A stretch of DNA of 64,000 bases from a bacterium. Its GTDB lineage: Bacteria; Electryoneota; Electryoneia; Electryoneales; Electryoneaceae. Shown in pieces: positions 1-64,000 of the stretch. The notes beneath the pieces are model-generated. The model was not told the origin of the DNA and did not search any database. It was given only the letters and a program-made list of their open reading frames with translations. A program made the translations under genes and the position numbers. The DNA lies in assembly GCA_963669175.1 (NCBI GenBank), contig OY769902.1, forward strand, positions 640,001-704,000. The letters run 5' to 3'. The stretch's first letter is position 1; each line of letters begins with the position of its first letter.

Positions 1-1833
1 GTTGGCGGCGCTGCATTGGCGACCAGTGGCTTCACCATCGGCTTCCTTGGTCATGTGCTACACATCAAAAAGCTGGAGCGTTTTGTTAAACCGGCTATCG
101 CCATTGCCTTCCTGGGTTATGGATCGTCCCTGTTTGCGCTCCTGTTTGATATTGGCCTGCCCTGGCGTTTCTGGCATCCGTTCGTCTACTGGAACATTCA
201 CTCTTTCCTGTTTGAAGTGTTCTGGTGCGTGTCATTCTATTTTATGATCACGTTCATCGAATTGAGCCCGACACTGCTTGAACGTATCGGTCTGGCGGGA
301 TTACGTGGCTGGCTGCATAAGTTCGCCGCAGTGTTTGTCATTATCGGCATCACCCTGTCCAGCATGCACCATACCTCGCTGGGGTCGCTGTTCCTGGTCA
401 CCCCGCAACGTCTGCATGCACTCTGGTACAGCCCGATCATCTCCCTGCTGTTCATCATTTCCGCGATGGGCGGCGGCATGATGGTCCTGCTGCTCCTCAA
501 AGTGCTGGTTTCGTATTGGTACGAACCGGATCGTCTGTTTTCCACAACAAAGCAAACCAGCGGTGTAATTGAATGCAAGGCTTGCACAAACCCGGATGAT
601 AACGGACACGGCCAACCTTCAGAACCGCCGGATATGCCGTCCTTGCGTTTGCTGGCAACCATTGCCGCTGGCATACTGGGCTTTTACCTGGTGCTGAAGG
701 TAGCGGATCTGGTATTGCGTCCGGACGCCGTCGCAGCCTTGAAAGCGGGAACCTGGGAAAGCTGGCTGTATGGCATCGAAATGGTATTCGGCGTTGTTCT
801 GCCGATTATCATGGTGATGATTCCCAAGATTCGTCGTTCCGCTTCAGGACTGGCCGTTGCGGCAGCCTTTGCGGCGAGTGGCCTGGCCCTGAACCGAATG
901 AACGTCGGTATTTTCGGATACTTCCGTGACGCCGGATCGGTTTATTTCCCATCCGCTGTTGAATGGGCTATTACGGTGGGCGTGTTGTCCATGGCCGGGC
1001 TGGCTTTCTTCTTCCTGGTGGAGAATTTCACCGTATTCAACGACAACTGGAAACTGCGCGGTCTGCAACAACGACGCATTACTTCCGCATTTGACCGTCT
1101 GACCTTTGTCTGGCATCATCGCCTGTTGACCGGGCTGGAACGTGTCACCCTGATTGGCGTGGTCGCGGTTCCGGTGGCGTTTCTGTTGCTGTATCCGGAC
1201 TACCATAAAGATCCGGTGACGATGGTTCAGCAACCGACTGCGATTGATTTGACACGTGACACCCTGTTGATTGACGGCAACCGTACAGGCGTATCCGCGG
1301 TTTTCGCGCACAAGGCTCACCAGCAGCGTCTTGGTGGCGACCAGTCCTGCGGAAAGTGTCATCACCTGGCCATGCCGGACGATCAGGCCACACCCTGCAC
1401 CTATTGCCACAGCGCCATGGAAACGGACACCCGCATCTTCGACCACAAGCAACATGCTACCCTGGTGGCGGAAGACAAGGGATTGGGCGGCTGGCATCCG
1501 GAAAACCAGTCCTGTACTCAATGCCATACTCCGTTTATGGCGAAGAATGCGGAATCGGCCAAGGGATGCCTTGAGTGTCATGAACAGGACATGAAGCCGG
1601 TTGATCCGCCGGAAGCAAAGCTGGCGATGATGGAAGCTATTGATTATCACCAGGCCATGCACCAGACCTGTATTCCGTGCCACAAGGAAGAAGCGGCGCG
1701 TGTGGAAATGGCGCACCTTGGCGATTGTGCCACATGCCACTACGGAGACGTTAATACTCTTACTCCGCAAGAAATTGAGGAAGAGTCGTCCCAACTGGCC
1801 TCATTATTGTCGTATCTTGGGATTAAGCGATAA
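1..1833 (+). CDS. NrfD/HybB/HmcC-family quinol-interacting membrane subunit fused to a C-terminal hexaheme c3-like cytochrome (5' end lies outside the window)
   Basis: Frame open from base 1 (VGGAALATSGFT). NrfD-type motifs DIGLPWRFWHP, SFLFEVFWC, LSSMHHTSLGSL, LNRMNV, YFPSAVEW; many TM segments. The C-terminus has six CxxCH motifs (CGKCH, CTYCH, CTQCH, CLECH, CIPCH, CATCH) and c3-type FxHxxH motifs. Confidence 0.88.
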   Translation, partial: VGGAALATSGFTIGFLGHVLHIKKLERFVKPAIAIAFLGYGSSLFALLFDIGLPWRFWHPFVYWNIHSFLFEVFWCVSFYFMITFIELSPTLLERIGLAGLRGWLHKFAAVFVIIGITLSSMHHTSLGSLFLVTPQRLHALWYSPIISLLFIISAMGGGMMVLLLLKVLVSYWYEPDRLFSTTKQTSGVIECKACTNPDDNGHGQPSEPPDMPSLRLLATIAAGILGFYLVLKVADLVLRPDAVAALKAGTWESWLYGIEMVFGVVLPIIMVMIPKIRRSASGLAVAAAFAASGLALNRMNVGIFGYFRDAGSVYFPSAVEWAITVGVLSMAGLAFFFLVENFTVFNDNWKLRGLQQRRITSAFDRLTFVWHHRLLTGLERVTLIGVVAVPVAFLLLYPDYHKDPVTMVQQPTAIDLTRDTLLIDGNRTGVSAVFAHKAHQQRLGGDQSCGKCHHLAMPDDQATPCTYCHSAMETDTRIFDHKQHATLVAEDKGLGGWHPENQSCTQCHTPFMAKNAESAKGCLECHEQDMKPVDPPEAKLAMMEAIDYHQAMHQTCIPCHKEEAARVEMAHLGDCATCHYGDVNTLTPQEIEEESSQLASLLSYLGIKR

Positions 1834-1853
1834 GTTAACAAGGAGGAAGCGCC

Positions 1854-1997
1854 ATGTGGAAAAGTGAAACCTGCACCGTGTGCAACCTCGTTGTCCTGAT
1901 CGCCGGGGTTGGTGTGTTGATGGTCGCCTTCGTCTGTGCGGTGTGTAAAGACTGCGCGACAAAGTTGTGCTGCTGTTTCAGGAAGAGGAAGGCATAG
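1854..1997 (+). CDS. 47-aa Cys-rich single-pass membrane microprotein (not in ORF track)
   Basis: AGGAGG at 1841-1846, 7 nt before ATG 1854. Translation MWKSETCTVCNLVVLIAGVGVLMVAFVCAVCKDCATKLCCCFRKRKA*. Lies between the cytochrome stop and a terminator. Confidence 0.7.
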   Translation: MWKSETCTVCNLVVLIAGVGVLMVAFVCAVCKDCATKLCCCFRKRKA

Positions 1998-2025
1998 TCA
2001 GGCTGCCTTACCATGTTGAACTTTC

Positions 2026-2061
2026 AACCGCTGCCGTGTAAACGGTGGCGGTTTTTCGTTT
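2026..2061 (+). terminator. Rho-independent terminator
   Basis: Stem AACCGCTGCCGT-gtaa-ACGGTGGCGGTT followed by TTTCGTTT. Confidence 0.85.
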
Positions 2062-2344
2062 GAAATTAATTGAAAATGGTCTGTCGGCACTCTTAAACTT
2101 GCTTTATCCGGAAAAAAAGGCGTTCTTTGGGAAGTTCTAATGCTGGCATCTCACGGACGAGAGAGATAAAATACATCTAAACCGAATATTTCATGAACGG
2201 AACATGGATATTCATCTTAACACAGTTCATATCAACACAATACAACTGATTCATACAGCATTTTTCAGGGGACAGTTTGCTCCGGTATCCCTTTGCGTGT
2301 CTATTCCCTGTTTCGCTGGCAAAATAGGCTGAGAATCGGCAACC

Positions 2345-2595
2345 GCCCCGGCAGGGGCAACCTGTATTAGCCCCGGGCAGCCGCCGTCAGTTTGGCGGCT
2401 ACCCGGGGAGATAATGCGCACCATATATTTACTCCGGAAGGAGTAACCTGATAATTATCAAAAGTATACAGTGGAAATATTCAGGCAACCCGCTGCCGGG
2501 GTTGGCAAGTAGCGTACATCCTATTCCCACCGTGAGCGCCAAACAGACGGCGCTGGACGGTGGGCTAATACAGAGAACCACTGCCGTGGTTCTTG
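2345..2595. repeat. REP/REPIN-like inverted-repeat element
   Basis: CTGTATTAGCCC (2362) and its complement GGGCTAATACAG (~2562) flank two related hairpins (CGCCGTCAGTTTGGCG versus CGCCAAACAGACGGCG). Small hairpins GCCCCGGCAGGGGC and AGAACCACTGCCGTGGTTCT sit at the ends. Confidence 0.65.
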
Positions 2596-2753
2596 TACTG
2601 GCCATTCCATCAAATACCAAATTTGAAATTGCATTGGTGAAATATTCGGGCTAAACCGCACAGATGTTGGGGATTAAAACTATTGCTGTTTGAAACCAGC
2701 TACATGCTATCTGATTTGTTCGAGACTTCAGGAACCTTACCAACGAGGCTGCC

Positions 2754-5700
2754 ATGTTTCGATCTACTCGTCTTGTTTTTTGCTTGCCTGTTGTTCTGCT
2801 GTTGTTCGTTGTCAGCTCAGCTCATGTGTACCTTGGTCCCGAGAACGAAAAATACCTGGCGCACTCCCACAAGGGCGAACACAATCCTCATCCCGGCTGG
2901 CATATCGATGAACTGGATGAGGCGGGCGGTCCGGATGCTGGCGGATATGTCTATCGTGACAGCAACGAAGAAGACGGCCCCGTGTATGCCTGGGTGGATA
3001 TATCCGCAACAGGAACCGCCATTACCGACATGGATGATGATGACTATTCCGATCCGATTGAGTTGCCGTGGACGTTCTCCTTTTACGGCAACGATTACAC
3101 GGAAGTCTATATCTGCTCCAACGGCTTCCTGAGGTTCGGTCTGGGCAGCGAAGAATATGACAACACCGCTCTGCCGGACTACGAAGCGCCCAACAACCTG
3201 CTGGCCTTTTTCTGGAACGATCTGGACCCGTCTTCCGGCGGAACGATTTATTACGGTGTCGATAACCAGAACCGTTGGATCTGCCAGTTTGACCAGATAC
3301 GTGAATTTGACGACAGCGGCGCTATCACCGCCGAAGTGATTCTGGATGAATCCGGCGCCATCCTTTTCCAGTACGAAGCATTGGAAAACGGCATTGACAT
3401 TGGCGGCGAGACCATCGGTATCGAAAACGAGTTCGGCGCCATCGGATTAACGGTTTCCCTTGACGATTCCCCGGAAAGTTACCCCTACGCATCACTGGCC
3501 GTTCTTCTGGAACAGCTTGAGTTTGACGCTACTCTGTCCGGCACGATAACCGACACTGAAAACGGCCGTGGAGTTGCCGGGGTAACGGTTGAATTCGGAA
3601 ACCTCAGCACTGTTTCCGATGTCAATGGGAATTACAGCTTAGACGAAATCTGGTCCGGGGTGTACGATGTGCATGTGTACGCCAACGGCTATTTCGACAC
3701 TCGCGCCGAAGATGTTGTGCTGACAACAGGCGACAACACATACAATTACATGTTGACTCCCTCCGGAATGCCTTCGGGGTTTGTCGGGTACTGGACTTTT
3801 GACGATCAGCAGGATCTCCTGCATGCGGATGTGGGGAATGATCTCGTACTGGTCGGCGCCCACACCGCAATTGACGGCCCGGATGATGACGACAACGCAG
3901 TGACCATTACAGAAGGCAACTTCTACAGGTGTTATCATGACATCGCACCTAACGGCGCGTATGGAGAACCGGAGTGGGTCAATCAGTTTACCATCGTAAT
4001 GGACATCCGTATTCCCGAACTGGATGACTGGTACTGCATCTACCAAACCAACTACGAAAACAGCAATGACGGCGACTGCTTTGTCCATACGTCTGGCGCG
4101 GTCGGGGTGGCTGCAACGGGCTATTCCGATTACAACCTGGTTCCCGGGGAATGGTATCGTCTGGCGATATCGGCCAACCTGGGTGTGAGCTACAATTACT
4201 ACCTGGACGGCCGTTTGCTGCAAATCGGCGGAGCGCAGAGTTATGAAGGACGTTTTGCTTTATACCCGGCAAACGACGCTAACCAGGTTTTGTTCTTCGC
4301 CGACAACAATGATGAAGACGGTCCGATTGATGTGGCGCAAATCCAACTCTATGACCGTGACCTGACAGCTTCTGAAATCGCTACCCTCGGGGGATACGGG
4401 CATGAGTTTGAAAGCCCGGAAATTTACTATATGGACCCTTTCCTCCAAACCCCCACGCCCAACTCCATATATGTTTGCTGGCATTCGTCCAGCTCAACAG
4501 AATCCATCCTGAACTATGGGCTCGACGAAACGCTTGATATGCAGGCCACCGGAGACCATCACGTTTTCAATGAAGCCACCATATGGCACTGGGTGAAGCT
4601 GGAAAATCTCGATCCCCTGACAACCTATTATTACCGTGTCATCAGTGGCGCGGACTCTTCCGAAATCCACGCTTTCACAACCCAGCAGGTGGATGGTAAC
4701 GACCAGCGACCTGTCCGGTTTGTCGTGTACAGCGATCCCCAAACCAGTGAGGGTCATCATGCTGTCATCGAGGCGATGGAAGAGAAACTGGTTGAACTGT
4801 ACGGCGAGGATTTTCACGAAGATGTCCAACTGATCATGACCACGGGGGATATTGTCAACACCGGAAGCGATCTGGCGCAGTATACGTCCCTGTTTTTCAA
4901 CAACAATGCCCCTGTCACCGATAATCTGCCACTCATGAACGCGATTGGCAATCATGAAGCGGAAGCGGAAATTTATTATGACTATATGCTGTACGATGAT
5001 TTCGCCGGCCCTGAAGGTGAAGTGTATTATTCATTCTGGGTCGGAAACGCCCTTTATATTGTACTGAACAGCAATATTCAGGGTGACACCCAGATAACTT
5101 GGCTGGAGAACCTTCTGGATGATGCGGAAGCCGATCCTGCTCTCGATTGGGTGTTTGTTTTCCTGCACCACCCGGGGCGCAGCGAAACCTGGCCGGATGG
5201 AAATACGGCGTGGACACAGAATGAAGTCATCCCGCTGCTGACACAACATCCGAAGGTGGAGATGCTGTGTTATGGACATACGCATTCCTATGAACGTGGC
5301 GCGCCCATTGACGGTACTGTTCGCCTGATGTGTTTCGGCGGTGGCGGTGGACATCTGGATCGCTGGCGTGATTATGAAAACCAGACTGATTATCCTGAAA
5401 TTCACCGTGCACACGACTATTACGGATACGCCATTTTCGAGATCAATCCCACGACAGAATCCTATTCCGCCACTGCCTATACATTGGGAAACGAAGATCA
5501 TCCGCTGGAAAACACTGTCATGGATAGCTGGGTCCGTGACCGTACAGCAGCGCCGCCTTTGCAGCCTCAAAGTTATTTCCCGGACAGCCAGGGTGATATC
5601 AATACTGTTTTAACCGCTTCCCCCTGCATTTCCATGTTTCCCGTGATGAGTTCGCAGTTCCAGGTAAGCACATCTCAGGAGGACTGGTCAAATCCGGTTG

Positions 5701-6467
5701 TTGACAGTAAACGTGACTGGGAAAATGTGTATTACGATACCGGTGATCCGGATTACGAGCCAATTGATCTGAATGAAGGCATTGACTTGACACGCCTGAA
5801 CCTGGGTGAGATGTTTGAGGTTGGCGAAACCCTGTTCTGGCGCGTTCGCTATCGTGATCAGAACCTGCTGTGGAGCGAGTGGTCCGATACCTCAGAGTTT
5901 GTTGTGGCAGATCTTCCGCCAGGTGCAGAGTTTACTTCTATCATCCAAGTCGCAAGCCCAGTTGATGACATTCATTTTACCGATTTGTCGATCGGAGAAG
6001 TGGAGAGCTGGAGTTGGGATCTTGACGGGGACAATGTAATCGATTCGGAAGAACGTGATCCTGTTTTCCAATATGAGGAAGCAGGGGAATATACTGTTAC
6101 ACTTACCGTAGTGATTGACGGCGCTACCTATACAGAAGTCAAGACAGACTACATCCGGATTGTGGATGAACGTACCGAAGAAGCTGATCGGGCCATCCCG
6201 GACCGGTTCGACGTGTCACCCCCCTACCCGAACCCGTTCAACGCTTCAACCATTGTTACGGTGGCATTGCCCGGCGAATCCAGGCTCGAGGTCACGCTGT
6301 TCAACATCCTCGGCCAGGAAGTGGTCACCTTGTTCGAAGGAACCGCTACAGGTGGATACAAAACTTTCAATCTGGATTCACAAACCATCGCGAGCGGGAC
6401 GTATTACCTTCAAGTTAGCAGTCCGGTGTTCGGCACAAAGATCAGGAAAGTGGTCTGCCTGAAATAG
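2754..6467 (+). CDS. Secreted multidomain purple-acid-phosphatase-like metallophosphoesterase (GGPD/nidogen-like, carboxypeptidase-regulatory-like, LamG-like, FN3, phosphoesterase, PKD, T9SS-type CTD)
   Basis: Signal peptide; metallophosphoesterase motifs YSDPQ, TGDIV, IGNHE, LHHP, GHTHSYER; PKD motif WSWDLDGD...GEYTVTLTV; C-terminal YPNPFN...KVVCLK. Confidence 0.85.
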   Translation: MFRSTRLVFCLPVVLLLFVVSSAHVYLGPENEKYLAHSHKGEHNPHPGWHIDELDEAGGPDAGGYVYRDSNEEDGPVYAWVDISATGTAITDMDDDDYSDPIELPWTFSFYGNDYTEVYICSNGFLRFGLGSEEYDNTALPDYEAPNNLLAFFWNDLDPSSGGTIYYGVDNQNRWICQFDQIREFDDSGAITAEVILDESGAILFQYEALENGIDIGGETIGIENEFGAIGLTVSLDDSPESYPYASLAVLLEQLEFDATLSGTITDTENGRGVAGVTVEFGNLSTVSDVNGNYSLDEIWSGVYDVHVYANGYFDTRAEDVVLTTGDNTYNYMLTPSGMPSGFVGYWTFDDQQDLLHADVGNDLVLVGAHTAIDGPDDDDNAVTITEGNFYRCYHDIAPNGAYGEPEWVNQFTIVMDIRIPELDDWYCIYQTNYENSNDGDCFVHTSGAVGVAATGYSDYNLVPGEWYRLAISANLGVSYNYYLDGRLLQIGGAQSYEGRFALYPANDANQVLFFADNNDEDGPIDVAQIQLYDRDLTASEIATLGGYGHEFESPEIYYMDPFLQTPTPNSIYVCWHSSSSTESILNYGLDETLDMQATGDHHVFNEATIWHWVKLENLDPLTTYYYRVISGADSSEIHAFTTQQVDGNDQRPVRFVVYSDPQTSEGHHAVIEAMEEKLVELYGEDFHEDVQLIMTTGDIVNTGSDLAQYTSLFFNNNAPVTDNLPLMNAIGNHEAEAEIYYDYMLYDDFAGPEGEVYYSFWVGNALYIVLNSNIQGDTQITWLENLLDDAEADPALDWVFVFLHHPGRSETWPDGNTAWTQNEVIPLLTQHPKVEMLCYGHTHSYERGAPIDGTVRLMCFGGGGGHLDRWRDYENQTDYPEIHRAHDYYGYAIFEINPTTESYSATAYTLGNEDHPLENTVMDSWVRDRTAAPPLQPQSYFPDSQGDINTVLTASPCISMFPVMSSQFQVSTSQEDWSNPVVDSKRDWENVYYDTGDPDYEPIDLNEGIDLTRLNLGEMFEVGETLFWRVRYRDQNLLWSEWSDTSEFVVADLPPGAEFTSIIQVASPVDDIHFTDLSIGEVESWSWDLDGDNVIDSEERDPVFQYEEAGEYTVTLTVVIDGATYTEVKTDYIRIVDERTEEADRAIPDRFDVSPPYPNPFNASTIVTVALPGESRLEVTLFNILGQEVVTLFEGTATGGYKTFNLDSQTIASGTYYLQVSSPVFGTKIRKVVCLK

Positions 6468-6566
6468 AGTTTATGCCTTTTCAGGAAATTCTGTTTTAAG
6501 GCTTTCATTTTTGATTCGTTTTGAAGATATTCGGAATGCACACCATAAACATGACAGGAGATAATT

Positions 6567-7415
6567 GTGGACACTGATATCATACGGACTCTAACTGACA
6601 CTTTTGAGGCGCATGCCCAACAGACCGAGAACGGTGTCGAGTTCTGGCTGGCGAGAGACTTACAACAGCTTCTTGGTTACAGCAAATGGGAAAACTTTTC
6701 GCTGGTTATCAATAAAGCTAAGATCGCTTGCGAAGTTAGTGGCCATGAGGTTCCAGACCATTTTCCTGACGTCAGGAAAATGGTCGAATTAGGTTCCGGT
6801 AGCAAGCGTGAAATTGATGATATCATGCTGACACGTTATGCCTGCTACTTGATTGCCCAGAATGGCGACCCACGCAAGCAACCGATTGCCTTCGCGCAGA
6901 CCTATTTTGCTATGCAGACACGTCGAGCAGAGCTGATTGAAAAACGGCTGCTCGAAGCAGAGCGGGTCTCGGCACGCAACAAGCTGAAAGCTACAGAAAA
7001 AGAACTATCCTCGGTCATCTATGAACATACTGGCGGAAATGAAAGTTTTGGCATCATACGGAATAAGGGTGATCAAGCCCTTTTTGGCAAATCCACACGG
7101 GAAATGAAGGCAATCTGGAAAGTCCCGGATCGTCGCCCCCTTGCCGATTTTGCACCGACGATTATTCTGAAAGCAAAGGATTTTGCGACCGAGATCACTA
7201 TCTTTAACACCCGTGAACATGACTTCCGTTCAGAAGGCAAAATTTCCAGTGAACACGTCACCAACAACAAGGCCGTTCGTGATACCCTTTTAAATCGTGG
7301 TATTCGACCGGAATCTTTGTCCCCCGACGAAGATGTCAAAAAGGTCGAGCGACGATTGTCCAAAGAAAACAAAAAGGCTTTGCAACACCCCGATGGACTG
7401 GAAATCGAAGAGTAA
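6567..7415 (+). CDS. dinD: DNA damage-inducible protein D
   Basis: EFWLARDLQQLLGY, DHFPDVRKMV, LTRYACYLIAQNGDPRK, AFAQTYFA, RPLADF, EHVTNNKAVR; RBS AGGAG before a GTG start. Confidence 0.92.
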   Translation: MDTDIIRTLTDTFEAHAQQTENGVEFWLARDLQQLLGYSKWENFSLVINKAKIACEVSGHEVPDHFPDVRKMVELGSGSKREIDDIMLTRYACYLIAQNGDPRKQPIAFAQTYFAMQTRRAELIEKRLLEAERVSARNKLKATEKELSSVIYEHTGGNESFGIIRNKGDQALFGKSTREMKAIWKVPDRRPLADFAPTIILKAKDFATEITIFNTREHDFRSEGKISSEHVTNNKAVRDTLLNRGIRPESLSPDEDVKKVERRLSKENKKALQHPDGLEIEE

Positions 7416-7423
7416 TACAACTG

Positions 7424-7650
7424 TTCTCGATTTTATTCCGTCATAACAGAGCTTGCCGGGAAAAGGGGACGGGATCCTTTTCCTCGCGCTTATACAGAAT
7501 ATTCGTGAAGTATTCCTGGAAAAGGAAACTGTCCCCTTTTCCGTGTAATTCCTGCCTGCTCTCAAGAAAAAGGGTACAGCCACCTTTCCCGGTCCATACC
7601 CACAGCGGGAAAGCTTTGCCCCAGGGAAAGGAGGCAGTCCCCTTTTTCCA
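7424..7650. repeat. Cluster of four GGAAAAGGGGAC..TCCCCTTTTCC-type palindromes (REP-like family A)
   Basis: Palindromic units near 7459, 7518, 7566 and 7625. A 31-nt core at 7453-7483 is identical to 10321-10351. Confidence 0.75.
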
Positions 7651-7756
7651 TATCCTTTATCCCAATAATATAGTTGACCTTTCGCTGATATGGCACATGA
7701 CCATATGACGGACTAATAATGGGAATCGATATTTTTTTACCGCAGGGGAAACAGGT

Positions 7757-9064
7757 TTATCGTTCAATCACCTCATACGCATATGGTTCAAGCGCTACTG
7801 TCAAATCCGGACCAAGGACGGTACTGTAGGGTTGACCGGTGAAGTTGATTGCCACGACTACCTTTTTCCCGTTCAGAGAGCGTTCGAAAATCAGCACGTC
7901 TGCGTCGTCCTTAGGATCGATACGTGTCAGGTCGCCTTTACGCAGGATTTCGCTGGTCTGGCGCATATGCAGGAGATCCTGGTAAAACGCCAGCGCTTCG
8001 TCTGCACCCTCGCGATCCCAGTCGATCGGTTCCTTTTCGAACAGGCTGGGACGGTGTGTCGCGCCAACTTCCTGTCCGCTGTAGATCAATGGGATTCCGG
8101 GCAGGGTGAAGATCAACGCGGCATAGGGCTTCGCCTGGGGCCAGCCGAAAACTTCCGCGGAACGATTTTCGTCATGGTTTTCGATAAACCGCATGGGCAA
8201 TGCGCCTGCCGGGTACATATCCTTGAAACGGTCGATTACCAGCCACAGACTGTCAACATCAATCCCACCTTCGTTGTGTTCCTTCATGCGATGGTACAGA
8301 TCCCAATCGTATACAGACTGAAAGCCATCGTCAATCAACCGTGGTTCCCAGCCTTCAGCCAACATGAAAAAGTCGGGCTTGATTTTCCGTATCCTGGGAA
8401 TAACATGCTTCCAGAAGGAATCGGGCACCATGGCTGCGACATCGCAACGGAACCCGTCAACATCCATCTCCTCGGCCCAGTACTCGAGCATGCGTGTCAG
8501 GTAGGTTACCACTTCCGGGTTATCATAATTCCAGTCGGTTACATCGGACCAGTCCGCTACTTCGCGGGTAAACGCGCCGCTCGAATCCTGCGCATACCAG
8601 TCCGGATGCAAGGCCATTTCTACATGGTCATTGGCGACATGGTTCATGACCATATCCAGCATAACACGCATTCCCAGCGAATGGGCATCGCCGATCAGAT
8701 CTTCCAGATTATTCAGGCCGCCGTACTCGTCAGCCACATCGAAATAATCCTTGACCGAATAAGGGCATCCCATACCGCCCTTACGTCCATCTTCCCCGAT
8801 TGGATGCACCGGCATTAACCAGATAGTTGTAATACCCATTCGCTTCAATTCTGGCAGTTTTTCACGCAGGTTTTCGAAGTCACCCGCATGGGAAAAGGCG
8901 CGGACATAGACTTCATACAGAGGCCGGCCATCAAACCAGTCATATGTCTGCACTTGCCCTTTAGCCGATTTTTGCGCTTCCTTTTTACCACCGGAACACC
9001 CGATTAAGCCAACAACAAACACAGTCACCAGGATTCCCAAAACCCACATATGAAAAGAACGCAT
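7757..9064 (-). CDS. GH13 alpha-amylase-family lipoprotein
   Basis: Lipobox LIGC; GH13 conserved regions DMVMNH, DGFRCDVA, MLAE, FIENHD. Start 9064 preferred; the ORF can extend to 9079. Confidence 0.92.
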   Translation of the reverse strand: MRSFHMWVLGILVTVFVVGLIGCSGGKKEAQKSAKGQVQTYDWFDGRPLYEVYVRAFSHAGDFENLREKLPELKRMGITTIWLMPVHPIGEDGRKGGMGCPYSVKDYFDVADEYGGLNNLEDLIGDAHSLGMRVMLDMVMNHVANDHVEMALHPDWYAQDSSGAFTREVADWSDVTDWNYDNPEVVTYLTRMLEYWAEEMDVDGFRCDVAAMVPDSFWKHVIPRIRKIKPDFFMLAEGWEPRLIDDGFQSVYDWDLYHRMKEHNEGGIDVDSLWLVIDRFKDMYPAGALPMRFIENHDENRSAEVFGWPQAKPYAALIFTLPGIPLIYSGQEVGATHRPSLFEKEPIDWDREGADEALAFYQDLLHMRQTSEILRKGDLTRIDPKDDADVLIFERSLNGKKVVVAINFTGQPYSTVLGPDLTVALEPYAYEVIER

Positions 9065-9173
9065 CACCAGAACCCCCATTTACTGAAATATTCTAACAGA
9101 ACTACTTGCCCTGAAAGACAGAAGATAACAAACCCATTTGTCGAACGCAGCCAATTACGAATTGTTCCTGCGT

Positions 9174-10139
9174 TTAATGGAACCACCCGCGTTTCCGGAA
9201 GAACAACAACAGGCTACCGGAAACAACTACCATTAACCCGAGCGCGTAGAGATAGCCAAATCGCCATTGAAGCTCCGGCATGATGACAAAGTTCATGCCA
9301 TACAGACCGGTGATTAAAGCCAGCGGTTGAAAGATGGCCGAGATAACCGTGAGCACACGCAACCGCGATTCCGTCTGAGTTTGCAGGTTGGAGTGCATTT
9401 GCATGTTCAGGTCCTGCAAACGTATTTCAAACCGGTTAATCCGGCGCAGCACGTATTCCGCCTGCCCGAACAGGTCTCGCAGGATCATACGGCTGCCGGA
9501 AAAACGAAACGCTTCCGGTTCGGAGGATTGCAGCACCCCGATACAATACAGGATATCTTCCGCGGTCACACCCAGGCGACTGATCCAGCGCTTCACCTCA
9601 AGAATATCGCCCTGGTCCAGGTCTGTGTCCGGATCATCAAGCTGGTCGGCGAAGGTGTTGATATGGTCCCGCACCTTCATCACACTTGCAACCAGACGGT
9701 CAATCATATAATCAATGATATGATACAGCACAGGGGCGGGCGCATAGGCGTGCATCGACATATGTTCGGCAAAGGAAGCGCCAACCTGTTCCAGGTCCGG
9801 GATGGGCTCCATGTGAATCGTGACCACCAGGTCCGTTCGCACGATTACCGATAAATATGCCAGCCGCGTCGCTTCATCGGTTGCCGGTATGGAGAACTGG
9901 GCGTAAAGCTCGTTATCGAAGGGCAGCAGACGTGTCCCGGTAGGAGATTCGAGGATACTTTCACGGACAAGCCGATTAGGTTCAAGCCTGTCCAGCAGGG
10001 TAATCAGCTCCCCGGTATCAGATGATTCCACATCCACCCAGACAGGGTCGGTATACTCCGCCAGCTTCTCCATGGAAAATGGATCTGGGATTGGCACCAG
10101 ACGTTTTTTCTTGCCGATCCTGTACCAGGCAACTTTCAT
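9174..10139 (-). CDS. corA: CorA-family Mg2+/Co2+ transporter
   Basis: C-terminal two TM helices with GLYGMNF and MPELQW; RBS GGGAGG. Confidence 0.9.
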   Translation of the reverse strand: MKVAWYRIGKKKRLVPIPDPFSMEKLAEYTDPVWVDVESSDTGELITLLDRLEPNRLVRESILESPTGTRLLPFDNELYAQFSIPATDEATRLAYLSVIVRTDLVVTIHMEPIPDLEQVGASFAEHMSMHAYAPAPVLYHIIDYMIDRLVASVMKVRDHINTFADQLDDPDTDLDQGDILEVKRWISRLGVTAEDILYCIGVLQSSEPEAFRFSGSRMILRDLFGQAEYVLRRINRFEIRLQDLNMQMHSNLQTQTESRLRVLTVISAIFQPLALITGLYGMNFVIMPELQWRFGYLYALGLMVVVSGSLLLFFRKRGWFH

Positions 10140-10293
10140 GTGTCCTCCCGATTTTCGGATAATGTAGGAGTGACCTGCTACTATTTCAATGACAATCCCA
10201 TGAAAGATGTATGAAACCGAACGGAATCCATGGGCGTGGTTCCTTGCCTTGTGACCGTCTGGCTTTCCATTTTCATCAAACGATACTTTTCAA

Positions 10294-10405
10294 TTCTCGA
10301 ATTGTTTCGTCATAGTGAGATTGCCGGGAAAAGGGGACGGGATCCTTTTCCGTGTGATTCCGGCCTACTCTCTGGAAAATGGTCAGCCACCTTTCCCGGT
10401 TCATA
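10294..10405. repeat. Second, shorter copy of REP-like family A
   Basis: Same orientation as 7424-7600, with an identical 31-nt core and a shared CAGCCACCTTTCCCGGT, but one internal unit is missing. Confidence 0.75.
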
Positions 10406-10412
10406 ATTGTTG

Positions 10413-10702
10413 TGGCAGGTCTTGACGCGTCTGGATTTCTTGTCACTGTGTTTACTGTTCTGACATTACCATGCTGTTGCATGTTCTTCGATTGCACTAT
10501 TCACCGCTCGCGTTGTGACCTGCCATGTAATCGCGAGCAATGTCAAACGTCAGGTCACAACGTGATGCCAGCAAAATTCCTCTGAAAAACATCCAATAAA
10601 GGTCATTGAATCGTTTTCATCAGGATAAAATCCGGCCCCCCCCGCATCACGTCAAGACCTGACGTAACGTGCTCCTCGATGGTATGCACAAATTCTCGTG
10701 AG
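10413..10702. repeat. REP-like family B: two pairs of inverted arms (CAGGTCTTGAC / GTTGTGACCTG) with ~75-80-nt spacers
   Basis: Arms at 10413-10429, 10509-10525, 10548-10569 and 10644-10664. An inverted homologous copy lies at 63805-64000. Confidence 0.8.
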
Positions 10703-10779
10703 TAGTTTTATTATTGTATCCCGAAGTCCGAAAGGATATTGCCCCATAGAGAGTTTTTTATGCAATCTTAGTTCTTCCA

Positions 10780-10808
10780 TTGACAATACAACAATATCAC
10801 TCTAGGTT
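10780..10808 (+). promoter_or_regulatory. Putative sigma70 promoter for the C25 array
   Basis: TTGACA (10780-10785), 17-nt spacer, TAGGTT (10803-10808) in AT-rich DNA. Confidence 0.5.
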
Positions 10809-11121
10809 TAGATATAGAGCCCTATTACAATCACGGGGGATTAACAGGACGGATCGTGTACGGGTCGAAATGACCGGATTCAGGCGATTGGTGGAATGAT
10901 TCACCGGGATTATTGTCACTGTGGGAGTATCGGTAGAGATATTATTGTGTAATTACGTTGTAACCAGATTGGTTTCTGGCATTCATGTACGGGCCGCATG
11001 TGATTGAAATACACTTCAGGAAAACGCTGATATTGTCTCTTTTCCGATACTTTTTGTTTGACGATAAAACTTGAATTGCCTGTCTTCCCGGGTATCCTGC
11101 CGAACGTCCGGGGGAGATCAC

Positions 11122-14100
11122 ATGAGTGCCTTGAGAAAAAGCTGGCCTATCCTGGCATTTTGCCTTGCTTTATCCCAACACACCTTCGCTGCATCGTTAG
11201 GCGCTGATACAACGCCGACACTTGCAACCCTTGAAGTCACCCAGCTTCAACAGACAAACAACGGTTTTCGCATATCACTTGCCCTGCCGGAAATAGAGCT
11301 TGAAACACTGGGGTCAAGCCAGTTGCAACGGTTCACATTACAAGGCTCCGGCTTGTGGACAGAAGAAGGATTGCCTCCAGTACCCATGGTGGGCAGCCTT
11401 TTTCGCCTGCCACCGTCCGGTGGGGTTCATGTGGAAGTGCTTCACGCTGAATACGAAACCCTGACCGACATTAATTACGCTGCTTTCCATGAAAGCCAGA
11501 ACCATGACGAGCTGGATGAATGCCTGAACCGTGAAGATCGCTGGTTCCCCGGCCCGCTGGCAGAAGTGGGAGATCCGGCTATCTTTCACGATTTCCGTGT
11601 CGCAAACCTGCTGACTTTCCCCATCCAGGTCAACCCGGGACGCAATGAAGCACGCGTATATCACACCCTGGACCTGGAAATCAGTTTTGAAGGATCGGAT
11701 ACCCGGAACACACTTCCTGCCCCGCCAACACGCCTGAGTAAAGCCATGCTGCCGATGTACCGTACGCTGCTGGATTGGAACGAAGACGAGCTGGACGAAT
11801 TTGAATTGTATCGTGGCGGTGTCCAGGTTGTAATGCGCAACGATCTTGACCTGTTCGCTATCATGGAGGAGTGGTTCCAGTGGAAACGTGAAAGAGGCTG
11901 GAAATTTGAACTGCTGACGAATGATGGTATTGTGTGGAGCTGCTTTGGGGTTCATGATGAGCTGGCGGCACGCTATGCAGAAGAACCGTTCGATTATATC
12001 GTTGTTGTCGGCGATGACCAGGGCGATTTCCCTGCCCCCCCAGGGTCAAATATCGGTAATGGCGCTGGCGACTATAGGTTTTCCTGTATAGCCGGGGATG
12101 ATGACTTGGTGGATGTGGGAGTGGGACGCATTTCTATCATGTATCACCAGGATGCGTCTGTCGTGTTTGATAAACTGGTATCCTATGAAAAAAATCCCTT
12201 TATGGCTGATTCAAGCTGGTATCTGCGTGGACTGGTGCATAACTCGTACGATAGCAACTCCCGTTTTGAATGCGATGAAGTCCTGCTCCAAATCCGTAAC
12301 CAACTGCTGAATCTTGGCTATACGACCGTTGATACATTGCTGGGGATAACAGGGGAAGAGGCTATTTCGTATCTGGAAGATGGTGTTTCATTCTATTCCC
12401 ATGTTGGCTATTGCACGGATGGTTTGAACGGGAATGAGGTTTACAATATTCAAACCGGGGCAATGTGGCCGGTTGTTAGTACGTTCTTTGCCGGGGCCGG
12501 CACCTGGTCACAAGAAACAAGCACTACAGAAATCTGGTTACGCGCAGAAAACAATGGTTCACCGATAGGCGCAATAGGCGCTTTCGGCACGGCAACCTAT
12601 GCTGCAATGATAGATTATCAGAATCTCCTGCTTGCGGGGGAAATGTACTCAGCGACTGTGTTGTGCAATCCTGCACTGGGAGATATGAACTTGTTCGCAG
12701 ATGTTTCATTGTACAACAATTATTATGCATACGAGAACTACGAATTCACCCAACACATCAACTGGCATAACCTGATGGGTGATCCGACCACCTGGATCTG
12801 GACCGGAATCCCGCAACGTCTTACTGTCACAGAAATCACAACACTTCCCCTGGGTATGCAGGTAATTGCCTGTGATGTGTTCGATGCGGAAGGCGAACCT
12901 GTCGCAGATGCCTGGGTAACCCTGGTGAAAGACGACAACGGTGACTCCACCCAGGTGATGGCGGAAACGGACGCGAACGGACACGCGGAGCTGTTTGTTG
13001 ATCTGCAGCACGATGGCGATGCCACATTAACTGTGTCCGGCCAGAATTGTTACCCGGTTCAACAGACTATCGTTGTTGTCTCCAATCATGCCGGATGTGT
13101 GGTTGATACTGTCCAGGTGTATGAAAATGGCGCCTTTGGATCATCCGGGGATGGAGACGGGGTAATAGAGAATGGCGAGACCATCGCGCTGCAGGTAAGT
13201 TGCCGAAATTTGAGCGAAGATACGGTTGAAGAATTGATCCTCTGGGCGGAATCGCCGGATGATTATATCGATGCAGTGACTGGCGCTATTGAATACACTG
13301 AAATCGAGCCCGGTGAAGCCGGTTTTGGTAACGGGATTGTCCTGGTAGAGATCGACAGCCGAACCCCGGATTCATGGCTGGGTGAGCTTCAGTTTATGCT
13401 CGTAAGCGATGATACGGTTTACATTGACTATATGCTGCATATCTCCGCGCCCCTGCCGGTGGTGCCGGGATTTGTCAGATCAGAAGACACTGGCACATGT
13501 ACGATTATAGTTCCGATCACCAATACCGGCGGAGGTGATTTGGCGGGTGGGACAATCATGCTCGCATCACGAAGCAACCAGGTAAATATTGTACAGGGTG
13601 AAGCCATGATGCCCGCGCTGGCCCCCGGGATGACAACAGAAATTGAGTTTGAAATTTCAGCCAGCGATAATCGGATCGGCGGTTATCCGGCAGATATGAC
13701 GGTAATCATTTCAAGCGAAGATAACGCCCTCTTCCACACACCATTCACCCTGTACCTGGGCGAAGCGGAAACCACGGACCCAACGGGGCCGGACCGGTAC
13801 GGTTACCTTGCCTTTGACAACACGGATATATCGTACCATGATTATGCACCGGACTATGAATGGATCGAAATAGACCCGGATGCAGACGACATTGATTTCA
13901 TCGGCACATCCCTTGAATTATCAGATACCGGTGAAAATCTGGATGACGCCGCCCTGGTGGAATTACCATTTGATGTCTTCTACTACGGGGCAAACTTCGA
14001 TGAAATCACCGTAACCACCAACGGTATGGCTGCGTTCGGTGACCAGCGACGGTTGACTTTCGCCAAAAACCGTATCATCCCCGACCCATTAGGACCACAA

Positions 14101-16125
14101 TATATGCTGGCGCCATACTGGGAAAATTTTCAAACGGACAACAACAGCGATATTCTGTATTACCACGATGCAGAGAATGGACTCTTTATTGTTGAGTGGT
14201 CCAAAGTCGCATGGGATATATATGACTGGACATTTGAAATCATTCTGTACGACAACGAAATGTACCCGACACACACAGGCGATACAGACATTCTGTTCCA
14301 GTATAATGCTGTCCCGGGAGGCGGAGGCCAACACGGTTACTATGATGTTACAGGCTTCACAGCAGGCATCGAGAACGGCACACAGGATGATGGCCTGCTG
14401 TATTTCTACTACAATACCTACACACCCGGCAGTGCGGAGATTGCCGAAGGAACCGCAATCCTCTTTACAACAAACTATTTAACAAACACATCCGTGGTTG
14501 AAGGTGTCGTGCGTTCTTCCCAGGACGACCAGCCGGTACAAAATGCTATCGTCACATGTGGACAGGCGTTTGCCGCCCTGACAAACGAGGATGGCTACTT
14601 CTTCATCGATCACATCATTCCCGGTGATTTTACCGTTTCTGTGGAAGCGGACTGCTTTACCCCTCTTGATACCCTGATCACTGTCGGGCTGGATGACACC
14701 CTGAACCTGTCATTGAACCTTTCATATCCGAACTATGAATTGAATGTCCTGGCCATTACCGACACACTTGATATCAACGAAACAACAGAACACCTGCTGA
14801 CCATTCAGAATGATGGCAATGGAACCCTGAAATACTCTTTCTCCGTTGAATCGGCAGGGGAGGAGTTTTTCGCAGGCAAGAGGTCATCGAAAGATATTCT
14901 TGAACTTGATGAACACTGGGATTGTGTCGGCGGTTTTGCCCTGGATAACAGTGAAATTCACTATCGCGGTTTGACCTTTGACGGCCGATCTTTCTGGATT
15001 ACAGGCTCTGATAATTTTGATGTCAGCGGTCCCAACAAACTGTACCGTTATTCACCACAGGGTGAATTCCTGGCTGTCTATGACCAGCCGGTGGAAGCGG
15101 AAAACAGGTCGGCTGTCGGCATGCGGGGAATCGATTTTCATGATGGATTGTATTACGGCGCTGATAATGGCATTCTGTATACCATGACCTTTGAAAATGA
15201 TGAATGGTCGGTGGTTAATAGCGTAAGTGTTCCTGTCAATCCCGCACGTTTCCTCGCGGTTGATCCCGAAAGAAATGCCTTCTGGATGGGTGACAGGGGC
15301 ACAACCATCTGTTGTGTGGACCATGACGGCCAGATCTTGGAAGAGTACAGTCGTGATGATCGTTTTATTCATGGCCTCGACCTGATGCCAGTGCCCATGG
15401 GTGAAACGGCAGCCGATCTCGCCCTGCTCTGCTGGGATCAACAGAATGATCATGCCCTGTTTGAAACCTATCATCCTGCTTCAGAACAGTTCACTCAAGA
15501 CCCGGTTTTCCCCGGTGATTCTTTCGAGCTGGAACCGATAGGAAGCTGTATGATGTACTCCTACCGGCACGCCACCTGGACCTTCGCCTGTATTACCCGC
15601 CACGAAGGGCAGGACAGTGTCCTGGTATGGGAGATGGAACCCTATACCCAATGGGTGTATGTACCGGTTGTCGAAGGAATCATATCACCGGGAAACAGCC
15701 TGGATCATTCTGTTTTCCTCCAATCCCCCATCTTGTTGCCCGGCGCCTACGCGGTTGATTTGATCCTGAACAGCAATGCCTGCAGCGACAACCCGAACCG
15801 GGTAAGGATCTCCATGATTGTCCCAGACAACGATGTTGAAGATCCCGTCATCGAACAACCATTATCATGGGCGCTGGATGCGATCTGGCCCAACCCGTTC
15901 AATCCCACAACCAACATCCGGTATGGCCTGAAGGAAGCAACCACTGTCCACATAAGGGTTTATGACGTGCTGGGGCGTGAAGTAACAACGCTGAAGCATG
16001 AATCGCAGGCAGCCGGTTGGCATGTGATACCTTTCACCGCTCACGACCTGGCCAGTGGGGTTTATTTCCTGCGAGTTGAGGCCGGACCACTACAGGAGAC
16101 GAGGAAACTTATTTTGCTGAAATAA
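11122..16125 (+). CDS. Gingipain-like peptidase C25 family multidomain protein, copy 1 (catalytic Cys position is Ala), T9SS-type CTD
   Basis: RBS GGGGAG and signal peptide; C25 propeptide (GLPPVP, PIQVNP); C25 domain (WKRERG, YIVVVGD, VGRIS, NLMGDP); Ig-like domain; GDGDG and GPDxYGY domains; WPNPFNP...RKLILLK. The ORF track start 11071 is probably too early. Confidence 0.88.
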   Translation: MSALRKSWPILAFCLALSQHTFAASLGADTTPTLATLEVTQLQQTNNGFRISLALPEIELETLGSSQLQRFTLQGSGLWTEEGLPPVPMVGSLFRLPPSGGVHVEVLHAEYETLTDINYAAFHESQNHDELDECLNREDRWFPGPLAEVGDPAIFHDFRVANLLTFPIQVNPGRNEARVYHTLDLEISFEGSDTRNTLPAPPTRLSKAMLPMYRTLLDWNEDELDEFELYRGGVQVVMRNDLDLFAIMEEWFQWKRERGWKFELLTNDGIVWSCFGVHDELAARYAEEPFDYIVVVGDDQGDFPAPPGSNIGNGAGDYRFSCIAGDDDLVDVGVGRISIMYHQDASVVFDKLVSYEKNPFMADSSWYLRGLVHNSYDSNSRFECDEVLLQIRNQLLNLGYTTVDTLLGITGEEAISYLEDGVSFYSHVGYCTDGLNGNEVYNIQTGAMWPVVSTFFAGAGTWSQETSTTEIWLRAENNGSPIGAIGAFGTATYAAMIDYQNLLLAGEMYSATVLCNPALGDMNLFADVSLYNNYYAYENYEFTQHINWHNLMGDPTTWIWTGIPQRLTVTEITTLPLGMQVIACDVFDAEGEPVADAWVTLVKDDNGDSTQVMAETDANGHAELFVDLQHDGDATLTVSGQNCYPVQQTIVVVSNHAGCVVDTVQVYENGAFGSSGDGDGVIENGETIALQVSCRNLSEDTVEELILWAESPDDYIDAVTGAIEYTEIEPGEAGFGNGIVLVEIDSRTPDSWLGELQFMLVSDDTVYIDYMLHISAPLPVVPGFVRSEDTGTCTIIVPITNTGGGDLAGGTIMLASRSNQVNIVQGEAMMPALAPGMTTEIEFEISASDNRIGGYPADMTVIISSEDNALFHTPFTLYLGEAETTDPTGPDRYGYLAFDNTDISYHDYAPDYEWIEIDPDADDIDFIGTSLELSDTGENLDDAALVELPFDVFYYGANFDEITVTTNGMAAFGDQRRLTFAKNRIIPDPLGPQYMLAPYWENFQTDNNSDILYYHDAENGLFIVEWSKVAWDIYDWTFEIILYDNEMYPTHTGDTDILFQYNAVPGGGGQHGYYDVTGFTAGIENGTQDDGLLYFYYNTYTPGSAEIAEGTAILFTTNYLTNTSVVEGVVRSSQDDQPVQNAIVTCGQAFAALTNEDGYFFIDHIIPGDFTVSVEADCFTPLDTLITVGLDDTLNLSLNLSYPNYELNVLAITDTLDINETTEHLLTIQNDGNGTLKYSFSVESAGEEFFAGKRSSKDILELDEHWDCVGGFALDNSEIHYRGLTFDGRSFWITGSDNFDVSGPNKLYRYSPQGEFLAVYDQPVEAENRSAVGMRGIDFHDGLYYGADNGILYTMTFENDEWSVVNSVSVPVNPARFLAVDPERNAFWMGDRGTTICCVDHDGQILEEYSRDDRFIHGLDLMPVPMGETAADLALLCWDQQNDHALFETYHPASEQFTQDPVFPGDSFELEPIGSCMMYSYRHATWTFACITRHEGQDSVLVWEMEPYTQWVYVPVVEGIISPGNSLDHSVFLQSPILLPGAYAVDLILNSNACSDNPNRVRISMIVPDNDVEDPVIEQPLSWALDAIWPNPFNPTTNIRYGLKEATTVHIRVYDVLGREVTTLKHESQAAGWHVIPFTAHDLASGVYFLRVEAGPLQETRKLILLK
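15867..16125 (+). repeat. 259-nt direct repeat (CTD-coding) shared with 20964-21222
   Basis: By eye only two mismatches, both synonymous (GCC/GCT, CTG/CTA). Confidence 0.92.
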
Positions 16126-16129
16126 TGTC

Positions 16130-16158
16130 TTGCGTTTAAATCATCCATACAATAAGAT
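16130..16158 (+). promoter_or_regulatory. Putative internal sigma70 promoter for C25 copy 2
   Basis: TTGCGT-17 nt-TAAGAT immediately after the copy 1 stop. Confidence 0.4.
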
Positions 16159-16218
16159 TAACTATTCTATTCAGGTTCTCATTGCTGTAAAATGCTTGTC
16201 ATCATAAGGATGAACGAC

Positions 16219-19200
16219 ATGAAACGGATATTTTTTGCATTGTCCGTCCTGATAGCCACAACGGTATATCTCTGTCCCGGGCAAGCGTTTAGCGATACCG
16301 CTCAAAACGATATGTTTTCACCAATTCAGGTACTGCAGTGTACACAATCCCCAGATGGTTTGAACCTTTCCCTTGCCATTCGTTCCCCACATATTGAAAC
16401 CGTATCCGAATCCAACCTTTTACAACTGGCCACCTATTCCGGGGCCGGAATGCGGACCACCCCAGGTGAACCGGCAACCCCAACTATCGGCCGCCTGTTT
16501 CGTCTACCATCAACAGGTGGAATAACCGTGGAAGTGCTGAATGCTGAATTCGAAACCCTGACCGACATTCGCTACGCCGCCAGGGTTGGTGAGCTGGATG
16601 AAGCGGACATTGAGTTTGGTGCTTGTACGAACCTGCAGGACGCCTGGTATCCCGGTCCACTGGTAGAAGCCGGTGACCCCGCCATCTTTCATGACTTCCG
16701 TGTTGCCAGCCTGATCACCAACCCGGTACAGGTTAATCCTGCACGAAACGAAATTCGGGTATACAGCAGAATTAACCTGAACATCAGGTTTGAAGGGACG
16801 GATAGCCGCAATTCGCTTCCCACTACTCCTCATCGATTAAGCAAGGCGCTGTTGCCATTTTATCGAGAAATGCTAGACTGGAATGAAGACGAACTGGATG
16901 ATTTTGAACTGTATCGCGGTGGTGTCCAAGTAATTATGCAGGATGACCCGGTGCTGTTTAACCTGATGGAGGACTGGTTCCGCTGGAAACGTCAAAAGGG
17001 CTGGATCCTGGAAGTACTGACAGATTCCGACGTCACTTGGACGGGGGAAGGCATTCGCAGCGAATTACTGGACCGGTACCAACAGCAACCATTTGATTAT
17101 GTTGTTGTTGTAGGAGACAATGAAGGACGCTGGCCTGCTCCAGCAAGCTCATATAGCAGTTCATGTTTTGGCGATTTCCGTTATGGTTGCATGGCTGGAG
17201 ATGACTACCTGGTGGATTTGGGGGTTGGGAGAATTTCCATTGCCGATAGCGCTGAGGCCGCTGTCGTTTTCAGCAAACTGGTCGCCTACGAAGAATCACC
17301 TTTCCTTGAAGATACATCCTGGTATAACAGGGGGCTTGCACATATATCAGATAATCATACCTTTTTATATGAGCGGGATGATATTTTGCAACAGGTACGT
17401 CAGCAATTGCTCAACATCGGATACACGACTGTTGATACGTTGATGTATGTCAACAACAGCGAGGCCATTGCCTATCTCAATGCAGGCGTTTCCGTCTATG
17501 CGCATAATGGCTACTTTCGCGATGGGCCTTCCATTGCCCAGATTGCACAATTGACCAATTACAACATGTTGCCCGTTGTAAACTCAATGACAGAATATGC
17601 AAACAACTGTTTCAGCGAACTCAGTTTTATGGAAGCCTGGTTTCGTGCAGGCGTTGTGGGTGCACCCACCGGCGCAATTGGCGGGCTTGGTCTGGGACAT
17701 ACCCTGGAATGTGGAATGCAAAACGTACTTGTAACCGGCGCTTTATGCTCTGCCACTCTTTCAAGAATTCCAGAACTGGGGGGCATGAGTAGAGGAGCGA
17801 GTGTTTCGCTGTATACAAATTATTACTCCAATCGGACTACTAACACTATACGCGCCCTTCACGATTTCAACTTGATTGGCGATCCGACAACCTGGTTATG
17901 GACAGACATCCCAGCCCCGTTGACAGTTGCTGCTCCTGATACCCTTGCTCCAGGATGGCAAGCGATAACCTGTTTTGTTACCACTGATGAAGGGACTCCT
18001 GTTGAGGACGCGTGGGTGACAATGGACAAAACAGACAATGGAGATGAATGGACTGTTCCCGGGGAAACGGACGCATATGGAGTTGTTACTGTTTTATGTG
18101 ATTTTCAGCATACCGGGGAAGCCACTCTGACTGTCACTGCACAGAATTGTCAGCCTTATCGCAAAACGATCGTTGTCTCAACGGCGAATACCTGTCTCGG
18201 GATTGATACGGTTGTTGTTTATGATGACGGTAGCTATGCCTCCAGTGGGGACGGCGATGGTATTGCGGAAAACGGCGAGCGTATCGCTCTGCGTTGTCAA
18301 CTGGCAAATCATGATGAATTGGCAGCCAACGATATTACTTTGACCGCTCTCGATACTGACCAGTATATCACCCATGTATCAGGTTCAATCTTGTATACTC
18401 AGATTGCGCCCGGTGAAAGCGACTGGGGAAACGGCGCTGTGCTTGTGGATATTCACCCCAGTACACCGGATAGCTGGTTGGCTAACCTGCAATTTTCGTA
18501 CTCTGATCAGCCGGGACATACGACAGAGTGTCAGCTCGCCATTGCCGCACCAGCCATACAAACTGTGTCCGATCTTCAAGTCAATACGTTCAGAGATGTT
18601 GATATCTCTATTCCCGTAGTAAATAATGGCAACGGTGATTTATCAGCAGGTACCGCACGTTTGTTTTCAAACTGCATGAGTGTTGAAGTCCAGAACAATA
18701 TATGCACAATCGCAGCGCTTGAACCGGGCGAACAGGACATACTTCATTTCAACCTCAATGTTGCAACTTCCAGGATAGCCGGTTTTCCTGCTTCGCTGGG
18801 TGTGTGCGTCAACACCGAAAATAACGGCCACTACTTTTTCCCTGTGACAATCATTCTCGGCATAGCTCAGGTAACTGATCCTGTCGGTCCTGACGAATAC
18901 GGCTATATGGCTTTCGATGATTCTGACACTGCGTATCTTGATTATACTCCACACTTTGACTGGGTGGAGCTGGATACAACGGAAGATGATTTTGACTTTG
19001 TTGGCAACAACCTGGGATTAAGCGACGAAGGGGAGGGGCATGATGCCGCTGCCCTGGTTCCATTACCATTTGACGTTCAGTATTACGGTGAAACCTTCGA
19101 TTGTATTACCGTTGTTACAAATGGAATTGCCGCTTTCGGTGACCAGCAAAGACTGGCCTTTTCCCGTAACAGGATCATCCCGGACCCGCTTGGACCGCAG

Positions 19201-21222
19201 AACATGTTAGCGCCTTACTGGGACAACCTGAACACCAATGATCAAACTGCTATTCTTACGTATTACGATGCACTGTCTGACCGGTTTATCATCGAATGGT
19301 CCCAATTAAACTACGGACAAAACTATTGGACCTTTGAAATAATCCTGTATAATCAGGAAACCTACCCGACGCCTGTCGGCGATACCGATATTTTATTTCA
19401 GTACCTGACCGTCACTGCAAATGAAGGAACACACGGAAGTTATGATGTACCCGGTTTTACCACAGGTATCGAAAATGGCAGCCAGGATGACGGTCTTTTG
19501 TACGCGTATACCAACGAATATGCAACTGGTGCGGCGCCAGTCGAAAACAACAGGGCTATTCTTTTTACTTCTTCGGTTGTGCAAACCGGAATACCATTTG
19601 GCGGACAAGTGCTGGATGCAGATTCTATTCCTCTTGCAGATGTGCTGGTATTAGCGGATTTCTTCAGCATTGCCATGACAGACCAAAATGGATACTTCCA
19701 TTTCGATCAGATTCCTTTCAGCCCAACCGAGTTCTCCCTGGAAAAAGACTGCTATACTACCCTTGATACCATTATTGAACACGGCGAGGCTGACACTCTT
19801 GAGGCGCTCTTTGTTCTGGGACGCCCCGATTATCAGCTAGAACCGGAGATAATCGTTGACACCCTGGGCACGTACGAATCTGCCACGCACAACATTAGTA
19901 TTACTAATAGCGGTAGCGGCAGGTTAGACTATTCGTTGGGCATTGAAATCACCGAGGGGCAGTGCTGCGCCAAACAGTCGGCCGGACGACTTACGCATGA
20001 ATTGGATCAGCGCTGGGATCGAATTGCAAGTTTTGGACTGGATGAATCTGAATTACACTATCGCGGATTGGCGTTTGATGACGAAACTTTCTGGATCAGC
20101 GGTTCGAACGGGTATGATGAAGATGGCCCCAATAAACTATACCGATATTCCATTTCGGGGGATTTGCTGGGTGTTTATGATCAACCGGTCCTCCCTGAAA
20201 ATCGTTCTCCCTCAGGTATGATGGGGCTTGATTATGATGATCATTGCCTTTATGGCGTAGACAACGGAGTTTTGTATACCATGACCTTTGCTGATGATGC
20301 TCTGACTGTAACCTCCACAACCCCGGTGCCAGTGAATCCGGCTCGTTACCTGGCTGTTGATCCGGAACGGGGGGTTTTCTGGATGGGCGACACACGAACT
20401 GAAATAAAGGGAGTAAACCTGAATGGCCAGGTTGAATACAGTCTGGATGCAAGTGAATTCAGGTTTTGTGCTGGTGACATGTTGCCCGTTGATCCAGGAT
20501 CTGGAATGTCCGAAATCGCTTTCCTGGAGTGGGATAATCTTAATCATGAAGCATATTTTCATACTTTTGACCCAAGCACCGGAAATTCGCAGATTATTCA
20601 GGATTTCCCCTCGGAAAACTACCTTGAAGAGCCCATTGGCGCTTGCATAACCCGATCCCTTTATGAATCAATATGGACATTCGCAAGTATCGTAACACAT
20701 GAAACTCAAGACAGCCTGATTGTGTGGGAATTGACCCCACATGTCCAATGGTTGTATATGCCGGCAATAGAAGGCAGTATACTTCCTGGCGAAACATGCT
20801 TTCACCGCGTAACTCTTAACGCATTAACCCTGGCACCGGAAACATACACTGCAGATCTGGTCCTCTATAGCACTGCCTGTAGCGATAATCCGAACCGGAT
20901 TACCATTCAAATGACGACAACTGGTGAACATGTCGAGGATTCCCAGAAGAGCCGTCCTCTTGAATGGGCGCTGGATGCGATCTGGCCCAACCCGTTCAAT
21001 CCCACAACCAACATCCGGTATGGCCTGAAGGAAGCAACCACTGTCCACATAAGGGTTTATGACGTGCTGGGGCGTGAAGTAACAACGCTGAAGCATGAAT
21101 CGCAGGCAGCCGGTTGGCATGTGATACCTTTCACCGCTCACGACCTGGCTAGTGGGGTTTATTTCCTGCGAGTTGAGGCCGGACCACTACAGGAGACGAG
21201 GAAACTTATTTTGCTAAAATAA
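16219..21222 (+). CDS. Peptidase C25 family multidomain protein, copy 2 (catalytic Cys position is Glu), T9SS-type CTD
   Basis: Same architecture as copy 1. AAGGA before ATG 16219 (MKRIFFALSVL...); WKRQKG, LGVGRIS, NLIGDP. Confidence 0.88.
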   Translation: MKRIFFALSVLIATTVYLCPGQAFSDTAQNDMFSPIQVLQCTQSPDGLNLSLAIRSPHIETVSESNLLQLATYSGAGMRTTPGEPATPTIGRLFRLPSTGGITVEVLNAEFETLTDIRYAARVGELDEADIEFGACTNLQDAWYPGPLVEAGDPAIFHDFRVASLITNPVQVNPARNEIRVYSRINLNIRFEGTDSRNSLPTTPHRLSKALLPFYREMLDWNEDELDDFELYRGGVQVIMQDDPVLFNLMEDWFRWKRQKGWILEVLTDSDVTWTGEGIRSELLDRYQQQPFDYVVVVGDNEGRWPAPASSYSSSCFGDFRYGCMAGDDYLVDLGVGRISIADSAEAAVVFSKLVAYEESPFLEDTSWYNRGLAHISDNHTFLYERDDILQQVRQQLLNIGYTTVDTLMYVNNSEAIAYLNAGVSVYAHNGYFRDGPSIAQIAQLTNYNMLPVVNSMTEYANNCFSELSFMEAWFRAGVVGAPTGAIGGLGLGHTLECGMQNVLVTGALCSATLSRIPELGGMSRGASVSLYTNYYSNRTTNTIRALHDFNLIGDPTTWLWTDIPAPLTVAAPDTLAPGWQAITCFVTTDEGTPVEDAWVTMDKTDNGDEWTVPGETDAYGVVTVLCDFQHTGEATLTVTAQNCQPYRKTIVVSTANTCLGIDTVVVYDDGSYASSGDGDGIAENGERIALRCQLANHDELAANDITLTALDTDQYITHVSGSILYTQIAPGESDWGNGAVLVDIHPSTPDSWLANLQFSYSDQPGHTTECQLAIAAPAIQTVSDLQVNTFRDVDISIPVVNNGNGDLSAGTARLFSNCMSVEVQNNICTIAALEPGEQDILHFNLNVATSRIAGFPASLGVCVNTENNGHYFFPVTIILGIAQVTDPVGPDEYGYMAFDDSDTAYLDYTPHFDWVELDTTEDDFDFVGNNLGLSDEGEGHDAAALVPLPFDVQYYGETFDCITVVTNGIAAFGDQQRLAFSRNRIIPDPLGPQNMLAPYWDNLNTNDQTAILTYYDALSDRFIIEWSQLNYGQNYWTFEIILYNQETYPTPVGDTDILFQYLTVTANEGTHGSYDVPGFTTGIENGSQDDGLLYAYTNEYATGAAPVENNRAILFTSSVVQTGIPFGGQVLDADSIPLADVLVLADFFSIAMTDQNGYFHFDQIPFSPTEFSLEKDCYTTLDTIIEHGEADTLEALFVLGRPDYQLEPEIIVDTLGTYESATHNISITNSGSGRLDYSLGIEITEGQCCAKQSAGRLTHELDQRWDRIASFGLDESELHYRGLAFDDETFWISGSNGYDEDGPNKLYRYSISGDLLGVYDQPVLPENRSPSGMMGLDYDDHCLYGVDNGVLYTMTFADDALTVTSTTPVPVNPARYLAVDPERGVFWMGDTRTEIKGVNLNGQVEYSLDASEFRFCAGDMLPVDPGSGMSEIAFLEWDNLNHEAYFHTFDPSTGNSQIIQDFPSENYLEEPIGACITRSLYESIWTFASIVTHETQDSLIVWELTPHVQWLYMPAIEGSILPGETCFHRVTLNALTLAPETYTADLVLYSTACSDNPNRITIQMTTTGEHVEDSQKSRPLEWALDAIWPNPFNPTTNIRYGLKEATTVHIRVYDVLGREVTTLKHESQAAGWHVIPFTAHDLASGVYFLRVEAGPLQETRKLILLK
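20964..21222 (+). repeat. Second copy of the 259-nt CTD repeat
   Basis: Near-identical to 15867-16125. Confidence 0.92.
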
Positions 21223-21317
21223 CACTCATGGTAGTGCATTTATCAATATTTGCCCTATTTTAGTATAGCCAATCATACATGGAAATGATTGGAGAAGAGA
21301 CGAAGGGGCGGTGAACT

Positions 21318-24300
21318 ATGAGAAAGAGCGCTAGATTCTCCTTGTTGGTGTTGCTGGTGATTGTCAATGCCGGGATTTGTGTTGCCCGTTATCCAGATTC
21401 AATAAACCCGTTATCTGAAATGCAGGTGTTGGAGTGTGACCGTTCCGCTGTGGGCTGCAATATCACACTTACCTTTTCCCAACCAGCATTTGGGCCTGTT
21501 GATTCGGATTCTTCCCTTACCATAGCAAGTTATTCCGGTGAAATCCTTTTACAGGAAAGCGGCCAACCGGCAACACCTGTCCTGGGTGGCGCGTTTCGTT
21601 TGCCTGCGTCGGGTGGGGCGCATGTCAGCATTGTCAATGCTGAATACACTACGCTGACCGATATCGAATACGCTGCTTTTGCCGGAGAACTGGACGAGAT
21701 CGCCTATTCCACCTGCACCCTGCAACAGGACGCCTGGTATCCGGGAAGACTCGCTGACATTGGTGAAGCTGCAATCTTTCATGATTTTCGTGTCGCAAAC
21801 CTGCTGGCTCACCCGGTACAGGTAAACCCGGCACGAAATGAAGTTCGTGTCTATAGCCGTATGGATATCGCCATCGAATATGACGGTTCCGACAACAACA
21901 ATTGCCTTCCTGCGCCTGTAACACACATCAGCAAAACCTTCCTGCCCTGGTATCGCTTGTTGATGGATTGGGATGAAGGCGAGCTGGATGAATACGAATT
22001 GTACCGTGGCGCTGTTCAGGTAGTTATGCGGGACGACGATGTATTGATGACCCTTATGGAAGACTGGTTCGAATGGAAACGCATGAAGGGCTGGACCCTG
22101 GAATTGCTTACCGACAGTGATGTTGAATGGAGTTCTGTGAATATCGCCGGGGAACTGGCATCCCGTTACGAGGAAAATCCTTTTGATTTTGTAGTTATTA
22201 TCGGTGATGATCAGGGTAGTTTTACAGTTCCTCCGGGAGTTGGTTCCGGTTCACCGGGCGGGGATCAACCGTACTCAACCCTGGCGGGCGGGGACAACCT
22301 GGCAGATGTTCACGTCGGACGCATCTCGGTGAATACTGCCGCCCAATGCAGCAACGCTTCCTACAAGCTGGTGTCCTACGAATCAGAGCCCTGTGTGGAT
22401 GATAGCGCAGGTTGGTTTGAACATGGCCTGCTGCATATTTCCGACACTCATGTTGACCCCCAGAAAAAAACCATGTTCCGTCAAATGCGATCTTGGATGC
22501 TGGAGCGTACATACGAAACTGTAGATACCGTGTTTTCTACAGTTGACCAGGACGCTATAGATATTATCAATGATGGCGTGAGCTTTTATTCCGCACAGGG
22601 ATATCTCGGGACAGCCTTGAACCAATACCAGATTAATGAGTTGACAAACAATTCGAAACTACCGGCGATTTTGGAATACTCCTGTTATACCGGGAATTGG
22701 TCCCAGAATACTTCTCTTTCGGAGTGGTGGTTCCGGGCTACCAATGGCGATTATCCCAGTGGAGCTATCGGTACAGTAGGTATTTCAACCTGTTCTGAAA
22801 GCCAGGCTTGTTTGAAAACCTTGAATGCTGGTGGCGCATACTCGCTTATCGTGCTTGGCGATCCCCATATGGGCGCATCCCTTACCGGCGGGAAGTTTGC
22901 CCTGTGGCAAAACCTGCATGGGTATAACGACAGTTATTACAACAACCATTGCCAGTGGACTAACCTGATCGGTGATCCTACAACATGGATCTGGACCGAT
23001 GTTCCCGATACGATTGTTGTCAACTACACATCCACCATTGAGCCCGGCGATCATTATTATCCTGTAAGTGTCTATAACGAGGCAACTGCTATTGAAGGAG
23101 CCTGGGTAACTCTCTACAAAGTTGATAACAACGAAGATTTTGTTGCAACGGCCGAAACAGACGCCAGCGGCTATGCCTCGCTTGATTTGGATATTCACTT
23201 TCCCGGCGTCGCAACCCTGACTGTAACTGCACAGAACTGTATACCCCTGCAATACAATATTGCTGTTGATGAAGCGTTTCAGAATATCGGCTTTACCGAA
23301 TTGACAATCATTGATGATGGCACGCGTGGCACCAGCGGTGATGGTGATGGCCTGGCGGATGCCGGGGAAACAATTGGGCTGTTATTCACCCTGCGAAACT
23401 ATGGGGCGCTGGAGGAAACCAATATCACGCTCTCGGCGACCACGGATGATTTCTGGCTGTATGACCTTACAGGCACAATCACGCTTGAATCACTTGAACC
23501 GGAAAGCGAAACAACACTGGATGATGTAATTCTGGTCACCGTAGACGATCAGGTTCGGAACCATTGGCTTGCCCCCGTGTCCCTACGAATCGATTCCGAT
23601 ATGGGAGCCTATTTCGACACGATAAGACTGGCATTACATGCCCCCGACCTTGGCATTGTTGCTGATAACATAAACGAAGGGCCTGGCTTGCAGACGTTGG
23701 AACTGGAGATGTTCAATCTTGGCAGCCAGACAATGTCGGCAGGAGAAATTGTCCTTTTCAGTTGTTCGGATAATCTTGAACTGAATACAACTTTGAACAC
23801 CCCCGAGTTGGCCGTTGGGCAATCCTGTGACCTGGAAACGGAAGTAACCATCAGCGACACTTGCATTCCCGGGCAATTCGCCCAGATTGTTGCACTTCTC
23901 TACACAGATGATGGCTTTTCAGATACCGTTTCCACCCAAATTGTCCTGGGCACTCCCGGTGATGGAGACCCTGCCGGTCCTGACAATTATGGCTATTATG
24001 CCTTTGACATTGGCGACACCAGTTACGCAGAGTATGCACCGGACTATGAGTGGGTTGAAATCTGTCCTGTTGAAGATCCCTATCATTACGAAGGCACAGC
24101 CCTGCCGGAACAACAGGGACATTCGCTGATAAGTGCGCTTGTTGATCTACCTTTCCCGGTTCAGTTTTATGGCCACACATTTGAACAGGTAACAATAACC
24201 TCTATGGGGTTTATTGCCTTCGGTGACCAGGTTGGTTGGCCCCACAACGTAAGCCATCGTCTTCCCAGTGCCATGGCGCCCCAAAGTATGATAGCGGCCT

Positions 24301-26291
24301 ATTGGGACTATTTCGAAATGGTGGAAGCTTCGGGGATTTATACCTATTACGATGAGGCTAATGGTCGCTTCATCATTGAATGGTACCAATTGACCGACCC
24401 GAACTGTACGTTTGAGGTCATTCTGTTTGATTTGGATGTGGCCCCCTCCTTCAGTGGCGATAATGATATTCTGTGCCAGTATAAATCGTTTCAAATTGAT
24501 AGTTACGGCGGCTATTTCGATTATCCCTATTGGACCACGGGGATACAGAACCAGGCTCAGGACGATGGGCTGACGTATGCTTATTACAATATATACTCGG
24601 ATGGCGCCGCAACTCTCACCAACGAATCAGCCATTCTGTTCACCACTCGCCCCAGCATAGAAAGAAATATTGTCGGTGGGCATGTTTATGATTATTCAGA
24701 TTCGACACCTGTCGCTGACGCCCTGGTGACCATTAACAACAATTATACTGTTCAAACGGACAACCAGGGAATGTTTGCGTTCGAATATATCCACAGTGGG
24801 TTCGCATCTTTGACAGTGGAAGCTGATTGTTATCAAGACGTCGATTCAACCTTTCTGATTTTATCCGGAGACACACTGGATCTGGATGTATACCTGTACG
24901 CTCCGGGATTTGAGCTTTCTACAACCTTAATACGAGATACACTGACCTATAATCAGAGCTCAACTCATTCTTTTCCTGTATCTAATCCCGGCGATGGGAT
25001 TCTGGAATATTTTATTGACATTGAATCCACCCCTCGCAACATTGCCGCCACTGGCAAACGCTCGACATTTGCATCGGAATTGGATGAAATCTGGCCACGT
25101 GTTGTCAGTTTCGAGCTTGATCCTTCCGAATCCAGCTATCGTGGGCTCACGTTCGATGGCGAATCCTTCTGGATCAGCGGTTCAGACAATCAGAATATTC
25201 CCGACCCCAACATTTTATACCGGTATTCACCGGACGGAGTTTACCTCGGTTCTTTTGATCAGCCGGTTCCGCCCGAGCAGCGAAGCCGGATAGGCATGTA
25301 TGGTTTGGACTGGGATGATGGGTGCCTGTATGGCGTGGATAATGGCGTGTTGTACGAGATGACATTTAATGGTGAAGCATTTGAAATAAGTATGGCAATA
25401 GAGGTAGAAACAAACCCTGCGCGTTTTCTTATCGTTGATCCGGAACGTGGGCTTTTCTGGATGGGTGATGCCGGTGTCATGATTCGCGGGTATAATCTGA
25501 ACGGTGAGACGGCGCTGTATATCTCCCGGGAAGATCACCGCTTTTTTGCCGGTGATATGTTTTCCACAACACAGGGTTCAAGTATCAGGCTGATTGACTG
25601 GAACAGCGACAACCAGACAGCCACCTGCTATGAATTGGATGTGGATAATCGAATCTACACACCTGATCCTGATTTTCCTTCTGATGAGTTTAGCGACTCT
25701 CCTATCGGCATGTGTATCAGCCATGATGTAATTCCATCAATATGGACCATGGCCAGCATTATCCGCTTTGATGAGGTCGATAGTGTTTTCATATGGAACA
25801 TGGAACCTTTCCATGACTGGCTGGTCTTGCCTGTGCAGCATAGTACTATTGATCCTGGAGAAACCCGGAATGTTGAATTCTCCGTGTTAAGTTACCTGCT
25901 TCCCGAAGACACCTACACGCTGGATCTCGCATTCCGGCACAATGCCTGTACTGACAATCCGGATAGAGTAACTGTTGAACTGGTTGTCAATGACAACGCA
26001 GTTTCTGACAACGAACGGAACAGACCGGTCGAATGGGCGCTTGACGCCATCTGGCCCAACCCATTTAACCCCACCACTCAAATCCGGTTTGGCTTGAAAG
26101 AAGCAACGGCTGTTGATATTCGAGTTTTTGATATCCTGGGAAGAGAAGTCACAACGCTGGTGCAAGAACAAAGAACGGCAGGGTGGTATACAATTCCATT
26201 CACCGCCAATGGATTGGCCAGCGGAGTCTATTTTGTCCGGATTAACGCAGGACCGCTTCACGAAACCAGGAAGCTGGTTCTGTTGAAATAG
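21318..26291 (+). CDS. Peptidase C25 family multidomain protein, copy 3 (Cys kept, SHRGY changed to SAQGY), T9SS-type CTD
   Basis: Same architecture; EYSCYTGNW, HVGRIS, NLIGDP, WPNPFNP...RKLVLLK. Confidence 0.88.
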   Translation: MRKSARFSLLVLLVIVNAGICVARYPDSINPLSEMQVLECDRSAVGCNITLTFSQPAFGPVDSDSSLTIASYSGEILLQESGQPATPVLGGAFRLPASGGAHVSIVNAEYTTLTDIEYAAFAGELDEIAYSTCTLQQDAWYPGRLADIGEAAIFHDFRVANLLAHPVQVNPARNEVRVYSRMDIAIEYDGSDNNNCLPAPVTHISKTFLPWYRLLMDWDEGELDEYELYRGAVQVVMRDDDVLMTLMEDWFEWKRMKGWTLELLTDSDVEWSSVNIAGELASRYEENPFDFVVIIGDDQGSFTVPPGVGSGSPGGDQPYSTLAGGDNLADVHVGRISVNTAAQCSNASYKLVSYESEPCVDDSAGWFEHGLLHISDTHVDPQKKTMFRQMRSWMLERTYETVDTVFSTVDQDAIDIINDGVSFYSAQGYLGTALNQYQINELTNNSKLPAILEYSCYTGNWSQNTSLSEWWFRATNGDYPSGAIGTVGISTCSESQACLKTLNAGGAYSLIVLGDPHMGASLTGGKFALWQNLHGYNDSYYNNHCQWTNLIGDPTTWIWTDVPDTIVVNYTSTIEPGDHYYPVSVYNEATAIEGAWVTLYKVDNNEDFVATAETDASGYASLDLDIHFPGVATLTVTAQNCIPLQYNIAVDEAFQNIGFTELTIIDDGTRGTSGDGDGLADAGETIGLLFTLRNYGALEETNITLSATTDDFWLYDLTGTITLESLEPESETTLDDVILVTVDDQVRNHWLAPVSLRIDSDMGAYFDTIRLALHAPDLGIVADNINEGPGLQTLELEMFNLGSQTMSAGEIVLFSCSDNLELNTTLNTPELAVGQSCDLETEVTISDTCIPGQFAQIVALLYTDDGFSDTVSTQIVLGTPGDGDPAGPDNYGYYAFDIGDTSYAEYAPDYEWVEICPVEDPYHYEGTALPEQQGHSLISALVDLPFPVQFYGHTFEQVTITSMGFIAFGDQVGWPHNVSHRLPSAMAPQSMIAAYWDYFEMVEASGIYTYYDEANGRFIIEWYQLTDPNCTFEVILFDLDVAPSFSGDNDILCQYKSFQIDSYGGYFDYPYWTTGIQNQAQDDGLTYAYYNIYSDGAATLTNESAILFTTRPSIERNIVGGHVYDYSDSTPVADALVTINNNYTVQTDNQGMFAFEYIHSGFASLTVEADCYQDVDSTFLILSGDTLDLDVYLYAPGFELSTTLIRDTLTYNQSSTHSFPVSNPGDGILEYFIDIESTPRNIAATGKRSTFASELDEIWPRVVSFELDPSESSYRGLTFDGESFWISGSDNQNIPDPNILYRYSPDGVYLGSFDQPVPPEQRSRIGMYGLDWDDGCLYGVDNGVLYEMTFNGEAFEISMAIEVETNPARFLIVDPERGLFWMGDAGVMIRGYNLNGETALYISREDHRFFAGDMFSTTQGSSIRLIDWNSDNQTATCYELDVDNRIYTPDPDFPSDEFSDSPIGMCISHDVIPSIWTMASIIRFDEVDSVFIWNMEPFHDWLVLPVQHSTIDPGETRNVEFSVLSYLLPEDTYTLDLAFRHNACTDNPDRVTVELVVNDNAVSDNERNRPVEWALDAIWPNPFNPTTQIRFGLKEATAVDIRVFDILGREVTTLVQEQRTAGWYTIPFTANGLASGVYFVRINAGPLHETRKLVLLK

Positions 26292-26377
26292 GTGGTCAAT
26301 ATCAGGATAAGCAATGATTATCCTGGCTGATTGAGAACGTACATTAACTCTTCTGCTTGCAGAATCAGGGACAACGC

Positions 26378-29300
26378 ATGAAGTGGAAAATCAGAGCTTT
26401 ATGCCTGGTATTGATCTGTTGTTCGTTAGCGTCAGGCAACCTCTCTCCCGTTAACCCGATACTATCGGACGATTGCACTGCGCTATGTGTACAACAGTGC
26501 CTGCATACTTCTGATGGGATATCCCTTTCTCTTGCTTTCGAAACCCCGAAAATTGAAACCGTAGATGAATCCAATTCGTTGCAACTTGCCTCTTTCCCCG
26601 GTTCCGGAATGCGTCTGTACCCCGGAGAACCGGCAACTCCCATGATTGGCAGACTTTTTCGCCTGCCCCCAAGTGGTGGTGTAATGGTCGAGGTGCTCGA
26701 CGCCGAATACCAGACGTATACAGATGTTGATTATGCCGCCTGCGTTGACGAACTCGATGAGCTTGAGTTTGGCGCATGTTCTTCTGTTGAAGACGCCTGG
26801 TTTCCCGGACCGCTCGTTGAAGTTGGCGATCCAGCCATTTTTCACGATTTCCGTGTCGCAAACCTGCTTACCAACCCGGTGCAGGTTAATCCGGCGCGCC
26901 AGGAAGTCCGTGTATATAGCCACATGAACCTGGCCGTGAGATACAATTCCCATGACGACCGGAACACCCTGGCGCATCACCCCGCGAAACTGAGCTCCAC
27001 TTTTCTTCCCTGGTATCGAGATTTTCTGGATTGGGACGATGACGAACTGGATGAATATGAATTCTACCAGGGCAATGTGGTTGTGGTCATGCGGGATGAT
27101 GACGTTTTGTGGGAAAGCCTGGCAGATTGGATCGCATGGAAACGTCAGAAAGGGTGGAAACTGGATTTCCTGACCGATTCTGATGTGGACAACTGGACAA
27201 GCGATGGTATTATAAGTGAATTGATCCAGCGTTATGAAGCAGCCGAGGAGAAGTTTGATTTTGTTGTCATCATTGGCGATGATACCGGATCGTTTACAGT
27301 CCCGGCCTCGTCAGGATACGGGTCCGGATCCGGTGACCTGTTTTATACAATGCTGGCAGGTAACGATTACCTGGTTGACGTCGCAATCGGTCGAATGACT
27401 GTTGAAACATTTCAGCACGTGGTGATAGCAAGCCACAAAATCATCACTTATGAATGCGATATGTACCTGGAAGAACCTGTTTGGTACACGCGAGCCATGC
27501 TGAGTCGTTCGGACACGCACGAAGGCATTACAAAAGTCATGACCCTGAGGTACTGGAGATCATGGTTGAATGAAATAGGCTATACCCAGGTCGATACAAG
27601 TTGGGGCCTGGGAAATACCGCTGCGCTTGCAGCGATAAATGATGGTGTAAGTGTATACAGTCACCGTGGATATATTGGTTCAGGCATTCAAGCCAATCAG
27701 GTTTCAGCTCTGTCTAATGATTACATGCTGCCTGTCGTTATTGATTTAACCTGCTACACGGGAAACTGGTCTGGCGACACGGGAATCAATGAGACCTGGT
27801 TTCGGACCGGCGCCATCAATTCGCCTCGTGCGGGCATTGGCGCTATCGGCATGGCAACCGCCGCCAATCGTCCAAGTATGTTGAATCCTATCAGTGGAGG
27901 CGCTGCCTATTCGTTACTGGTTCAACGCAACCCTGAAATGGGTCTGGTCTGGATGGGAGGCGAGATCAACTTGTGGCAAAATCAACGGCTTAATAACCCC
28001 GCTGTTTCACAAGATGAACAGCAATGGTGTAACCTGATGGGTGATCCGACAACCTGGTTGTGGACCGCGGCTCCGGAATCTCTGTTTGTAAGCACACCTG
28101 ACCTGATCAACCTGGGAACACGCCAGGTGAATGTGCAGGTCACGGACAGCGAGAATAATCCAGTACCGAACGCGTGGGTTACTTTTTACAAGGTTGATGA
28201 AAACGAAGATGTTGTTTATTCCACACTTGCGGACGCTGATGGCTTCGCTTATTTACAAACCGAGTGTGACTATCCCGGCGAGAGCATCATTACTGTCAGC
28301 GCACAGAATTATCTTCCTTCCCAGACACCAGTTACTGTTTCTCTTGCCAACGATAATGTGAGTTTCGATGACTATGAGATCGTTGATGACGGGAATTACC
28401 AGACCATTGGCAATGGAGATGGTATTCCCCAGAATGGTGAAACGATCGGGCTACGGTTGAAACTGGCCTGTAATTCCGATATCACGCAAACGGGGATTTT
28501 TGTGACCGGTTCTTCGGCCGATCCATGTATTGAAGCTGTAACTGGTACGGTTGCCATACAATCAATGGAAGCCGGAGAATCGGAATGGGCGGATGAAGTT
28601 ATCCTGGTCGAACTGGCCGACATGATCGAGGATCACTGGATTGTGCATGTCGATCTTGAATGCACTGCCGACCAAAGCTTTCACACAACCACATGCAGCT
28701 TCCCGATTCGAGCGCCTCAATACGGTATTGTTACGACAACCATGAGCGACATTGAACCGGGCGGAAACGGCACACTATTCATCATGATTCAGAACACCGG
28801 AGGACACGAAGCGTCAACCATATCAGGTGTGATTTCAGCGTATGGCAACATGTTCCATTCATCTCAGGCCTACCGCCCTTTTGGAACCCTGAGCCCCGGA
28901 GAGACAAACAGTACAAGCTTTAGCATCACGGCTGCGCAGGACGCCCTTCCCGGCGCTCTTGTCCCCTGCCTGTTAACCTGACCTCAGGTAATGGCCACAC
29001 ATTTGACCTGGAATTCTCTGTCAACTTCGGTTCCGTTGACACTTCAGACGTTACCGGGCCAGACCAATACGGATATATCGCCATAGAGAATACGGACATT
29101 ATTCCCATCGATTCTCTTGTCCCGGTCTTTGATTGGATTGAAATCAATCCGGACTTGCAGGATGCCCAGTTTGAGGGAACATTGATAGACGTGGAAGACC
29201 CGGTAGAGAATGATGATGATGCCGCTGTTATTGAATTGCCATTTCCGATTCAGTATTACGGAAACACGTTCAATACCATGACAATCAGCACCAATGGATA

Positions 29301-31395
29301 TGTTGCGATGGGCAGCCAGACAGATCTTTCGCTGCCACGAAACTGGATCATTCCGTCACCCCTGGGACCAAACAATATGATAGCGCCCTATTGGGATGAG
29401 TTACGAACTGTAGGTGATGCAAACATTTCTTATTATTACGACAGTGACACGGGCGCCCTGATTGTCGAGTTTTTCAGGATGCGAGCCCATGAACCAGAAT
29501 TCGCGAACACGTTCCAGGTAATCTTTTACGATACAGCATTGCATCCTACGCCAACCGGCGACAACATGTTTGTCTTTCAGTATAATAGCTGCAACCATTC
29601 GGAAGGCGGCATGCGCTATGATATGCCATACTGGACTACAGGTATCGAAAACGGCGCCCAATCGGACGGCCTTCAGCTTGCTTTCCTGAATATTCTTCAC
29701 CCCAGCGTCACCAGTATCGGGGAAGGTCGTGCGATACTCTTTACCGCCGCCATGCACACAACGGATCGGAATCTCACCGGCACGGTCGTATCCCTGGCTG
29801 ATTCTTCTCCCATTCAGGAAGCGCTTGTTTACACCAATCCACTCAATGTCGTGGTGACTGATTCTACAGGATACTTCTGTTTACCGCTCCAAACCTCTTT
29901 GCCTATGCATGTCTATTTTGAAGCGGATTGTTTTAACCCGGTTTCACGCTTGCTCGACCCGCTTCAGGACGAAATAACCAATGTAACCGTTGCCCTGTCA
30001 AGGCCCGAATTTATTCTCAACACCGAAACCCTGATCGACACATTGTCCGAAAATGAAACAGCTTCGTTCACTGTTTCTGTTTCCAATCCCGGTGACGGCA
30101 TACTGCGATCAGCGCTTACATTTGATGTTCATCAACCGACCATGGCGCTTGAAAAACAGGGCCACCGGTGGATAAGGGAACTGGATGAAACATGGACACG
30201 CAGACCCGGATTCCAACTCTCTACTGAATCTTCCGGGTACCTGGGAATCACGCATAACGGCAGCAATTTCTGGATAAGTGGCACAAATCAGGACAACCCG
30301 AATAATGCCCACCTGTTATACCTGTACACTTCCAATGGTGAGCTGATTCGTTCCTGCAATCAACCTGTGCCGGAGGCAAACCGATCTGCCCTGGGCATGC
30401 AGGATCTGGCCTGGGAAGATGGCTACCTGTATGGCGCCGATGGCAATGTTCTTTACGAGATGGAGCTGAATAACGGCAACTTTACGGTTACCAACCAACT
30501 GGCGGTTCCTGTAAGTCCCGTAACTTATCTCGCCGTTGATTCGTACCGGGGACTATTCTGGTTGGGGAGTACACATACGTATATCACAGGTGTGAACCTG
30601 AACGGGGCTGTTGAATATTCAATTTTTAACGGTTCGTACAGTTTCGCCGGTGGTGACCTGCTACCATCTGCACAACTAAACGAAAACCTGGCGCTGCTAT
30701 CCTGGAACATGGCAACCCATCAGTACCGGGCTATTGAAGTTGTTCCCGAATCAGGAGAGGTTTTGCCCCTGGCAGATTTCACTGGTGGCCTGCTGGACAA
30801 CAGACCTACCGGCGCTTGTATTACCCATGATATGCAATTGTCTGCCTGGATTTTTGCTACAATTGCCCATTTTGAAGAGGTTGACAGCGTTCTCTTATGG
30901 GAAATCGGGCCTTATGACGACTGGGTTTCACTGCCTGAAGCCTACATTGAAGTTGATCCCGGCGAAACATTTGATTTTCCAGTTTCTGCATACAGCTCGG
31001 TGTTACCCCCAATGACGTACACCCTGGACCTGGTTTTCGACCACAACGCCTGCTCTGACAATAGCAACCGGGTGATGATCCAAATGGTGATTATTGATTC
31101 TGATACACCCGAAGAACTTCACGACAGACCATTAGAGTGGGCGCTGGATGCAATCTGGCCCAACCCGTTTAACCCGACAACGCAAATCCGGTATGGATTA
31201 AAAGAAACAACAACTGTTGATGTACAGATATTTGATATCCTGGGGCGTCAGGTAGCTATATTAGCTCATGAGACTCAACAGGCCGGGTGGTACACGATTC
31301 CATTCACGGCAAGCAATCTGTCCAGCGGCTTATACTTTGTACAAATTAACGCAGGCCCTCTTCACGAAACCCGGAAACTGGTATTGTTGAAATAA
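26378..31395 (+). pseudogene. Peptidase C25 family multidomain protein, copy 4, split by a 1-nt frameshift at ~28977 (real lesion or assembly error)
   Basis: ORFs 26357-28981 and 29155-31395 are the two halves of one gene. The second frame is open from 28978 (LTSGNGHTFDLEFSVNFG) and aligns with copy 5 (LTSENGHMYDLFFSVNFG). Confidence 0.85.
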
Positions 31396-31503
31396 CTGGA
31401 GTTGCTTTTTATCATTCCATTTAACTTGTATACTTTTTCTACTTGTCAAGATTTTCCGGTGTTTCTGAAGGAAGAAACGCTTGTTATATTAAGGACTGAT
31501 CTT

Positions 31504-34500
31504 GTGAAGAGATTGCTCCTGTTTATCGTTCTGGCTGTTTTCAGCCTACAGGTCACCCGTGGTAACATCACCTGGGAGAACCTGCCACCAGAAGCGGCCA
31601 ATATCCTGCATGTGCAGCAATGCACCCGCACTGCTGACGGGCTGACCTTATCCCTTTCCTTCGAAGCGCCGGTATTTGAAACGATAGGCGAATCGGGATC
31701 GCTGCAATTGGCGTCCTTTGCCGGAAAAGGCATGCGCAATGACCCTGGCGAACCGGCCACACCCACGATAGGACGCTTGTTTCGTCTGCCTCCGACCGGG
31801 GGTGTTACTGTGGAAGTCCTTGATTTCGAGTTCGAGACCCTGACCGGCGTGGATTACGCTGCCTGCAGCAGCGAGCTGGATGAAATCGAGTATGGTTCCT
31901 GTGCAAACCGGGACGCCTGGTTTCCGGAAGCTCTTGTTGAGGTCAGTGATCCTGCCATTTTCCACGATTTCCGTGTCGCAAGCCTGCTGACCAACCCGGT
32001 TCAGGTCAACCCGGCGCGGAATGAAGTGCGCGTTTACAGCCGGATGAATGTCGCCATCCGTTTTGATGGCAATGACAACCGTAACTCTATTCCCACCCAA
32101 CCAGTAAAACTCAGTTCCACTTTCCTACCCTGGTACCGTGAGTTCCTCGACTGGGACGATAACGAGCTTGATGAATTCGAGTTCTACGAGGGTAATGTGG
32201 TCGTTGTCATGCGTGACGACGAGGTTCTTTGGGAAGCGATGGAAGAGTGGATTGCCTGGAAACGGCAAAAGGGATGGAAGCTGGATTTTCTGACGGATGC
32301 GGGATTCGAAAACTGGACTGCTGACGATATTATTACCGAACTCTGCTATCGATACGAGACTGCGGAAGAAAAATTCGATATCGTTGTGATCGTGGGTGAT
32401 GATACCGGTTCTTTCCCGGTGCCGGCTTCATCCGGATCAGGTGTGGGCCATGGTGATATTCATTACGCACGACTTGCAGGTGATGACTGGCTGGTGGATG
32501 TGGCAGTGGGGCGTATGTCTGTGGAATCGTTGCAGGAGGTCGTTTTGGTGACCTCCAAGACAATCAACTATGAGCTATACCCCTTTATGGACGATACTGG
32601 CTGGTACCAACGTGCGTCGCTGTACCGTTCAGATTCTCATGCCGGGATATCAAAAATCATGACACTGCGTTACTGGAGACGGTTGCTATTTGAGAATGGT
32701 TATGCACAAGTGGACACCAACTGGAATCACGGACACACTCCAATCATTGAAGCAATTAACAATGGAGTTAGCGTATACAGTCATCGGGGCTATCTTGGTA
32801 CAGGACTACAGATTACCGATGTCAACAACCTTTCAAATGATTTCATGTTACCCGCTGTTGTTGATCTGACCTGCTATACCGGGAACTGGTCGAACAGCCT
32901 GGGTATCAACGAGTCCTGGTTGCGGGCCGGTACTGTTCAAACTCCTACCGGTGGTATTGGCGCGATAGGCATGACAACGGCTGCCAACTGTCCAAACTTT
33001 AATAACTGTATAAGTGGTGGAACCGCCCATACACTGTTGGTACACCACAATCCTGAATTTGGCAGAATGTGGCTTGGCGCGCAAATCAACCTCTGGCAGA
33101 ACTTTCATCTCCACGATCCGACTTACATGAACAACGAGCAACAGTGGTGCAACCTGATGGGAGACCCGACAACCTGGTTGTGGACCGCTGTCCCGGAATC
33201 TCTGAACCTGGATGTACAGAACCAGCTCTACCTGGGTGAAAACCAGGTTATAGCGAATGTCACAGATAATTCTGGTGATCCTGTATCTGAAGCATGGGTA
33301 ACATTTTACAAGGCTAATAATAATGAAGATGTTGTTTATTCGACACAAACAGACGCCAACGGCGATGCCATCCTTCAGACATTATGCCGATTCACGGGAT
33401 CTGGCACTATTACCGCCAGCAAGCGAAACTGTATTCCTGCAACAGTTCAGGCCACGATCAGTAATTCTGAAGATGTGGTCAGTTTTGAGGATTTCCTGAT
33501 TATTGATGACGGGAGCAATGGTACCCAGGGAAACGGAGACGGGATTCCTCAAAATGGTGAAACTGTCGGGTTGCGCCTGAAACTGGTCTGTCAATCTGGT
33601 ATTGCTCAGACGGGAATCATTGTTTCAGGTTCCTCGGAAGATCGTGGTGTTACCAGTGTAACCGGGAACATTTTAAGAGGCATGATGAATCCGGGAGAGG
33701 CGGTCTGGGAGACCGATGTACTATTGGTAGAACTGTCCGGTACTATCACCGACCACTGGATAATTCATATTGACCTGAATTTCAGTTCAGACCAGAGCCA
33801 CCATGTGACAACATGCAGTTTTCCCGTAAGGTCTCCCCAATACGGCCTTGTGTTTGCCGAAATGTCTGACATCAGTCCGGGGGACGAGGGGGAAATAACA
33901 ATAACCATACAAAATACCGGTGGTCACTTCGCCGATAATGCGATGGGGACGTTGTACAGTTTACAGGGAATGATCTTGGGTAACAATGAATCCATGATTC
34001 TGGGTGATATCGCTGTGGGTGATACTGCCACAGCAGTATTCTCCATTTCTTCTGAAGAGACAGTTTTGCCGGGTATCATGGTACCGGTCCTGTTAGCTTT
34101 GACCAGCGAAAATGGACACATGTATGACCTGTTCTTTTCTGTCAACTTCGGCGGGGTTGACGCGACTGACGTAACTGGACCTGACCAGTACGGCTATATC
34201 GCAGTAGAGAATACGGATATCGTTCCCGGCGATTCCCTTGTTCCGGATTACAACTGGATAGAAATCAACCCCGACGCCCCTGATCCCGACTTTCAGGGAA
34301 CCCTGCTTGACCTGGAAGACCTATCTGAGAATGATGACGAAGCTATATCCATCCCACTCCCTTTCACGATTCAGTATTACGGCAATTCCTTTGATACGTT
34401 GACTGTCAGCACAAACGGTTATGTTGCCATGGGTAACCAGGCGGATCTTTCACTCGCTCGTAACTGGACAATCCCATCCCCCCTTGGCCCCAACAACATG

Positions 34501-36516
34501 ATTGCCCCTTATTGGGACGAACTGCAAACCAATGGCGATGCCGCGATTGTAACATATCACGACGATGGCTCCGGCATCTTCATCGTCGAGTTTTACAGGA
34601 TGCGTCATCACAATTATAACTATGAAAGTACCTTCGAACTGCTCTTTTATGACACCGAACACTATCCCACATTTACAAACGACAACCGTTTCCTGTTTCA
34701 GTATGGTTTGTGCGAGCATTCGACCGGAGGTATGAGTTATGATATCCCCTTTTGGACCACCGGTATTGAAAATGGAAACCAGACTGACGGACTGCAACTG
34801 GCTTACCGGAATACCATGAATCCTACTATTGCCAGGATTGACAGCGGACGCGCCATTTTATTTTCTGTCGCCTTTCCGCAGGTGCATGTCGTCGCATCAG
34901 GCCAGGTCGTTACTGCAGCAGACAACCAGCCAGTGCCCAACGCCCTGGTCTATACAGAACCATTCAATTCCGTAGTTGCCGATTCCATGGGATTCTTTAA
35001 CCTTGATCTATATTCCTATTTGTCTATTGATATTTTTGTAGAAAAGGAATGTTTTAATCTGCAAGTACATCACTTGATACCGTATGAGGATGATATTCAA
35101 AATATTACCATTGCGCTGACCCAACCATCTTTCAGCCTGGACAGGCACACAATCATGGACACGCTGGCCAACAATGAAACAGCATCGCACTCGGTATTCG
35201 TTGAAAATGCAGGTGACGGGACATTGACTTCTTCGCTCACGTTCGAAGTGTGTGAGCCTGAAATCCATGCAGCAAAGGTATCTCCCCGCTGGATCAGCGA
35301 GCTTGACGAACAATGGACGCGCATTCCCGGCTTCCAACTATCTACAGAGGAGTTTAACCACTACGGAATCACGTACGATGGCAACAACTTCTGGATCGCT
35401 GGCGCTAACAGCGCAAACCCGGATGCTCCCAATTTGCTGTATAAGTATTCCGTTGACGGCACCATGATCTCTTCCTGTCCGCAACCGGTGCCGGAGGATC
35501 AGCGTTCCTATCTGGGTATGCGGAACCTGACATGGGAAGACGGCTGCCTGTACGGCGTTGACAACTATATTCTATACGAGATGACGCCTGTGGATGATAC
35601 CATGCAGGTAAACTTCCAGGTGGATGTTCCCTTACCGCGAACAAGATTCCTGGCCGTGGACTCCTTCCGTGGCCTCTTCTGGATGAAGGACATCACCTCC
35701 AACATGTATGGCATTAATCTGAATGGGAACATCGAATATGCTTTTGAAGATATCCCTTATGATATCTATGGTGGCGATATGCTGCGATACTCAAACTGCA
35801 ATAACAATCTTGGATTATTAACCTGGTATCACATTTCCCATGACATACGATTACTGGAGTTTAATCCTGATACCGAGGTATTTCAGAACCTCACCGACAC
35901 CAGCCTTGGCGCCCTGGAAGAATCGCCAGGGGGCGCATGTTTCTTCTGTAACGGCCAACAATCCTCCTGGAATTTTGCCACGATCGCCAGTTTCGAAGAC
36001 GCGGACAGTGTACTGATATGGGAAATTGAGCCGTTCGACGAGTGGCTTTACCTGCCGGAATCGTACATCGAACTTCCCCCCGGAGGGCTGCAAGAAATCC
36101 CCATACAACTCAGCAGCATGTTTTTGCCGCCTGGAACATACAGCCTTGACCTGGTTTTCGATTATAATGCCTGTAGCGAGGTTTCAAACCGTGTGTTAAT
36201 CCGGATGACTGTTTCATCGACATCGTCTCCGGAAGAGCCCACGGGAAGACCCCTGGAGTGGAAACTGGACGCGATCTGGCCCAATCCATTTAATCCTACG
36301 GCACAGATACGCTATGGAATAAAAGAAGCAACTCGTGTTGACATACGAGTTTATGATATCCTTGGACGTGAAGTGACAGTCCTTGCGCATGAATCGCAGG
36401 CAGCCGGTTGGCATACCGTCCCCTTTACAGCTCCTGAGCTTGCCAGCGGGGTATATTTTTTGAGAATTCACGCTGGTCCGTTGCGTGAAACCAGAAAGCT
36501 TATTTTATTAAAGTAG
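31504..36516 (+). CDS. Peptidase C25 family multidomain protein, copy 5, T9SS-type CTD
   Basis: AAGGA at 31491 before GTG 31504 (signal peptide MKRLLLFIVLAVFSL); SHRGY, DLTCYTGNW, NLMGDP. The ORF track start 31402 is probably too early. Confidence 0.88.
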   Translation: MKRLLLFIVLAVFSLQVTRGNITWENLPPEAANILHVQQCTRTADGLTLSLSFEAPVFETIGESGSLQLASFAGKGMRNDPGEPATPTIGRLFRLPPTGGVTVEVLDFEFETLTGVDYAACSSELDEIEYGSCANRDAWFPEALVEVSDPAIFHDFRVASLLTNPVQVNPARNEVRVYSRMNVAIRFDGNDNRNSIPTQPVKLSSTFLPWYREFLDWDDNELDEFEFYEGNVVVVMRDDEVLWEAMEEWIAWKRQKGWKLDFLTDAGFENWTADDIITELCYRYETAEEKFDIVVIVGDDTGSFPVPASSGSGVGHGDIHYARLAGDDWLVDVAVGRMSVESLQEVVLVTSKTINYELYPFMDDTGWYQRASLYRSDSHAGISKIMTLRYWRRLLFENGYAQVDTNWNHGHTPIIEAINNGVSVYSHRGYLGTGLQITDVNNLSNDFMLPAVVDLTCYTGNWSNSLGINESWLRAGTVQTPTGGIGAIGMTTAANCPNFNNCISGGTAHTLLVHHNPEFGRMWLGAQINLWQNFHLHDPTYMNNEQQWCNLMGDPTTWLWTAVPESLNLDVQNQLYLGENQVIANVTDNSGDPVSEAWVTFYKANNNEDVVYSTQTDANGDAILQTLCRFTGSGTITASKRNCIPATVQATISNSEDVVSFEDFLIIDDGSNGTQGNGDGIPQNGETVGLRLKLVCQSGIAQTGIIVSGSSEDRGVTSVTGNILRGMMNPGEAVWETDVLLVELSGTITDHWIIHIDLNFSSDQSHHVTTCSFPVRSPQYGLVFAEMSDISPGDEGEITITIQNTGGHFADNAMGTLYSLQGMILGNNESMILGDIAVGDTATAVFSISSEETVLPGIMVPVLLALTSENGHMYDLFFSVNFGGVDATDVTGPDQYGYIAVENTDIVPGDSLVPDYNWIEINPDAPDPDFQGTLLDLEDLSENDDEAISIPLPFTIQYYGNSFDTLTVSTNGYVAMGNQADLSLARNWTIPSPLGPNNMIAPYWDELQTNGDAAIVTYHDDGSGIFIVEFYRMRHHNYNYESTFELLFYDTEHYPTFTNDNRFLFQYGLCEHSTGGMSYDIPFWTTGIENGNQTDGLQLAYRNTMNPTIARIDSGRAILFSVAFPQVHVVASGQVVTAADNQPVPNALVYTEPFNSVVADSMGFFNLDLYSYLSIDIFVEKECFNLQVHHLIPYEDDIQNITIALTQPSFSLDRHTIMDTLANNETASHSVFVENAGDGTLTSSLTFEVCEPEIHAAKVSPRWISELDEQWTRIPGFQLSTEEFNHYGITYDGNNFWIAGANSANPDAPNLLYKYSVDGTMISSCPQPVPEDQRSYLGMRNLTWEDGCLYGVDNYILYEMTPVDDTMQVNFQVDVPLPRTRFLAVDSFRGLFWMKDITSNMYGINLNGNIEYAFEDIPYDIYGGDMLRYSNCNNNLGLLTWYHISHDIRLLEFNPDTEVFQNLTDTSLGALEESPGGACFFCNGQQSSWNFATIASFEDADSVLIWEIEPFDEWLYLPESYIELPPGGLQEIPIQLSSMFLPPGTYSLDLVFDYNACSEVSNRVLIRMTVSSTSSPEEPTGRPLEWKLDAIWPNPFNPTAQIRYGIKEATRVDIRVYDILGREVTVLAHESQAAGWHTVPFTAPELASGVYFLRIHAGPLRETRKLILLK

Positions 36517-36648
36517 CTGTTATTATTATGTGTCCTGGAACGAAGTTATACCCTTCAGGATGTGGGGTTGCAGATAGTGTTTCACCTTTGTAACAGAGCT
36601 TGATGGAACGTACCTGGATGATTTGACTGAATACTGTAAAGGCTGGCC

Positions 36649-39600
36649 ATGAACCGGAACAGCTTGATAGTGTGCACGTTGCTTCTTGTTTTGCCTTGCA
36701 TTTGCCTGGGTTCAATTCCGGAAGTATTATCTCAGCAGGCGCCGACGATTATTCATGTTGAGCAGTGCCGTCAACATCCCGACGGCTTCGACCTGCTTCT
36801 GTCTTTCGAGTCACCTTCCTTTGAATCTGTGGAAAACCATCCCGGCCTGGTTGTTCCCACCTTTTCCGGCGCCGGCCTGCATCTCGAATCCGGTCAACCG
36901 GTTACACCACAAGCAGGACGCCTGTTTCGTCTTCCGCCAACCGGCAGCGCCAGTGTGGAAATAATCTCCGCAGAATACACGACGATTTCAGATGTTCAGA
37001 TCGCTCATTGCCGCAATGAACTTGATGAAGAAGATATCACGTTTGGCCCTGGGGCAAATCTGCAGGACGCCTGGTATCCCGGCCCTGTTGCTGAAGTGGG
37101 TTCACCGGCCCTGTTTCATGACTTTCGCGTTGCCAACCTGCTGACCCACCCCGTGCAAGTGAATCCTGCCCGCAACGAAATGCGGGTATACAATCGTATG
37201 GAAATCGCCATCCGTTTTGACGGGCAGGACAACCGGAATTCTTTACCTCAACAGCCATCCAAAATCAGCGCCACCTTTCTTCCCTTGTACCGTGATTTCC
37301 TGGATTGGGATGACAGCGAACTGGACGAGTATCTGTACTACCAGGGCAATGTAGTGGTTGTCGCACAGAATGATGACAACCTGATGGAAACCCTGCAACC
37401 CTGGATAGAATGGAAACGTCAGAAAGGATGGAAGCTGGAATTCCTGACAGACGATGATGTGGCTGGCTGGACCTACACCAATATAATCAACGAGTTACAA
37501 TCAAGATATAACCTTGCAGACGAGAAGTTTGATTTTGTCGTGGTTGTCGGCGACGACCAGGGGGCGTTCCCTGTCCCGGCCTCAACCGGTGCAATCTATG
37601 GCGCCGGTGATTTGCATTATGGACGATTAGCCGGCGATGATTACCTGGTAGACGCTGCCGTTGGAAGAATAACTGTGGAGGATATTTCACAGGTCGCTGC
37701 TGCCACAAGCAAAATCATTGGCTACGAGAGCGATCCCTTTATGGATGATACGGACTGGTTTCAGCATGCAGCGCTGTACAAGTCTGATGATACTCACAGT
37801 GGAACATCCAAGGTTTTAACTTTACGCTACTGGTTGCATTTGCTTCGTCAGGTTGGCTATACCCAGGTGGACACGTCATGGGAACAGGATAATATCTTCA
37901 TGACGGGGTTACTTGAGGATGGTGTCTCGGTTTTCAGCCATCGTGGTTATCTCGGATATGGTCTCCAGGCAAACCATATCAGTGTTCTGGAAAATGACTA
38001 TAAACTACCGATGGTTGTAGATCTGACCTGTATGACCGGCAACTGGTCCCAGGGAACCGGCACCAATGAAGTCTGGTTCCGTGCCGGGACTGTTGATGTT
38101 CCTACCGGCGCGATAGGGGCCATTGGTATGGCCACAACTTCCAACCGGCCCGACATGAACAACCCCATAAGCGGTGGAGCCGCACAGGCTTTGCTCGGGT
38201 ATCGCATCCCGGAAATCGGCATGACATGGCTGGGAGCGCAGGTAAACCTGTGGCAGAATTACGATGACGTTCAGACAGCCACTTCCAGGCAAAACCAGGC
38301 ATGGTGCAACCTGATGGGCGATCCAACCACCTGGGCCTGGACTGCTGTCCCGCAGGAATTGACTATCAGTTGTGATCAAACAATGTACGTTGGAGACAAT
38401 ACAGTAACTGTAAGTGTTTCGGATGAAAATGGCGAACCAGTAAGCGGGGCCTGGGTAACATATTATAAAGTTGACGATTACGAAGAAATCGTGGAAACAA
38501 AATTATCTCAGTCCGACGGAACTGTAGTTCTGTATACCCCGAATCGTTTCACTGGAACTGGTGTCGTAACAGCAAGCAAACAGCATTATGTACCAGTTCA
38601 ACAGCAGATAGCTATCAGCACCCCAACCGGGCGGATCGGGTATGCGGATATGGCCATTGTGGATAATGGCCAGGGGGAAACGGTCGGTAATGGCGATGGT
38701 GTGGCGCAGGCCGGAGAAACAATTGGCATCAGGCTCGCCCTGAAAAACTTCGGACAAATTGCCCAATCCAGTATTGTTGTTTCCGGAGCATCCGACGACC
38801 CCATGATTCAGGCTGTCAGTGGAGCCATCTCACGAGAGTCCCTGATCCCCGGTCAACAAGCTTGGGATAACGATATCATCATTGTTCAGCTTGCACCCAA
38901 CATTCAGGACGAATGGCTTGTGCATCTTGACCTGCTGTTCAGCACTGACCAGGGCGACTATGAGGATGAATGTGAAATCCTGGTTCGTGCGCCGAAATTT
39001 GAAATCCATTCTGTCACGACTCAAAACATGAGGCCCGGACAGGCAGGATCGGTTATAGCCTATATCCAGAATATTGGCGGAGCCGACGCCGGAAACGCAC
39101 ATGCCACACTGATATCGTCAAGCAATTTCGTCATAACAAATGGCGCCAGTGTTCCTGTGGGAGATATTGGTATTGATGGCTGGGCCTGTGCAACATTTGA
39201 TGTAAGTCTAAGCCCGGTTGCTGCACATGGTATAGAGGTTGATGCCAGCATAGTGATTGTTGACGAAAACACACATACATCCACAGCATTATTTACCCTG
39301 CCCATTGGGGAACGGGAAAGCTGGGATCCTGTTGGCCCTGATGGCTATGGGTATCTTGCTATTGAAAACTGCGACTCTGTTCATGAAAACCTGGCGGTGG
39401 AATTTAACTGGCTTGAGATTAATCCATTTGCAGATGATCCGGTGTATGCCGGCACGATATTGGACCTGGAAGACCTTGCCGAAAACGATGATGATGCAGT
39501 GTCGCTGCCACTTCCTTTTCCTGTCAGCTATTACGGTGAAGTGTTTGATACGATAACCGTAACGGCAAACGGCTATGTCGCCCTCGGCAACCAGGCTGAC

Positions 39601-41682
39601 CTCTCTCTCGCACGCAACTGGAGTATTCCTTCCCCTTTGGGTCCGAACAACATGATTGCGCCCTATTGGGATGAGTTTCATACCACTGGCGATGCGGTAG
39701 TCTGCACCTATCACCATGAGCAGAATGGATTGTTTATCGTGGAATTCTACCATATGCAACATTACAACAACTCGACGTGCACCTTTGAAATTCTTTTCCA
39801 GGATGTAGAGATGTACCCAACGCCATCCATGGACAATAACATCATTTTCCAATATGGTGAATGTACTCACACGGCAAACAGTGGAATTCAGTATGACAAC
39901 CCTTACTGGACCACAGGTATTGAAAACGGCGACCAGACAGATGGACTGCAGTTGGCTTTCTGGAACACTCTCAGCCCGGGCATGACAAGTATTGAAGAAG
40001 GGCGGGCTATCCTGTTTACCACCCAGGTATTCTACATGATGAGCCGGGTGTACGGACGGGTTTATGAAGCCCATACCGGAGAACCTGTTGCCGGGGCCGT
40101 AATCAGTTGCTACGACGGCTTTATCTCGACAACATCAGATATAGAAGGTGAATACATCCTGGACCAGGTTGTGCCTGGTGAAGTTACTTTCAGCGTGGAA
40201 ACAGACTGCTACACCGATCTTGAGAGCATGATTGTTTATGTCCCGGTGATGGATACGGTCCGGTTGGATTTTGAAATGCTTGCGCCCGATTTTCAAATAA
40301 GCAACACCATGATCCGTGATACCCTGGATGTCAGAGAGGATGCAACCCATGATATTGTGTTGGCCAACGAAGGCGAAGGTGAATTGGTATTCAATATTGC
40401 CCTGGACTGGCCGGGTAACGACGCAAAACTATCGTCTGGCGGGACAAGAAATACCTCTGAGTCCGGCGAATTGGATGAATTGTGGGAAGAACTGTACTCT
40501 TTCGAACTTTTAACATCTGAAAACAGGTATCGTGGATTGACCTTTGATGGATGGCATTTCTGGATAGCGGGATCAAACAATTACGATATTAATGGTCCAA
40601 ACCTACTGTACTGTTATTCGGCCAACGGCAACCATATCGGCACGTTTGAACAGCCGGTGCCTGAAGGGGAACGTACGGCTGAGGGATTTTATGAACTGGC
40701 CTGGGATGGTCGTTATCTCTATGGAGCGGATGCTGGTGTATTGTACCAGATGCTTCCCGAGGGAAACACGGTCAGAAGAGTGAATTCATTTGAAATTGAA
40801 GTGAACCCATCCCATGTGATGGTTGTTGATCCCAGGCAGGAGTGGTACTGGATCGGGGGCGGGAATAATCCCCTGATCGCAGTGAATCGTGAGGGCACTA
40901 TTGTCAGTGAAATAGAGCTGGAAGTTTATGTTCGGGGAGCTGCATGGCGTTCACATGACCCCGATGGATATTACATGTATCTCCTGGTACAACCTTTTAG
41001 CGAAAGCGAAGCCACCATTATAAAGATGAACCCTGATAACGGCGATACCATTCCTCTTGCCACTCTTACCGACCTGGGGCAGGGCGACTGGGATGTAAAG
41101 GGCGCCCTGTTTACTACTTTCTGGAACAATAGCAACGCAGCATTGGGAACCGTTGTCAGTAGCGAATCAGGAAATTATGTCGTTCTGTTTGATGCCGGCA
41201 TTTTCACCGATTGGGTTGTTGTAAGCAGTTCGAATGGGCGATTAAGTCCGGGCGAAACGACTACTATCGGTTTCCAGTTGATTAACGAAGAGCTGTTACC
41301 GGGTTCCTATAGTGTTCTCGCACAATTCGAACACAATGCGTGTACTGAAAATCCGGACGCAGTCTCTATCACCCTGGTCGTTCCCGGGGTAGATGCCGAA
41401 GAACCACCCGCCATGCCGCTTGATTGGGCATTTGACGGCGCCTGGCCAAACCCCTTCAACTCCAGCGTTCAGGTGGGATTTTCCCTGAAACAGGCTGTTC
41501 CTGTCCGGATTGCGATCTACAATATCCTGGGGCAGAAGGTTGCTGATCTGGCAAACGAGAGAATGGCGGCTGGCAAACACCTGATTCCTTTCCATGGCGA
41601 ACAGCTCGCGAGTGGTGTGTACTTCCTGCAACTGGATGCCGGCCCTTTACAGGAAACCAGAAAGCTGATACTGCTGCGTTAG
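36649..41682 (+). CDS. Peptidase C25 family multidomain protein, copy 6, T9SS-type CTD
   Basis: Signal peptide; SHRGY, DLTCMTGNW, NLMGDP, WPNPFNS...RKLILLR. Confidence 0.88.
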   Translation: MNRNSLIVCTLLLVLPCICLGSIPEVLSQQAPTIIHVEQCRQHPDGFDLLLSFESPSFESVENHPGLVVPTFSGAGLHLESGQPVTPQAGRLFRLPPTGSASVEIISAEYTTISDVQIAHCRNELDEEDITFGPGANLQDAWYPGPVAEVGSPALFHDFRVANLLTHPVQVNPARNEMRVYNRMEIAIRFDGQDNRNSLPQQPSKISATFLPLYRDFLDWDDSELDEYLYYQGNVVVVAQNDDNLMETLQPWIEWKRQKGWKLEFLTDDDVAGWTYTNIINELQSRYNLADEKFDFVVVVGDDQGAFPVPASTGAIYGAGDLHYGRLAGDDYLVDAAVGRITVEDISQVAAATSKIIGYESDPFMDDTDWFQHAALYKSDDTHSGTSKVLTLRYWLHLLRQVGYTQVDTSWEQDNIFMTGLLEDGVSVFSHRGYLGYGLQANHISVLENDYKLPMVVDLTCMTGNWSQGTGTNEVWFRAGTVDVPTGAIGAIGMATTSNRPDMNNPISGGAAQALLGYRIPEIGMTWLGAQVNLWQNYDDVQTATSRQNQAWCNLMGDPTTWAWTAVPQELTISCDQTMYVGDNTVTVSVSDENGEPVSGAWVTYYKVDDYEEIVETKLSQSDGTVVLYTPNRFTGTGVVTASKQHYVPVQQQIAISTPTGRIGYADMAIVDNGQGETVGNGDGVAQAGETIGIRLALKNFGQIAQSSIVVSGASDDPMIQAVSGAISRESLIPGQQAWDNDIIIVQLAPNIQDEWLVHLDLLFSTDQGDYEDECEILVRAPKFEIHSVTTQNMRPGQAGSVIAYIQNIGGADAGNAHATLISSSNFVITNGASVPVGDIGIDGWACATFDVSLSPVAAHGIEVDASIVIVDENTHTSTALFTLPIGERESWDPVGPDGYGYLAIENCDSVHENLAVEFNWLEINPFADDPVYAGTILDLEDLAENDDDAVSLPLPFPVSYYGEVFDTITVTANGYVALGNQADLSLARNWSIPSPLGPNNMIAPYWDEFHTTGDAVVCTYHHEQNGLFIVEFYHMQHYNNSTCTFEILFQDVEMYPTPSMDNNIIFQYGECTHTANSGIQYDNPYWTTGIENGDQTDGLQLAFWNTLSPGMTSIEEGRAILFTTQVFYMMSRVYGRVYEAHTGEPVAGAVISCYDGFISTTSDIEGEYILDQVVPGEVTFSVETDCYTDLESMIVYVPVMDTVRLDFEMLAPDFQISNTMIRDTLDVREDATHDIVLANEGEGELVFNIALDWPGNDAKLSSGGTRNTSESGELDELWEELYSFELLTSENRYRGLTFDGWHFWIAGSNNYDINGPNLLYCYSANGNHIGTFEQPVPEGERTAEGFYELAWDGRYLYGADAGVLYQMLPEGNTVRRVNSFEIEVNPSHVMVVDPRQEWYWIGGGNNPLIAVNREGTIVSEIELEVYVRGAAWRSHDPDGYYMYLLVQPFSESEATIIKMNPDNGDTIPLATLTDLGQGDWDVKGALFTTFWNNSNAALGTVVSSESGNYVVLFDAGIFTDWVVVSSSNGRLSPGETTTIGFQLINEELLPGSYSVLAQFEHNACTENPDAVSITLVVPGVDAEEPPAMPLDWAFDGAWPNPFNSSVQVGFSLKQAVPVRIAIYNILGQKVADLANERMAAGKHLIPFHGEQLASGVYFLQLDAGPLQETRKLILLR

Positions 41683-41765
41683 TAGACCGATTCACATGGA
41701 TCAGTCCACCAGCCTGTAACCGGAATTCACCCGCAGGCTTGCAACCGACTCGCTACATCTCTACC

Positions 41766-41795
41766 TTGCTCTCACATGTTCTGCCCCTGTATAGT
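41766..41795 (+). promoter_or_regulatory. Putative sigma70 promoter of the pyrF operon
   Basis: TTGCTC-18 nt-TATAGT about 60 nt upstream of pyrF. Confidence 0.35.
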
Positions 41796-41857
41796 CTTGG
41801 CTGTTTTGCAGGCATGACCGATAAGGTTTCGTCATTCATTTCAAAACGGGAATTTCC

Positions 41858-42679
41858 ATGGCTGGCTTCAGAGAACGCCTGTTGGCTGCGACTCAGAATA
41901 GTGGGGTTTGTGTTGGGCTTGATCCTGTTCCGGAAAAACTGCCGGAAGCGCTTAGGGACAAAGAAGAAGGCATCGCCCTGTTCTGCGAGGAGATCGTTCG
42001 GGCAACAGCGCCGTTTGTAGCCGCCTATAAACCCAATCTTGCCTTTTTTGAAGCGTTGGGGCTGGAAGGTTTTCATGCGCTCAGACGTGCGATTGACGCT
42101 GTCAGGCAGCATGCCCCCAATGCGCTGATCATTGGCGATGGCAAGCGTAATGATATCGGCAGCACCGCCGCACGATATGCAACCGCCATGTTTGATCATT
42201 GGGGATTCGATGCGGTTACGGTGAATCCCTACCTGGGGTGGGATGGGATAAAGCCATTCGCGGAATACACGGATCGTGGCGTATACCTGCTGGCAATGAC
42301 CTCGAACCCTTCGGCCGTGGAGGTGCAGGATTTCAAGAACCATCGGGATCATGTCTTTCAACATGTCACCAAGCTGGCCGCACGCACCTGGAACAAATTT
42401 GACAATATCGGACTGGTAGTTGGCGCGACTCGACCGGAGCGTATCGCCCAGGTTCGTGCCCCTGCGCCGTTATTGCCATTCCTGATCCCCGGCGTTGGCG
42501 CCCAGGGCGGTGATCTTGCCGCTGCGGTAAAACTTGGGTTTGTAGAAGGGAAAGCGCCCGCTCTGATCAACGCATCTCGTTCTATCATCTATGCTTCTTC
42601 AGGTGCTGATTTCACAGAGAAAGCGGCCGAAGAAGCCAAACGGATGCAGGAAGCGATTCAACAGCTACGGAAGAAGTGA
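41858..42679 (+). CDS. pyrF: Orotidine-5'-phosphate decarboxylase (subfamily 2)
   Basis: CVGLDP, YKPNLAFF, DGKRNDIGST, GLVVGAT, LIPGVGAQGG, NASRSII. Confidence 0.96.
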   Translation: MAGFRERLLAATQNSGVCVGLDPVPEKLPEALRDKEEGIALFCEEIVRATAPFVAAYKPNLAFFEALGLEGFHALRRAIDAVRQHAPNALIIGDGKRNDIGSTAARYATAMFDHWGFDAVTVNPYLGWDGIKPFAEYTDRGVYLLAMTSNPSAVEVQDFKNHRDHVFQHVTKLAARTWNKFDNIGLVVGATRPERIAQVRAPAPLLPFLIPGVGAQGGDLAAAVKLGFVEGKAPALINASRSIIYASSGADFTEKAAEEAKRMQEAIQQLRKK

Positions 42680-42715
42680 TCGGGGGTTTTCGAGTGACTT
42701 TTACCGGGAGAACAG

Positions 42716-43363
42716 ATGCCGTTTGATGATCCCCAGAAAATGTACTTGCGCGAACGCCTGACCTGCCGTGTCGAGGTACAGGGACGTGTTTTCTCGTTTT
42801 CAGTGCGGATTCAGGGATTGGATGCGACCGGTATCTTGGTGGATGTCCCCGAATTAATAGACACTCGTTTGCAGCCGGGAACTCCTGTCCTGGTACGTTA
42901 TTACCGTAGCGATTCCGCGTACCAGTTTATTACCGGAATCAAGGGGTTTGAACAGCCGGCCAGTATGAAGTTGATGCGGATTGGCTTTCCGGGCAGTATC
43001 ACCCGCTATCAGCGACGCCAACACGAGCGTCTCGAAATCGGGGGAACGGTTCAGCTATTTACGCCTCATGGCCCAACACGTTCAATCAGGGGTTATATTA
43101 AGGATATTTCAGATGGGGGTATGCGGATCACGGTGCCACGGGTTGAATACCTGGTGGATATTGAAAACCCGGTAGGAATCAAATTTGAAATCGCTTTCAC
43201 ACTGGACACCGGGGACAAGTTTGAAAAGATCGTCGCTTCCATACGAAAAATTGCAGACGAGACATACAGTTCTTCACAATTACAGGTGCAGTTGAAGTTT
43301 GAGAAATTTCACGGTAACAACGAGAGTGATTTTCGCAAACTGTTGAAACAGTTTGGTATGTAA
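42716..43363 (+). CDS. PilZ-domain c-di-GMP receptor (YcgR/flagellar brake-like)
   Basis: QRRQHER (RxxxR) and DISDGG (DxSxGG) after a YcgR-like N-terminal domain. Confidence 0.85.
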   Translation: MPFDDPQKMYLRERLTCRVEVQGRVFSFSVRIQGLDATGILVDVPELIDTRLQPGTPVLVRYYRSDSAYQFITGIKGFEQPASMKLMRIGFPGSITRYQRRQHERLEIGGTVQLFTPHGPTRSIRGYIKDISDGGMRITVPRVEYLVDIENPVGIKFEIAFTLDTGDKFEKIVASIRKIADETYSSSQLQVQLKFEKFHGNNESDFRKLLKQFGM

Positions 43364-43419
43364 TAATCAGGGTTGATCGAGGGACAACCTGTTTCCGAGC
43401 CGGGAAGGAGGGTGGTGCC

Positions 43420-43899
43420 ATGCGAGTCTTTCACATGGGTAAAAACCGGTTTCGGGTGTTATCACTGTTCCTGCTGATTATTCTGGCAGCAGGCTGGGGG
43501 TGTGGTGATACCGACGAGGAGTCTGACGAGTCCACATCTGACCTGGTAGGGTTCTGGACACTCAGCGAGTTCTACCAGGATGGAAACCAGGTCAGCCTGG
43601 TTGGAGTAACAAAGACTCTTCAGTTTTGTGAAGATTGGACCGGCAACGCGTTTCAGGAAGTGGCGGAAAACGCCGAAATCCAGTATTCAGAAGATAACTA
43701 TGTTCTGGATTTTATCTGGTCCATAGAAGGCGACACGCTGGTCGTCGAAGATGCGGATGATGTGCTGTTAAGCGCCCGGGCAAGGTTTCAGGTGAACCCC
43801 GACGCCTACGACCCCACTCTTCGCATCAGAAGGGTTGTGATGGATCGCGGGATGACTCACGCGATCGAAGAGTACTATGCGTCAACCGCGCCCGAATAG
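43420..43899 (+). CDS. Lipoprotein, lipocalin-like domain
   Basis: Hydrophobic leader ending WGC, acidic linker, LVGFW (GxW) motif; RBS GGAGG. Confidence 0.65.
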   Translation: MRVFHMGKNRFRVLSLFLLIILAAGWGCGDTDEESDESTSDLVGFWTLSEFYQDGNQVSLVGVTKTLQFCEDWTGNAFQEVAENAEIQYSEDNYVLDFIWSIEGDTLVVEDADDVLLSARARFQVNPDAYDPTLRIRRVVMDRGMTHAIEEYYASTAPE

Positions 43900-43919
43900 G
43901 CGCAGGAAAGGAAATTCTC

Positions 43920-44381
43920 TTGACCATTCGTAAGACTTTTGGTGTGGCAGTTCTTCTGCTTGGCCTGATGGTTCTGGTGTTCGTCCCGGGGTGCAGTGAT
44001 GATGATGATGACGATTCCAAGAAGTCAAATTCACCGATAGTTGGTAGCTGGACGATTGACACACAGGTTATCGTGGGACAGGGTGTAAATGGGAACATCC
44101 AGACAAAAACCGCACGTTTTGCTGATGATCACACCGGCTATCTCAAGCAGGTGATTGTTGAGTATATCCAGGGCGGCACATCAACCACCACCAACGAATC
44201 CACCATGAACTGGAGTGTCACCTCTGATTCGTTGACGGTCAGCCTGTTTAGTGACGTCCCCATTTTACCGTCAAAGATGGCATACACGGTTGCCAACGAT
44301 ACGCTGACACTGGATTATCATACGTCCACCGACAGCGGTAACATCCAGATCATCGAAACGTATTATCCGGCATCGAACTGA
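43920..44381 (+). CDS. Lipoprotein, lipocalin-like domain (paralog of upstream gene)
   Basis: TTG start after AAGGA; VPGC lipobox, SDDDDDD linker, IVGSW motif. Confidence 0.7.
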   Translation: MTIRKTFGVAVLLLGLMVLVFVPGCSDDDDDDSKKSNSPIVGSWTIDTQVIVGQGVNGNIQTKTARFADDHTGYLKQVIVEYIQGGTSTTTNESTMNWSVTSDSLTVSLFSDVPILPSKMAYTVANDTLTLDYHTSTDSGNIQIIETYYPASN

Positions 44382-44430
44382 TTGAGAGTAAACCTCACGA
44401 ACCACCGGATTTGGTAAAGGAACCTGCACT

Positions 44431-45021
44431 GTGATGAGTGAAGCCGAAACCATCGCTTTCCTGAAAGAGCATGGCGCTTTGATGGACGGGCATTTTCTGC
44501 TGGCCAGTGGCCTGCATTCTGGCCAGTATGTGGAGAAATTCCGTCTACTGGAAAAACCAGCCGCAACAGAGTCCCTCATAAAAGACCTGGCGGAACGGGT
44601 CCGGAAATATAAACCGGATGTGGTTGTCGGTCCGGTAACCGGCGGCGTTATCCTGTCCTACGAGATGGCGCGTCAGCTCGGCACGTTAGCCTATTTCACG
44701 GAAAAAACCGTGGACAAGGGCATGGAGTTGCGTCGTGGCTTTGATGTCAGAGGCAAACGCGTCCTGTTGATCGAAGATGTCATTACGACCGGCGGCAGCA
44801 TCCTGAAGGCTGCCGAAGCGGTAAAGGCACAGGGCGGCGAAGTTGTAGCCTATGCGATCCTGGTGGACCGCAGCTCCGGCAGATTCCAGCCGGAAGAACC
44901 GGTTGAAGCCGTGTTGAAGCTGGAAATCGCAACCTACCAGCCCGGTGCGGAAACCTGTCCGTTGTGTGCAAAAGGTGTCGACCTGTATAAGCCGGGATCG
45001 GGGTATGCCACTGCGAAGTAA
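44431..45021 (+). CDS. pyrE: Orotate phosphoribosyltransferase
   Basis: GHFLLASGLHS and the PRPP-binding motif VLLIEDVITTGGS; C-terminal CPLC...KPGS. Confidence 0.95.
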   Translation: MMSEAETIAFLKEHGALMDGHFLLASGLHSGQYVEKFRLLEKPAATESLIKDLAERVRKYKPDVVVGPVTGGVILSYEMARQLGTLAYFTEKTVDKGMELRRGFDVRGKRVLLIEDVITTGGSILKAAEAVKAQGGEVVAYAILVDRSSGRFQPEEPVEAVLKLEIATYQPGAETCPLCAKGVDLYKPGSGYATAK

Positions 45022-45799
45022 CGGCAAAATTTCGTTGTGTCCCCTCGCTTCGGGTAGCAAAGGCAACGCCTGGTGGCTGGAAGCATGCGGCACCACAGCG
45101 CTGATTGACGCGGGGGTGTCGTTTAAACAGCTTGGGTTGCGTGCGCAGGAAATCGGACGCGATATCCGTGATGTTGACCACGTGTTCATCACCCACGAAC
45201 ACACGGATCATGTCAAGGGTTTGTCCGTCCTGCTGAAGCGTGCCAAGCCGGTTGTCTGGGCCAGTCGTGGAACCCTCCGCGCCTTGAGGCATATGATTCC
45301 TGAAGGGGCCAGGGTTCGTATGATCAACGGCCGTGAAGAGGTTGCCGGTGGACTTCGAGTGCGGGCACTTCCGGTCAGCCATGATGCTGCGCAACCGTTA
45401 GCCTATCGTTTTGACACGGAAGAAGGCGCGGCAGCGGTGGTAACGGACCTGGGGCAGTGGGATTCTGTGACAGCCAGCGCGGTTACCGGGGTGGATATCC
45501 TGTCCTGCGAAGCCAATCATGATCCCCTGATGCTGCAGAATGGGCCGTACCCCTGGGTATTGAAACAGCGGATCGCTTCCCCACGAGGGCACCTGAGCAA
45601 TAAGGAAGGCGCCAACCTGGCGATGAACGCAGTGCGTGAAGGCGCACGCTGTGTTATTCTGAGCCACCTGAGCGAACAGAACAATTCGCCCGAGGTCGCG
45701 TTCGAGGTTTTCCGTGAGCTGGTAGTACGGGAACAGTATACCACAGAGATCGAGATTGCCACGCAGCATACTCCCGGTCCCTGGGTTGAAGGTGTGTAA
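45005..45799 (+). CDS. MBL-fold metallo-hydrolase (YycJ/WalJ-like)
   Basis: LASGSKGN, THEHTDH, VSHDA, TDLG, EANHD, GHLSN, HLSEQNN. ATG 45005 overlaps the end of pyrE. Confidence 0.92.
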   Translation: MPLRSNGKISLCPLASGSKGNAWWLEACGTTALIDAGVSFKQLGLRAQEIGRDIRDVDHVFITHEHTDHVKGLSVLLKRAKPVVWASRGTLRALRHMIPEGARVRMINGREEVAGGLRVRALPVSHDAAQPLAYRFDTEEGAAAVVTDLGQWDSVTASAVTGVDILSCEANHDPLMLQNGPYPWVLKQRIASPRGHLSNKEGANLAMNAVREGARCVILSHLSEQNNSPEVAFEVFRELVVREQYTTEIEIATQHTPGPWVEGV

Positions 45800-45842
45800 A
45801 AAAAGAGATCGTTCATTATACATGCAACAGAGGTGTTGAGAC

Positions 45843-46490
45843 ATGAAGTTGACACGTGCTCGCTGGATCGTGCTGTCCCTTACGGCAGCAGTGAGCCTGA
45901 TGGCGGCGGTATCGGGTTTTGCACAGGAACGCATGGCTCCCGCCCCAAGCCAGGAGGAATTGATGGCCATTGAACAAACCAAGGTTGATCCCGAAATCGC
46001 CATAATGGAAACATCCAAGGGCACGATCAAGATCGGGTTTTTCCCGGATGTCGCCCCGAATCACGTTGCTCGTTTCAAGGAACTCGCACGGGAAGGCTTT
46101 TACGACGGTATCCTGTTCCACCGTGTAATCCCGAATTTCATGATCCAGGCCGGTGACCCCCAGACCAAGGACCCCAACTGTGATCGTCGCATGATGGGCT
46201 CCGGCGGTTCTGACAAGCCGAACCTGAAAGCGGAATTCAATGACCGTCTGCATTACCCCGGCACCTTGTCCGCAGCGCGCGCCCAGAGCCCGAACTCGGC
46301 CAACAGCCAGTTCTTCCTTTGCCATGCTCGTTCACCATGGCTGGACAACAAGTATACTGTCTATGGCCACGTGATTGAAGGCATGGAAGTGATTGACGCT
46401 ATCGCCACAGCAGATCGTGATAAGGGCGATAACCCTATCGAACCGATTAAGATTATATCAGTTACGATTGTGGAACGGGATAAGCAGTAA
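45843..46490 (+). CDS. Exported cyclophilin-type peptidyl-prolyl isomerase
   Basis: Signal peptide; FYDGILFHRVIPNFMIQAGDP, SANSQFF, LDNKYTVYG. Confidence 0.95.
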   Translation: MKLTRARWIVLSLTAAVSLMAAVSGFAQERMAPAPSQEELMAIEQTKVDPEIAIMETSKGTIKIGFFPDVAPNHVARFKELAREGFYDGILFHRVIPNFMIQAGDPQTKDPNCDRRMMGSGGSDKPNLKAEFNDRLHYPGTLSAARAQSPNSANSQFFLCHARSPWLDNKYTVYGHVIEGMEVIDAIATADRDKGDNPIEPIKIISVTIVERDKQ

Positions 46491-46519
46491 GCTTTTCAGT
46501 TATATCTGTTGATACAGCA

Positions 46520-46554
46520 AGAGCCCGGCGGCAAGCCGGGCTCTCTTATGTTTC
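46520..46554 (+). terminator. Rho-independent terminator
   Basis: AGAGCCCGGC-ggcaa-GCCGGGCTCT followed by CTTATGTTTC. Confidence 0.7.
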
Positions 46555-46579
46555 TGGCTGTTTTGAACGGAAAAGCAGG

Positions 46580-46890
46580 CGAAAAATGGGACTGTTACCT
46601 TTTCATTTGTTCACGTGCAAGACAATAAAACCAGTTTTGATGAAAAGGTAACTGTACCAGATTTTTCGCTTACTGCTACGGGATGGCTCGTGCGGGAAAA
46701 TGTCGGGACAGCCACCTTTTCGCTATATGTTATCCAGTAAGCAATACCCAGAGTCTGAAATTCAACATGGTTCACAATCCACAGCATATTCGCAGCGAAA
46801 AGAGTGGGCAGTCCCCATTTTCCATCGGCAATTCACCACATTTGACCTGAAAGCCCCAAAAAACGGAATAATGTCGGGGTCACCTGTAGT
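46580..46890. repeat. Degenerate cluster of REP-like family A palindromes
   Basis: About five AAAA..GGGAC(T/A)G..CC..TTTT units (e.g. AAAATGGGACTGTTACCTTTT, GGGACAGCCACCTTTT, GGGCAGTCCCCATTTT) between convergent genes. Confidence 0.65.
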
Positions 46891-46892
46891 AA

Positions 46893-47771
46893 TCAGGATA
46901 TCTTATCCAGTACATAATCCGCATATAGATCAGCAGCATCAATACCATGCGCTTCCGACAATCCACGGAACCCGCCAAACGCGGTCACTTCAAAGACAAA
47001 CGGGCCTTTTTCTGTCATCACCACATCCACGCTGGTGAAATCCAGCCCGAAAGCAGCCTGGGCCATGTGAGCGATTTTGATCACATCGTCGTCGGGTGCA
47101 ACGGGTTTGTAGCGTCCAGCATCCTGATCGTCGGTGATATAAGCAGAATCATTATTGCCACGGGTATAGCTTGCTACATATTCTCCACCCATGAACACCA
47201 TATCAAAATTCTGGCCTGGTGCGTCCAGCAATTTCTGGATGTAGAATATGCTATTGCTGTCATCACGGAATTTCCCGGCCTGGGCAAAATGATCGGCATT
47301 TTCTTCGACAATCATCATGCCGCGTGTTTTCGACGAGTACAGTGGCTTCAGAATGGAGGTCTTGAATCGTTTCATGGCCGCAACCGCTTCGTCAATGTCT
47401 TCTGTGATACGTGTCGGCGGCATGGGTATCCCGGCGCCACGCAGGGTCAGGGTGTTGTTCATGCGGTCAACGGCACGAATCATGGCGTCAGGTGTGGAAA
47501 ACACCGGGAGGCCGACCATTTCGTGGAGATAACGCAACAGCTCCATGCGACGCATCAGGCTGGGTGAATACCGTCGGCCAATCTTCTTTACAACAATGGC
47601 ATCGAGACTATTTAATTCGACATCACGGTACCAGGCTTTCCCCGTTTCCACATCGAAAACGACTTTATCCAGCTCGATCATGAGCCGATAGCCTGTCTTA
47701 TTCTCTACAGCAGACAGTAAGCGCTCTGATGACCAACCACCGTTAACCCCAACAACGCCTATTCTTTTCAT
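46893..47771 (-). CDS. RimK-like ATP-grasp enzyme, GAK-system type
   Basis: MKRIGVVGVNGGWSSERL, VKKIG..YSP, LKPLYSSK.RGM, LDFTSVDV, FEVTAFGGF match my recollection of the GAK ATP-grasp family; GGAG RBS before ATG 47771. Confidence 0.82.
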   Translation of the reverse strand: MKRIGVVGVNGGWSSERLLSAVENKTGYRLMIELDKVVFDVETGKAWYRDVELNSLDAIVVKKIGRRYSPSLMRRMELLRYLHEMVGLPVFSTPDAMIRAVDRMNNTLTLRGAGIPMPPTRITEDIDEAVAAMKRFKTSILKPLYSSKTRGMMIVEENADHFAQAGKFRDDSNSIFYIQKLLDAPGQNFDMVFMGGEYVASYTRGNNDSAYITDDQDAGRYKPVAPDDDVIKIAHMAQAAFGLDFTSVDVVMTEKGPFVFEVTAFGGFRGLSEAHGIDAADLYADYVLDKIS

Positions 47772-48168
47772 CTGGTACTCTCTCCGGTTCTTTAGTGTGG
47801 TAAGAATGAAAGCACGTTTACACTGTTTTGCAATATGCAAACCCCGGCCAGAGAATTTTTCCGGTGATACTGACGTGTCTGGCGCACTACGACGGCGTCT
47901 GTGGGACAATAAGATAATTCACGACCAAGGCAAGCGTAACAGTCATTATATTGCGAGGATACCTTGATGGTGTTTCTTCTTTGGCTATGAAGAACTTCAG
48001 GACAGAAGCGTACAAAACGAATATCAGAGTTTCATTTGGCTGATCAGGATATAGAGGCTACAAAAGTCTCTTTACCTAAATGTTGCTTCTTGTTCCCTGT
48101 TTTGAAGACTCTTACTTTTTAGCAGGGACAAAAACAGGTAAACCAATTCCTTGCGAAGGTGGGACTTC

Positions 48169-48645
48169 ATGTTAAAGATTGAACATGTAAATCCTTTTGT
48201 GAAAAGCGCCACAAAAACCATGACCATGATGCTTGGCTTGCAACCTGCAGCCAAGAAACCCTATTTGAAAGGCACCCAGCCCAATTGGGGGGATGTCAGC
48301 GGTATCATCGGTTTTGCCGGTGAAAAAGTCCATGGCTCCATTGCCCTGTGTATGCCTGACCTGTCTGCCCTGGAAATCTATTCTGCCATGATGGGAGAAA
48401 CAGCAGAGACCATCACGCCCGATGTGCAGGACGCCATTTCGGAACTGGCCAATATTGTCGCCGGAAATGCCAAAACCGTGTTCGCCAAGATGGATCTGCA
48501 TTTTAACATCACCATCCCTACCGTCATTGTTGGCAAAGAACATATGATCTCTTACCAGGATAAGGATATTGTCCTGGTGATTCCATTTGATATGGGCGGC
48601 AGCCCCTTCTACATGGAACTCCTGATCAAGGTTATCGGCGAGTAA
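48169..48645 (+). CDS. cheX: Chemotaxis phosphatase CheX
   Basis: HVNPF, DVSGIIG, DAISELANIVAGNA (ExxN), ITIPTVIVG. Confidence 0.92.
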   Translation: MLKIEHVNPFVKSATKTMTMMLGLQPAAKKPYLKGTQPNWGDVSGIIGFAGEKVHGSIALCMPDLSALEIYSAMMGETAETITPDVQDAISELANIVAGNAKTVFAKMDLHFNITIPTVIVGKEHMISYQDKDIVLVIPFDMGGSPFYMELLIKVIGE

Positions 48646-48667
48646 AACATTAACCCTGTCATTTTCC

Positions 48668-48994
48668 ATGAAACGATCCTCACGCAAAGACGGCCTGGTT
48701 TTCTCCACAGGACAGGCGCCTCCGGAACCGGAAGCAACCGAGTCTGAACCAATCGCCTCGGGGCCACGTGTGGCCGTACTTCGCCTGGAGAAAAAAGGAC
48801 GCGGAGGCAAAGCCGTGTCGGTGGTCGAGCTTCGGAATGTGCCCGGTAGCGAAATTCTGGATCTGGGCAAGAAACTGAAAAGCGGGTGCGGAGTCGGCGG
48901 CACCACAAAAGGTGATCTTATCGAAATCCAGGGCGATCAACGTGAACGCCTGCGTGACCTGCTCCAGAAAGAAGGCCTTCAAGTGAAAGGATAA
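48668..48994 (+). CDS. yciH: SUI1/YciH translation initiation factor-like protein
   Basis: EKKGRGGKAV, LKSGCGVGGT, IEIQGD. Confidence 0.92.
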   Translation: MKRSSRKDGLVFSTGQAPPEPEATESEPIASGPRVAVLRLEKKGRGGKAVSVVELRNVPGSEILDLGKKLKSGCGVGGTTKGDLIEIQGDQRERLRDLLQKEGLQVKG

Positions 48995-49004
48995 CGCTTT
49001 GCTC

Positions 49005-49032
49005 AATTAAGAATTAAGAGTTAAGAATTAAA
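49005..49032. repeat. Heptamer tandem repeat (AATTAAG)x4
   Basis: AATTAAG AATTAAG AGTTAAG AATTAAA. Confidence 0.75.
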
Positions 49033-49151
49033 ATAATGGCGCTGGAATCAGGAATTGGACACTATGACCTGTTTTTTATTTGTGATTGATGCTCGTGTTA
49101 TGTGATCAAGCTGACTTTGCTGCTGTCTTACCCTTTTTCACTTTTTTCACT

Positions 49152-50027
49152 TTACTCTTTTTTCACTTCCTTTAGCTTTATCCTTATATCCAACACCTTC
49201 CCATCCACCACCGCGATCCCGTATTCATTGTTATAATCTTTCCAGACAAGACGATCTGCCTGTTTTTCCTGTACAGTCAAATAGGGATCGAGGTCGGCGA
49301 CCAGGTTGGCGAATGCTTTTTGTGCTGCATCTTCTGTTGGATACTCGATGACCAGACGGCTGAAAGTTGTGCCATCTGCCAGTGCATATTTTCCAGTCAC
49401 ACCGAAGATTTCGCCGCCGAGCAGAAGTATATCTCCGTCGCCGAAGGTGTAGAACGGTTGCAGGGCAAACTCGCCACGTACCAGTTTTTCCGAACCGGCT
49501 ATCAGTCCCTCGGTTGGCAACACATCCAGGAGTGTGATTTCCGGTGAAGCTTCCAATCGGTCCAGAACGGCATTAACAGCCTGAATCAGCACAGGCAGCA
49601 GGTCTTCGCCGCGAGTGTAACTGTTTGCCTTGATGTAACAATTGTTCTTTAACGCGATAACCTGGGAGGTCGAAGTATTGTTGCGAGCGTTGACTCTTTT
49701 ATCCTGCGCTTCCTTGCCGCATTTCGCCAGGTAAATTCCCAACGCCGCTTCAGGACTTGCCATTACATAGATCTCCAGCCCGATTTCGGCCTCGCCATGT
49801 TGATAACGCTGTACTTTCAGCTCGGTGAAACCGTATTCCAGGAACAGTTCCGCACCACCGTTGATATGGCCATACAGGTCTTCCGCGGTAAATTCCCTGT
49901 AACTCGACGGCGCTATAGTCCACCCGGAGCTGAACCCATCGGACGGCATCACCGGGGCGGCATAGGTCGCTACAGACAACAGCATACATACAGAAAACAG
50001 ACCAGCAATGAACTTCTGTATAGTCAT
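49152..50027 (-). CDS. Exported protein, DUF6599-like
   Basis: Signal peptide MTIQKFIAGLFSVCMLLSVATYA; LYGHINGGAELFLEYGF, EIYVM..PEAALGIY. Alternative GTG start at 50036. Confidence 0.7.
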   Translation of the reverse strand: MTIQKFIAGLFSVCMLLSVATYAAPVMPSDGFSSGWTIAPSSYREFTAEDLYGHINGGAELFLEYGFTELKVQRYQHGEAEIGLEIYVMASPEAALGIYLAKCGKEAQDKRVNARNNTSTSQVIALKNNCYIKANSYTRGEDLLPVLIQAVNAVLDRLEASPEITLLDVLPTEGLIAGSEKLVRGEFALQPFYTFGDGDILLLGGEIFGVTGKYALADGTTFSRLVIEYPTEDAAQKAFANLVADLDPYLTVQEKQADRLVWKDYNNEYGIAVVDGKVLDIRIKLKEVKKE

Positions 50028-50037
50028 GGAATTCACA

Positions 50038-50580
50038 TCAGTCCTCGTTCGCTTCGTGTTCTTGTTCTTGATCTTCCATTTCGCCCTGCTCTTGAACCGT
50101 AGCAATATCAGCAGGTTCATCCGGCATGGTATACTCGCTACGGATTTCCGTATGCCTGATCTTACCCCCGGCATTCCCGGTTATTGCCATCAATGTTGTG
50201 GTTGCCAATACCAGCGCCAGCACAACCACCCAGGCCCATATCGGTGTTTCAAACTGTTTCCTGATAGCCAGGAAAAGCAGTCCCAGTGCGGCAATACCTG
50301 TGATAATTCCGGCGATATTAGCCGTTTCCGCCATTTCTTCATGTTCATGTATAACCTCATGGGTCACACCAGGTAACCCCTCAACAAGGTCTTCTGCACC
50401 CTCCCCGCTTTCCAGGGACAAAACCGAACCAATGGCGCTGATAAACAGTACCAGCACAACAGCGGTTGTTATTCCCTTTTCATCGCGTTTCCACAACCCA
50501 ATCAGGGTCAGGATGACCCCGATTCCAAAACCGATAATGGGCACATGGTTTACCAGCAGGTGAAAATGAGCGGCGTTCAT
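50038..50580 (-). CDS. His-containing 4-TM membrane protein (DUF2231-like)
   Basis: GGGAGG RBS before ATG 50580; HFHLLVNHVPI, SGEGAE, IHEHEEMA, GGKIRHTEIR. Confidence 0.75.
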   Translation of the reverse strand: MNAAHFHLLVNHVPIIGFGIGVILTLIGLWKRDEKGITTAVVLVLFISAIGSVLSLESGEGAEDLVEGLPGVTHEVIHEHEEMAETANIAGIITGIAALGLLFLAIRKQFETPIWAWVVVLALVLATTTLMAITGNAGGKIRHTEIRSEYTMPDEPADIATVQEQGEMEDQEQEHEANED

Positions 50581-50680
50581 GTTTTCCTCCCGTATTTTAC
50601 GGCGAACCAACATCAAGGTGCAAAAAGGGAACACGACGGGCAAGGCTGGACATGAAAAAAAGTTGTATTTGAAAACCCGG

Positions 50681-52186
50681 TTACCAAATCGGTGATACAG
50701 GACGGAAGTGTATTCCCAATCCGGCCAGCATACGCACATTTGTTTGCAGGCGCTGAAAAAAGGCGGTTGGATCTTCTATCTGATGCCCGCCCCAGAGCGT
50801 TTCGCTTAATGCGCACAAACGCGGCAATAACATGTAGTGCAAGTGATTTTCGGTACTGATCCGCTCGGTCCAGACATTGGCCTGTCCCCCCAGCACCTTG
50901 CTGCGTTCAGAGGGATCGATACCTTCCGGGACAGGATTGAAGCTCATGACATTTTCCAGGGTCAGCACTGCGTCAAAAGCTTCCGGTTCGCCACTTTCGG
51001 CTTGAGCGTAGTCAAAATAGCAGTGGCTGACAGGTGACATGACGACATGATGTCCCTGTTTGACGGCATTGAGCCCGTGATCCACTCCACGCCATGCCAT
51101 AACAATCGCACCCTCCGGCGCGTCACGGTCCAGGATCTCGTCCCAGCCAACCAGCGTTTTGCCTTTACGTTTCAACAAATCCCCCACCCACCGATTGAGC
51201 CAGCCCTGCAAGTAATCAATCCCCGGCAGGTTTTCTTTCTGCGCCAGCGCTTTGCAACGATCGCAGGTCTGCCACTGTTCCGAAGGACACTCATCACCGC
51301 CGATATGCACCCAGGGACCGGGGAACAGGGCGGTAACTTCGTTCAGTACTGTTTCCAGGAAGGTGAGCGTTTCGGGATTGGACGGGCACAGCACATCATT
51401 GAAAATACCCCATGTGGTAGGCACTTCCACCGTCTGACCGTGACAGGACAATTCCGGGTACGCCGCCAGCACTGCGCTGGCATGGCCGGGCAGCTCTATT
51501 TCCGGTACAATGGTGATTCCCAGCTTCTCCGCATACTTCACCACGCGCCGAATGTCATCTTTGGTGTAGTAGCCGCCGCAACGAATGCCGTCTGCTTCGA
51601 TACGATACGCGCCAACTTCGGTCAACTTTGGGTAGGCGTCGATCTGGATGCGCCAACCCTGATCGTCTGTCAGGTGCCAATGGAAGATGTTGATCTTGTA
51701 CAGGGTAAGGATGTCCAGAAATCGTTCGACCACCTCCACCGGGAAAAAATGACGAGATACATCCAGGTGCATCCCCCGCCACTTCAGCGCTGGGGCATCT
51801 TCCATATGGCAACAGGGTATTGTGATTTCTGTCCCTGATGTTTCTGCGTTTGCGATTAGCTGCAACAGGCTGGCAATACCGTGCATGATTCCCTGATAGT
51901 CAGGGGCGTCCAGTTGGATGTGATCCGGTTCGATGGATAGCGTGTAGGATTCTTCCGCTCTGCCGGTGTCATTGGTCAGATTCAGTTGAATTACAGGTGA
52001 TTTGCCTGCTTGAGTGCTGGATACGATTCGAACGGCTATATCAGGTATCAGGGATTTTACAGTACGCTGAAAGAAGTCGGCAGCGGGAAGCAGTTCCTGT
52101 TGAACACAATGAAGCGTCAACGGCTGCGTTCTATCGAATGTAGCATTTCCTTCCATTCGCTCAAACTGTACTGGCTTCGGGATCAT
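50681..52186 (-). CDS. GH20 beta-N-acetylhexosaminidase (no signal peptide)
   Basis: WRGMHLDVSRHF, FHWHLTDDQGWR, PEIELPGH, catalytic HIGGDE, GGQANVWTE. Confidence 0.95.
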   Translation of the reverse strand: MIPKPVQFERMEGNATFDRTQPLTLHCVQQELLPAADFFQRTVKSLIPDIAVRIVSSTQAGKSPVIQLNLTNDTGRAEESYTLSIEPDHIQLDAPDYQGIMHGIASLLQLIANAETSGTEITIPCCHMEDAPALKWRGMHLDVSRHFFPVEVVERFLDILTLYKINIFHWHLTDDQGWRIQIDAYPKLTEVGAYRIEADGIRCGGYYTKDDIRRVVKYAEKLGITIVPEIELPGHASAVLAAYPELSCHGQTVEVPTTWGIFNDVLCPSNPETLTFLETVLNEVTALFPGPWVHIGGDECPSEQWQTCDRCKALAQKENLPGIDYLQGWLNRWVGDLLKRKGKTLVGWDEILDRDAPEGAIVMAWRGVDHGLNAVKQGHHVVMSPVSHCYFDYAQAESGEPEAFDAVLTLENVMSFNPVPEGIDPSERSKVLGGQANVWTERISTENHLHYMLLPRLCALSETLWGGHQIEDPTAFFQRLQTNVRMLAGLGIHFRPVSPIW

Positions 52187-52248
52187 CGGTTTCTCGTTTT
52201 TGTTCCGTTACAACAACCTCAATCTGCTCTTGAAAAGCGTCCTCAGGC

Positions 52249-52533
52249 GCCCAGGGAGTTCGTTCCCTGGGCTTCAAAGGGATGAAAACCGAAGGACTGA
52301 TTCTTTTATTTTTTTAGAATAGACCACCGCCGGGCAATCGCCTTCGCAAGCTACGGCGCTTTCAAGCCGGCGGGGCCAAAAGGATACTCACGTCGATTCT
52401 AGAGATCCCCGTTCAAGCCGGGGATGACATGGTATTTGGCTGCCTTTTCCGCTTCGTTTCAGCACGCTTCAAGCTGGCGGGGCCAACGTGAGTCTTCGCT
52501 TCGCTACAGCGTGCTTCAAGCCGGCGGGGCCAA
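52249..52533. repeat. Intergenic REP-like repeats (family C)
   Basis: TTCAAGC(C/T)GGCGGGGCCAA at 52361, 52468 and 52515; variant TTCAAGCCGGGGATGAC at 52412; hairpin GCCCAGGGA-gttcgt-TCCCTGGGC at 52249. Confidence 0.75.
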
Positions 52534-52540
52534 TACAGAT

Positions 52541-53557
52541 TTACTCTTCCTCGTTGACCCAGATGTTGGGGTATTCCTTCCACCCGATCACACTGGAAGA
52601 CACCCGCCAGAAGCCGTAATTGCCGTTTTCATCCTTGGGGCGCATATTTTCGATTTTGAAGCGTACCGTATGTTTCCCCGGGGTCAGGTGGTCAGTTAAG
52701 TCGATTTCCACCGGAATCACCAAGCGTCCCGGGCACCACCCGCTACGGCTGTAATCCGAGGACCAGACATTGTTCGTCCACTTCCCCGTATACGGATTCA
52801 GGCCACGGTTTTCCCGGCAGTCATCCCGCCACGGGTGATAGCGAAATACCGGCACATCGTCCACGTAAATCACATTCGGCTTGGATACGAATTCATCCTC
52901 GTCACGTCCGTCGGTGCAATGCCCGGTCGAGGTGTAGACCATCACCACACGTTCCAATCCGTCCGGAATATCAACCGTGACCTCGACACCATCCGGCATT
53001 TCCTGACGGTTGAACTCTTTCTCTTCGTAAATCCCTCGCGCCCAGTCCGGGTTTTCATCCTCTTCCACTTTTCGGTACTCGAGCGCCAGGTCGACTTTCC
53101 AGCCGGGACGTCCCCATGTATCCACAAATACACGAAATGTCTGTTTCCCGCGCAGCAGATACTGAAACTCGGACAAGTCGACTTCGTGTTCAGTCGGTCC
53201 GCCAAACGCAGTCATGAAGCGGATCAATTCAAGCAGGCTGCCATCTTCCTGCACAAGGCAGATGTTCCCGGCACGGTCATAACGGTCCTGAACCTCAACT
53301 TCGCTTTTCGGGATGGGCAGCAAACGCAGAAATGCCATGATCTCCACATGTTCCCAATCGGGCAGATCCGCTTCATGGAATACCATGCGCCCGTTATCCC
53401 CCGCGCTGTCCGGGGCTGTGCAATACTCCGCTGCATTGTCTTCGGAAAAATGAAGTGTCTGCTCGTTAAAAACATGCACCACTTCAGCATTACCCGCCGC
53501 AGCCCATCCGGTTATTGTAACCAGCCCAAGTATCACCAGCCAAAACCGCTTCATCAT
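52541..53557 (-). CDS. Peptide-N-glycosidase F-like protein, exported
   Basis: Signal peptide; DRYDR, ELIRFMT, TGH..DEF, WRDDC..N, SRSGWCPG parallel the PNGase F motifs DEWDR, EIGRFIT and RAGWCPG. Confidence 0.8.
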   Translation of the reverse strand: MMKRFWLVILGLVTITGWAAAGNAEVVHVFNEQTLHFSEDNAAEYCTAPDSAGDNGRMVFHEADLPDWEHVEIMAFLRLLPIPKSEVEVQDRYDRAGNICLVQEDGSLLELIRFMTAFGGPTEHEVDLSEFQYLLRGKQTFRVFVDTWGRPGWKVDLALEYRKVEEDENPDWARGIYEEKEFNRQEMPDGVEVTVDIPDGLERVVMVYTSTGHCTDGRDEDEFVSKPNVIYVDDVPVFRYHPWRDDCRENRGLNPYTGKWTNNVWSSDYSRSGWCPGRLVIPVEIDLTDHLTPGKHTVRFKIENMRPKDENGNYGFWRVSSSVIGWKEYPNIWVNEEE

Positions 53558-53558
53558 G

Positions 53559-56500
53559 CTATGCCTTTATCTTGTACGTCCGAATCTCGAATGCTGTCAA
53601 CTCAAGAGGTAGTGGATTCTTCAACTCGCCGGAGATGTTGTTTTCCATCAAGTCCGCTTCCACAATACTGCATTTATCCAGGGCGATTGTCAGTTTACCG
53701 GTTGACTTGCGGCCTCTTGTTTCCACAAGCCGCAGTATCCACACATCCTCGTCTTCCGCCTTCTTCACCACTTCCAGCGAGATGCCTTCACTTTCCAGTT
53801 TCCACGGGAAATCTTGTTTTGAAGTTGTTTTACCTTCAAACAGCAACGGTTCACGGTTCAGCATCGCCGCTCGCGCCATCACATCCGCATCGGCCAGATC
53901 GCCCCTGTGCGGGTACAGGCTATAGTTGAAATATTGCAGACCCTGGTCGGCATCGGGGTCAGGATAGGTCGGGGCACGCAGCAGGTTCAGGTCCAGCACG
54001 CCATCAGCCAGACGGTAGCCGTACTTGCAATCGTTCATCAGGGCGACGCCACGGTCACGATCCGACAAGTCCGCGTAGCGTTGCCCGACACACTCAAACC
54101 GTGCCCAGTCCCATGACGTGTTACGGTGTGTGGGACGGTAAACATGGCCGTACTGAATGTCAAACGCTTCCCGTTCGGTGTGGATATTCACCGGGAATGC
54201 GACACGTAACATCCGGTGTTTTTCCCGCCAGTCAACCGTTGTGGCGAAACGCAGTTCTTTGGTCCCCTCCGCCAGGTATACATCCTGCGTGACCGTGGAG
54301 CTGCCAATGGTGAACTCGAAATGCAGTCCCTGGAAAGCATCGCCACGGCTCAACGGTTCCCAAGCCGTACACTGAGCTATCTCAAGGATGTTCTTTTCGT
54401 AAAACAGGTCCACATCCCACGCATCCCAGTCATTGGGACGGTCATTGTACAACGACAGCACATTACCCTTTGCGCCATCTGGCAGGATGTTTTCACCGGT
54501 TTCCAGGTCAACGGCTTCGATCAGGGTTCCGTTTGCATCAAACCGGTAACGGATCACCTCATTCTCCAGCATCAGCTCGCTGACGGCATGGGTATCAACA
54601 TCGTGTTGATGTGTTTTTCTGAGGGCAAGGATTGACAAGCCCGGCATATCCACTCGAGCGAAGGCTTTGCCGTGATCCGCCTGTACCGGAATCAAATTGC
54701 CTTCTTCGTCGATCAGCCCGGCGTCAGGATCGAAACTTTCCGGCAATTCCACCAGTCCACTGTAAGGCTGTGAAAGGGTATTAACCAGCGCCAGCCCGTC
54801 CGGGTCATCGTCAAATGCCTGGTCAGCAATACGTTGCATCAGATCACGGCAGCTTTCATGGCATGCTTCAAATTCCTGTTCCGCAACACGGTAAACCTCG
54901 GTAATACTTGAACCGGGCAGGATGTCATGGAACTGGTTGATCAGCAGTTGTTTCCAGGTCTGTTCAAGTTCTTCGGCAGGATAAGCGTTGACAGGCAACA
55001 GGGAAGCCAGGATTTCTGTCGCTGTCAGTTGCTGTTCCAACTTTCGGTTGTGGCGCTTTATCCGGGATTGGGTAGTCAATGTGCCGCGATGAATCTCGAG
55101 ATAGAGTTCCCCGGTCCAGCGATCCAGTTTATCCTGGTAATTTTCCAGGTCGTGGAAGAAATCACGTGCGGTGCCAAAATGTACTTTCGGAGCGCCTTCC
55201 ATGTTTGCCATTCGTGATCCGGTTTCGATGAATTCCGCTTTGGGACCGCCGCCGCCATCTCCCACGCCAAACAGGGACAAAAAGGTTTCCAGGCGGTCTT
55301 TTTCACGGAACTTGTCTCTTCCGGGCACGAGATACTGGGGATTAAGCCGACTGCTGTAATTATTCTCCGGCGGGAAATGGGTCAGCACTTCGCTGCCGTC
55401 AATCCCTCGCCAGGTGAACGTGTTATGCGGGAATTCGTTGAACTGGTTCCAGGATATTTTCTGAGTCAGGAAGAAACGTATACCGCTCTTTTGCAAAATC
55501 TGGGGCAAGGCGGCGGAGTAGCCGAACACGTCCGGCAGCCACAGGTTGTCCACATCCACACCGAATTCACGCTGGAAGAACTTCTTCCCGTGCAGGATCT
55601 GGCGCACCATGGATTCACCGGAGATGATATTGCAGTCGGCCTCAACCCACATGCCGCCCTGCGGTTCCCAATTGCCCCGCTTGACACATTCCTTCACACG
55701 TTCGTACAGCTCGGGATAATATTCCTTCACAAACTGGTAATGCTGCGGCTGGGAAGCGCCGAAAACGTAGCCAGTATAACGCTGGATCAGGTCTACCTGC
55801 GACGCGAAGGTGCGTCCGCATTTACGGACGGTTTCGCATACCGGCCAGAGCCAGCCGGTGTCGATATGGGCATGCCCAACGGCGATGGTTGACAAGTCGG
55901 ACGCTGCCGCCGGCTTGCCCAGTTCATCAGCCAGGCGAGCGCGGCACTTCTTCACATTCGCCGGATTGTCCGCATACAGGTCTATGGCATCACTGGCGCA
56001 GGTGATCAGGCGAGCGCGACGAACCCCATTCTCCGGTAAGGTGCCGATCATCCCGGTGACTATGTTCAGATCCAGCCAGAGATACCAGTGTTCACGGTCG
56101 AAACGTGAGATGTAAGCGTGGTTCAGGCTTGCGTCGTATTTGCCGTAACGCTTGTCAGAATCCTGCTCCGGGTCTTGCTCGGTGAACATCCCAAACAGGG
56201 CATTAGCCGATGCTTCGACATAGAAATCCGGCGTCTTGTTGCTTCGCATGGCTTCCGTCAGCGGTACGAGATCACGGGCGAAGTCAAGGTCAAACACGGA
56301 ACCATTGGTGATGCCCTGCAGCGCGATTCCATCCGGCGAAAAAACCAGCCCTTCGCCGCCGATATCGATACGTGCAACCACTTCCGTACCGTCCCACTCG
56401 GCAGGAACAGTCCCGGTCATGTGCAGCCAGGCGCGTTTCCAGTTCTTTGCCCAGGTGTCGCCCAGGGAAAGTGGCTGATAAGCCAGTGAACGGCACTCGC

Positions 56501-56633
56501 TGAACGGGACGCTTGCCTCATCAGGAGCGTAGTCAACCTGCAAATCGATACGATCCGGCAGGACACGCTTTCCGATTAAGGCCTGGAAATGTTCTATCCT
56601 GCGGACATGCATCTGCTCAAGTTTCTTTTCCAT
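53559..56633 (-). CDS. GH38 alpha-mannosidase (cytoplasmic type)
   Basis: HAHIDTGWLWP, GGMWVEAD, WLPDVFGYS, GDGGGGP, GELYLEIHRGT, NQFHDILPGS; no signal peptide. Confidence 0.95.
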   Translation of the reverse strand: MEKKLEQMHVRRIEHFQALIGKRVLPDRIDLQVDYAPDEASVPFSECRSLAYQPLSLGDTWAKNWKRAWLHMTGTVPAEWDGTEVVARIDIGGEGLVFSPDGIALQGITNGSVFDLDFARDLVPLTEAMRSNKTPDFYVEASANALFGMFTEQDPEQDSDKRYGKYDASLNHAYISRFDREHWYLWLDLNIVTGMIGTLPENGVRRARLITCASDAIDLYADNPANVKKCRARLADELGKPAAASDLSTIAVGHAHIDTGWLWPVCETVRKCGRTFASQVDLIQRYTGYVFGASQPQHYQFVKEYYPELYERVKECVKRGNWEPQGGMWVEADCNIISGESMVRQILHGKKFFQREFGVDVDNLWLPDVFGYSAALPQILQKSGIRFFLTQKISWNQFNEFPHNTFTWRGIDGSEVLTHFPPENNYSSRLNPQYLVPGRDKFREKDRLETFLSLFGVGDGGGGPKAEFIETGSRMANMEGAPKVHFGTARDFFHDLENYQDKLDRWTGELYLEIHRGTLTTQSRIKRHNRKLEQQLTATEILASLLPVNAYPAEELEQTWKQLLINQFHDILPGSSITEVYRVAEQEFEACHESCRDLMQRIADQAFDDDPDGLALVNTLSQPYSGLVELPESFDPDAGLIDEEGNLIPVQADHGKAFARVDMPGLSILALRKTHQHDVDTHAVSELMLENEVIRYRFDANGTLIEAVDLETGENILPDGAKGNVLSLYNDRPNDWDAWDVDLFYEKNILEIAQCTAWEPLSRGDAFQGLHFEFTIGSSTVTQDVYLAEGTKELRFATTVDWREKHRMLRVAFPVNIHTEREAFDIQYGHVYRPTHRNTSWDWARFECVGQRYADLSDRDRGVALMNDCKYGYRLADGVLDLNLLRAPTYPDPDADQGLQYFNYSLYPHRGDLADADVMARAAMLNREPLLFEGKTTSKQDFPWKLESEGISLEVVKKAEDEDVWILRLVETRGRKSTGKLTIALDKCSIVEADLMENNISGELKNPLPLELTAFEIRTYKIKA

Positions 56634-56639
56634 GTACAC

Positions 56640-58583
56640 TCACACCTGGTTGGGGTTGTTGTCGTCGGAAACCGTGATATACCCGCTGTCGCTTTCGTCA
56701 CGTATCGATTCACGCAGGCGTTTGAACATCTTCTTCAGATCAAACACACCGCCAATGGTGAACCAGAAGATGGAAATAACAGCGATAACTACGTGAAAAT
56801 AAACATAGAACTGCCAGAATTTCATCCAGGATTCATCAGGAACATCATGAGACAGGTTGTGTATCGTACCCACGATAAACACAATCGTCCACCCAAAGGT
56901 AATCACATAATTCAGCAGGAAGATGAATTTGTCACCAACAGTAAACTCCCGGCCCATACCCAGTATTTTCCACAGGGTCTTGGGTTCAGCGTTGATAATC
57001 TTCGTTTCGTTGGCTGTATCGTATTCCCCACGATGCAGCAGTTTGTCCATGTTGTGCGATTTCTTCCCGGACAACAGGGAAATGGTCACATACAATAACG
57101 ATGATCCGATCATGCCAATGGCCCAGAACTGCTGGCCGTTGATCGGAAAATCATCGTAGATCTGGTGCAAAATGATACCGCCAACCGCCACAGTTGAGCC
57201 AAACAACATGGCGGTCCAAGCTGCGGCAGTGGTGCCACGCTTCCAGTAGAGCCCGCCTATAATCACCGCCCCGGACCCGCCGGCGAAAATCGCGCCGGTA
57301 ATAGCGAAGAACAGGAAAATGTACTGACTCTGTTTAAATAACAGGCTGAAGAAGAAAATGAAAATCGCCACACCAATAATGGACAACCGTAACACCTTGA
57401 TATGTTGCTGCGGTGTGAACGGTTTCTTCCGGAAGGGCATGATCACATCCTGCACCATGATACTGCCCCAGGAGTGCAGGTAGCTATCGTGGGTGCTGAT
57501 AAAGGCCGCCAACATCACCGCTGCAAACGCCCCCATCAACCCGACCGGCAACAGATGTGTCAACACCAGAGGAACCCGCAACTGGCTCTGGATCGCATCA
57601 CCCTCAACTCCTGCCAGCACAGCGTTTACTTCGGTGGCAATGGCGCTGAAATCCGGGTGCTTCAGAACGGTATAAGCGATAATCGGTACAAAGGTGAGCA
57701 TGATGGCCTGGGGAGTGCCACGCCACCCGGCGAGCATGCCCGCCATCTTGGCTTCATGGGCGCTGGTCGCAGAAGCGTTGTACCCCTGTGTTCCCTGCCA
57801 GGACATCGCCCCGTAAAACACCCCGAAAATTCCGATCAGGAAATACCAGAAGTTGAAATCCTCGATATGGCTTGTCTTGAACGGATTGATCAACGAAGCC
57901 TGTTCCGGGGCTGCTTCCAATGTCGTGAAAATGTGGGCCCAGTCTACCTTGGTCATCAGGAACAGCAGCATCAGCACAAATACAATATTGATAAACGCGC
58001 CCTGGATAAAGTCGGACACGATAATCGCGATCTGCCCCCCGGCAAAGACGAAGTACAGGGAAATCGCCAGCAGGGATCCCATAATGATCGGGAACACGGG
58101 AAGATTGATCGCACCCAGCGGCAGTGTGTCGGGAATGTTGCAGTAATACATGAAAAAGCGCGTTCCCACGGATGGGAAAATGCCGAAGTTGACCAACCCG
58201 GAGAAAGCGGCCAGCATTCCGGCAAAAACACGGAAATTCCGGCTGTAGCGTTTCTGGAAAAACTCGGCGAGAGTCATGCAGCGTGTTTGACGGAAACGGT
58301 AGGTCACCCAGCCTATAACCGTCATGAACAGGATGACAACGGCTGTGGTCATGCCCCACCAGGACATGGAGAACCCGGCCTGCAAGTTCATTTCCAGATT
58401 GCCGACAATGGTGATCGCCCCCAACCCGGCAACTCCGCTGGACACGGTTATCAAATAGCGTCCGGCGCTACGTCCCGCAGCCAGGAAATCGGCCACGCTT
58501 TTCATCATCCGCTTGCTGACTACAATCGAGGCCAGCAGGAAAAGAAACATCACGGCCACAATGGCCCAGTCAATCGCAGTCAT
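56640..58583 (-). CDS. Sodium:solute symporter (SSS) family transporter
   Basis: IDWAIV, DFLAAGRS, TLAEFFQKRYS, AVMLAAFIST, GLYWKRGT; about 14 TM segments. Confidence 0.92.
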   Translation of the reverse strand: MTAIDWAIVAVMFLFLLASIVVSKRMMKSVADFLAAGRSAGRYLITVSSGVAGLGAITIVGNLEMNLQAGFSMSWWGMTTAVVILFMTVIGWVTYRFRQTRCMTLAEFFQKRYSRNFRVFAGMLAAFSGLVNFGIFPSVGTRFFMYYCNIPDTLPLGAINLPVFPIIMGSLLAISLYFVFAGGQIAIIVSDFIQGAFINIVFVLMLLFLMTKVDWAHIFTTLEAAPEQASLINPFKTSHIEDFNFWYFLIGIFGVFYGAMSWQGTQGYNASATSAHEAKMAGMLAGWRGTPQAIMLTFVPIIAYTVLKHPDFSAIATEVNAVLAGVEGDAIQSQLRVPLVLTHLLPVGLMGAFAAVMLAAFISTHDSYLHSWGSIMVQDVIMPFRKKPFTPQQHIKVLRLSIIGVAIFIFFFSLLFKQSQYIFLFFAITGAIFAGGSGAVIIGGLYWKRGTTAAAWTAMLFGSTVAVGGIILHQIYDDFPINGQQFWAIGMIGSSLLYVTISLLSGKKSHNMDKLLHRGEYDTANETKIINAEPKTLWKILGMGREFTVGDKFIFLLNYVITFGWTIVFIVGTIHNLSHDVPDESWMKFWQFYVYFHVVIAVISIFWFTIGGVFDLKKMFKRLRESIRDESDSGYITVSDDNNPNQV

Positions 58584-58654
58584 CTCACGCCTGTATCAAA
58601 TCAATCGTGTCGGGGGTTTTCTTTGTGCATATCCACATCGGTTGTCATATACAT

Positions 58655-58863
58655 CGTCAGGTCACACGCATGAAAAGCATATGCGCAAGACCTGACGAAA
58701 CTTGATGTGTCTGTTCTGGTAAACCTGTTACGTCGAGAAAGACGAACCCGGTACGCCAGGCAAGACGAAACTAAGGACGCTGGTCTGAACTAAACAATTA
58801 TGTCGGGCCCGGCGAAACCAGTTGTGTCGGGTCTTGATTCGCGAAGCGGATTGTGACCCGACA
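58655..58863. repeat. Short-spacer members of REP-like family B
   Basis: CGTCAGGTCACA...CAAGACCTGACG (58655-58697) and TGTCGGGTCTTG...TTGTGACCCGACA (58825-58863). Confidence 0.7.
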
Positions 58864-58900
58864 CGCGTTCTCCTTGACCAACCCTAAATAGAAGATCGAT

Positions 58901-60025
58901 TCACCTGGATAAGTTTACCTCAATAATGCTGCCATCTTCTGTCAGGACATAAAGCGTGTCTGATTGCGTCAACTTTATAATCAATTCGTACCCGCGAATG
59001 GTCTTTATATAGCTCTGAATGTGACAGCCCTCAGGAAGAGGCGCCACGTTGTCCAGATCATCCAGTTTTTCGACAAAAGCTCTGTGCTGTCCGGAATACA
59101 CACGTTGTTGATAATACACGTTACGCATCCACCAGCGCAGTTGTTCTTCGGCTGACGTGGCAGGAGAAACGACGTCTGTTCCGGTCTGATCGTCTGTGAA
59201 TATGACATACCCCCACAGCTCCGGGTAGTGCATCGCGATCAATCCCTGCGGACTCCAGACCCAGTTGGATTCAGGGAACGGAGTTCCCGTTTCCGGGTTA
59301 ATTCGCCTGGTGTAACCATCTGCGGTTTGGTCCAGCTTCCATTGCACGCGCGAGAAATTGATGCGCCAGTATTCGCCGGGGTCGGGTGGTGAATTTACAG
59401 TCGTAACCTGCTCAAAAGCCTTCCATGGCATCGCAATCTCGATTGACCAGCCTTTGTCGGTATCGCTGGGGTTATTCAGGGCGCCATCCAGGTGAACCGC
59501 CGTTTGGAGGCCGGGAATATTATAACCATCTACCGCATGGCCATCATCACGATAGGGCATGGTGATCAACAAGTCCCATTCGGTACCCAGGGCGTTTACT
59601 TCCAGCTCGACATAGTTGTGCGTATCGCCGTCAGGATCGATGAACACTTCGAAATCGTTATCGAAAAATATCACCGCATCACGTTCCCGCAGGGTTCCCC
59701 ACAGGTGCGGTTCTTCCATTTCGGCGTAGATGTACAGGTTGGCATCATCCCATAACATTTTCATCCGTGTGGAAAACTCCGGACGTGGCTTGCTGCTCCC
59801 TTCGATATCGACAAACTCCTCAGACCAGAACGCTTGCGCCCAAACAGGTTCATTGGCGACGCCATCGATGGTAATCTGGCTGGATGTGTGTATACAGGTG
59901 TAGGAACGTGGGGCAAATTCGGCGGTTGGAAACGGTTCTGAATCAAAAGGCGCTACGGCAGACACAGTGCTGACCAGGCAGGTCATAGCTACCAGGAAGA
60001 ATAGGTATCTCACAGAATCTCGCAA
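58901..60025 (-). CDS. Exported carbohydrate-binding family 9-like (CBM9/DOMON-like) protein
   Basis: Signal peptide; IDG..NE..W, MLWDDANLY, DNDFEVFIDPDGD, WSIEIAMPW, WRINFSRVQW, WVWSPQG..MHYPE.WG. Confidence 0.85.
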   Translation of the reverse strand: MRDSVRYLFFLVAMTCLVSTVSAVAPFDSEPFPTAEFAPRSYTCIHTSSQITIDGVANEPVWAQAFWSEEFVDIEGSSKPRPEFSTRMKMLWDDANLYIYAEMEEPHLWGTLRERDAVIFFDNDFEVFIDPDGDTHNYVELEVNALGTEWDLLITMPYRDDGHAVDGYNIPGLQTAVHLDGALNNPSDTDKGWSIEIAMPWKAFEQVTTVNSPPDPGEYWRINFSRVQWKLDQTADGYTRRINPETGTPFPESNWVWSPQGLIAMHYPELWGYVIFTDDQTGTDVVSPATSAEEQLRWWMRNVYYQQRVYSGQHRAFVEKLDDLDNVAPLPEGCHIQSYIKTIRGYELIIKLTQSDTLYVLTEDGSIIEVNLSR

Positions 60026-60143
60026 TGGTAACTCTCCTGTTTGTCGCGCCGGGAAACGACATTTTGCAGTGCTGGTAGACTGTGGAATATCGGATACAGG
60101 TACAGCAAGAGCAACCCTTTAGGAGGGCGAGGGCATCACAAGA

Positions 60144-60300
60144 ATTCACAGGATGAACAAGATGAAAGGGACAAACAGGATAACTTAAGAATTTTGAGGT
60201 ATAACCTCGCGTGCCATTACAAATCAAATTCTACTTTATAGCCTGTTCATTTTGTTCTTATCTTTTTGTTTTTCTTGGCGTTCTTTGCGCCTTTGCGTGA
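60144..60300. repeat. 9-nt-periodic intergenic repeats
   Basis: CAGGATGAA CAAGATGAA...CAGGATAA and CTTGGCGTT CTTTGCGCC TTTGCGTGA. Similar CAGGAT repeats occur at 63716-63781. Confidence 0.5.
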
Positions 60301-60309
60301 AATGTTCAG

Positions 60310-61272
60310 TTATTCTTTGCAGGCAGTGATCAGATCGCTAACCGTAGCCGTCGCCAGCCCGACTACCGTATCCGCTGCGCCATAGTAGACGGACACAACA
60401 CTTTCCGGCGTCGCAACCCCTTCTTCATCCACCTTATCCACCACCATCCCGGAGGGGAACACCACATTGGGCACCTGCCCGACCTGTTCGTATAGCTCCC
60501 GTGGTTCCAGGATATTGTACCGCGTTCGTCCGATAATTTTAGCAGGATCATCCAAATCCAGCAAACATGCTCCTGCCTGGTAAATGTTTGCGCTGCCGAA
60601 ATGGGTAGCTACCCCGTGGTAAAGCAGCAGCCAGCCAGCGTGTGTTTTCACCGGTGGCGGCCCGGCGCCGATAAGTTCGTCCCAATAATGCGGATGCCCC
60701 TGCAGGATAAATCCCACATCCTTCCATGTCTCAAGGTCTTCCGACTGACGTAGACGTATCCTTTCGCCGCTGAAAGGCTCGCCAGGTTGAAGGCTGATAT
60801 TTGGACGATCCAGCAACAGGTATTTTCCATCTATCTTATCCGGAAACAGGACACCATTACGGGTGTCCTCATCTAACACGCCCCCGATTACCTTCCAGTG
60901 CAGCCAGTCGATTTTTTCAGCAATGACAAGACGGCAACCAGTTTCTATGTCTACCGCTACCACCATCCGTATACGGTCGTCGAGTCGGGTCAGACGTGGA
61001 TCATAGACATGATAAATCGTGCTGTACAGATCATTCAGTCCGTCTATGGTGATTGGATCCTCATCCACATGAAACGAGATCCCATCCTTGCTGAAAGCGT
61101 GCATCAAGAATGTCTCGCGTCCACGGTTCTGCACACGCAACACCAGGTGAACCAAACCTTCTGCTTTCACTGCGCCCGGGTTAAAAACCGAAGAGACATC
61201 GGTTACTTCAGGATAAACACCGGGAATATCGGTTCGTGTCAGGATCGGGTTCTGTTGATGACGGATGAGCAT
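60310..61272 (-). CDS. GH130 beta-mannoside phosphorylase/glycosidase (Man-beta-1,4-GlcNAc phosphorylase-like)
   Basis: NPIL, VFNPGA, YDPR, RNGVLFP, DRP, IGAGPPP, YHGV, GQVPNVVFPSG, YYGAADT. Confidence 0.92.
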   Translation of the reverse strand: MLIRHQQNPILTRTDIPGVYPEVTDVSSVFNPGAVKAEGLVHLVLRVQNRGRETFLMHAFSKDGISFHVDEDPITIDGLNDLYSTIYHVYDPRLTRLDDRIRMVVAVDIETGCRLVIAEKIDWLHWKVIGGVLDEDTRNGVLFPDKIDGKYLLLDRPNISLQPGEPFSGERIRLRQSEDLETWKDVGFILQGHPHYWDELIGAGPPPVKTHAGWLLLYHGVATHFGSANIYQAGACLLDLDDPAKIIGRTRYNILEPRELYEQVGQVPNVVFPSGMVVDKVDEEGVATPESVVSVYYGAADTVVGLATATVSDLITACKE

Positions 61273-61393
61273 GATGGTTTCCTTTGGGTCAACACGTTGA
61301 CATCTGCAAGATAAGCGATTCAGTCAAGCTGGTAAATGTGCCAATCTCCTGATGATAACACCCTTTCGTTCCAAGAGCTTGCCTCCACGTGAA

Positions 61394-61422
61394 TTGCGCC
61401 TGAGAAGGAAATATGTTATTCT
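61394..61422 (+). promoter_or_regulatory. Putative extended -10 sigma70 promoter of the DUF4838 gene
   Basis: TTGCGC-17 nt-TATTCT with TG at 61414-61415; GGAGG at 61442. Confidence 0.45.
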
Positions 61423-61458
61423 CCTCTCAGTCTTTAGCTTCGGAGGTTGCTGCCCACG

Positions 61459-63702
61459 ATGAAGTGTCCATGGTTCGCTATTCCTGCAGTTTTTCTTTCT
61501 GCTTTTGTCGTATTCTCGTCTGATGCGTCCGCCCACAACCAGGCCCCGACCAGTTCCGATGCAGTGCATCTGGTCAAAGACAGCAAAAGTGTTTTCAGCA
61601 TCTATATACCCGGCGACGAGCTGACCGAAACCGCTGAAACATTGCAACGCTATATCCGGCAGATCTCCGGCGCCACGTTGCCCATCCTGCAGCAGGACGC
61701 TCCGGACCGGAACAGCATTGTTTTTGTCCTGAACGAGGCTGACACCGCTTTCCATGAAGATGGCTTCCTCATCCAGGCCACGGACGAATCCATACGTTTC
61801 ACCGCACATACGCCTCGTGGCCTGCAGAATGCCGTCTACACATTCCTTGAGACCTATCTCGGCTGCCGGAAATACAGCGTGCGTGTCGAGGTTATTCCGA
61901 ATACTCCGACTATCATATTGCCTGAAATTGATGATACCCAGATTCCGCTTCTAAGCTTTCGTCTGCAAGATTTCAAAGACGAGGATTATGCGGCGTGGCA
62001 CAAGTTGAGTTCGCTGGAAGAATGGGGACTGTTCGTTCATACGTTTGATGACCTGGTGCCGCCAGAAGTGTATTTCAAGGATCACCCGGCTTATTTTGCT
62101 GAAAACCAGGGCGTTCGTGTCGCTGACGGCCAGCTCTGTTTGACCAACCCCGATGTGCTGCTGATTGTGGAAGAAGACCTGCGCAAACGCATGCGTATCA
62201 ACTCCACGGCGAAATACTGGTCGGTTTCCCAGAACGATACCTACATCCCCTGCGACTGTGAGGTGTGCCGGGCGATCAATGGCGAAGAGGGAGCGCCTTC
62301 GGGTTCAATCCTGCGTTTTGTCAACCAGGTGGCCGAAAAGTTCCCCGACAAAGTGATCTCCACCCTGGCTTACCAGTATTCACGTCGCGCGCCAGCTATC
62401 ACAAAACCGGCGGCCAATGTAAACATCATGCTGTGCAGCATTGAATGTGACCGCAGCCGACCCATTGCCGAAAATACCGGCAATGCTTCCTTCGCGCGTG
62501 ATGTGCAGGAATGGAGCGAGTTGACACACAATATTTTCCTCTGGGATTATGTGATTCAGTTCCGAAACCTGGTCAGCCCGTTTCCCAACCTTTACGTCCT
62601 CCAGCCAAACATGCAGTTTTTTGTCGAAAGCGGCATTACCGCCGTATTCGAACAGGGACTGGCCGAGATGCACGGTGAATTTGCCGAGTTGCGCGCTTAC
62701 CTGCTTTCCAAGCTTTTGTGGGATCCGTATGTGGACATGGACAGCGTGATGACCGATTTTCTGGACGGCTATTATGGTGATGGCGGGCCGTATGTCCGGA
62801 AATACATTGACACCATGCACGCTGCCCTGAAACGATCCGGCGAGGGACTATCCAGCTTCGGCTACCCCTTCCCGTCGGAAGATGGCTACCTGTCCGCGGC
62901 GATGATTGACAGCTACCGTGTCATTTTCAACGAAGCCGAGCTTGCGGTGAAAGATCAGCCGGTATACCTGGAACGTATCCGGACCGCACGTCTCCCGCTT
63001 CAATATGCGCGCCTGGAACAGGCGAAACTATTGGCCTACGGCAATAACGGCTGTTTTGCGTTGGATGATGAAGGCGCGCGAACTGTACGTCCCGAGTATG
63101 CCGCATTGCTGGATACGTTTTGTATTCGCTGCGAACGTGATGGCACTCGTAAACTCTGGGAACATGGCATATCGCCGGAAGAATACCATGAAACCACGCT
63201 GGCGTTCTGGGAAGGCAGCACCACCCCACATGCCGCCTTGGATTGTACGGTAGCTTTGACAACTCCGGCCAGCGCCAAGTATCACAATGGCGAAGCTACG
63301 GCGCTGACCAATGGGTTTGTCGCGTGGAACGATTACCACATGCACTGGCTCGGGTTCGAAGGTGAAGACATGGAAGCTACCATCGACCTGGGACGTGAAA
63401 TCAGCCTGTCACGGATCGAGACTGCATTCCTTCAGGACGAAATTTCCTGGATATTCCTTCCGGTCGAAGCTGAGTTTTCTGTCTCGCGTGACGGTATTAC
63501 CTTTGTCAAACTGGGAACTGTCCCGGCATCGCTGGACCCGGCACATCATCAAGCGACCCGTGTACCGGCTGTGGTATCGTTTGAACCAAGGGAGGCGCGG
63601 TATGTGCGGGTTAAGGCGGTCAATATGAAACAGTGTCCGTCCTGGCATAAAGGCGCTGGCGGGAAAGCATGGATTTTCTGTGACGAGATCAAGGTGTATT
63701 GA
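61459..63702 (+). CDS. Exported DUF4838 protein with GH20/GH67-like N-terminal domain and C-terminal F5/8 (discoidin/CBM32-like) domain
   Basis: Signal peptide; YIRQISGATLPI, AVYTFLE.YLGCR, YFKDHP.YF, QLCLTNP, SQND..CDC..C, STLAYQYS, WDY, YLLSKLLWDP; C-terminal IDLG...ARYVRV...WIFCDEI. Confidence 0.85.
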   Translation: MKCPWFAIPAVFLSAFVVFSSDASAHNQAPTSSDAVHLVKDSKSVFSIYIPGDELTETAETLQRYIRQISGATLPILQQDAPDRNSIVFVLNEADTAFHEDGFLIQATDESIRFTAHTPRGLQNAVYTFLETYLGCRKYSVRVEVIPNTPTIILPEIDDTQIPLLSFRLQDFKDEDYAAWHKLSSLEEWGLFVHTFDDLVPPEVYFKDHPAYFAENQGVRVADGQLCLTNPDVLLIVEEDLRKRMRINSTAKYWSVSQNDTYIPCDCEVCRAINGEEGAPSGSILRFVNQVAEKFPDKVISTLAYQYSRRAPAITKPAANVNIMLCSIECDRSRPIAENTGNASFARDVQEWSELTHNIFLWDYVIQFRNLVSPFPNLYVLQPNMQFFVESGITAVFEQGLAEMHGEFAELRAYLLSKLLWDPYVDMDSVMTDFLDGYYGDGGPYVRKYIDTMHAALKRSGEGLSSFGYPFPSEDGYLSAAMIDSYRVIFNEAELAVKDQPVYLERIRTARLPLQYARLEQAKLLAYGNNGCFALDDEGARTVRPEYAALLDTFCIRCERDGTRKLWEHGISPEEYHETTLAFWEGSTTPHAALDCTVALTTPASAKYHNGEATALTNGFVAWNDYHMHWLGFEGEDMEATIDLGREISLSRIETAFLQDEISWIFLPVEAEFSVSRDGITFVKLGTVPASLDPAHHQATRVPAVVSFEPREARYVRVKAVNMKQCPSWHKGAGGKAWIFCDEIKVY

Positions 63703-63804
63703 CATTTATCCCCTCACAGGATACCAGGATAGAAGAATATCAAGGATTTATGTTTGTAGAATGTACAGGATAAACAGGATGGTAAAGATTGAAACATTAG
63801 GCTG

Positions 63805-64000
63805 CTCACAAGAATTTGTGCATACTATCGACGAGCACGTTTCGTCAGGTCTTGACGTGATGCCTTTTCTTGTTCTTCTCCGTAATTTCAGATTTCTGTC
63901 CGACTTCACACCTGCTATTTCGCATGATAGATCGTCATCAGGCATCACGTTGTGACCTGACGACAGCGAGAGTGCTGATACCGGTGGCAGGTCACAACAC
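63805..64000. repeat. Inverted copy of REP-like family B element (runs off window end)
   Basis: 63811-63863 equals the reverse complement of 10644-10696 with 3 mismatches in 53 nt. 63941-63962 is the exact reverse complement of 10548-10569, and 63985-63998 of 10512-10525. Confidence 0.85.

What the first reader, a model, noticed from the sequence alone, without database searches (positions are those of the whole stretch)
2910..40485. ELD(E) motif at gingipain-like processing positions: candidate acidic-P1 (caspase-like) C25 maturation code for the secretome
Seen: each of the six C25 proteins has ELD(E) at the same three places. (i) In a propeptide loop: HDELDEC, GELDEAD, GELDEIA, DELDELE, SELDEIE, NELDEED. 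(ii) At the propeptide/catalytic junction: DW...ELDEF, ELDDF, ELDEY, ELDEY, ELDEF, ELDEY. (iii) After a variable linker just before the C-terminal repeat domain: LELDEHW, HELDQRW, SELDEIW, RELDETW, SELDEQW, GELDELW. In copy 1 these are at 11509, 11788 and 14902. The unrelated phosphoesterase, the only other CTD-bearing protein here, has IDELDE|AGGPD at 2910, ending a short His-rich pro-segment. I did not see ELDE in the non-CTD proteins. Established: Porphyromonas gingipains (clan CD, the caspase clan) have their P1 residue (Arg or Lys) in an inhibitory propeptide loop, at the pro/mature junction and between catalytic and adhesin domains. Inference: this lineage has swapped Arg/Lys for an ELD-down-E (or ELDE-down) site, implying an Asp/Glu-specific gingipain-like protease that matures itself, its inactive paralogs and other exported cargo.
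Basis: partly seen in the sequence, partly recalled or inferred. Interest (0 to 1): 0.9.

Follow-up and report, generated by a model that had tools for sequence, protein, structure and literature searches.

The report
ELDE junction motif in secreted proteins
A four-residue motif, Glu-Leu-Asp-Glu, marks exposed junctions in about a quarter of this bacterium's type IX secreted proteins and is probably a protease maturation site, but the gingipain-like proteins in the window look more like its carriers than its cutter.

Summary
All 18 C25 sites and the phosphoesterase site are where stated. Genome-wide, ELDE occurs 158 times in 86 of 336 T9SS-CTD proteins against 61 times in 3857 other ORFs, about 10-fold per residue. 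It is the commonest tetrapeptide in cargo apart from pieces of the CTD signal.

The positions fit processing sites. C25 sites i and ii map onto RgpB Arg126 and Arg229|Tyr230. Sites i and iii are disordered in AlphaFold models. ELDE also lies at the canonical pro/mature junction of subtilases and papain-like proteases. RgpB's S1 Asp163 is Lys in copies 4-6.

The proposed enzyme is doubtful. All six copies have Tyr (Gly in copy 1), not His, at the catalytic His211 position. ELDE junctions also occur across the family in genomes where no Lys-type C25 was found. Intact subtilases carrying Arg at the S1-base position (BPN' Gly166) fit better: 14 of 15 ELDE-junction subtilases have it.

Verdict: real, protein-level, lineage-specific motif. 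Cleavage is likely but unproven, and the cutter is unidentified.

The parts
2754..6467 (+). T9SS-CTD metallophosphoesterase (1237 aa). ELDE is at aa 53-56 (nt 2910-2921), after a signal peptide and a His-rich leader, directly before a 'xGGPDxxGY' (NIDO-like) module.
   Evidence: In relatives, homology to this protein mostly starts at query residues 44-57, that is, at the motif. ELDE is kept in the orthologs from G009, G015, G011 and G003.
11071..16125 (+). C25-like copy 1 (1684 aa). ELDE at nt 11509, 11788 and 14902. It has no catalytic Cys, Gly at the canonical His211 position, and Cys (not Lys) at the S1-base position.
16192..21222 (+). C25-like copy 2 (1676 aa). ELDE at nt 16591, ELDD at 16891 and ELDQ at 19999. 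It has no catalytic Cys and no canonical His.
21318..26291 (+). C25-like copy 3 (1657 aa). ELDE at nt 21687, 21981 and 25077. Cys is present; there is no canonical His and no His at the -3 position.
26357..31395 (+). C25-like copy 4, split by a frameshift near nt 28975-28985 into ORFs 26357-28981 and 29155-31395. ELDE at nt 26750, 27044 and 30178. It has Lys at the S1 base and the Cys; the canonical His position is Tyr.
31402..36516 (+). C25-like copy 5 (1704 aa). ELDE at nt 31873, 32164 and 35299. It has Lys at the S1 base and the Cys; the canonical His position is Tyr, with a His three residues upstream.
36649..41682 (+). C25-like copy 6 (1677 aa).
- ELDE at nt 37018 (aa 124, prodomain loop), 37318 (aa 224, pro/catalytic junction) and 40468 (aa 1274, end of a disordered linker before a beta-propeller-like domain and the CTD).
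- Lys388 is at nt 37810-37812, His431 at 37939-37941, Tyr434 (the RgpB His211 position) at 37948-37950, and Cys461 at 38029-38031.

Best explanation
ELDE is a lineage-specific short linear motif selected at the protein level. It sits on exposed segments of type IX secretion cargo in this bacterium. The closest named relatives are Candidatus Electryonea clarkiae MAGs.

The segments that carry it are:
- the end of short N-terminal leaders;
- pro/mature junctions of three protease families;
- ends of disordered inter-domain linkers;
- surface loops.

The most likely function is a proteolytic maturation site. Cargo would be trimmed and cut into modules at ELDE after export, as gingipain polyproteins are cut at Arg/Lys and eukaryotic proproteins at dibasic sites.

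The best-fitting cutters are secreted subtilases with an intact Asp/His/Ser triad and Arg at the bottom of S1 (BPN' Gly166 position). Their own pro/mature junction is ELDE, as furin and kexin carry their own target motif at their own junction (this comparison is recalled).

The six C25-like proteins of the window are more likely substrates, or pseudo-enzymes with a basic pocket, than the convertase.

Shown: motif, enrichment, positions, exposure at two sites, residue identities. Inferred: that cleavage happens, which bond is cut, and which enzyme cuts.
For: Enrichment:
- About 10-fold per residue in CTD proteins, in 43 sequence contexts.
- ELDE ranks 9th among tetrapeptides by the number of CTD proteins holding it (86). 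The 8 above it are all pieces of the CTD signal.

Position:
- 38 of 336 CTD proteins have ELDE within the first 130 aa, after a signal-peptide-like N-terminus.
- Local BLAST alignments between cargo proteins start within -6..+8 residues of 75 of 156 ELDE sites. Random positions give 48.4 +/- 5.5, with a maximum of 63 in 200 draws.
- In four other architectures, homology to the C-terminal module of copy 6 begins 2-5 residues before ELDE.

Known junctions:
- In four subtilases ELDE ends 19-29 aa before the PF00082 envelope.
- In a papain-like protease ELDE lies at about the start of PF00112.
- Subtilisin BPN' residue 6 aligns to W172 of the subtilase in L046, so ELDE (166-169) spans BPN' positions -1 to +3.
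- C25 sites i and ii map to RgpB Arg126 and Arg229|Tyr230. The passages I read in PMC4357240 name these as the two autoprocessing sites.

Exposure:
- Copy 6 residues 124-128 and 1255-1277 have pLDDT below 50.

Cutter:
- BPN' Gly166 aligns to Arg in L046, and the triad motifs are present.
- 14 of 15 ELDE-junction subtilases from 11 genomes have this Arg. Sequences without it mostly have non-acidic junctions.
- A passage in PMC3378952 says Gly166 lies at the bottom of S1 and that a charge placed there sets the P1 charge preference.

Tandem ELDE repeats occur in 8 proteins.
Against: - No proteomic or biochemical evidence of cleavage is available.
- Site ii in copy 6 is a confident short helix (residues 222-227, block pLDDT about 88), not a loop.
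- The largest cluster (25 sites) lies in an inserted loop within fn3-like domains. A cut there would nick a folded domain.
- In the GGPD module, the subtilase junction and C25 site ii, a hydrophobic-Asp core is present across the phylum without the flanking Glu residues. Part of the motif may therefore be structural.
- In subtilases the Asp aligns with BPN' residue 2, which I recall as a Ca2+ ligand.
- Only 2 of 19 subtilases in this genome have the Arg.
- Several family genomes with Arg-type subtilases show little genome-wide ELDE excess: ELDE-pattern versus permuted-pattern counts are 59/65, 83/64 and 76/65.
- The Arg/junction correlation is confounded by shared ancestry.
- Only 26% of cargo carries the motif.
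Confidence: 0.45

Rival explanations
1. First reader's model. Copies 4-6 are Asp/Glu-specific gingipain-like cysteine proteases. They autoprocess at ELDE in their own prodomain loop and at the pro/catalytic junction, and they mature their inactive paralogs and other cargo in trans.
For: - RgpB Asp163 is the only functional group that binds P1 Arg (PMC4357240 passage). It aligns without gaps to Lys388 of copy 6 at the start of the homologous helix.
- ELDE lies at the homolog of the inhibitory loop and of the pro/mature junction.
- The fold matches the RgpB catalytic domain and prodomain (TM 0.74-0.78 normalised to the target).
- Lys plus the upstream His plus Cys occurs only in copies 4-6 and in one protein of the same-genus genome. 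These are the two genomes with the highest ELDE counts.
- P4-P1 read as [D/N]-E-L-D resembles the caspase xExD preference (recalled).
Against: - The canonical His211 position is Tyr in copies 4-6. The nearby His aligns to RgpB Tyr208 inside a predicted strand.
- No His is conserved in the 46-sequence family alignment.
- Among the 120 best homologs the commonest state is Thr/Tyr/Cys, in 58 of them.
- ELDE junctions occur in family genomes where 0 of 30 examined C25 paralogs (of 37 matches) have Lys.
- A separate C25 protein in this genome (L191) has a canonical Gly-His motif and an Arg aligned to the RgpB Arg126 loop. It still has ELDE between its pro and catalytic domains.
Confidence: 0.15
2. 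ELDE is a docking motif, not a cleavage site. The expanded His-less C25-like paralogs are pseudo-proteases whose basic former S1 pocket binds ELDE displayed on other cargo. Their own prodomain loop occupies the pocket until it is displaced. The result would be cell-surface complexes.
For: - The canonical His is lost while Cys461, Arg432 and the fold are kept across the family.
- Lys388 is also kept in paralogs that lack even the upstream His (7 in this genome; 12 of the 30 examined in five relatives).
- ELDE sits on disordered loops and linkers and on fn3 surface loops.
- Tandem ELDE copies would raise avidity.
Against: - It does not explain why ELDE coincides with the canonical pro/mature junctions of subtilases and papain-like proteases.
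- It does not explain the Arg166 covariation.
- ELDE junctions exist in genomes where no Lys-type paralog was found.
- No binding test was run.
Confidence: 0.12
3. ELDE is mainly structural: an N-terminal cap or metal-binding start of several secreted-domain families. It would be inherited with those domains and sharpened in this lineage, with no cleavage or docking role.
For: - A hydrophobic-Asp core precedes the GGPD module across the phylum.
- 'TDE' precedes the subtilase mature region in other families.
- xLD[DE] occurs at C25 site ii in distant members.
- Site ii is a confident helix.
- 107 of the 150 merged sites belong to just 10 paralogous contexts.
Against: - At least 18 unrelated multi-member contexts, in different folds, share the exact tetrapeptide.
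- Sites i and iii are disordered in the models.
- Tandem repeats occur.
- The flanking Glu residues were gained in parallel in several domain families within one bacterial family.
Confidence: 0.18

Closest known systems
Gingipain RgpB/Kgp zymogens (MEROPS family C25, clan CD) of Porphyromonas gingivalis
   Same: - Peptidase_C25 and Propeptide_C25 domains score above Pfam cut-offs.
- The fold matches 1cvr/4ief.
- A T9SS CTD is present.
- The motif lies at the homologs of the inhibitory-loop residue and of the pro/mature junction.
- A third site follows the Ig-like region, recalling cuts between catalytic and adhesin domains (the gingipain adhesin cuts are recalled).
   Different: - The canonical catalytic His is Tyr in five of the six window copies and Gly in copy 1.
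- The S1 Asp163 is Lys in copies 4-6 and Thr in most of the family.
- The motif is acidic, not Arg/Lys.
- The family is expanded: 19 related paralogs in this genome and 0-31 matches per relative.
Subtilisin-type proprotein convertases (kexin/furin logic) and Plasmodium SUB1
   Same: A secreted S8 enzyme whose own pro/mature junction carries the same short motif that is found at junctions of many other secreted proteins. The S1 charge is complementary to the motif. The furin/kexin self-junction rule is recalled.
   Different: The motif is acidic (ELDE), not dibasic. Specificity would come from Arg at the BPN' Gly166 position rather than from acidic S1 residues. Nothing has been tested biochemically.
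Caspases (C14A), the acid-P1 members of clan CD
   Same: The clan CD fold. A basic residue sits on the alpha-1/L1 region, one of the three regions the PMC4357240 passages give as setting S1 specificity. The motif resembles xExD (recalled).
   Different: No sequence membership in C14. The catalytic His is not in place. P1' would be Glu.

Membership tests
Peptidase family C25 (gingipain-like) | Peptidase_C25 domain above the Pfam gathering score | tested here: met
   55-122 bits against a cut-off of 23 in copies 1, 2 and 6; 23 places in the genome, all over the cut-off.
Peptidase family C25 (gingipain-like) | Gingipain fold with the N-terminal prodomain | tested here: met
   AlphaFold model with pLDDT 88.9. 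Foldseek top hits are 1cvr and 4ief (TM 0.74-0.75 normalised to the target) and the prodomain chains (TM 0.74-0.78).
Peptidase family C25 (gingipain-like) | Catalytic Cys (RgpB Cys244) | tested here: met
   Present in copies 3, 4, 5 and 6; absent in copies 1 and 2.
Peptidase family C25 (gingipain-like) | Catalytic His (RgpB His211, in a Gly-His-Gly motif) | tested here: not met
   Two phmmer alignments (1cvr, 4ief) and a MAFFT alignment with this genome's PorU ortholog both put His211 on Tyr434 of copy 6. The aligned residue is Tyr in five copies and Gly in copy 1. Posterior confidence in that stretch of the phmmer alignment is moderate.
Peptidase family C25 (gingipain-like) | Acidic S1 base (RgpB Asp163) giving Arg/Lys specificity | tested here: not met
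   Lys in copies 4-6 (and a Lys in copy 3), Cys in copy 1 and Arg in copy 2. It is Thr, Ser or Asn in most relatives.
Type IX secretion cargo | C-terminal type A sorting domain (TIGR04183) and a PorU sortase in the genome | tested here: met
   for the window proteins. In one search all 150 scored places were over the cut-off, out of 340 candidates. The PorU ortholog scores 688.8 bits against a cut-off of 420.
Subtilase family S8 (candidate cutters L045, L046) | Asp/His/Ser triad and a Peptidase_S8 domain | tested here: met
   PF00082 scores 173-175 bits. The triad motifs align to BPN'.
Acid-P1 proprotein convertase (functional class) | Cleaves after an acidic residue at ELDE, in itself and in substrates | not testable with these tools
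   Only indirect evidence: Arg at the BPN' Gly166 position in 14 of 15 ELDE-junction subtilases.

The most novel reading that the evidence does not exclude
A secretome-wide acidic 'maturation code' (ELDE) is read by charge-reversed S1 pockets that arose in two unrelated protease folds: Arg166 subtilases and Lys388/Arg432 C25-like proteins. The greatly expanded His-less C25 paralogs would act as ELDE-docking pseudo-proteases that organise processed cargo on the cell surface.
Probability: 0.12. Interest if true: 0.85.

Novelty: new variant of a known kind. Interest (0 to 1): 0.62.

Why it matters
T9SS cargo maturation is understood almost only from Porphyromonas, where Arg/Lys gingipains trim other cargo. 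Here an uncultured, protein-degrading FCB-group lineage appears to have a different, strict, acidic tetrapeptide at the equivalent places in about a quarter of its roughly 336 cargo proteins. Complementary basic residues sit in the S1 pockets of two protease families.

If cleavage is confirmed, three things follow:
- A sequence rule for predicting mature protein boundaries in this lineage.
- A natural acid-specific subtilase, and possibly an acid-binding clan CD scaffold.
- A case of co-evolution between a secretome and its processing enzymes.

The work also shows that the hundreds of proteins annotated 'C25 family cysteine peptidase' in these phyla mostly lack the canonical catalytic His.

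Tried and rejected
- DNA-level explanation (recombination or restriction site): rejected. The 158 sites use more than 20 codon combinations and the top four account for 84. There is a moderate excess of CTG for Leu.
- Composition artefact: rejected by the permutation and Markov controls.
- Pure paralogy artefact: rejected, since there are 43 contexts.
- ELDE in non-CTD proteins: the 61 sites look like ordinary helical, cytoplasmic contexts, preceded by Lys, Arg or hydrophobic residues. A handful may be secreted proteins without a detected CTD.
- Phylum-wide phenomenon: rejected. The ELDE DNA pattern versus the permuted EDLE pattern gives 215/58 in this genome, 166/78 in the same genus and 150/61, 84/32, 113/55 in some family members. 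It is about 1:1 in most others, and counts in other families are small. Part of the excess in relatives may be due to the C25 paralogs themselves.
- Association of the Lys-type C25 with ELDE: Lys-type paralogs were found only in G000, G001, G003, G006 and G007. However, I examined only 30 of 63 and 30 of 37 matches, and ELDE junctions are older than the Lys type.
- The C-terminal module: a Foldseek search gave only generic beta-propeller matches with TM of 0.36 or less.
- Literature. 'ELDE' plus 'type IX secretion' gave only word-start noise. 'ELDE' as a whole word with 'cleavage site' and 'propeptide' gave 3 unrelated papers. 'Peptidase C25/gingipain-like/substrate specificity/acidic' gave 4 papers, none on acidic specificity judging by their listings. 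In PMC9324843 the terms gingipain, C25, T9SS, type IX, propeptide and caspase occur 0 times. I did not see supplements, and its Table S1 may list these genes.
- Not done: I could not read model coordinates, so whether the site-i Asp or Glu enters the pocket was not tested.
Full report
**What is in the window.**
Positions 11071-41682 hold six tandem paralogs of about 1,680 aa. Copy 4 is broken by a frameshift near nt 28975-28985. Each paralog has a signal-peptide-like N-terminus, Propeptide_C25, Peptidase_C25, Ig-like/CarboxypepD_reg domains, a large beta-rich C-terminal module and a T9SS type A sorting domain. The gene at 2754-6467 is a CTD-bearing metallophosphoesterase.

The genome is one 5.45-Mb contig. 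The closest named relatives of the C25 genes are MAGs titled Candidatus Electryonea clarkiae, phylum Electryoneota, at 39-45% identity.

**The observation.**
Of the 18 C25 sites, 16 are ELDE, one is ELDD and one is ELDQ. The paralogs are only 36-50% identical to copy 1, yet E-L-D is invariant at sites ii and iii. None of the 24 other non-CTD ORFs in the window has ELD[EDQ].

**Genome-wide test.**
From a greedy set of 4193 ORFs I found 336 CTD proteins with an iterated HMM. This agrees with 340 candidates in the TIGR04183 search, where all 150 scored places were over the cut-off.
- ELDE occurs 158 times in 86 of the 336 CTD proteins, and 61 times in 59 of the 3857 others. That is 4.73 against 0.47 per 10,000 residues.
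- Composition predicts 7.9 sites in the CTD set, and a second-order Markov model predicts 45.7.
- Permuted tetrapeptides give 5-36 sites.
- Ranked by the number of CTD proteins that contain them, ELDE is the 9th tetrapeptide. The eight above it are all fragments of the CTD signal itself.
- Codon usage at the sites is varied.
- Merging tandem copies gives 150 sites in 43 downstream contexts. The signal therefore comes from many unrelated proteins, although paralogous domain families supply most of the raw count.

**Where the motif sits.**
- In 38 CTD proteins it lies within the first 130 residues, after a hydrophobic signal-like segment and a short leader.
- In four subtilases it ends 19-29 residues before the PF00082 envelope. 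In a papain-like protease it lies at about the start of PF00112.
- Aligned to subtilisin BPN', the ELDE of L046 covers positions -1 to +3. That places it at the canonical mature N-terminus.
- In four other architectures, homology to the C-terminal module of copy 6 starts 2-5 residues before their ELDE.
- Homology to the phosphoesterase N-terminus in relatives mostly starts at the motif.
- BLAST alignment starts are enriched near ELDE: 75 of 156 sites against 48.4 +/- 5.5 for random positions.
- There is an exception. The largest context (25 sites, 'ELDELPDDxTIYWRV') lies in what reads as an inserted loop of fn3-like domains in giant proteins.
- The residue before the motif is mostly D, N, G or S, and the residue after it is mostly L, F or Y.

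**Comparison with gingipains.**
- phmmer aligns the copy 6 prodomain to the RgpB prodomain (4ief_A). The second Glu of ELDE (residue 127) falls on the chain residue I take to be pro-Arg126, next to a 4-residue gap.
- Both the prodomain and the mature-domain alignments extrapolate the Arg229|Tyr230 bond to between Leu225 and Asp226, inside the site-ii ELDE. This extrapolation crosses about 10-18 unaligned residues, so it is good to only a few residues.
- Passages of PMC4357240 state that Arg126 and Arg229 are the two autoprocessing sites. They also state that Arg126 is injected into S1 and that Asp163 is the only functional group binding P1 Arg.
- Asp163 aligns without gaps to Lys388 of copy 6. 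The following helix shares several identical positions, including a Gly-Tyr-Thr 15-17 residues on. In the AlphaFold model Lys388 lies at the start of that helix.
- The model (pLDDT 88.9) matches 1cvr/4ief and the prodomain chains.
- Site i (residues 124-128) has pLDDT below 50. Site ii is a confident short helix.
- In a second model (pLDDT 81.6), residues 1255-1277 are disordered. The site-iii ELDE (1274-1277) ends that linker just before the first strand of the next domain.

**Why the C25 proteins are doubtful as the enzyme.**
- The same alignments put RgpB Gly210-His211 on Gly433-Tyr434 of copy 6. The His of copies 1, 2, 4, 5 and 6 lies three residues earlier, at the RgpB Tyr208 position, inside predicted strand 428-432.
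- An alignment with this genome's PorU ortholog and another C25 protein gives the same register. Both of those have the canonical Gly-His motif.
- No His is invariant or nearly invariant in the 46-sequence family alignment. Cys461 and Arg432 are nearly invariant.
- Among the 120 best homologs from the 5.8-billion-protein collection, 58 have Thr/Tyr/Cys at the S1-base, upstream-His and Cys positions. Only copies 5 and 6 themselves have Lys/His/Cys.
- In relatives, Lys with the upstream His and Cys was found once, in the same-genus genome. This was among 30 of 63 matches examined in five genomes, and it was not found in 30 of 37 matches examined in five others.

By the canonical criteria none of the six copies is a competent Cys/His protease. 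An unconventional active site is not excluded.

**The motif is older than the Lys-type pocket.**
- ELDE, or ELDD, at C25 site ii occurs throughout the bacterial family.
- ELDE at the subtilase junction occurs in 11 of the family's genomes.
- ELDE before the GGPD module occurs in orthologs of the phosphoesterase in four other genera.
- These include genomes where no Lys-type paralog was seen.
- In other families of the phylum the same places carry only a hydrophobic-Asp or Asp-Glu core.

**A better-fitting cutter.**
- In the ELDE-junction subtilase L046 the triad motifs are intact and BPN' Gly166 aligns to Arg, between well-anchored flanks.
- Across 30 loci from relatives, 14 of 15 ELDE-junction subtilases have this Arg.
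- Five more Arg-bearing sequences have other junctions, four of them containing Asp or Glu.
- Of the 10 sequences without Arg, one has ELDE and two have ELDS.
- A passage of PMC3378952 describes Gly166 as the bottom of S1, where an introduced charge changes the P1 charge preference. I recall, but did not see in any call, that Lys or Arg there favours P1 Glu.
- Only 2 of 19 subtilases in this genome have the Arg, and both carry ELDE.
- The three family genomes with no Arg-type subtilase among the hits (G002, G004, G012) also lack ELDE at the junctions examined. Their ELDE/control pattern counts are 41/49, 66/79 and 46/35.

This supports a convertase-like model, but it is correlative and the genomes are related.

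**Which bond would be cut.**
This is not determined. Homology to BPN' points to E|LDE. Conservation of Asp-Glu in all Arg-type junctions points to ELDE|. The RgpB extrapolation points to EL|DE or ELD|E.

**Verdict.**
The motif is real, strongly non-random, specific to T9SS cargo and lineage-restricted. A maturation-site function is the most coherent reading (0.45). Arg166 subtilases are the leading candidates for the enzyme, and the window's C25-like proteins are likely substrates or pseudo-enzymes. A docking role for the His-less paralogs (0.12) and a mainly structural role (0.18) remain open.

Noticed in passing
window 28975-28985: C25 copy 4 changes reading frame here. The two halves (26357-28981 and 29155-31395) together match a full-length paralog. 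It is either a pseudogene or an assembly error.
   Followed up: partly
whole genome G000: About 336 of 4193 ORFs (8%) end in a T9SS type A sorting domain. They include giant proteins of 5,177, 5,237, 10,354 and 11,593 aa built from repeated fn3-like modules.
   Followed up: partly
C25-like family (A2; P0001-P0120): Most proteins annotated as C25 cysteine peptidases in Electryoneota, Cloacimonadota and Eisenbacteria MAGs keep the Cys and a nearly invariant Arg (copy 6 Arg432). They have Tyr, Trp or Phe at the canonical catalytic His position.
   Followed up: partly
L191 (G000:C1:3259808-3263752): A separate C25 protein has a canonical Gly-His motif and a Cys. An Arg aligns to the RgpB Arg126 loop, and ELDE (aa 244-247) lies between Propeptide_C25 (71-214) and Peptidase_C25 (253-617). 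It may be a conventional Arg-specific enzyme that still carries the acidic junction motif.
   Followed up: partly
window 2910-2990 and relatives L161-L190: The module that starts 'GGPDxxGY' (weak NIDO-like Pfam match) is a widespread mobile N-terminal or internal domain across the phylum. An Asp four residues before the Gly-Gly is nearly always conserved.
   Followed up: partly
copy 6 aa 1581-1587 (window about 41389-41409): A second low-confidence segment lies just before the CTD, where a PorU-type sortase would be expected to cut.
   Followed up: no
G000:C1:544141-544569 and 2647458-2648063: Two Peptidase_C14 (caspase/metacaspase family) matches over the Pfam cut-off. Their specificity residues were not examined.
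   Followed up: no
subtilase loci L064, L086, L087, L065, L089 and others: Many Arg166-type subtilases also have Arg directly after the conserved Asn-Glu of the oxyanion segment ('GNER'). This adds a second basic residue near S1.
   Followed up: no
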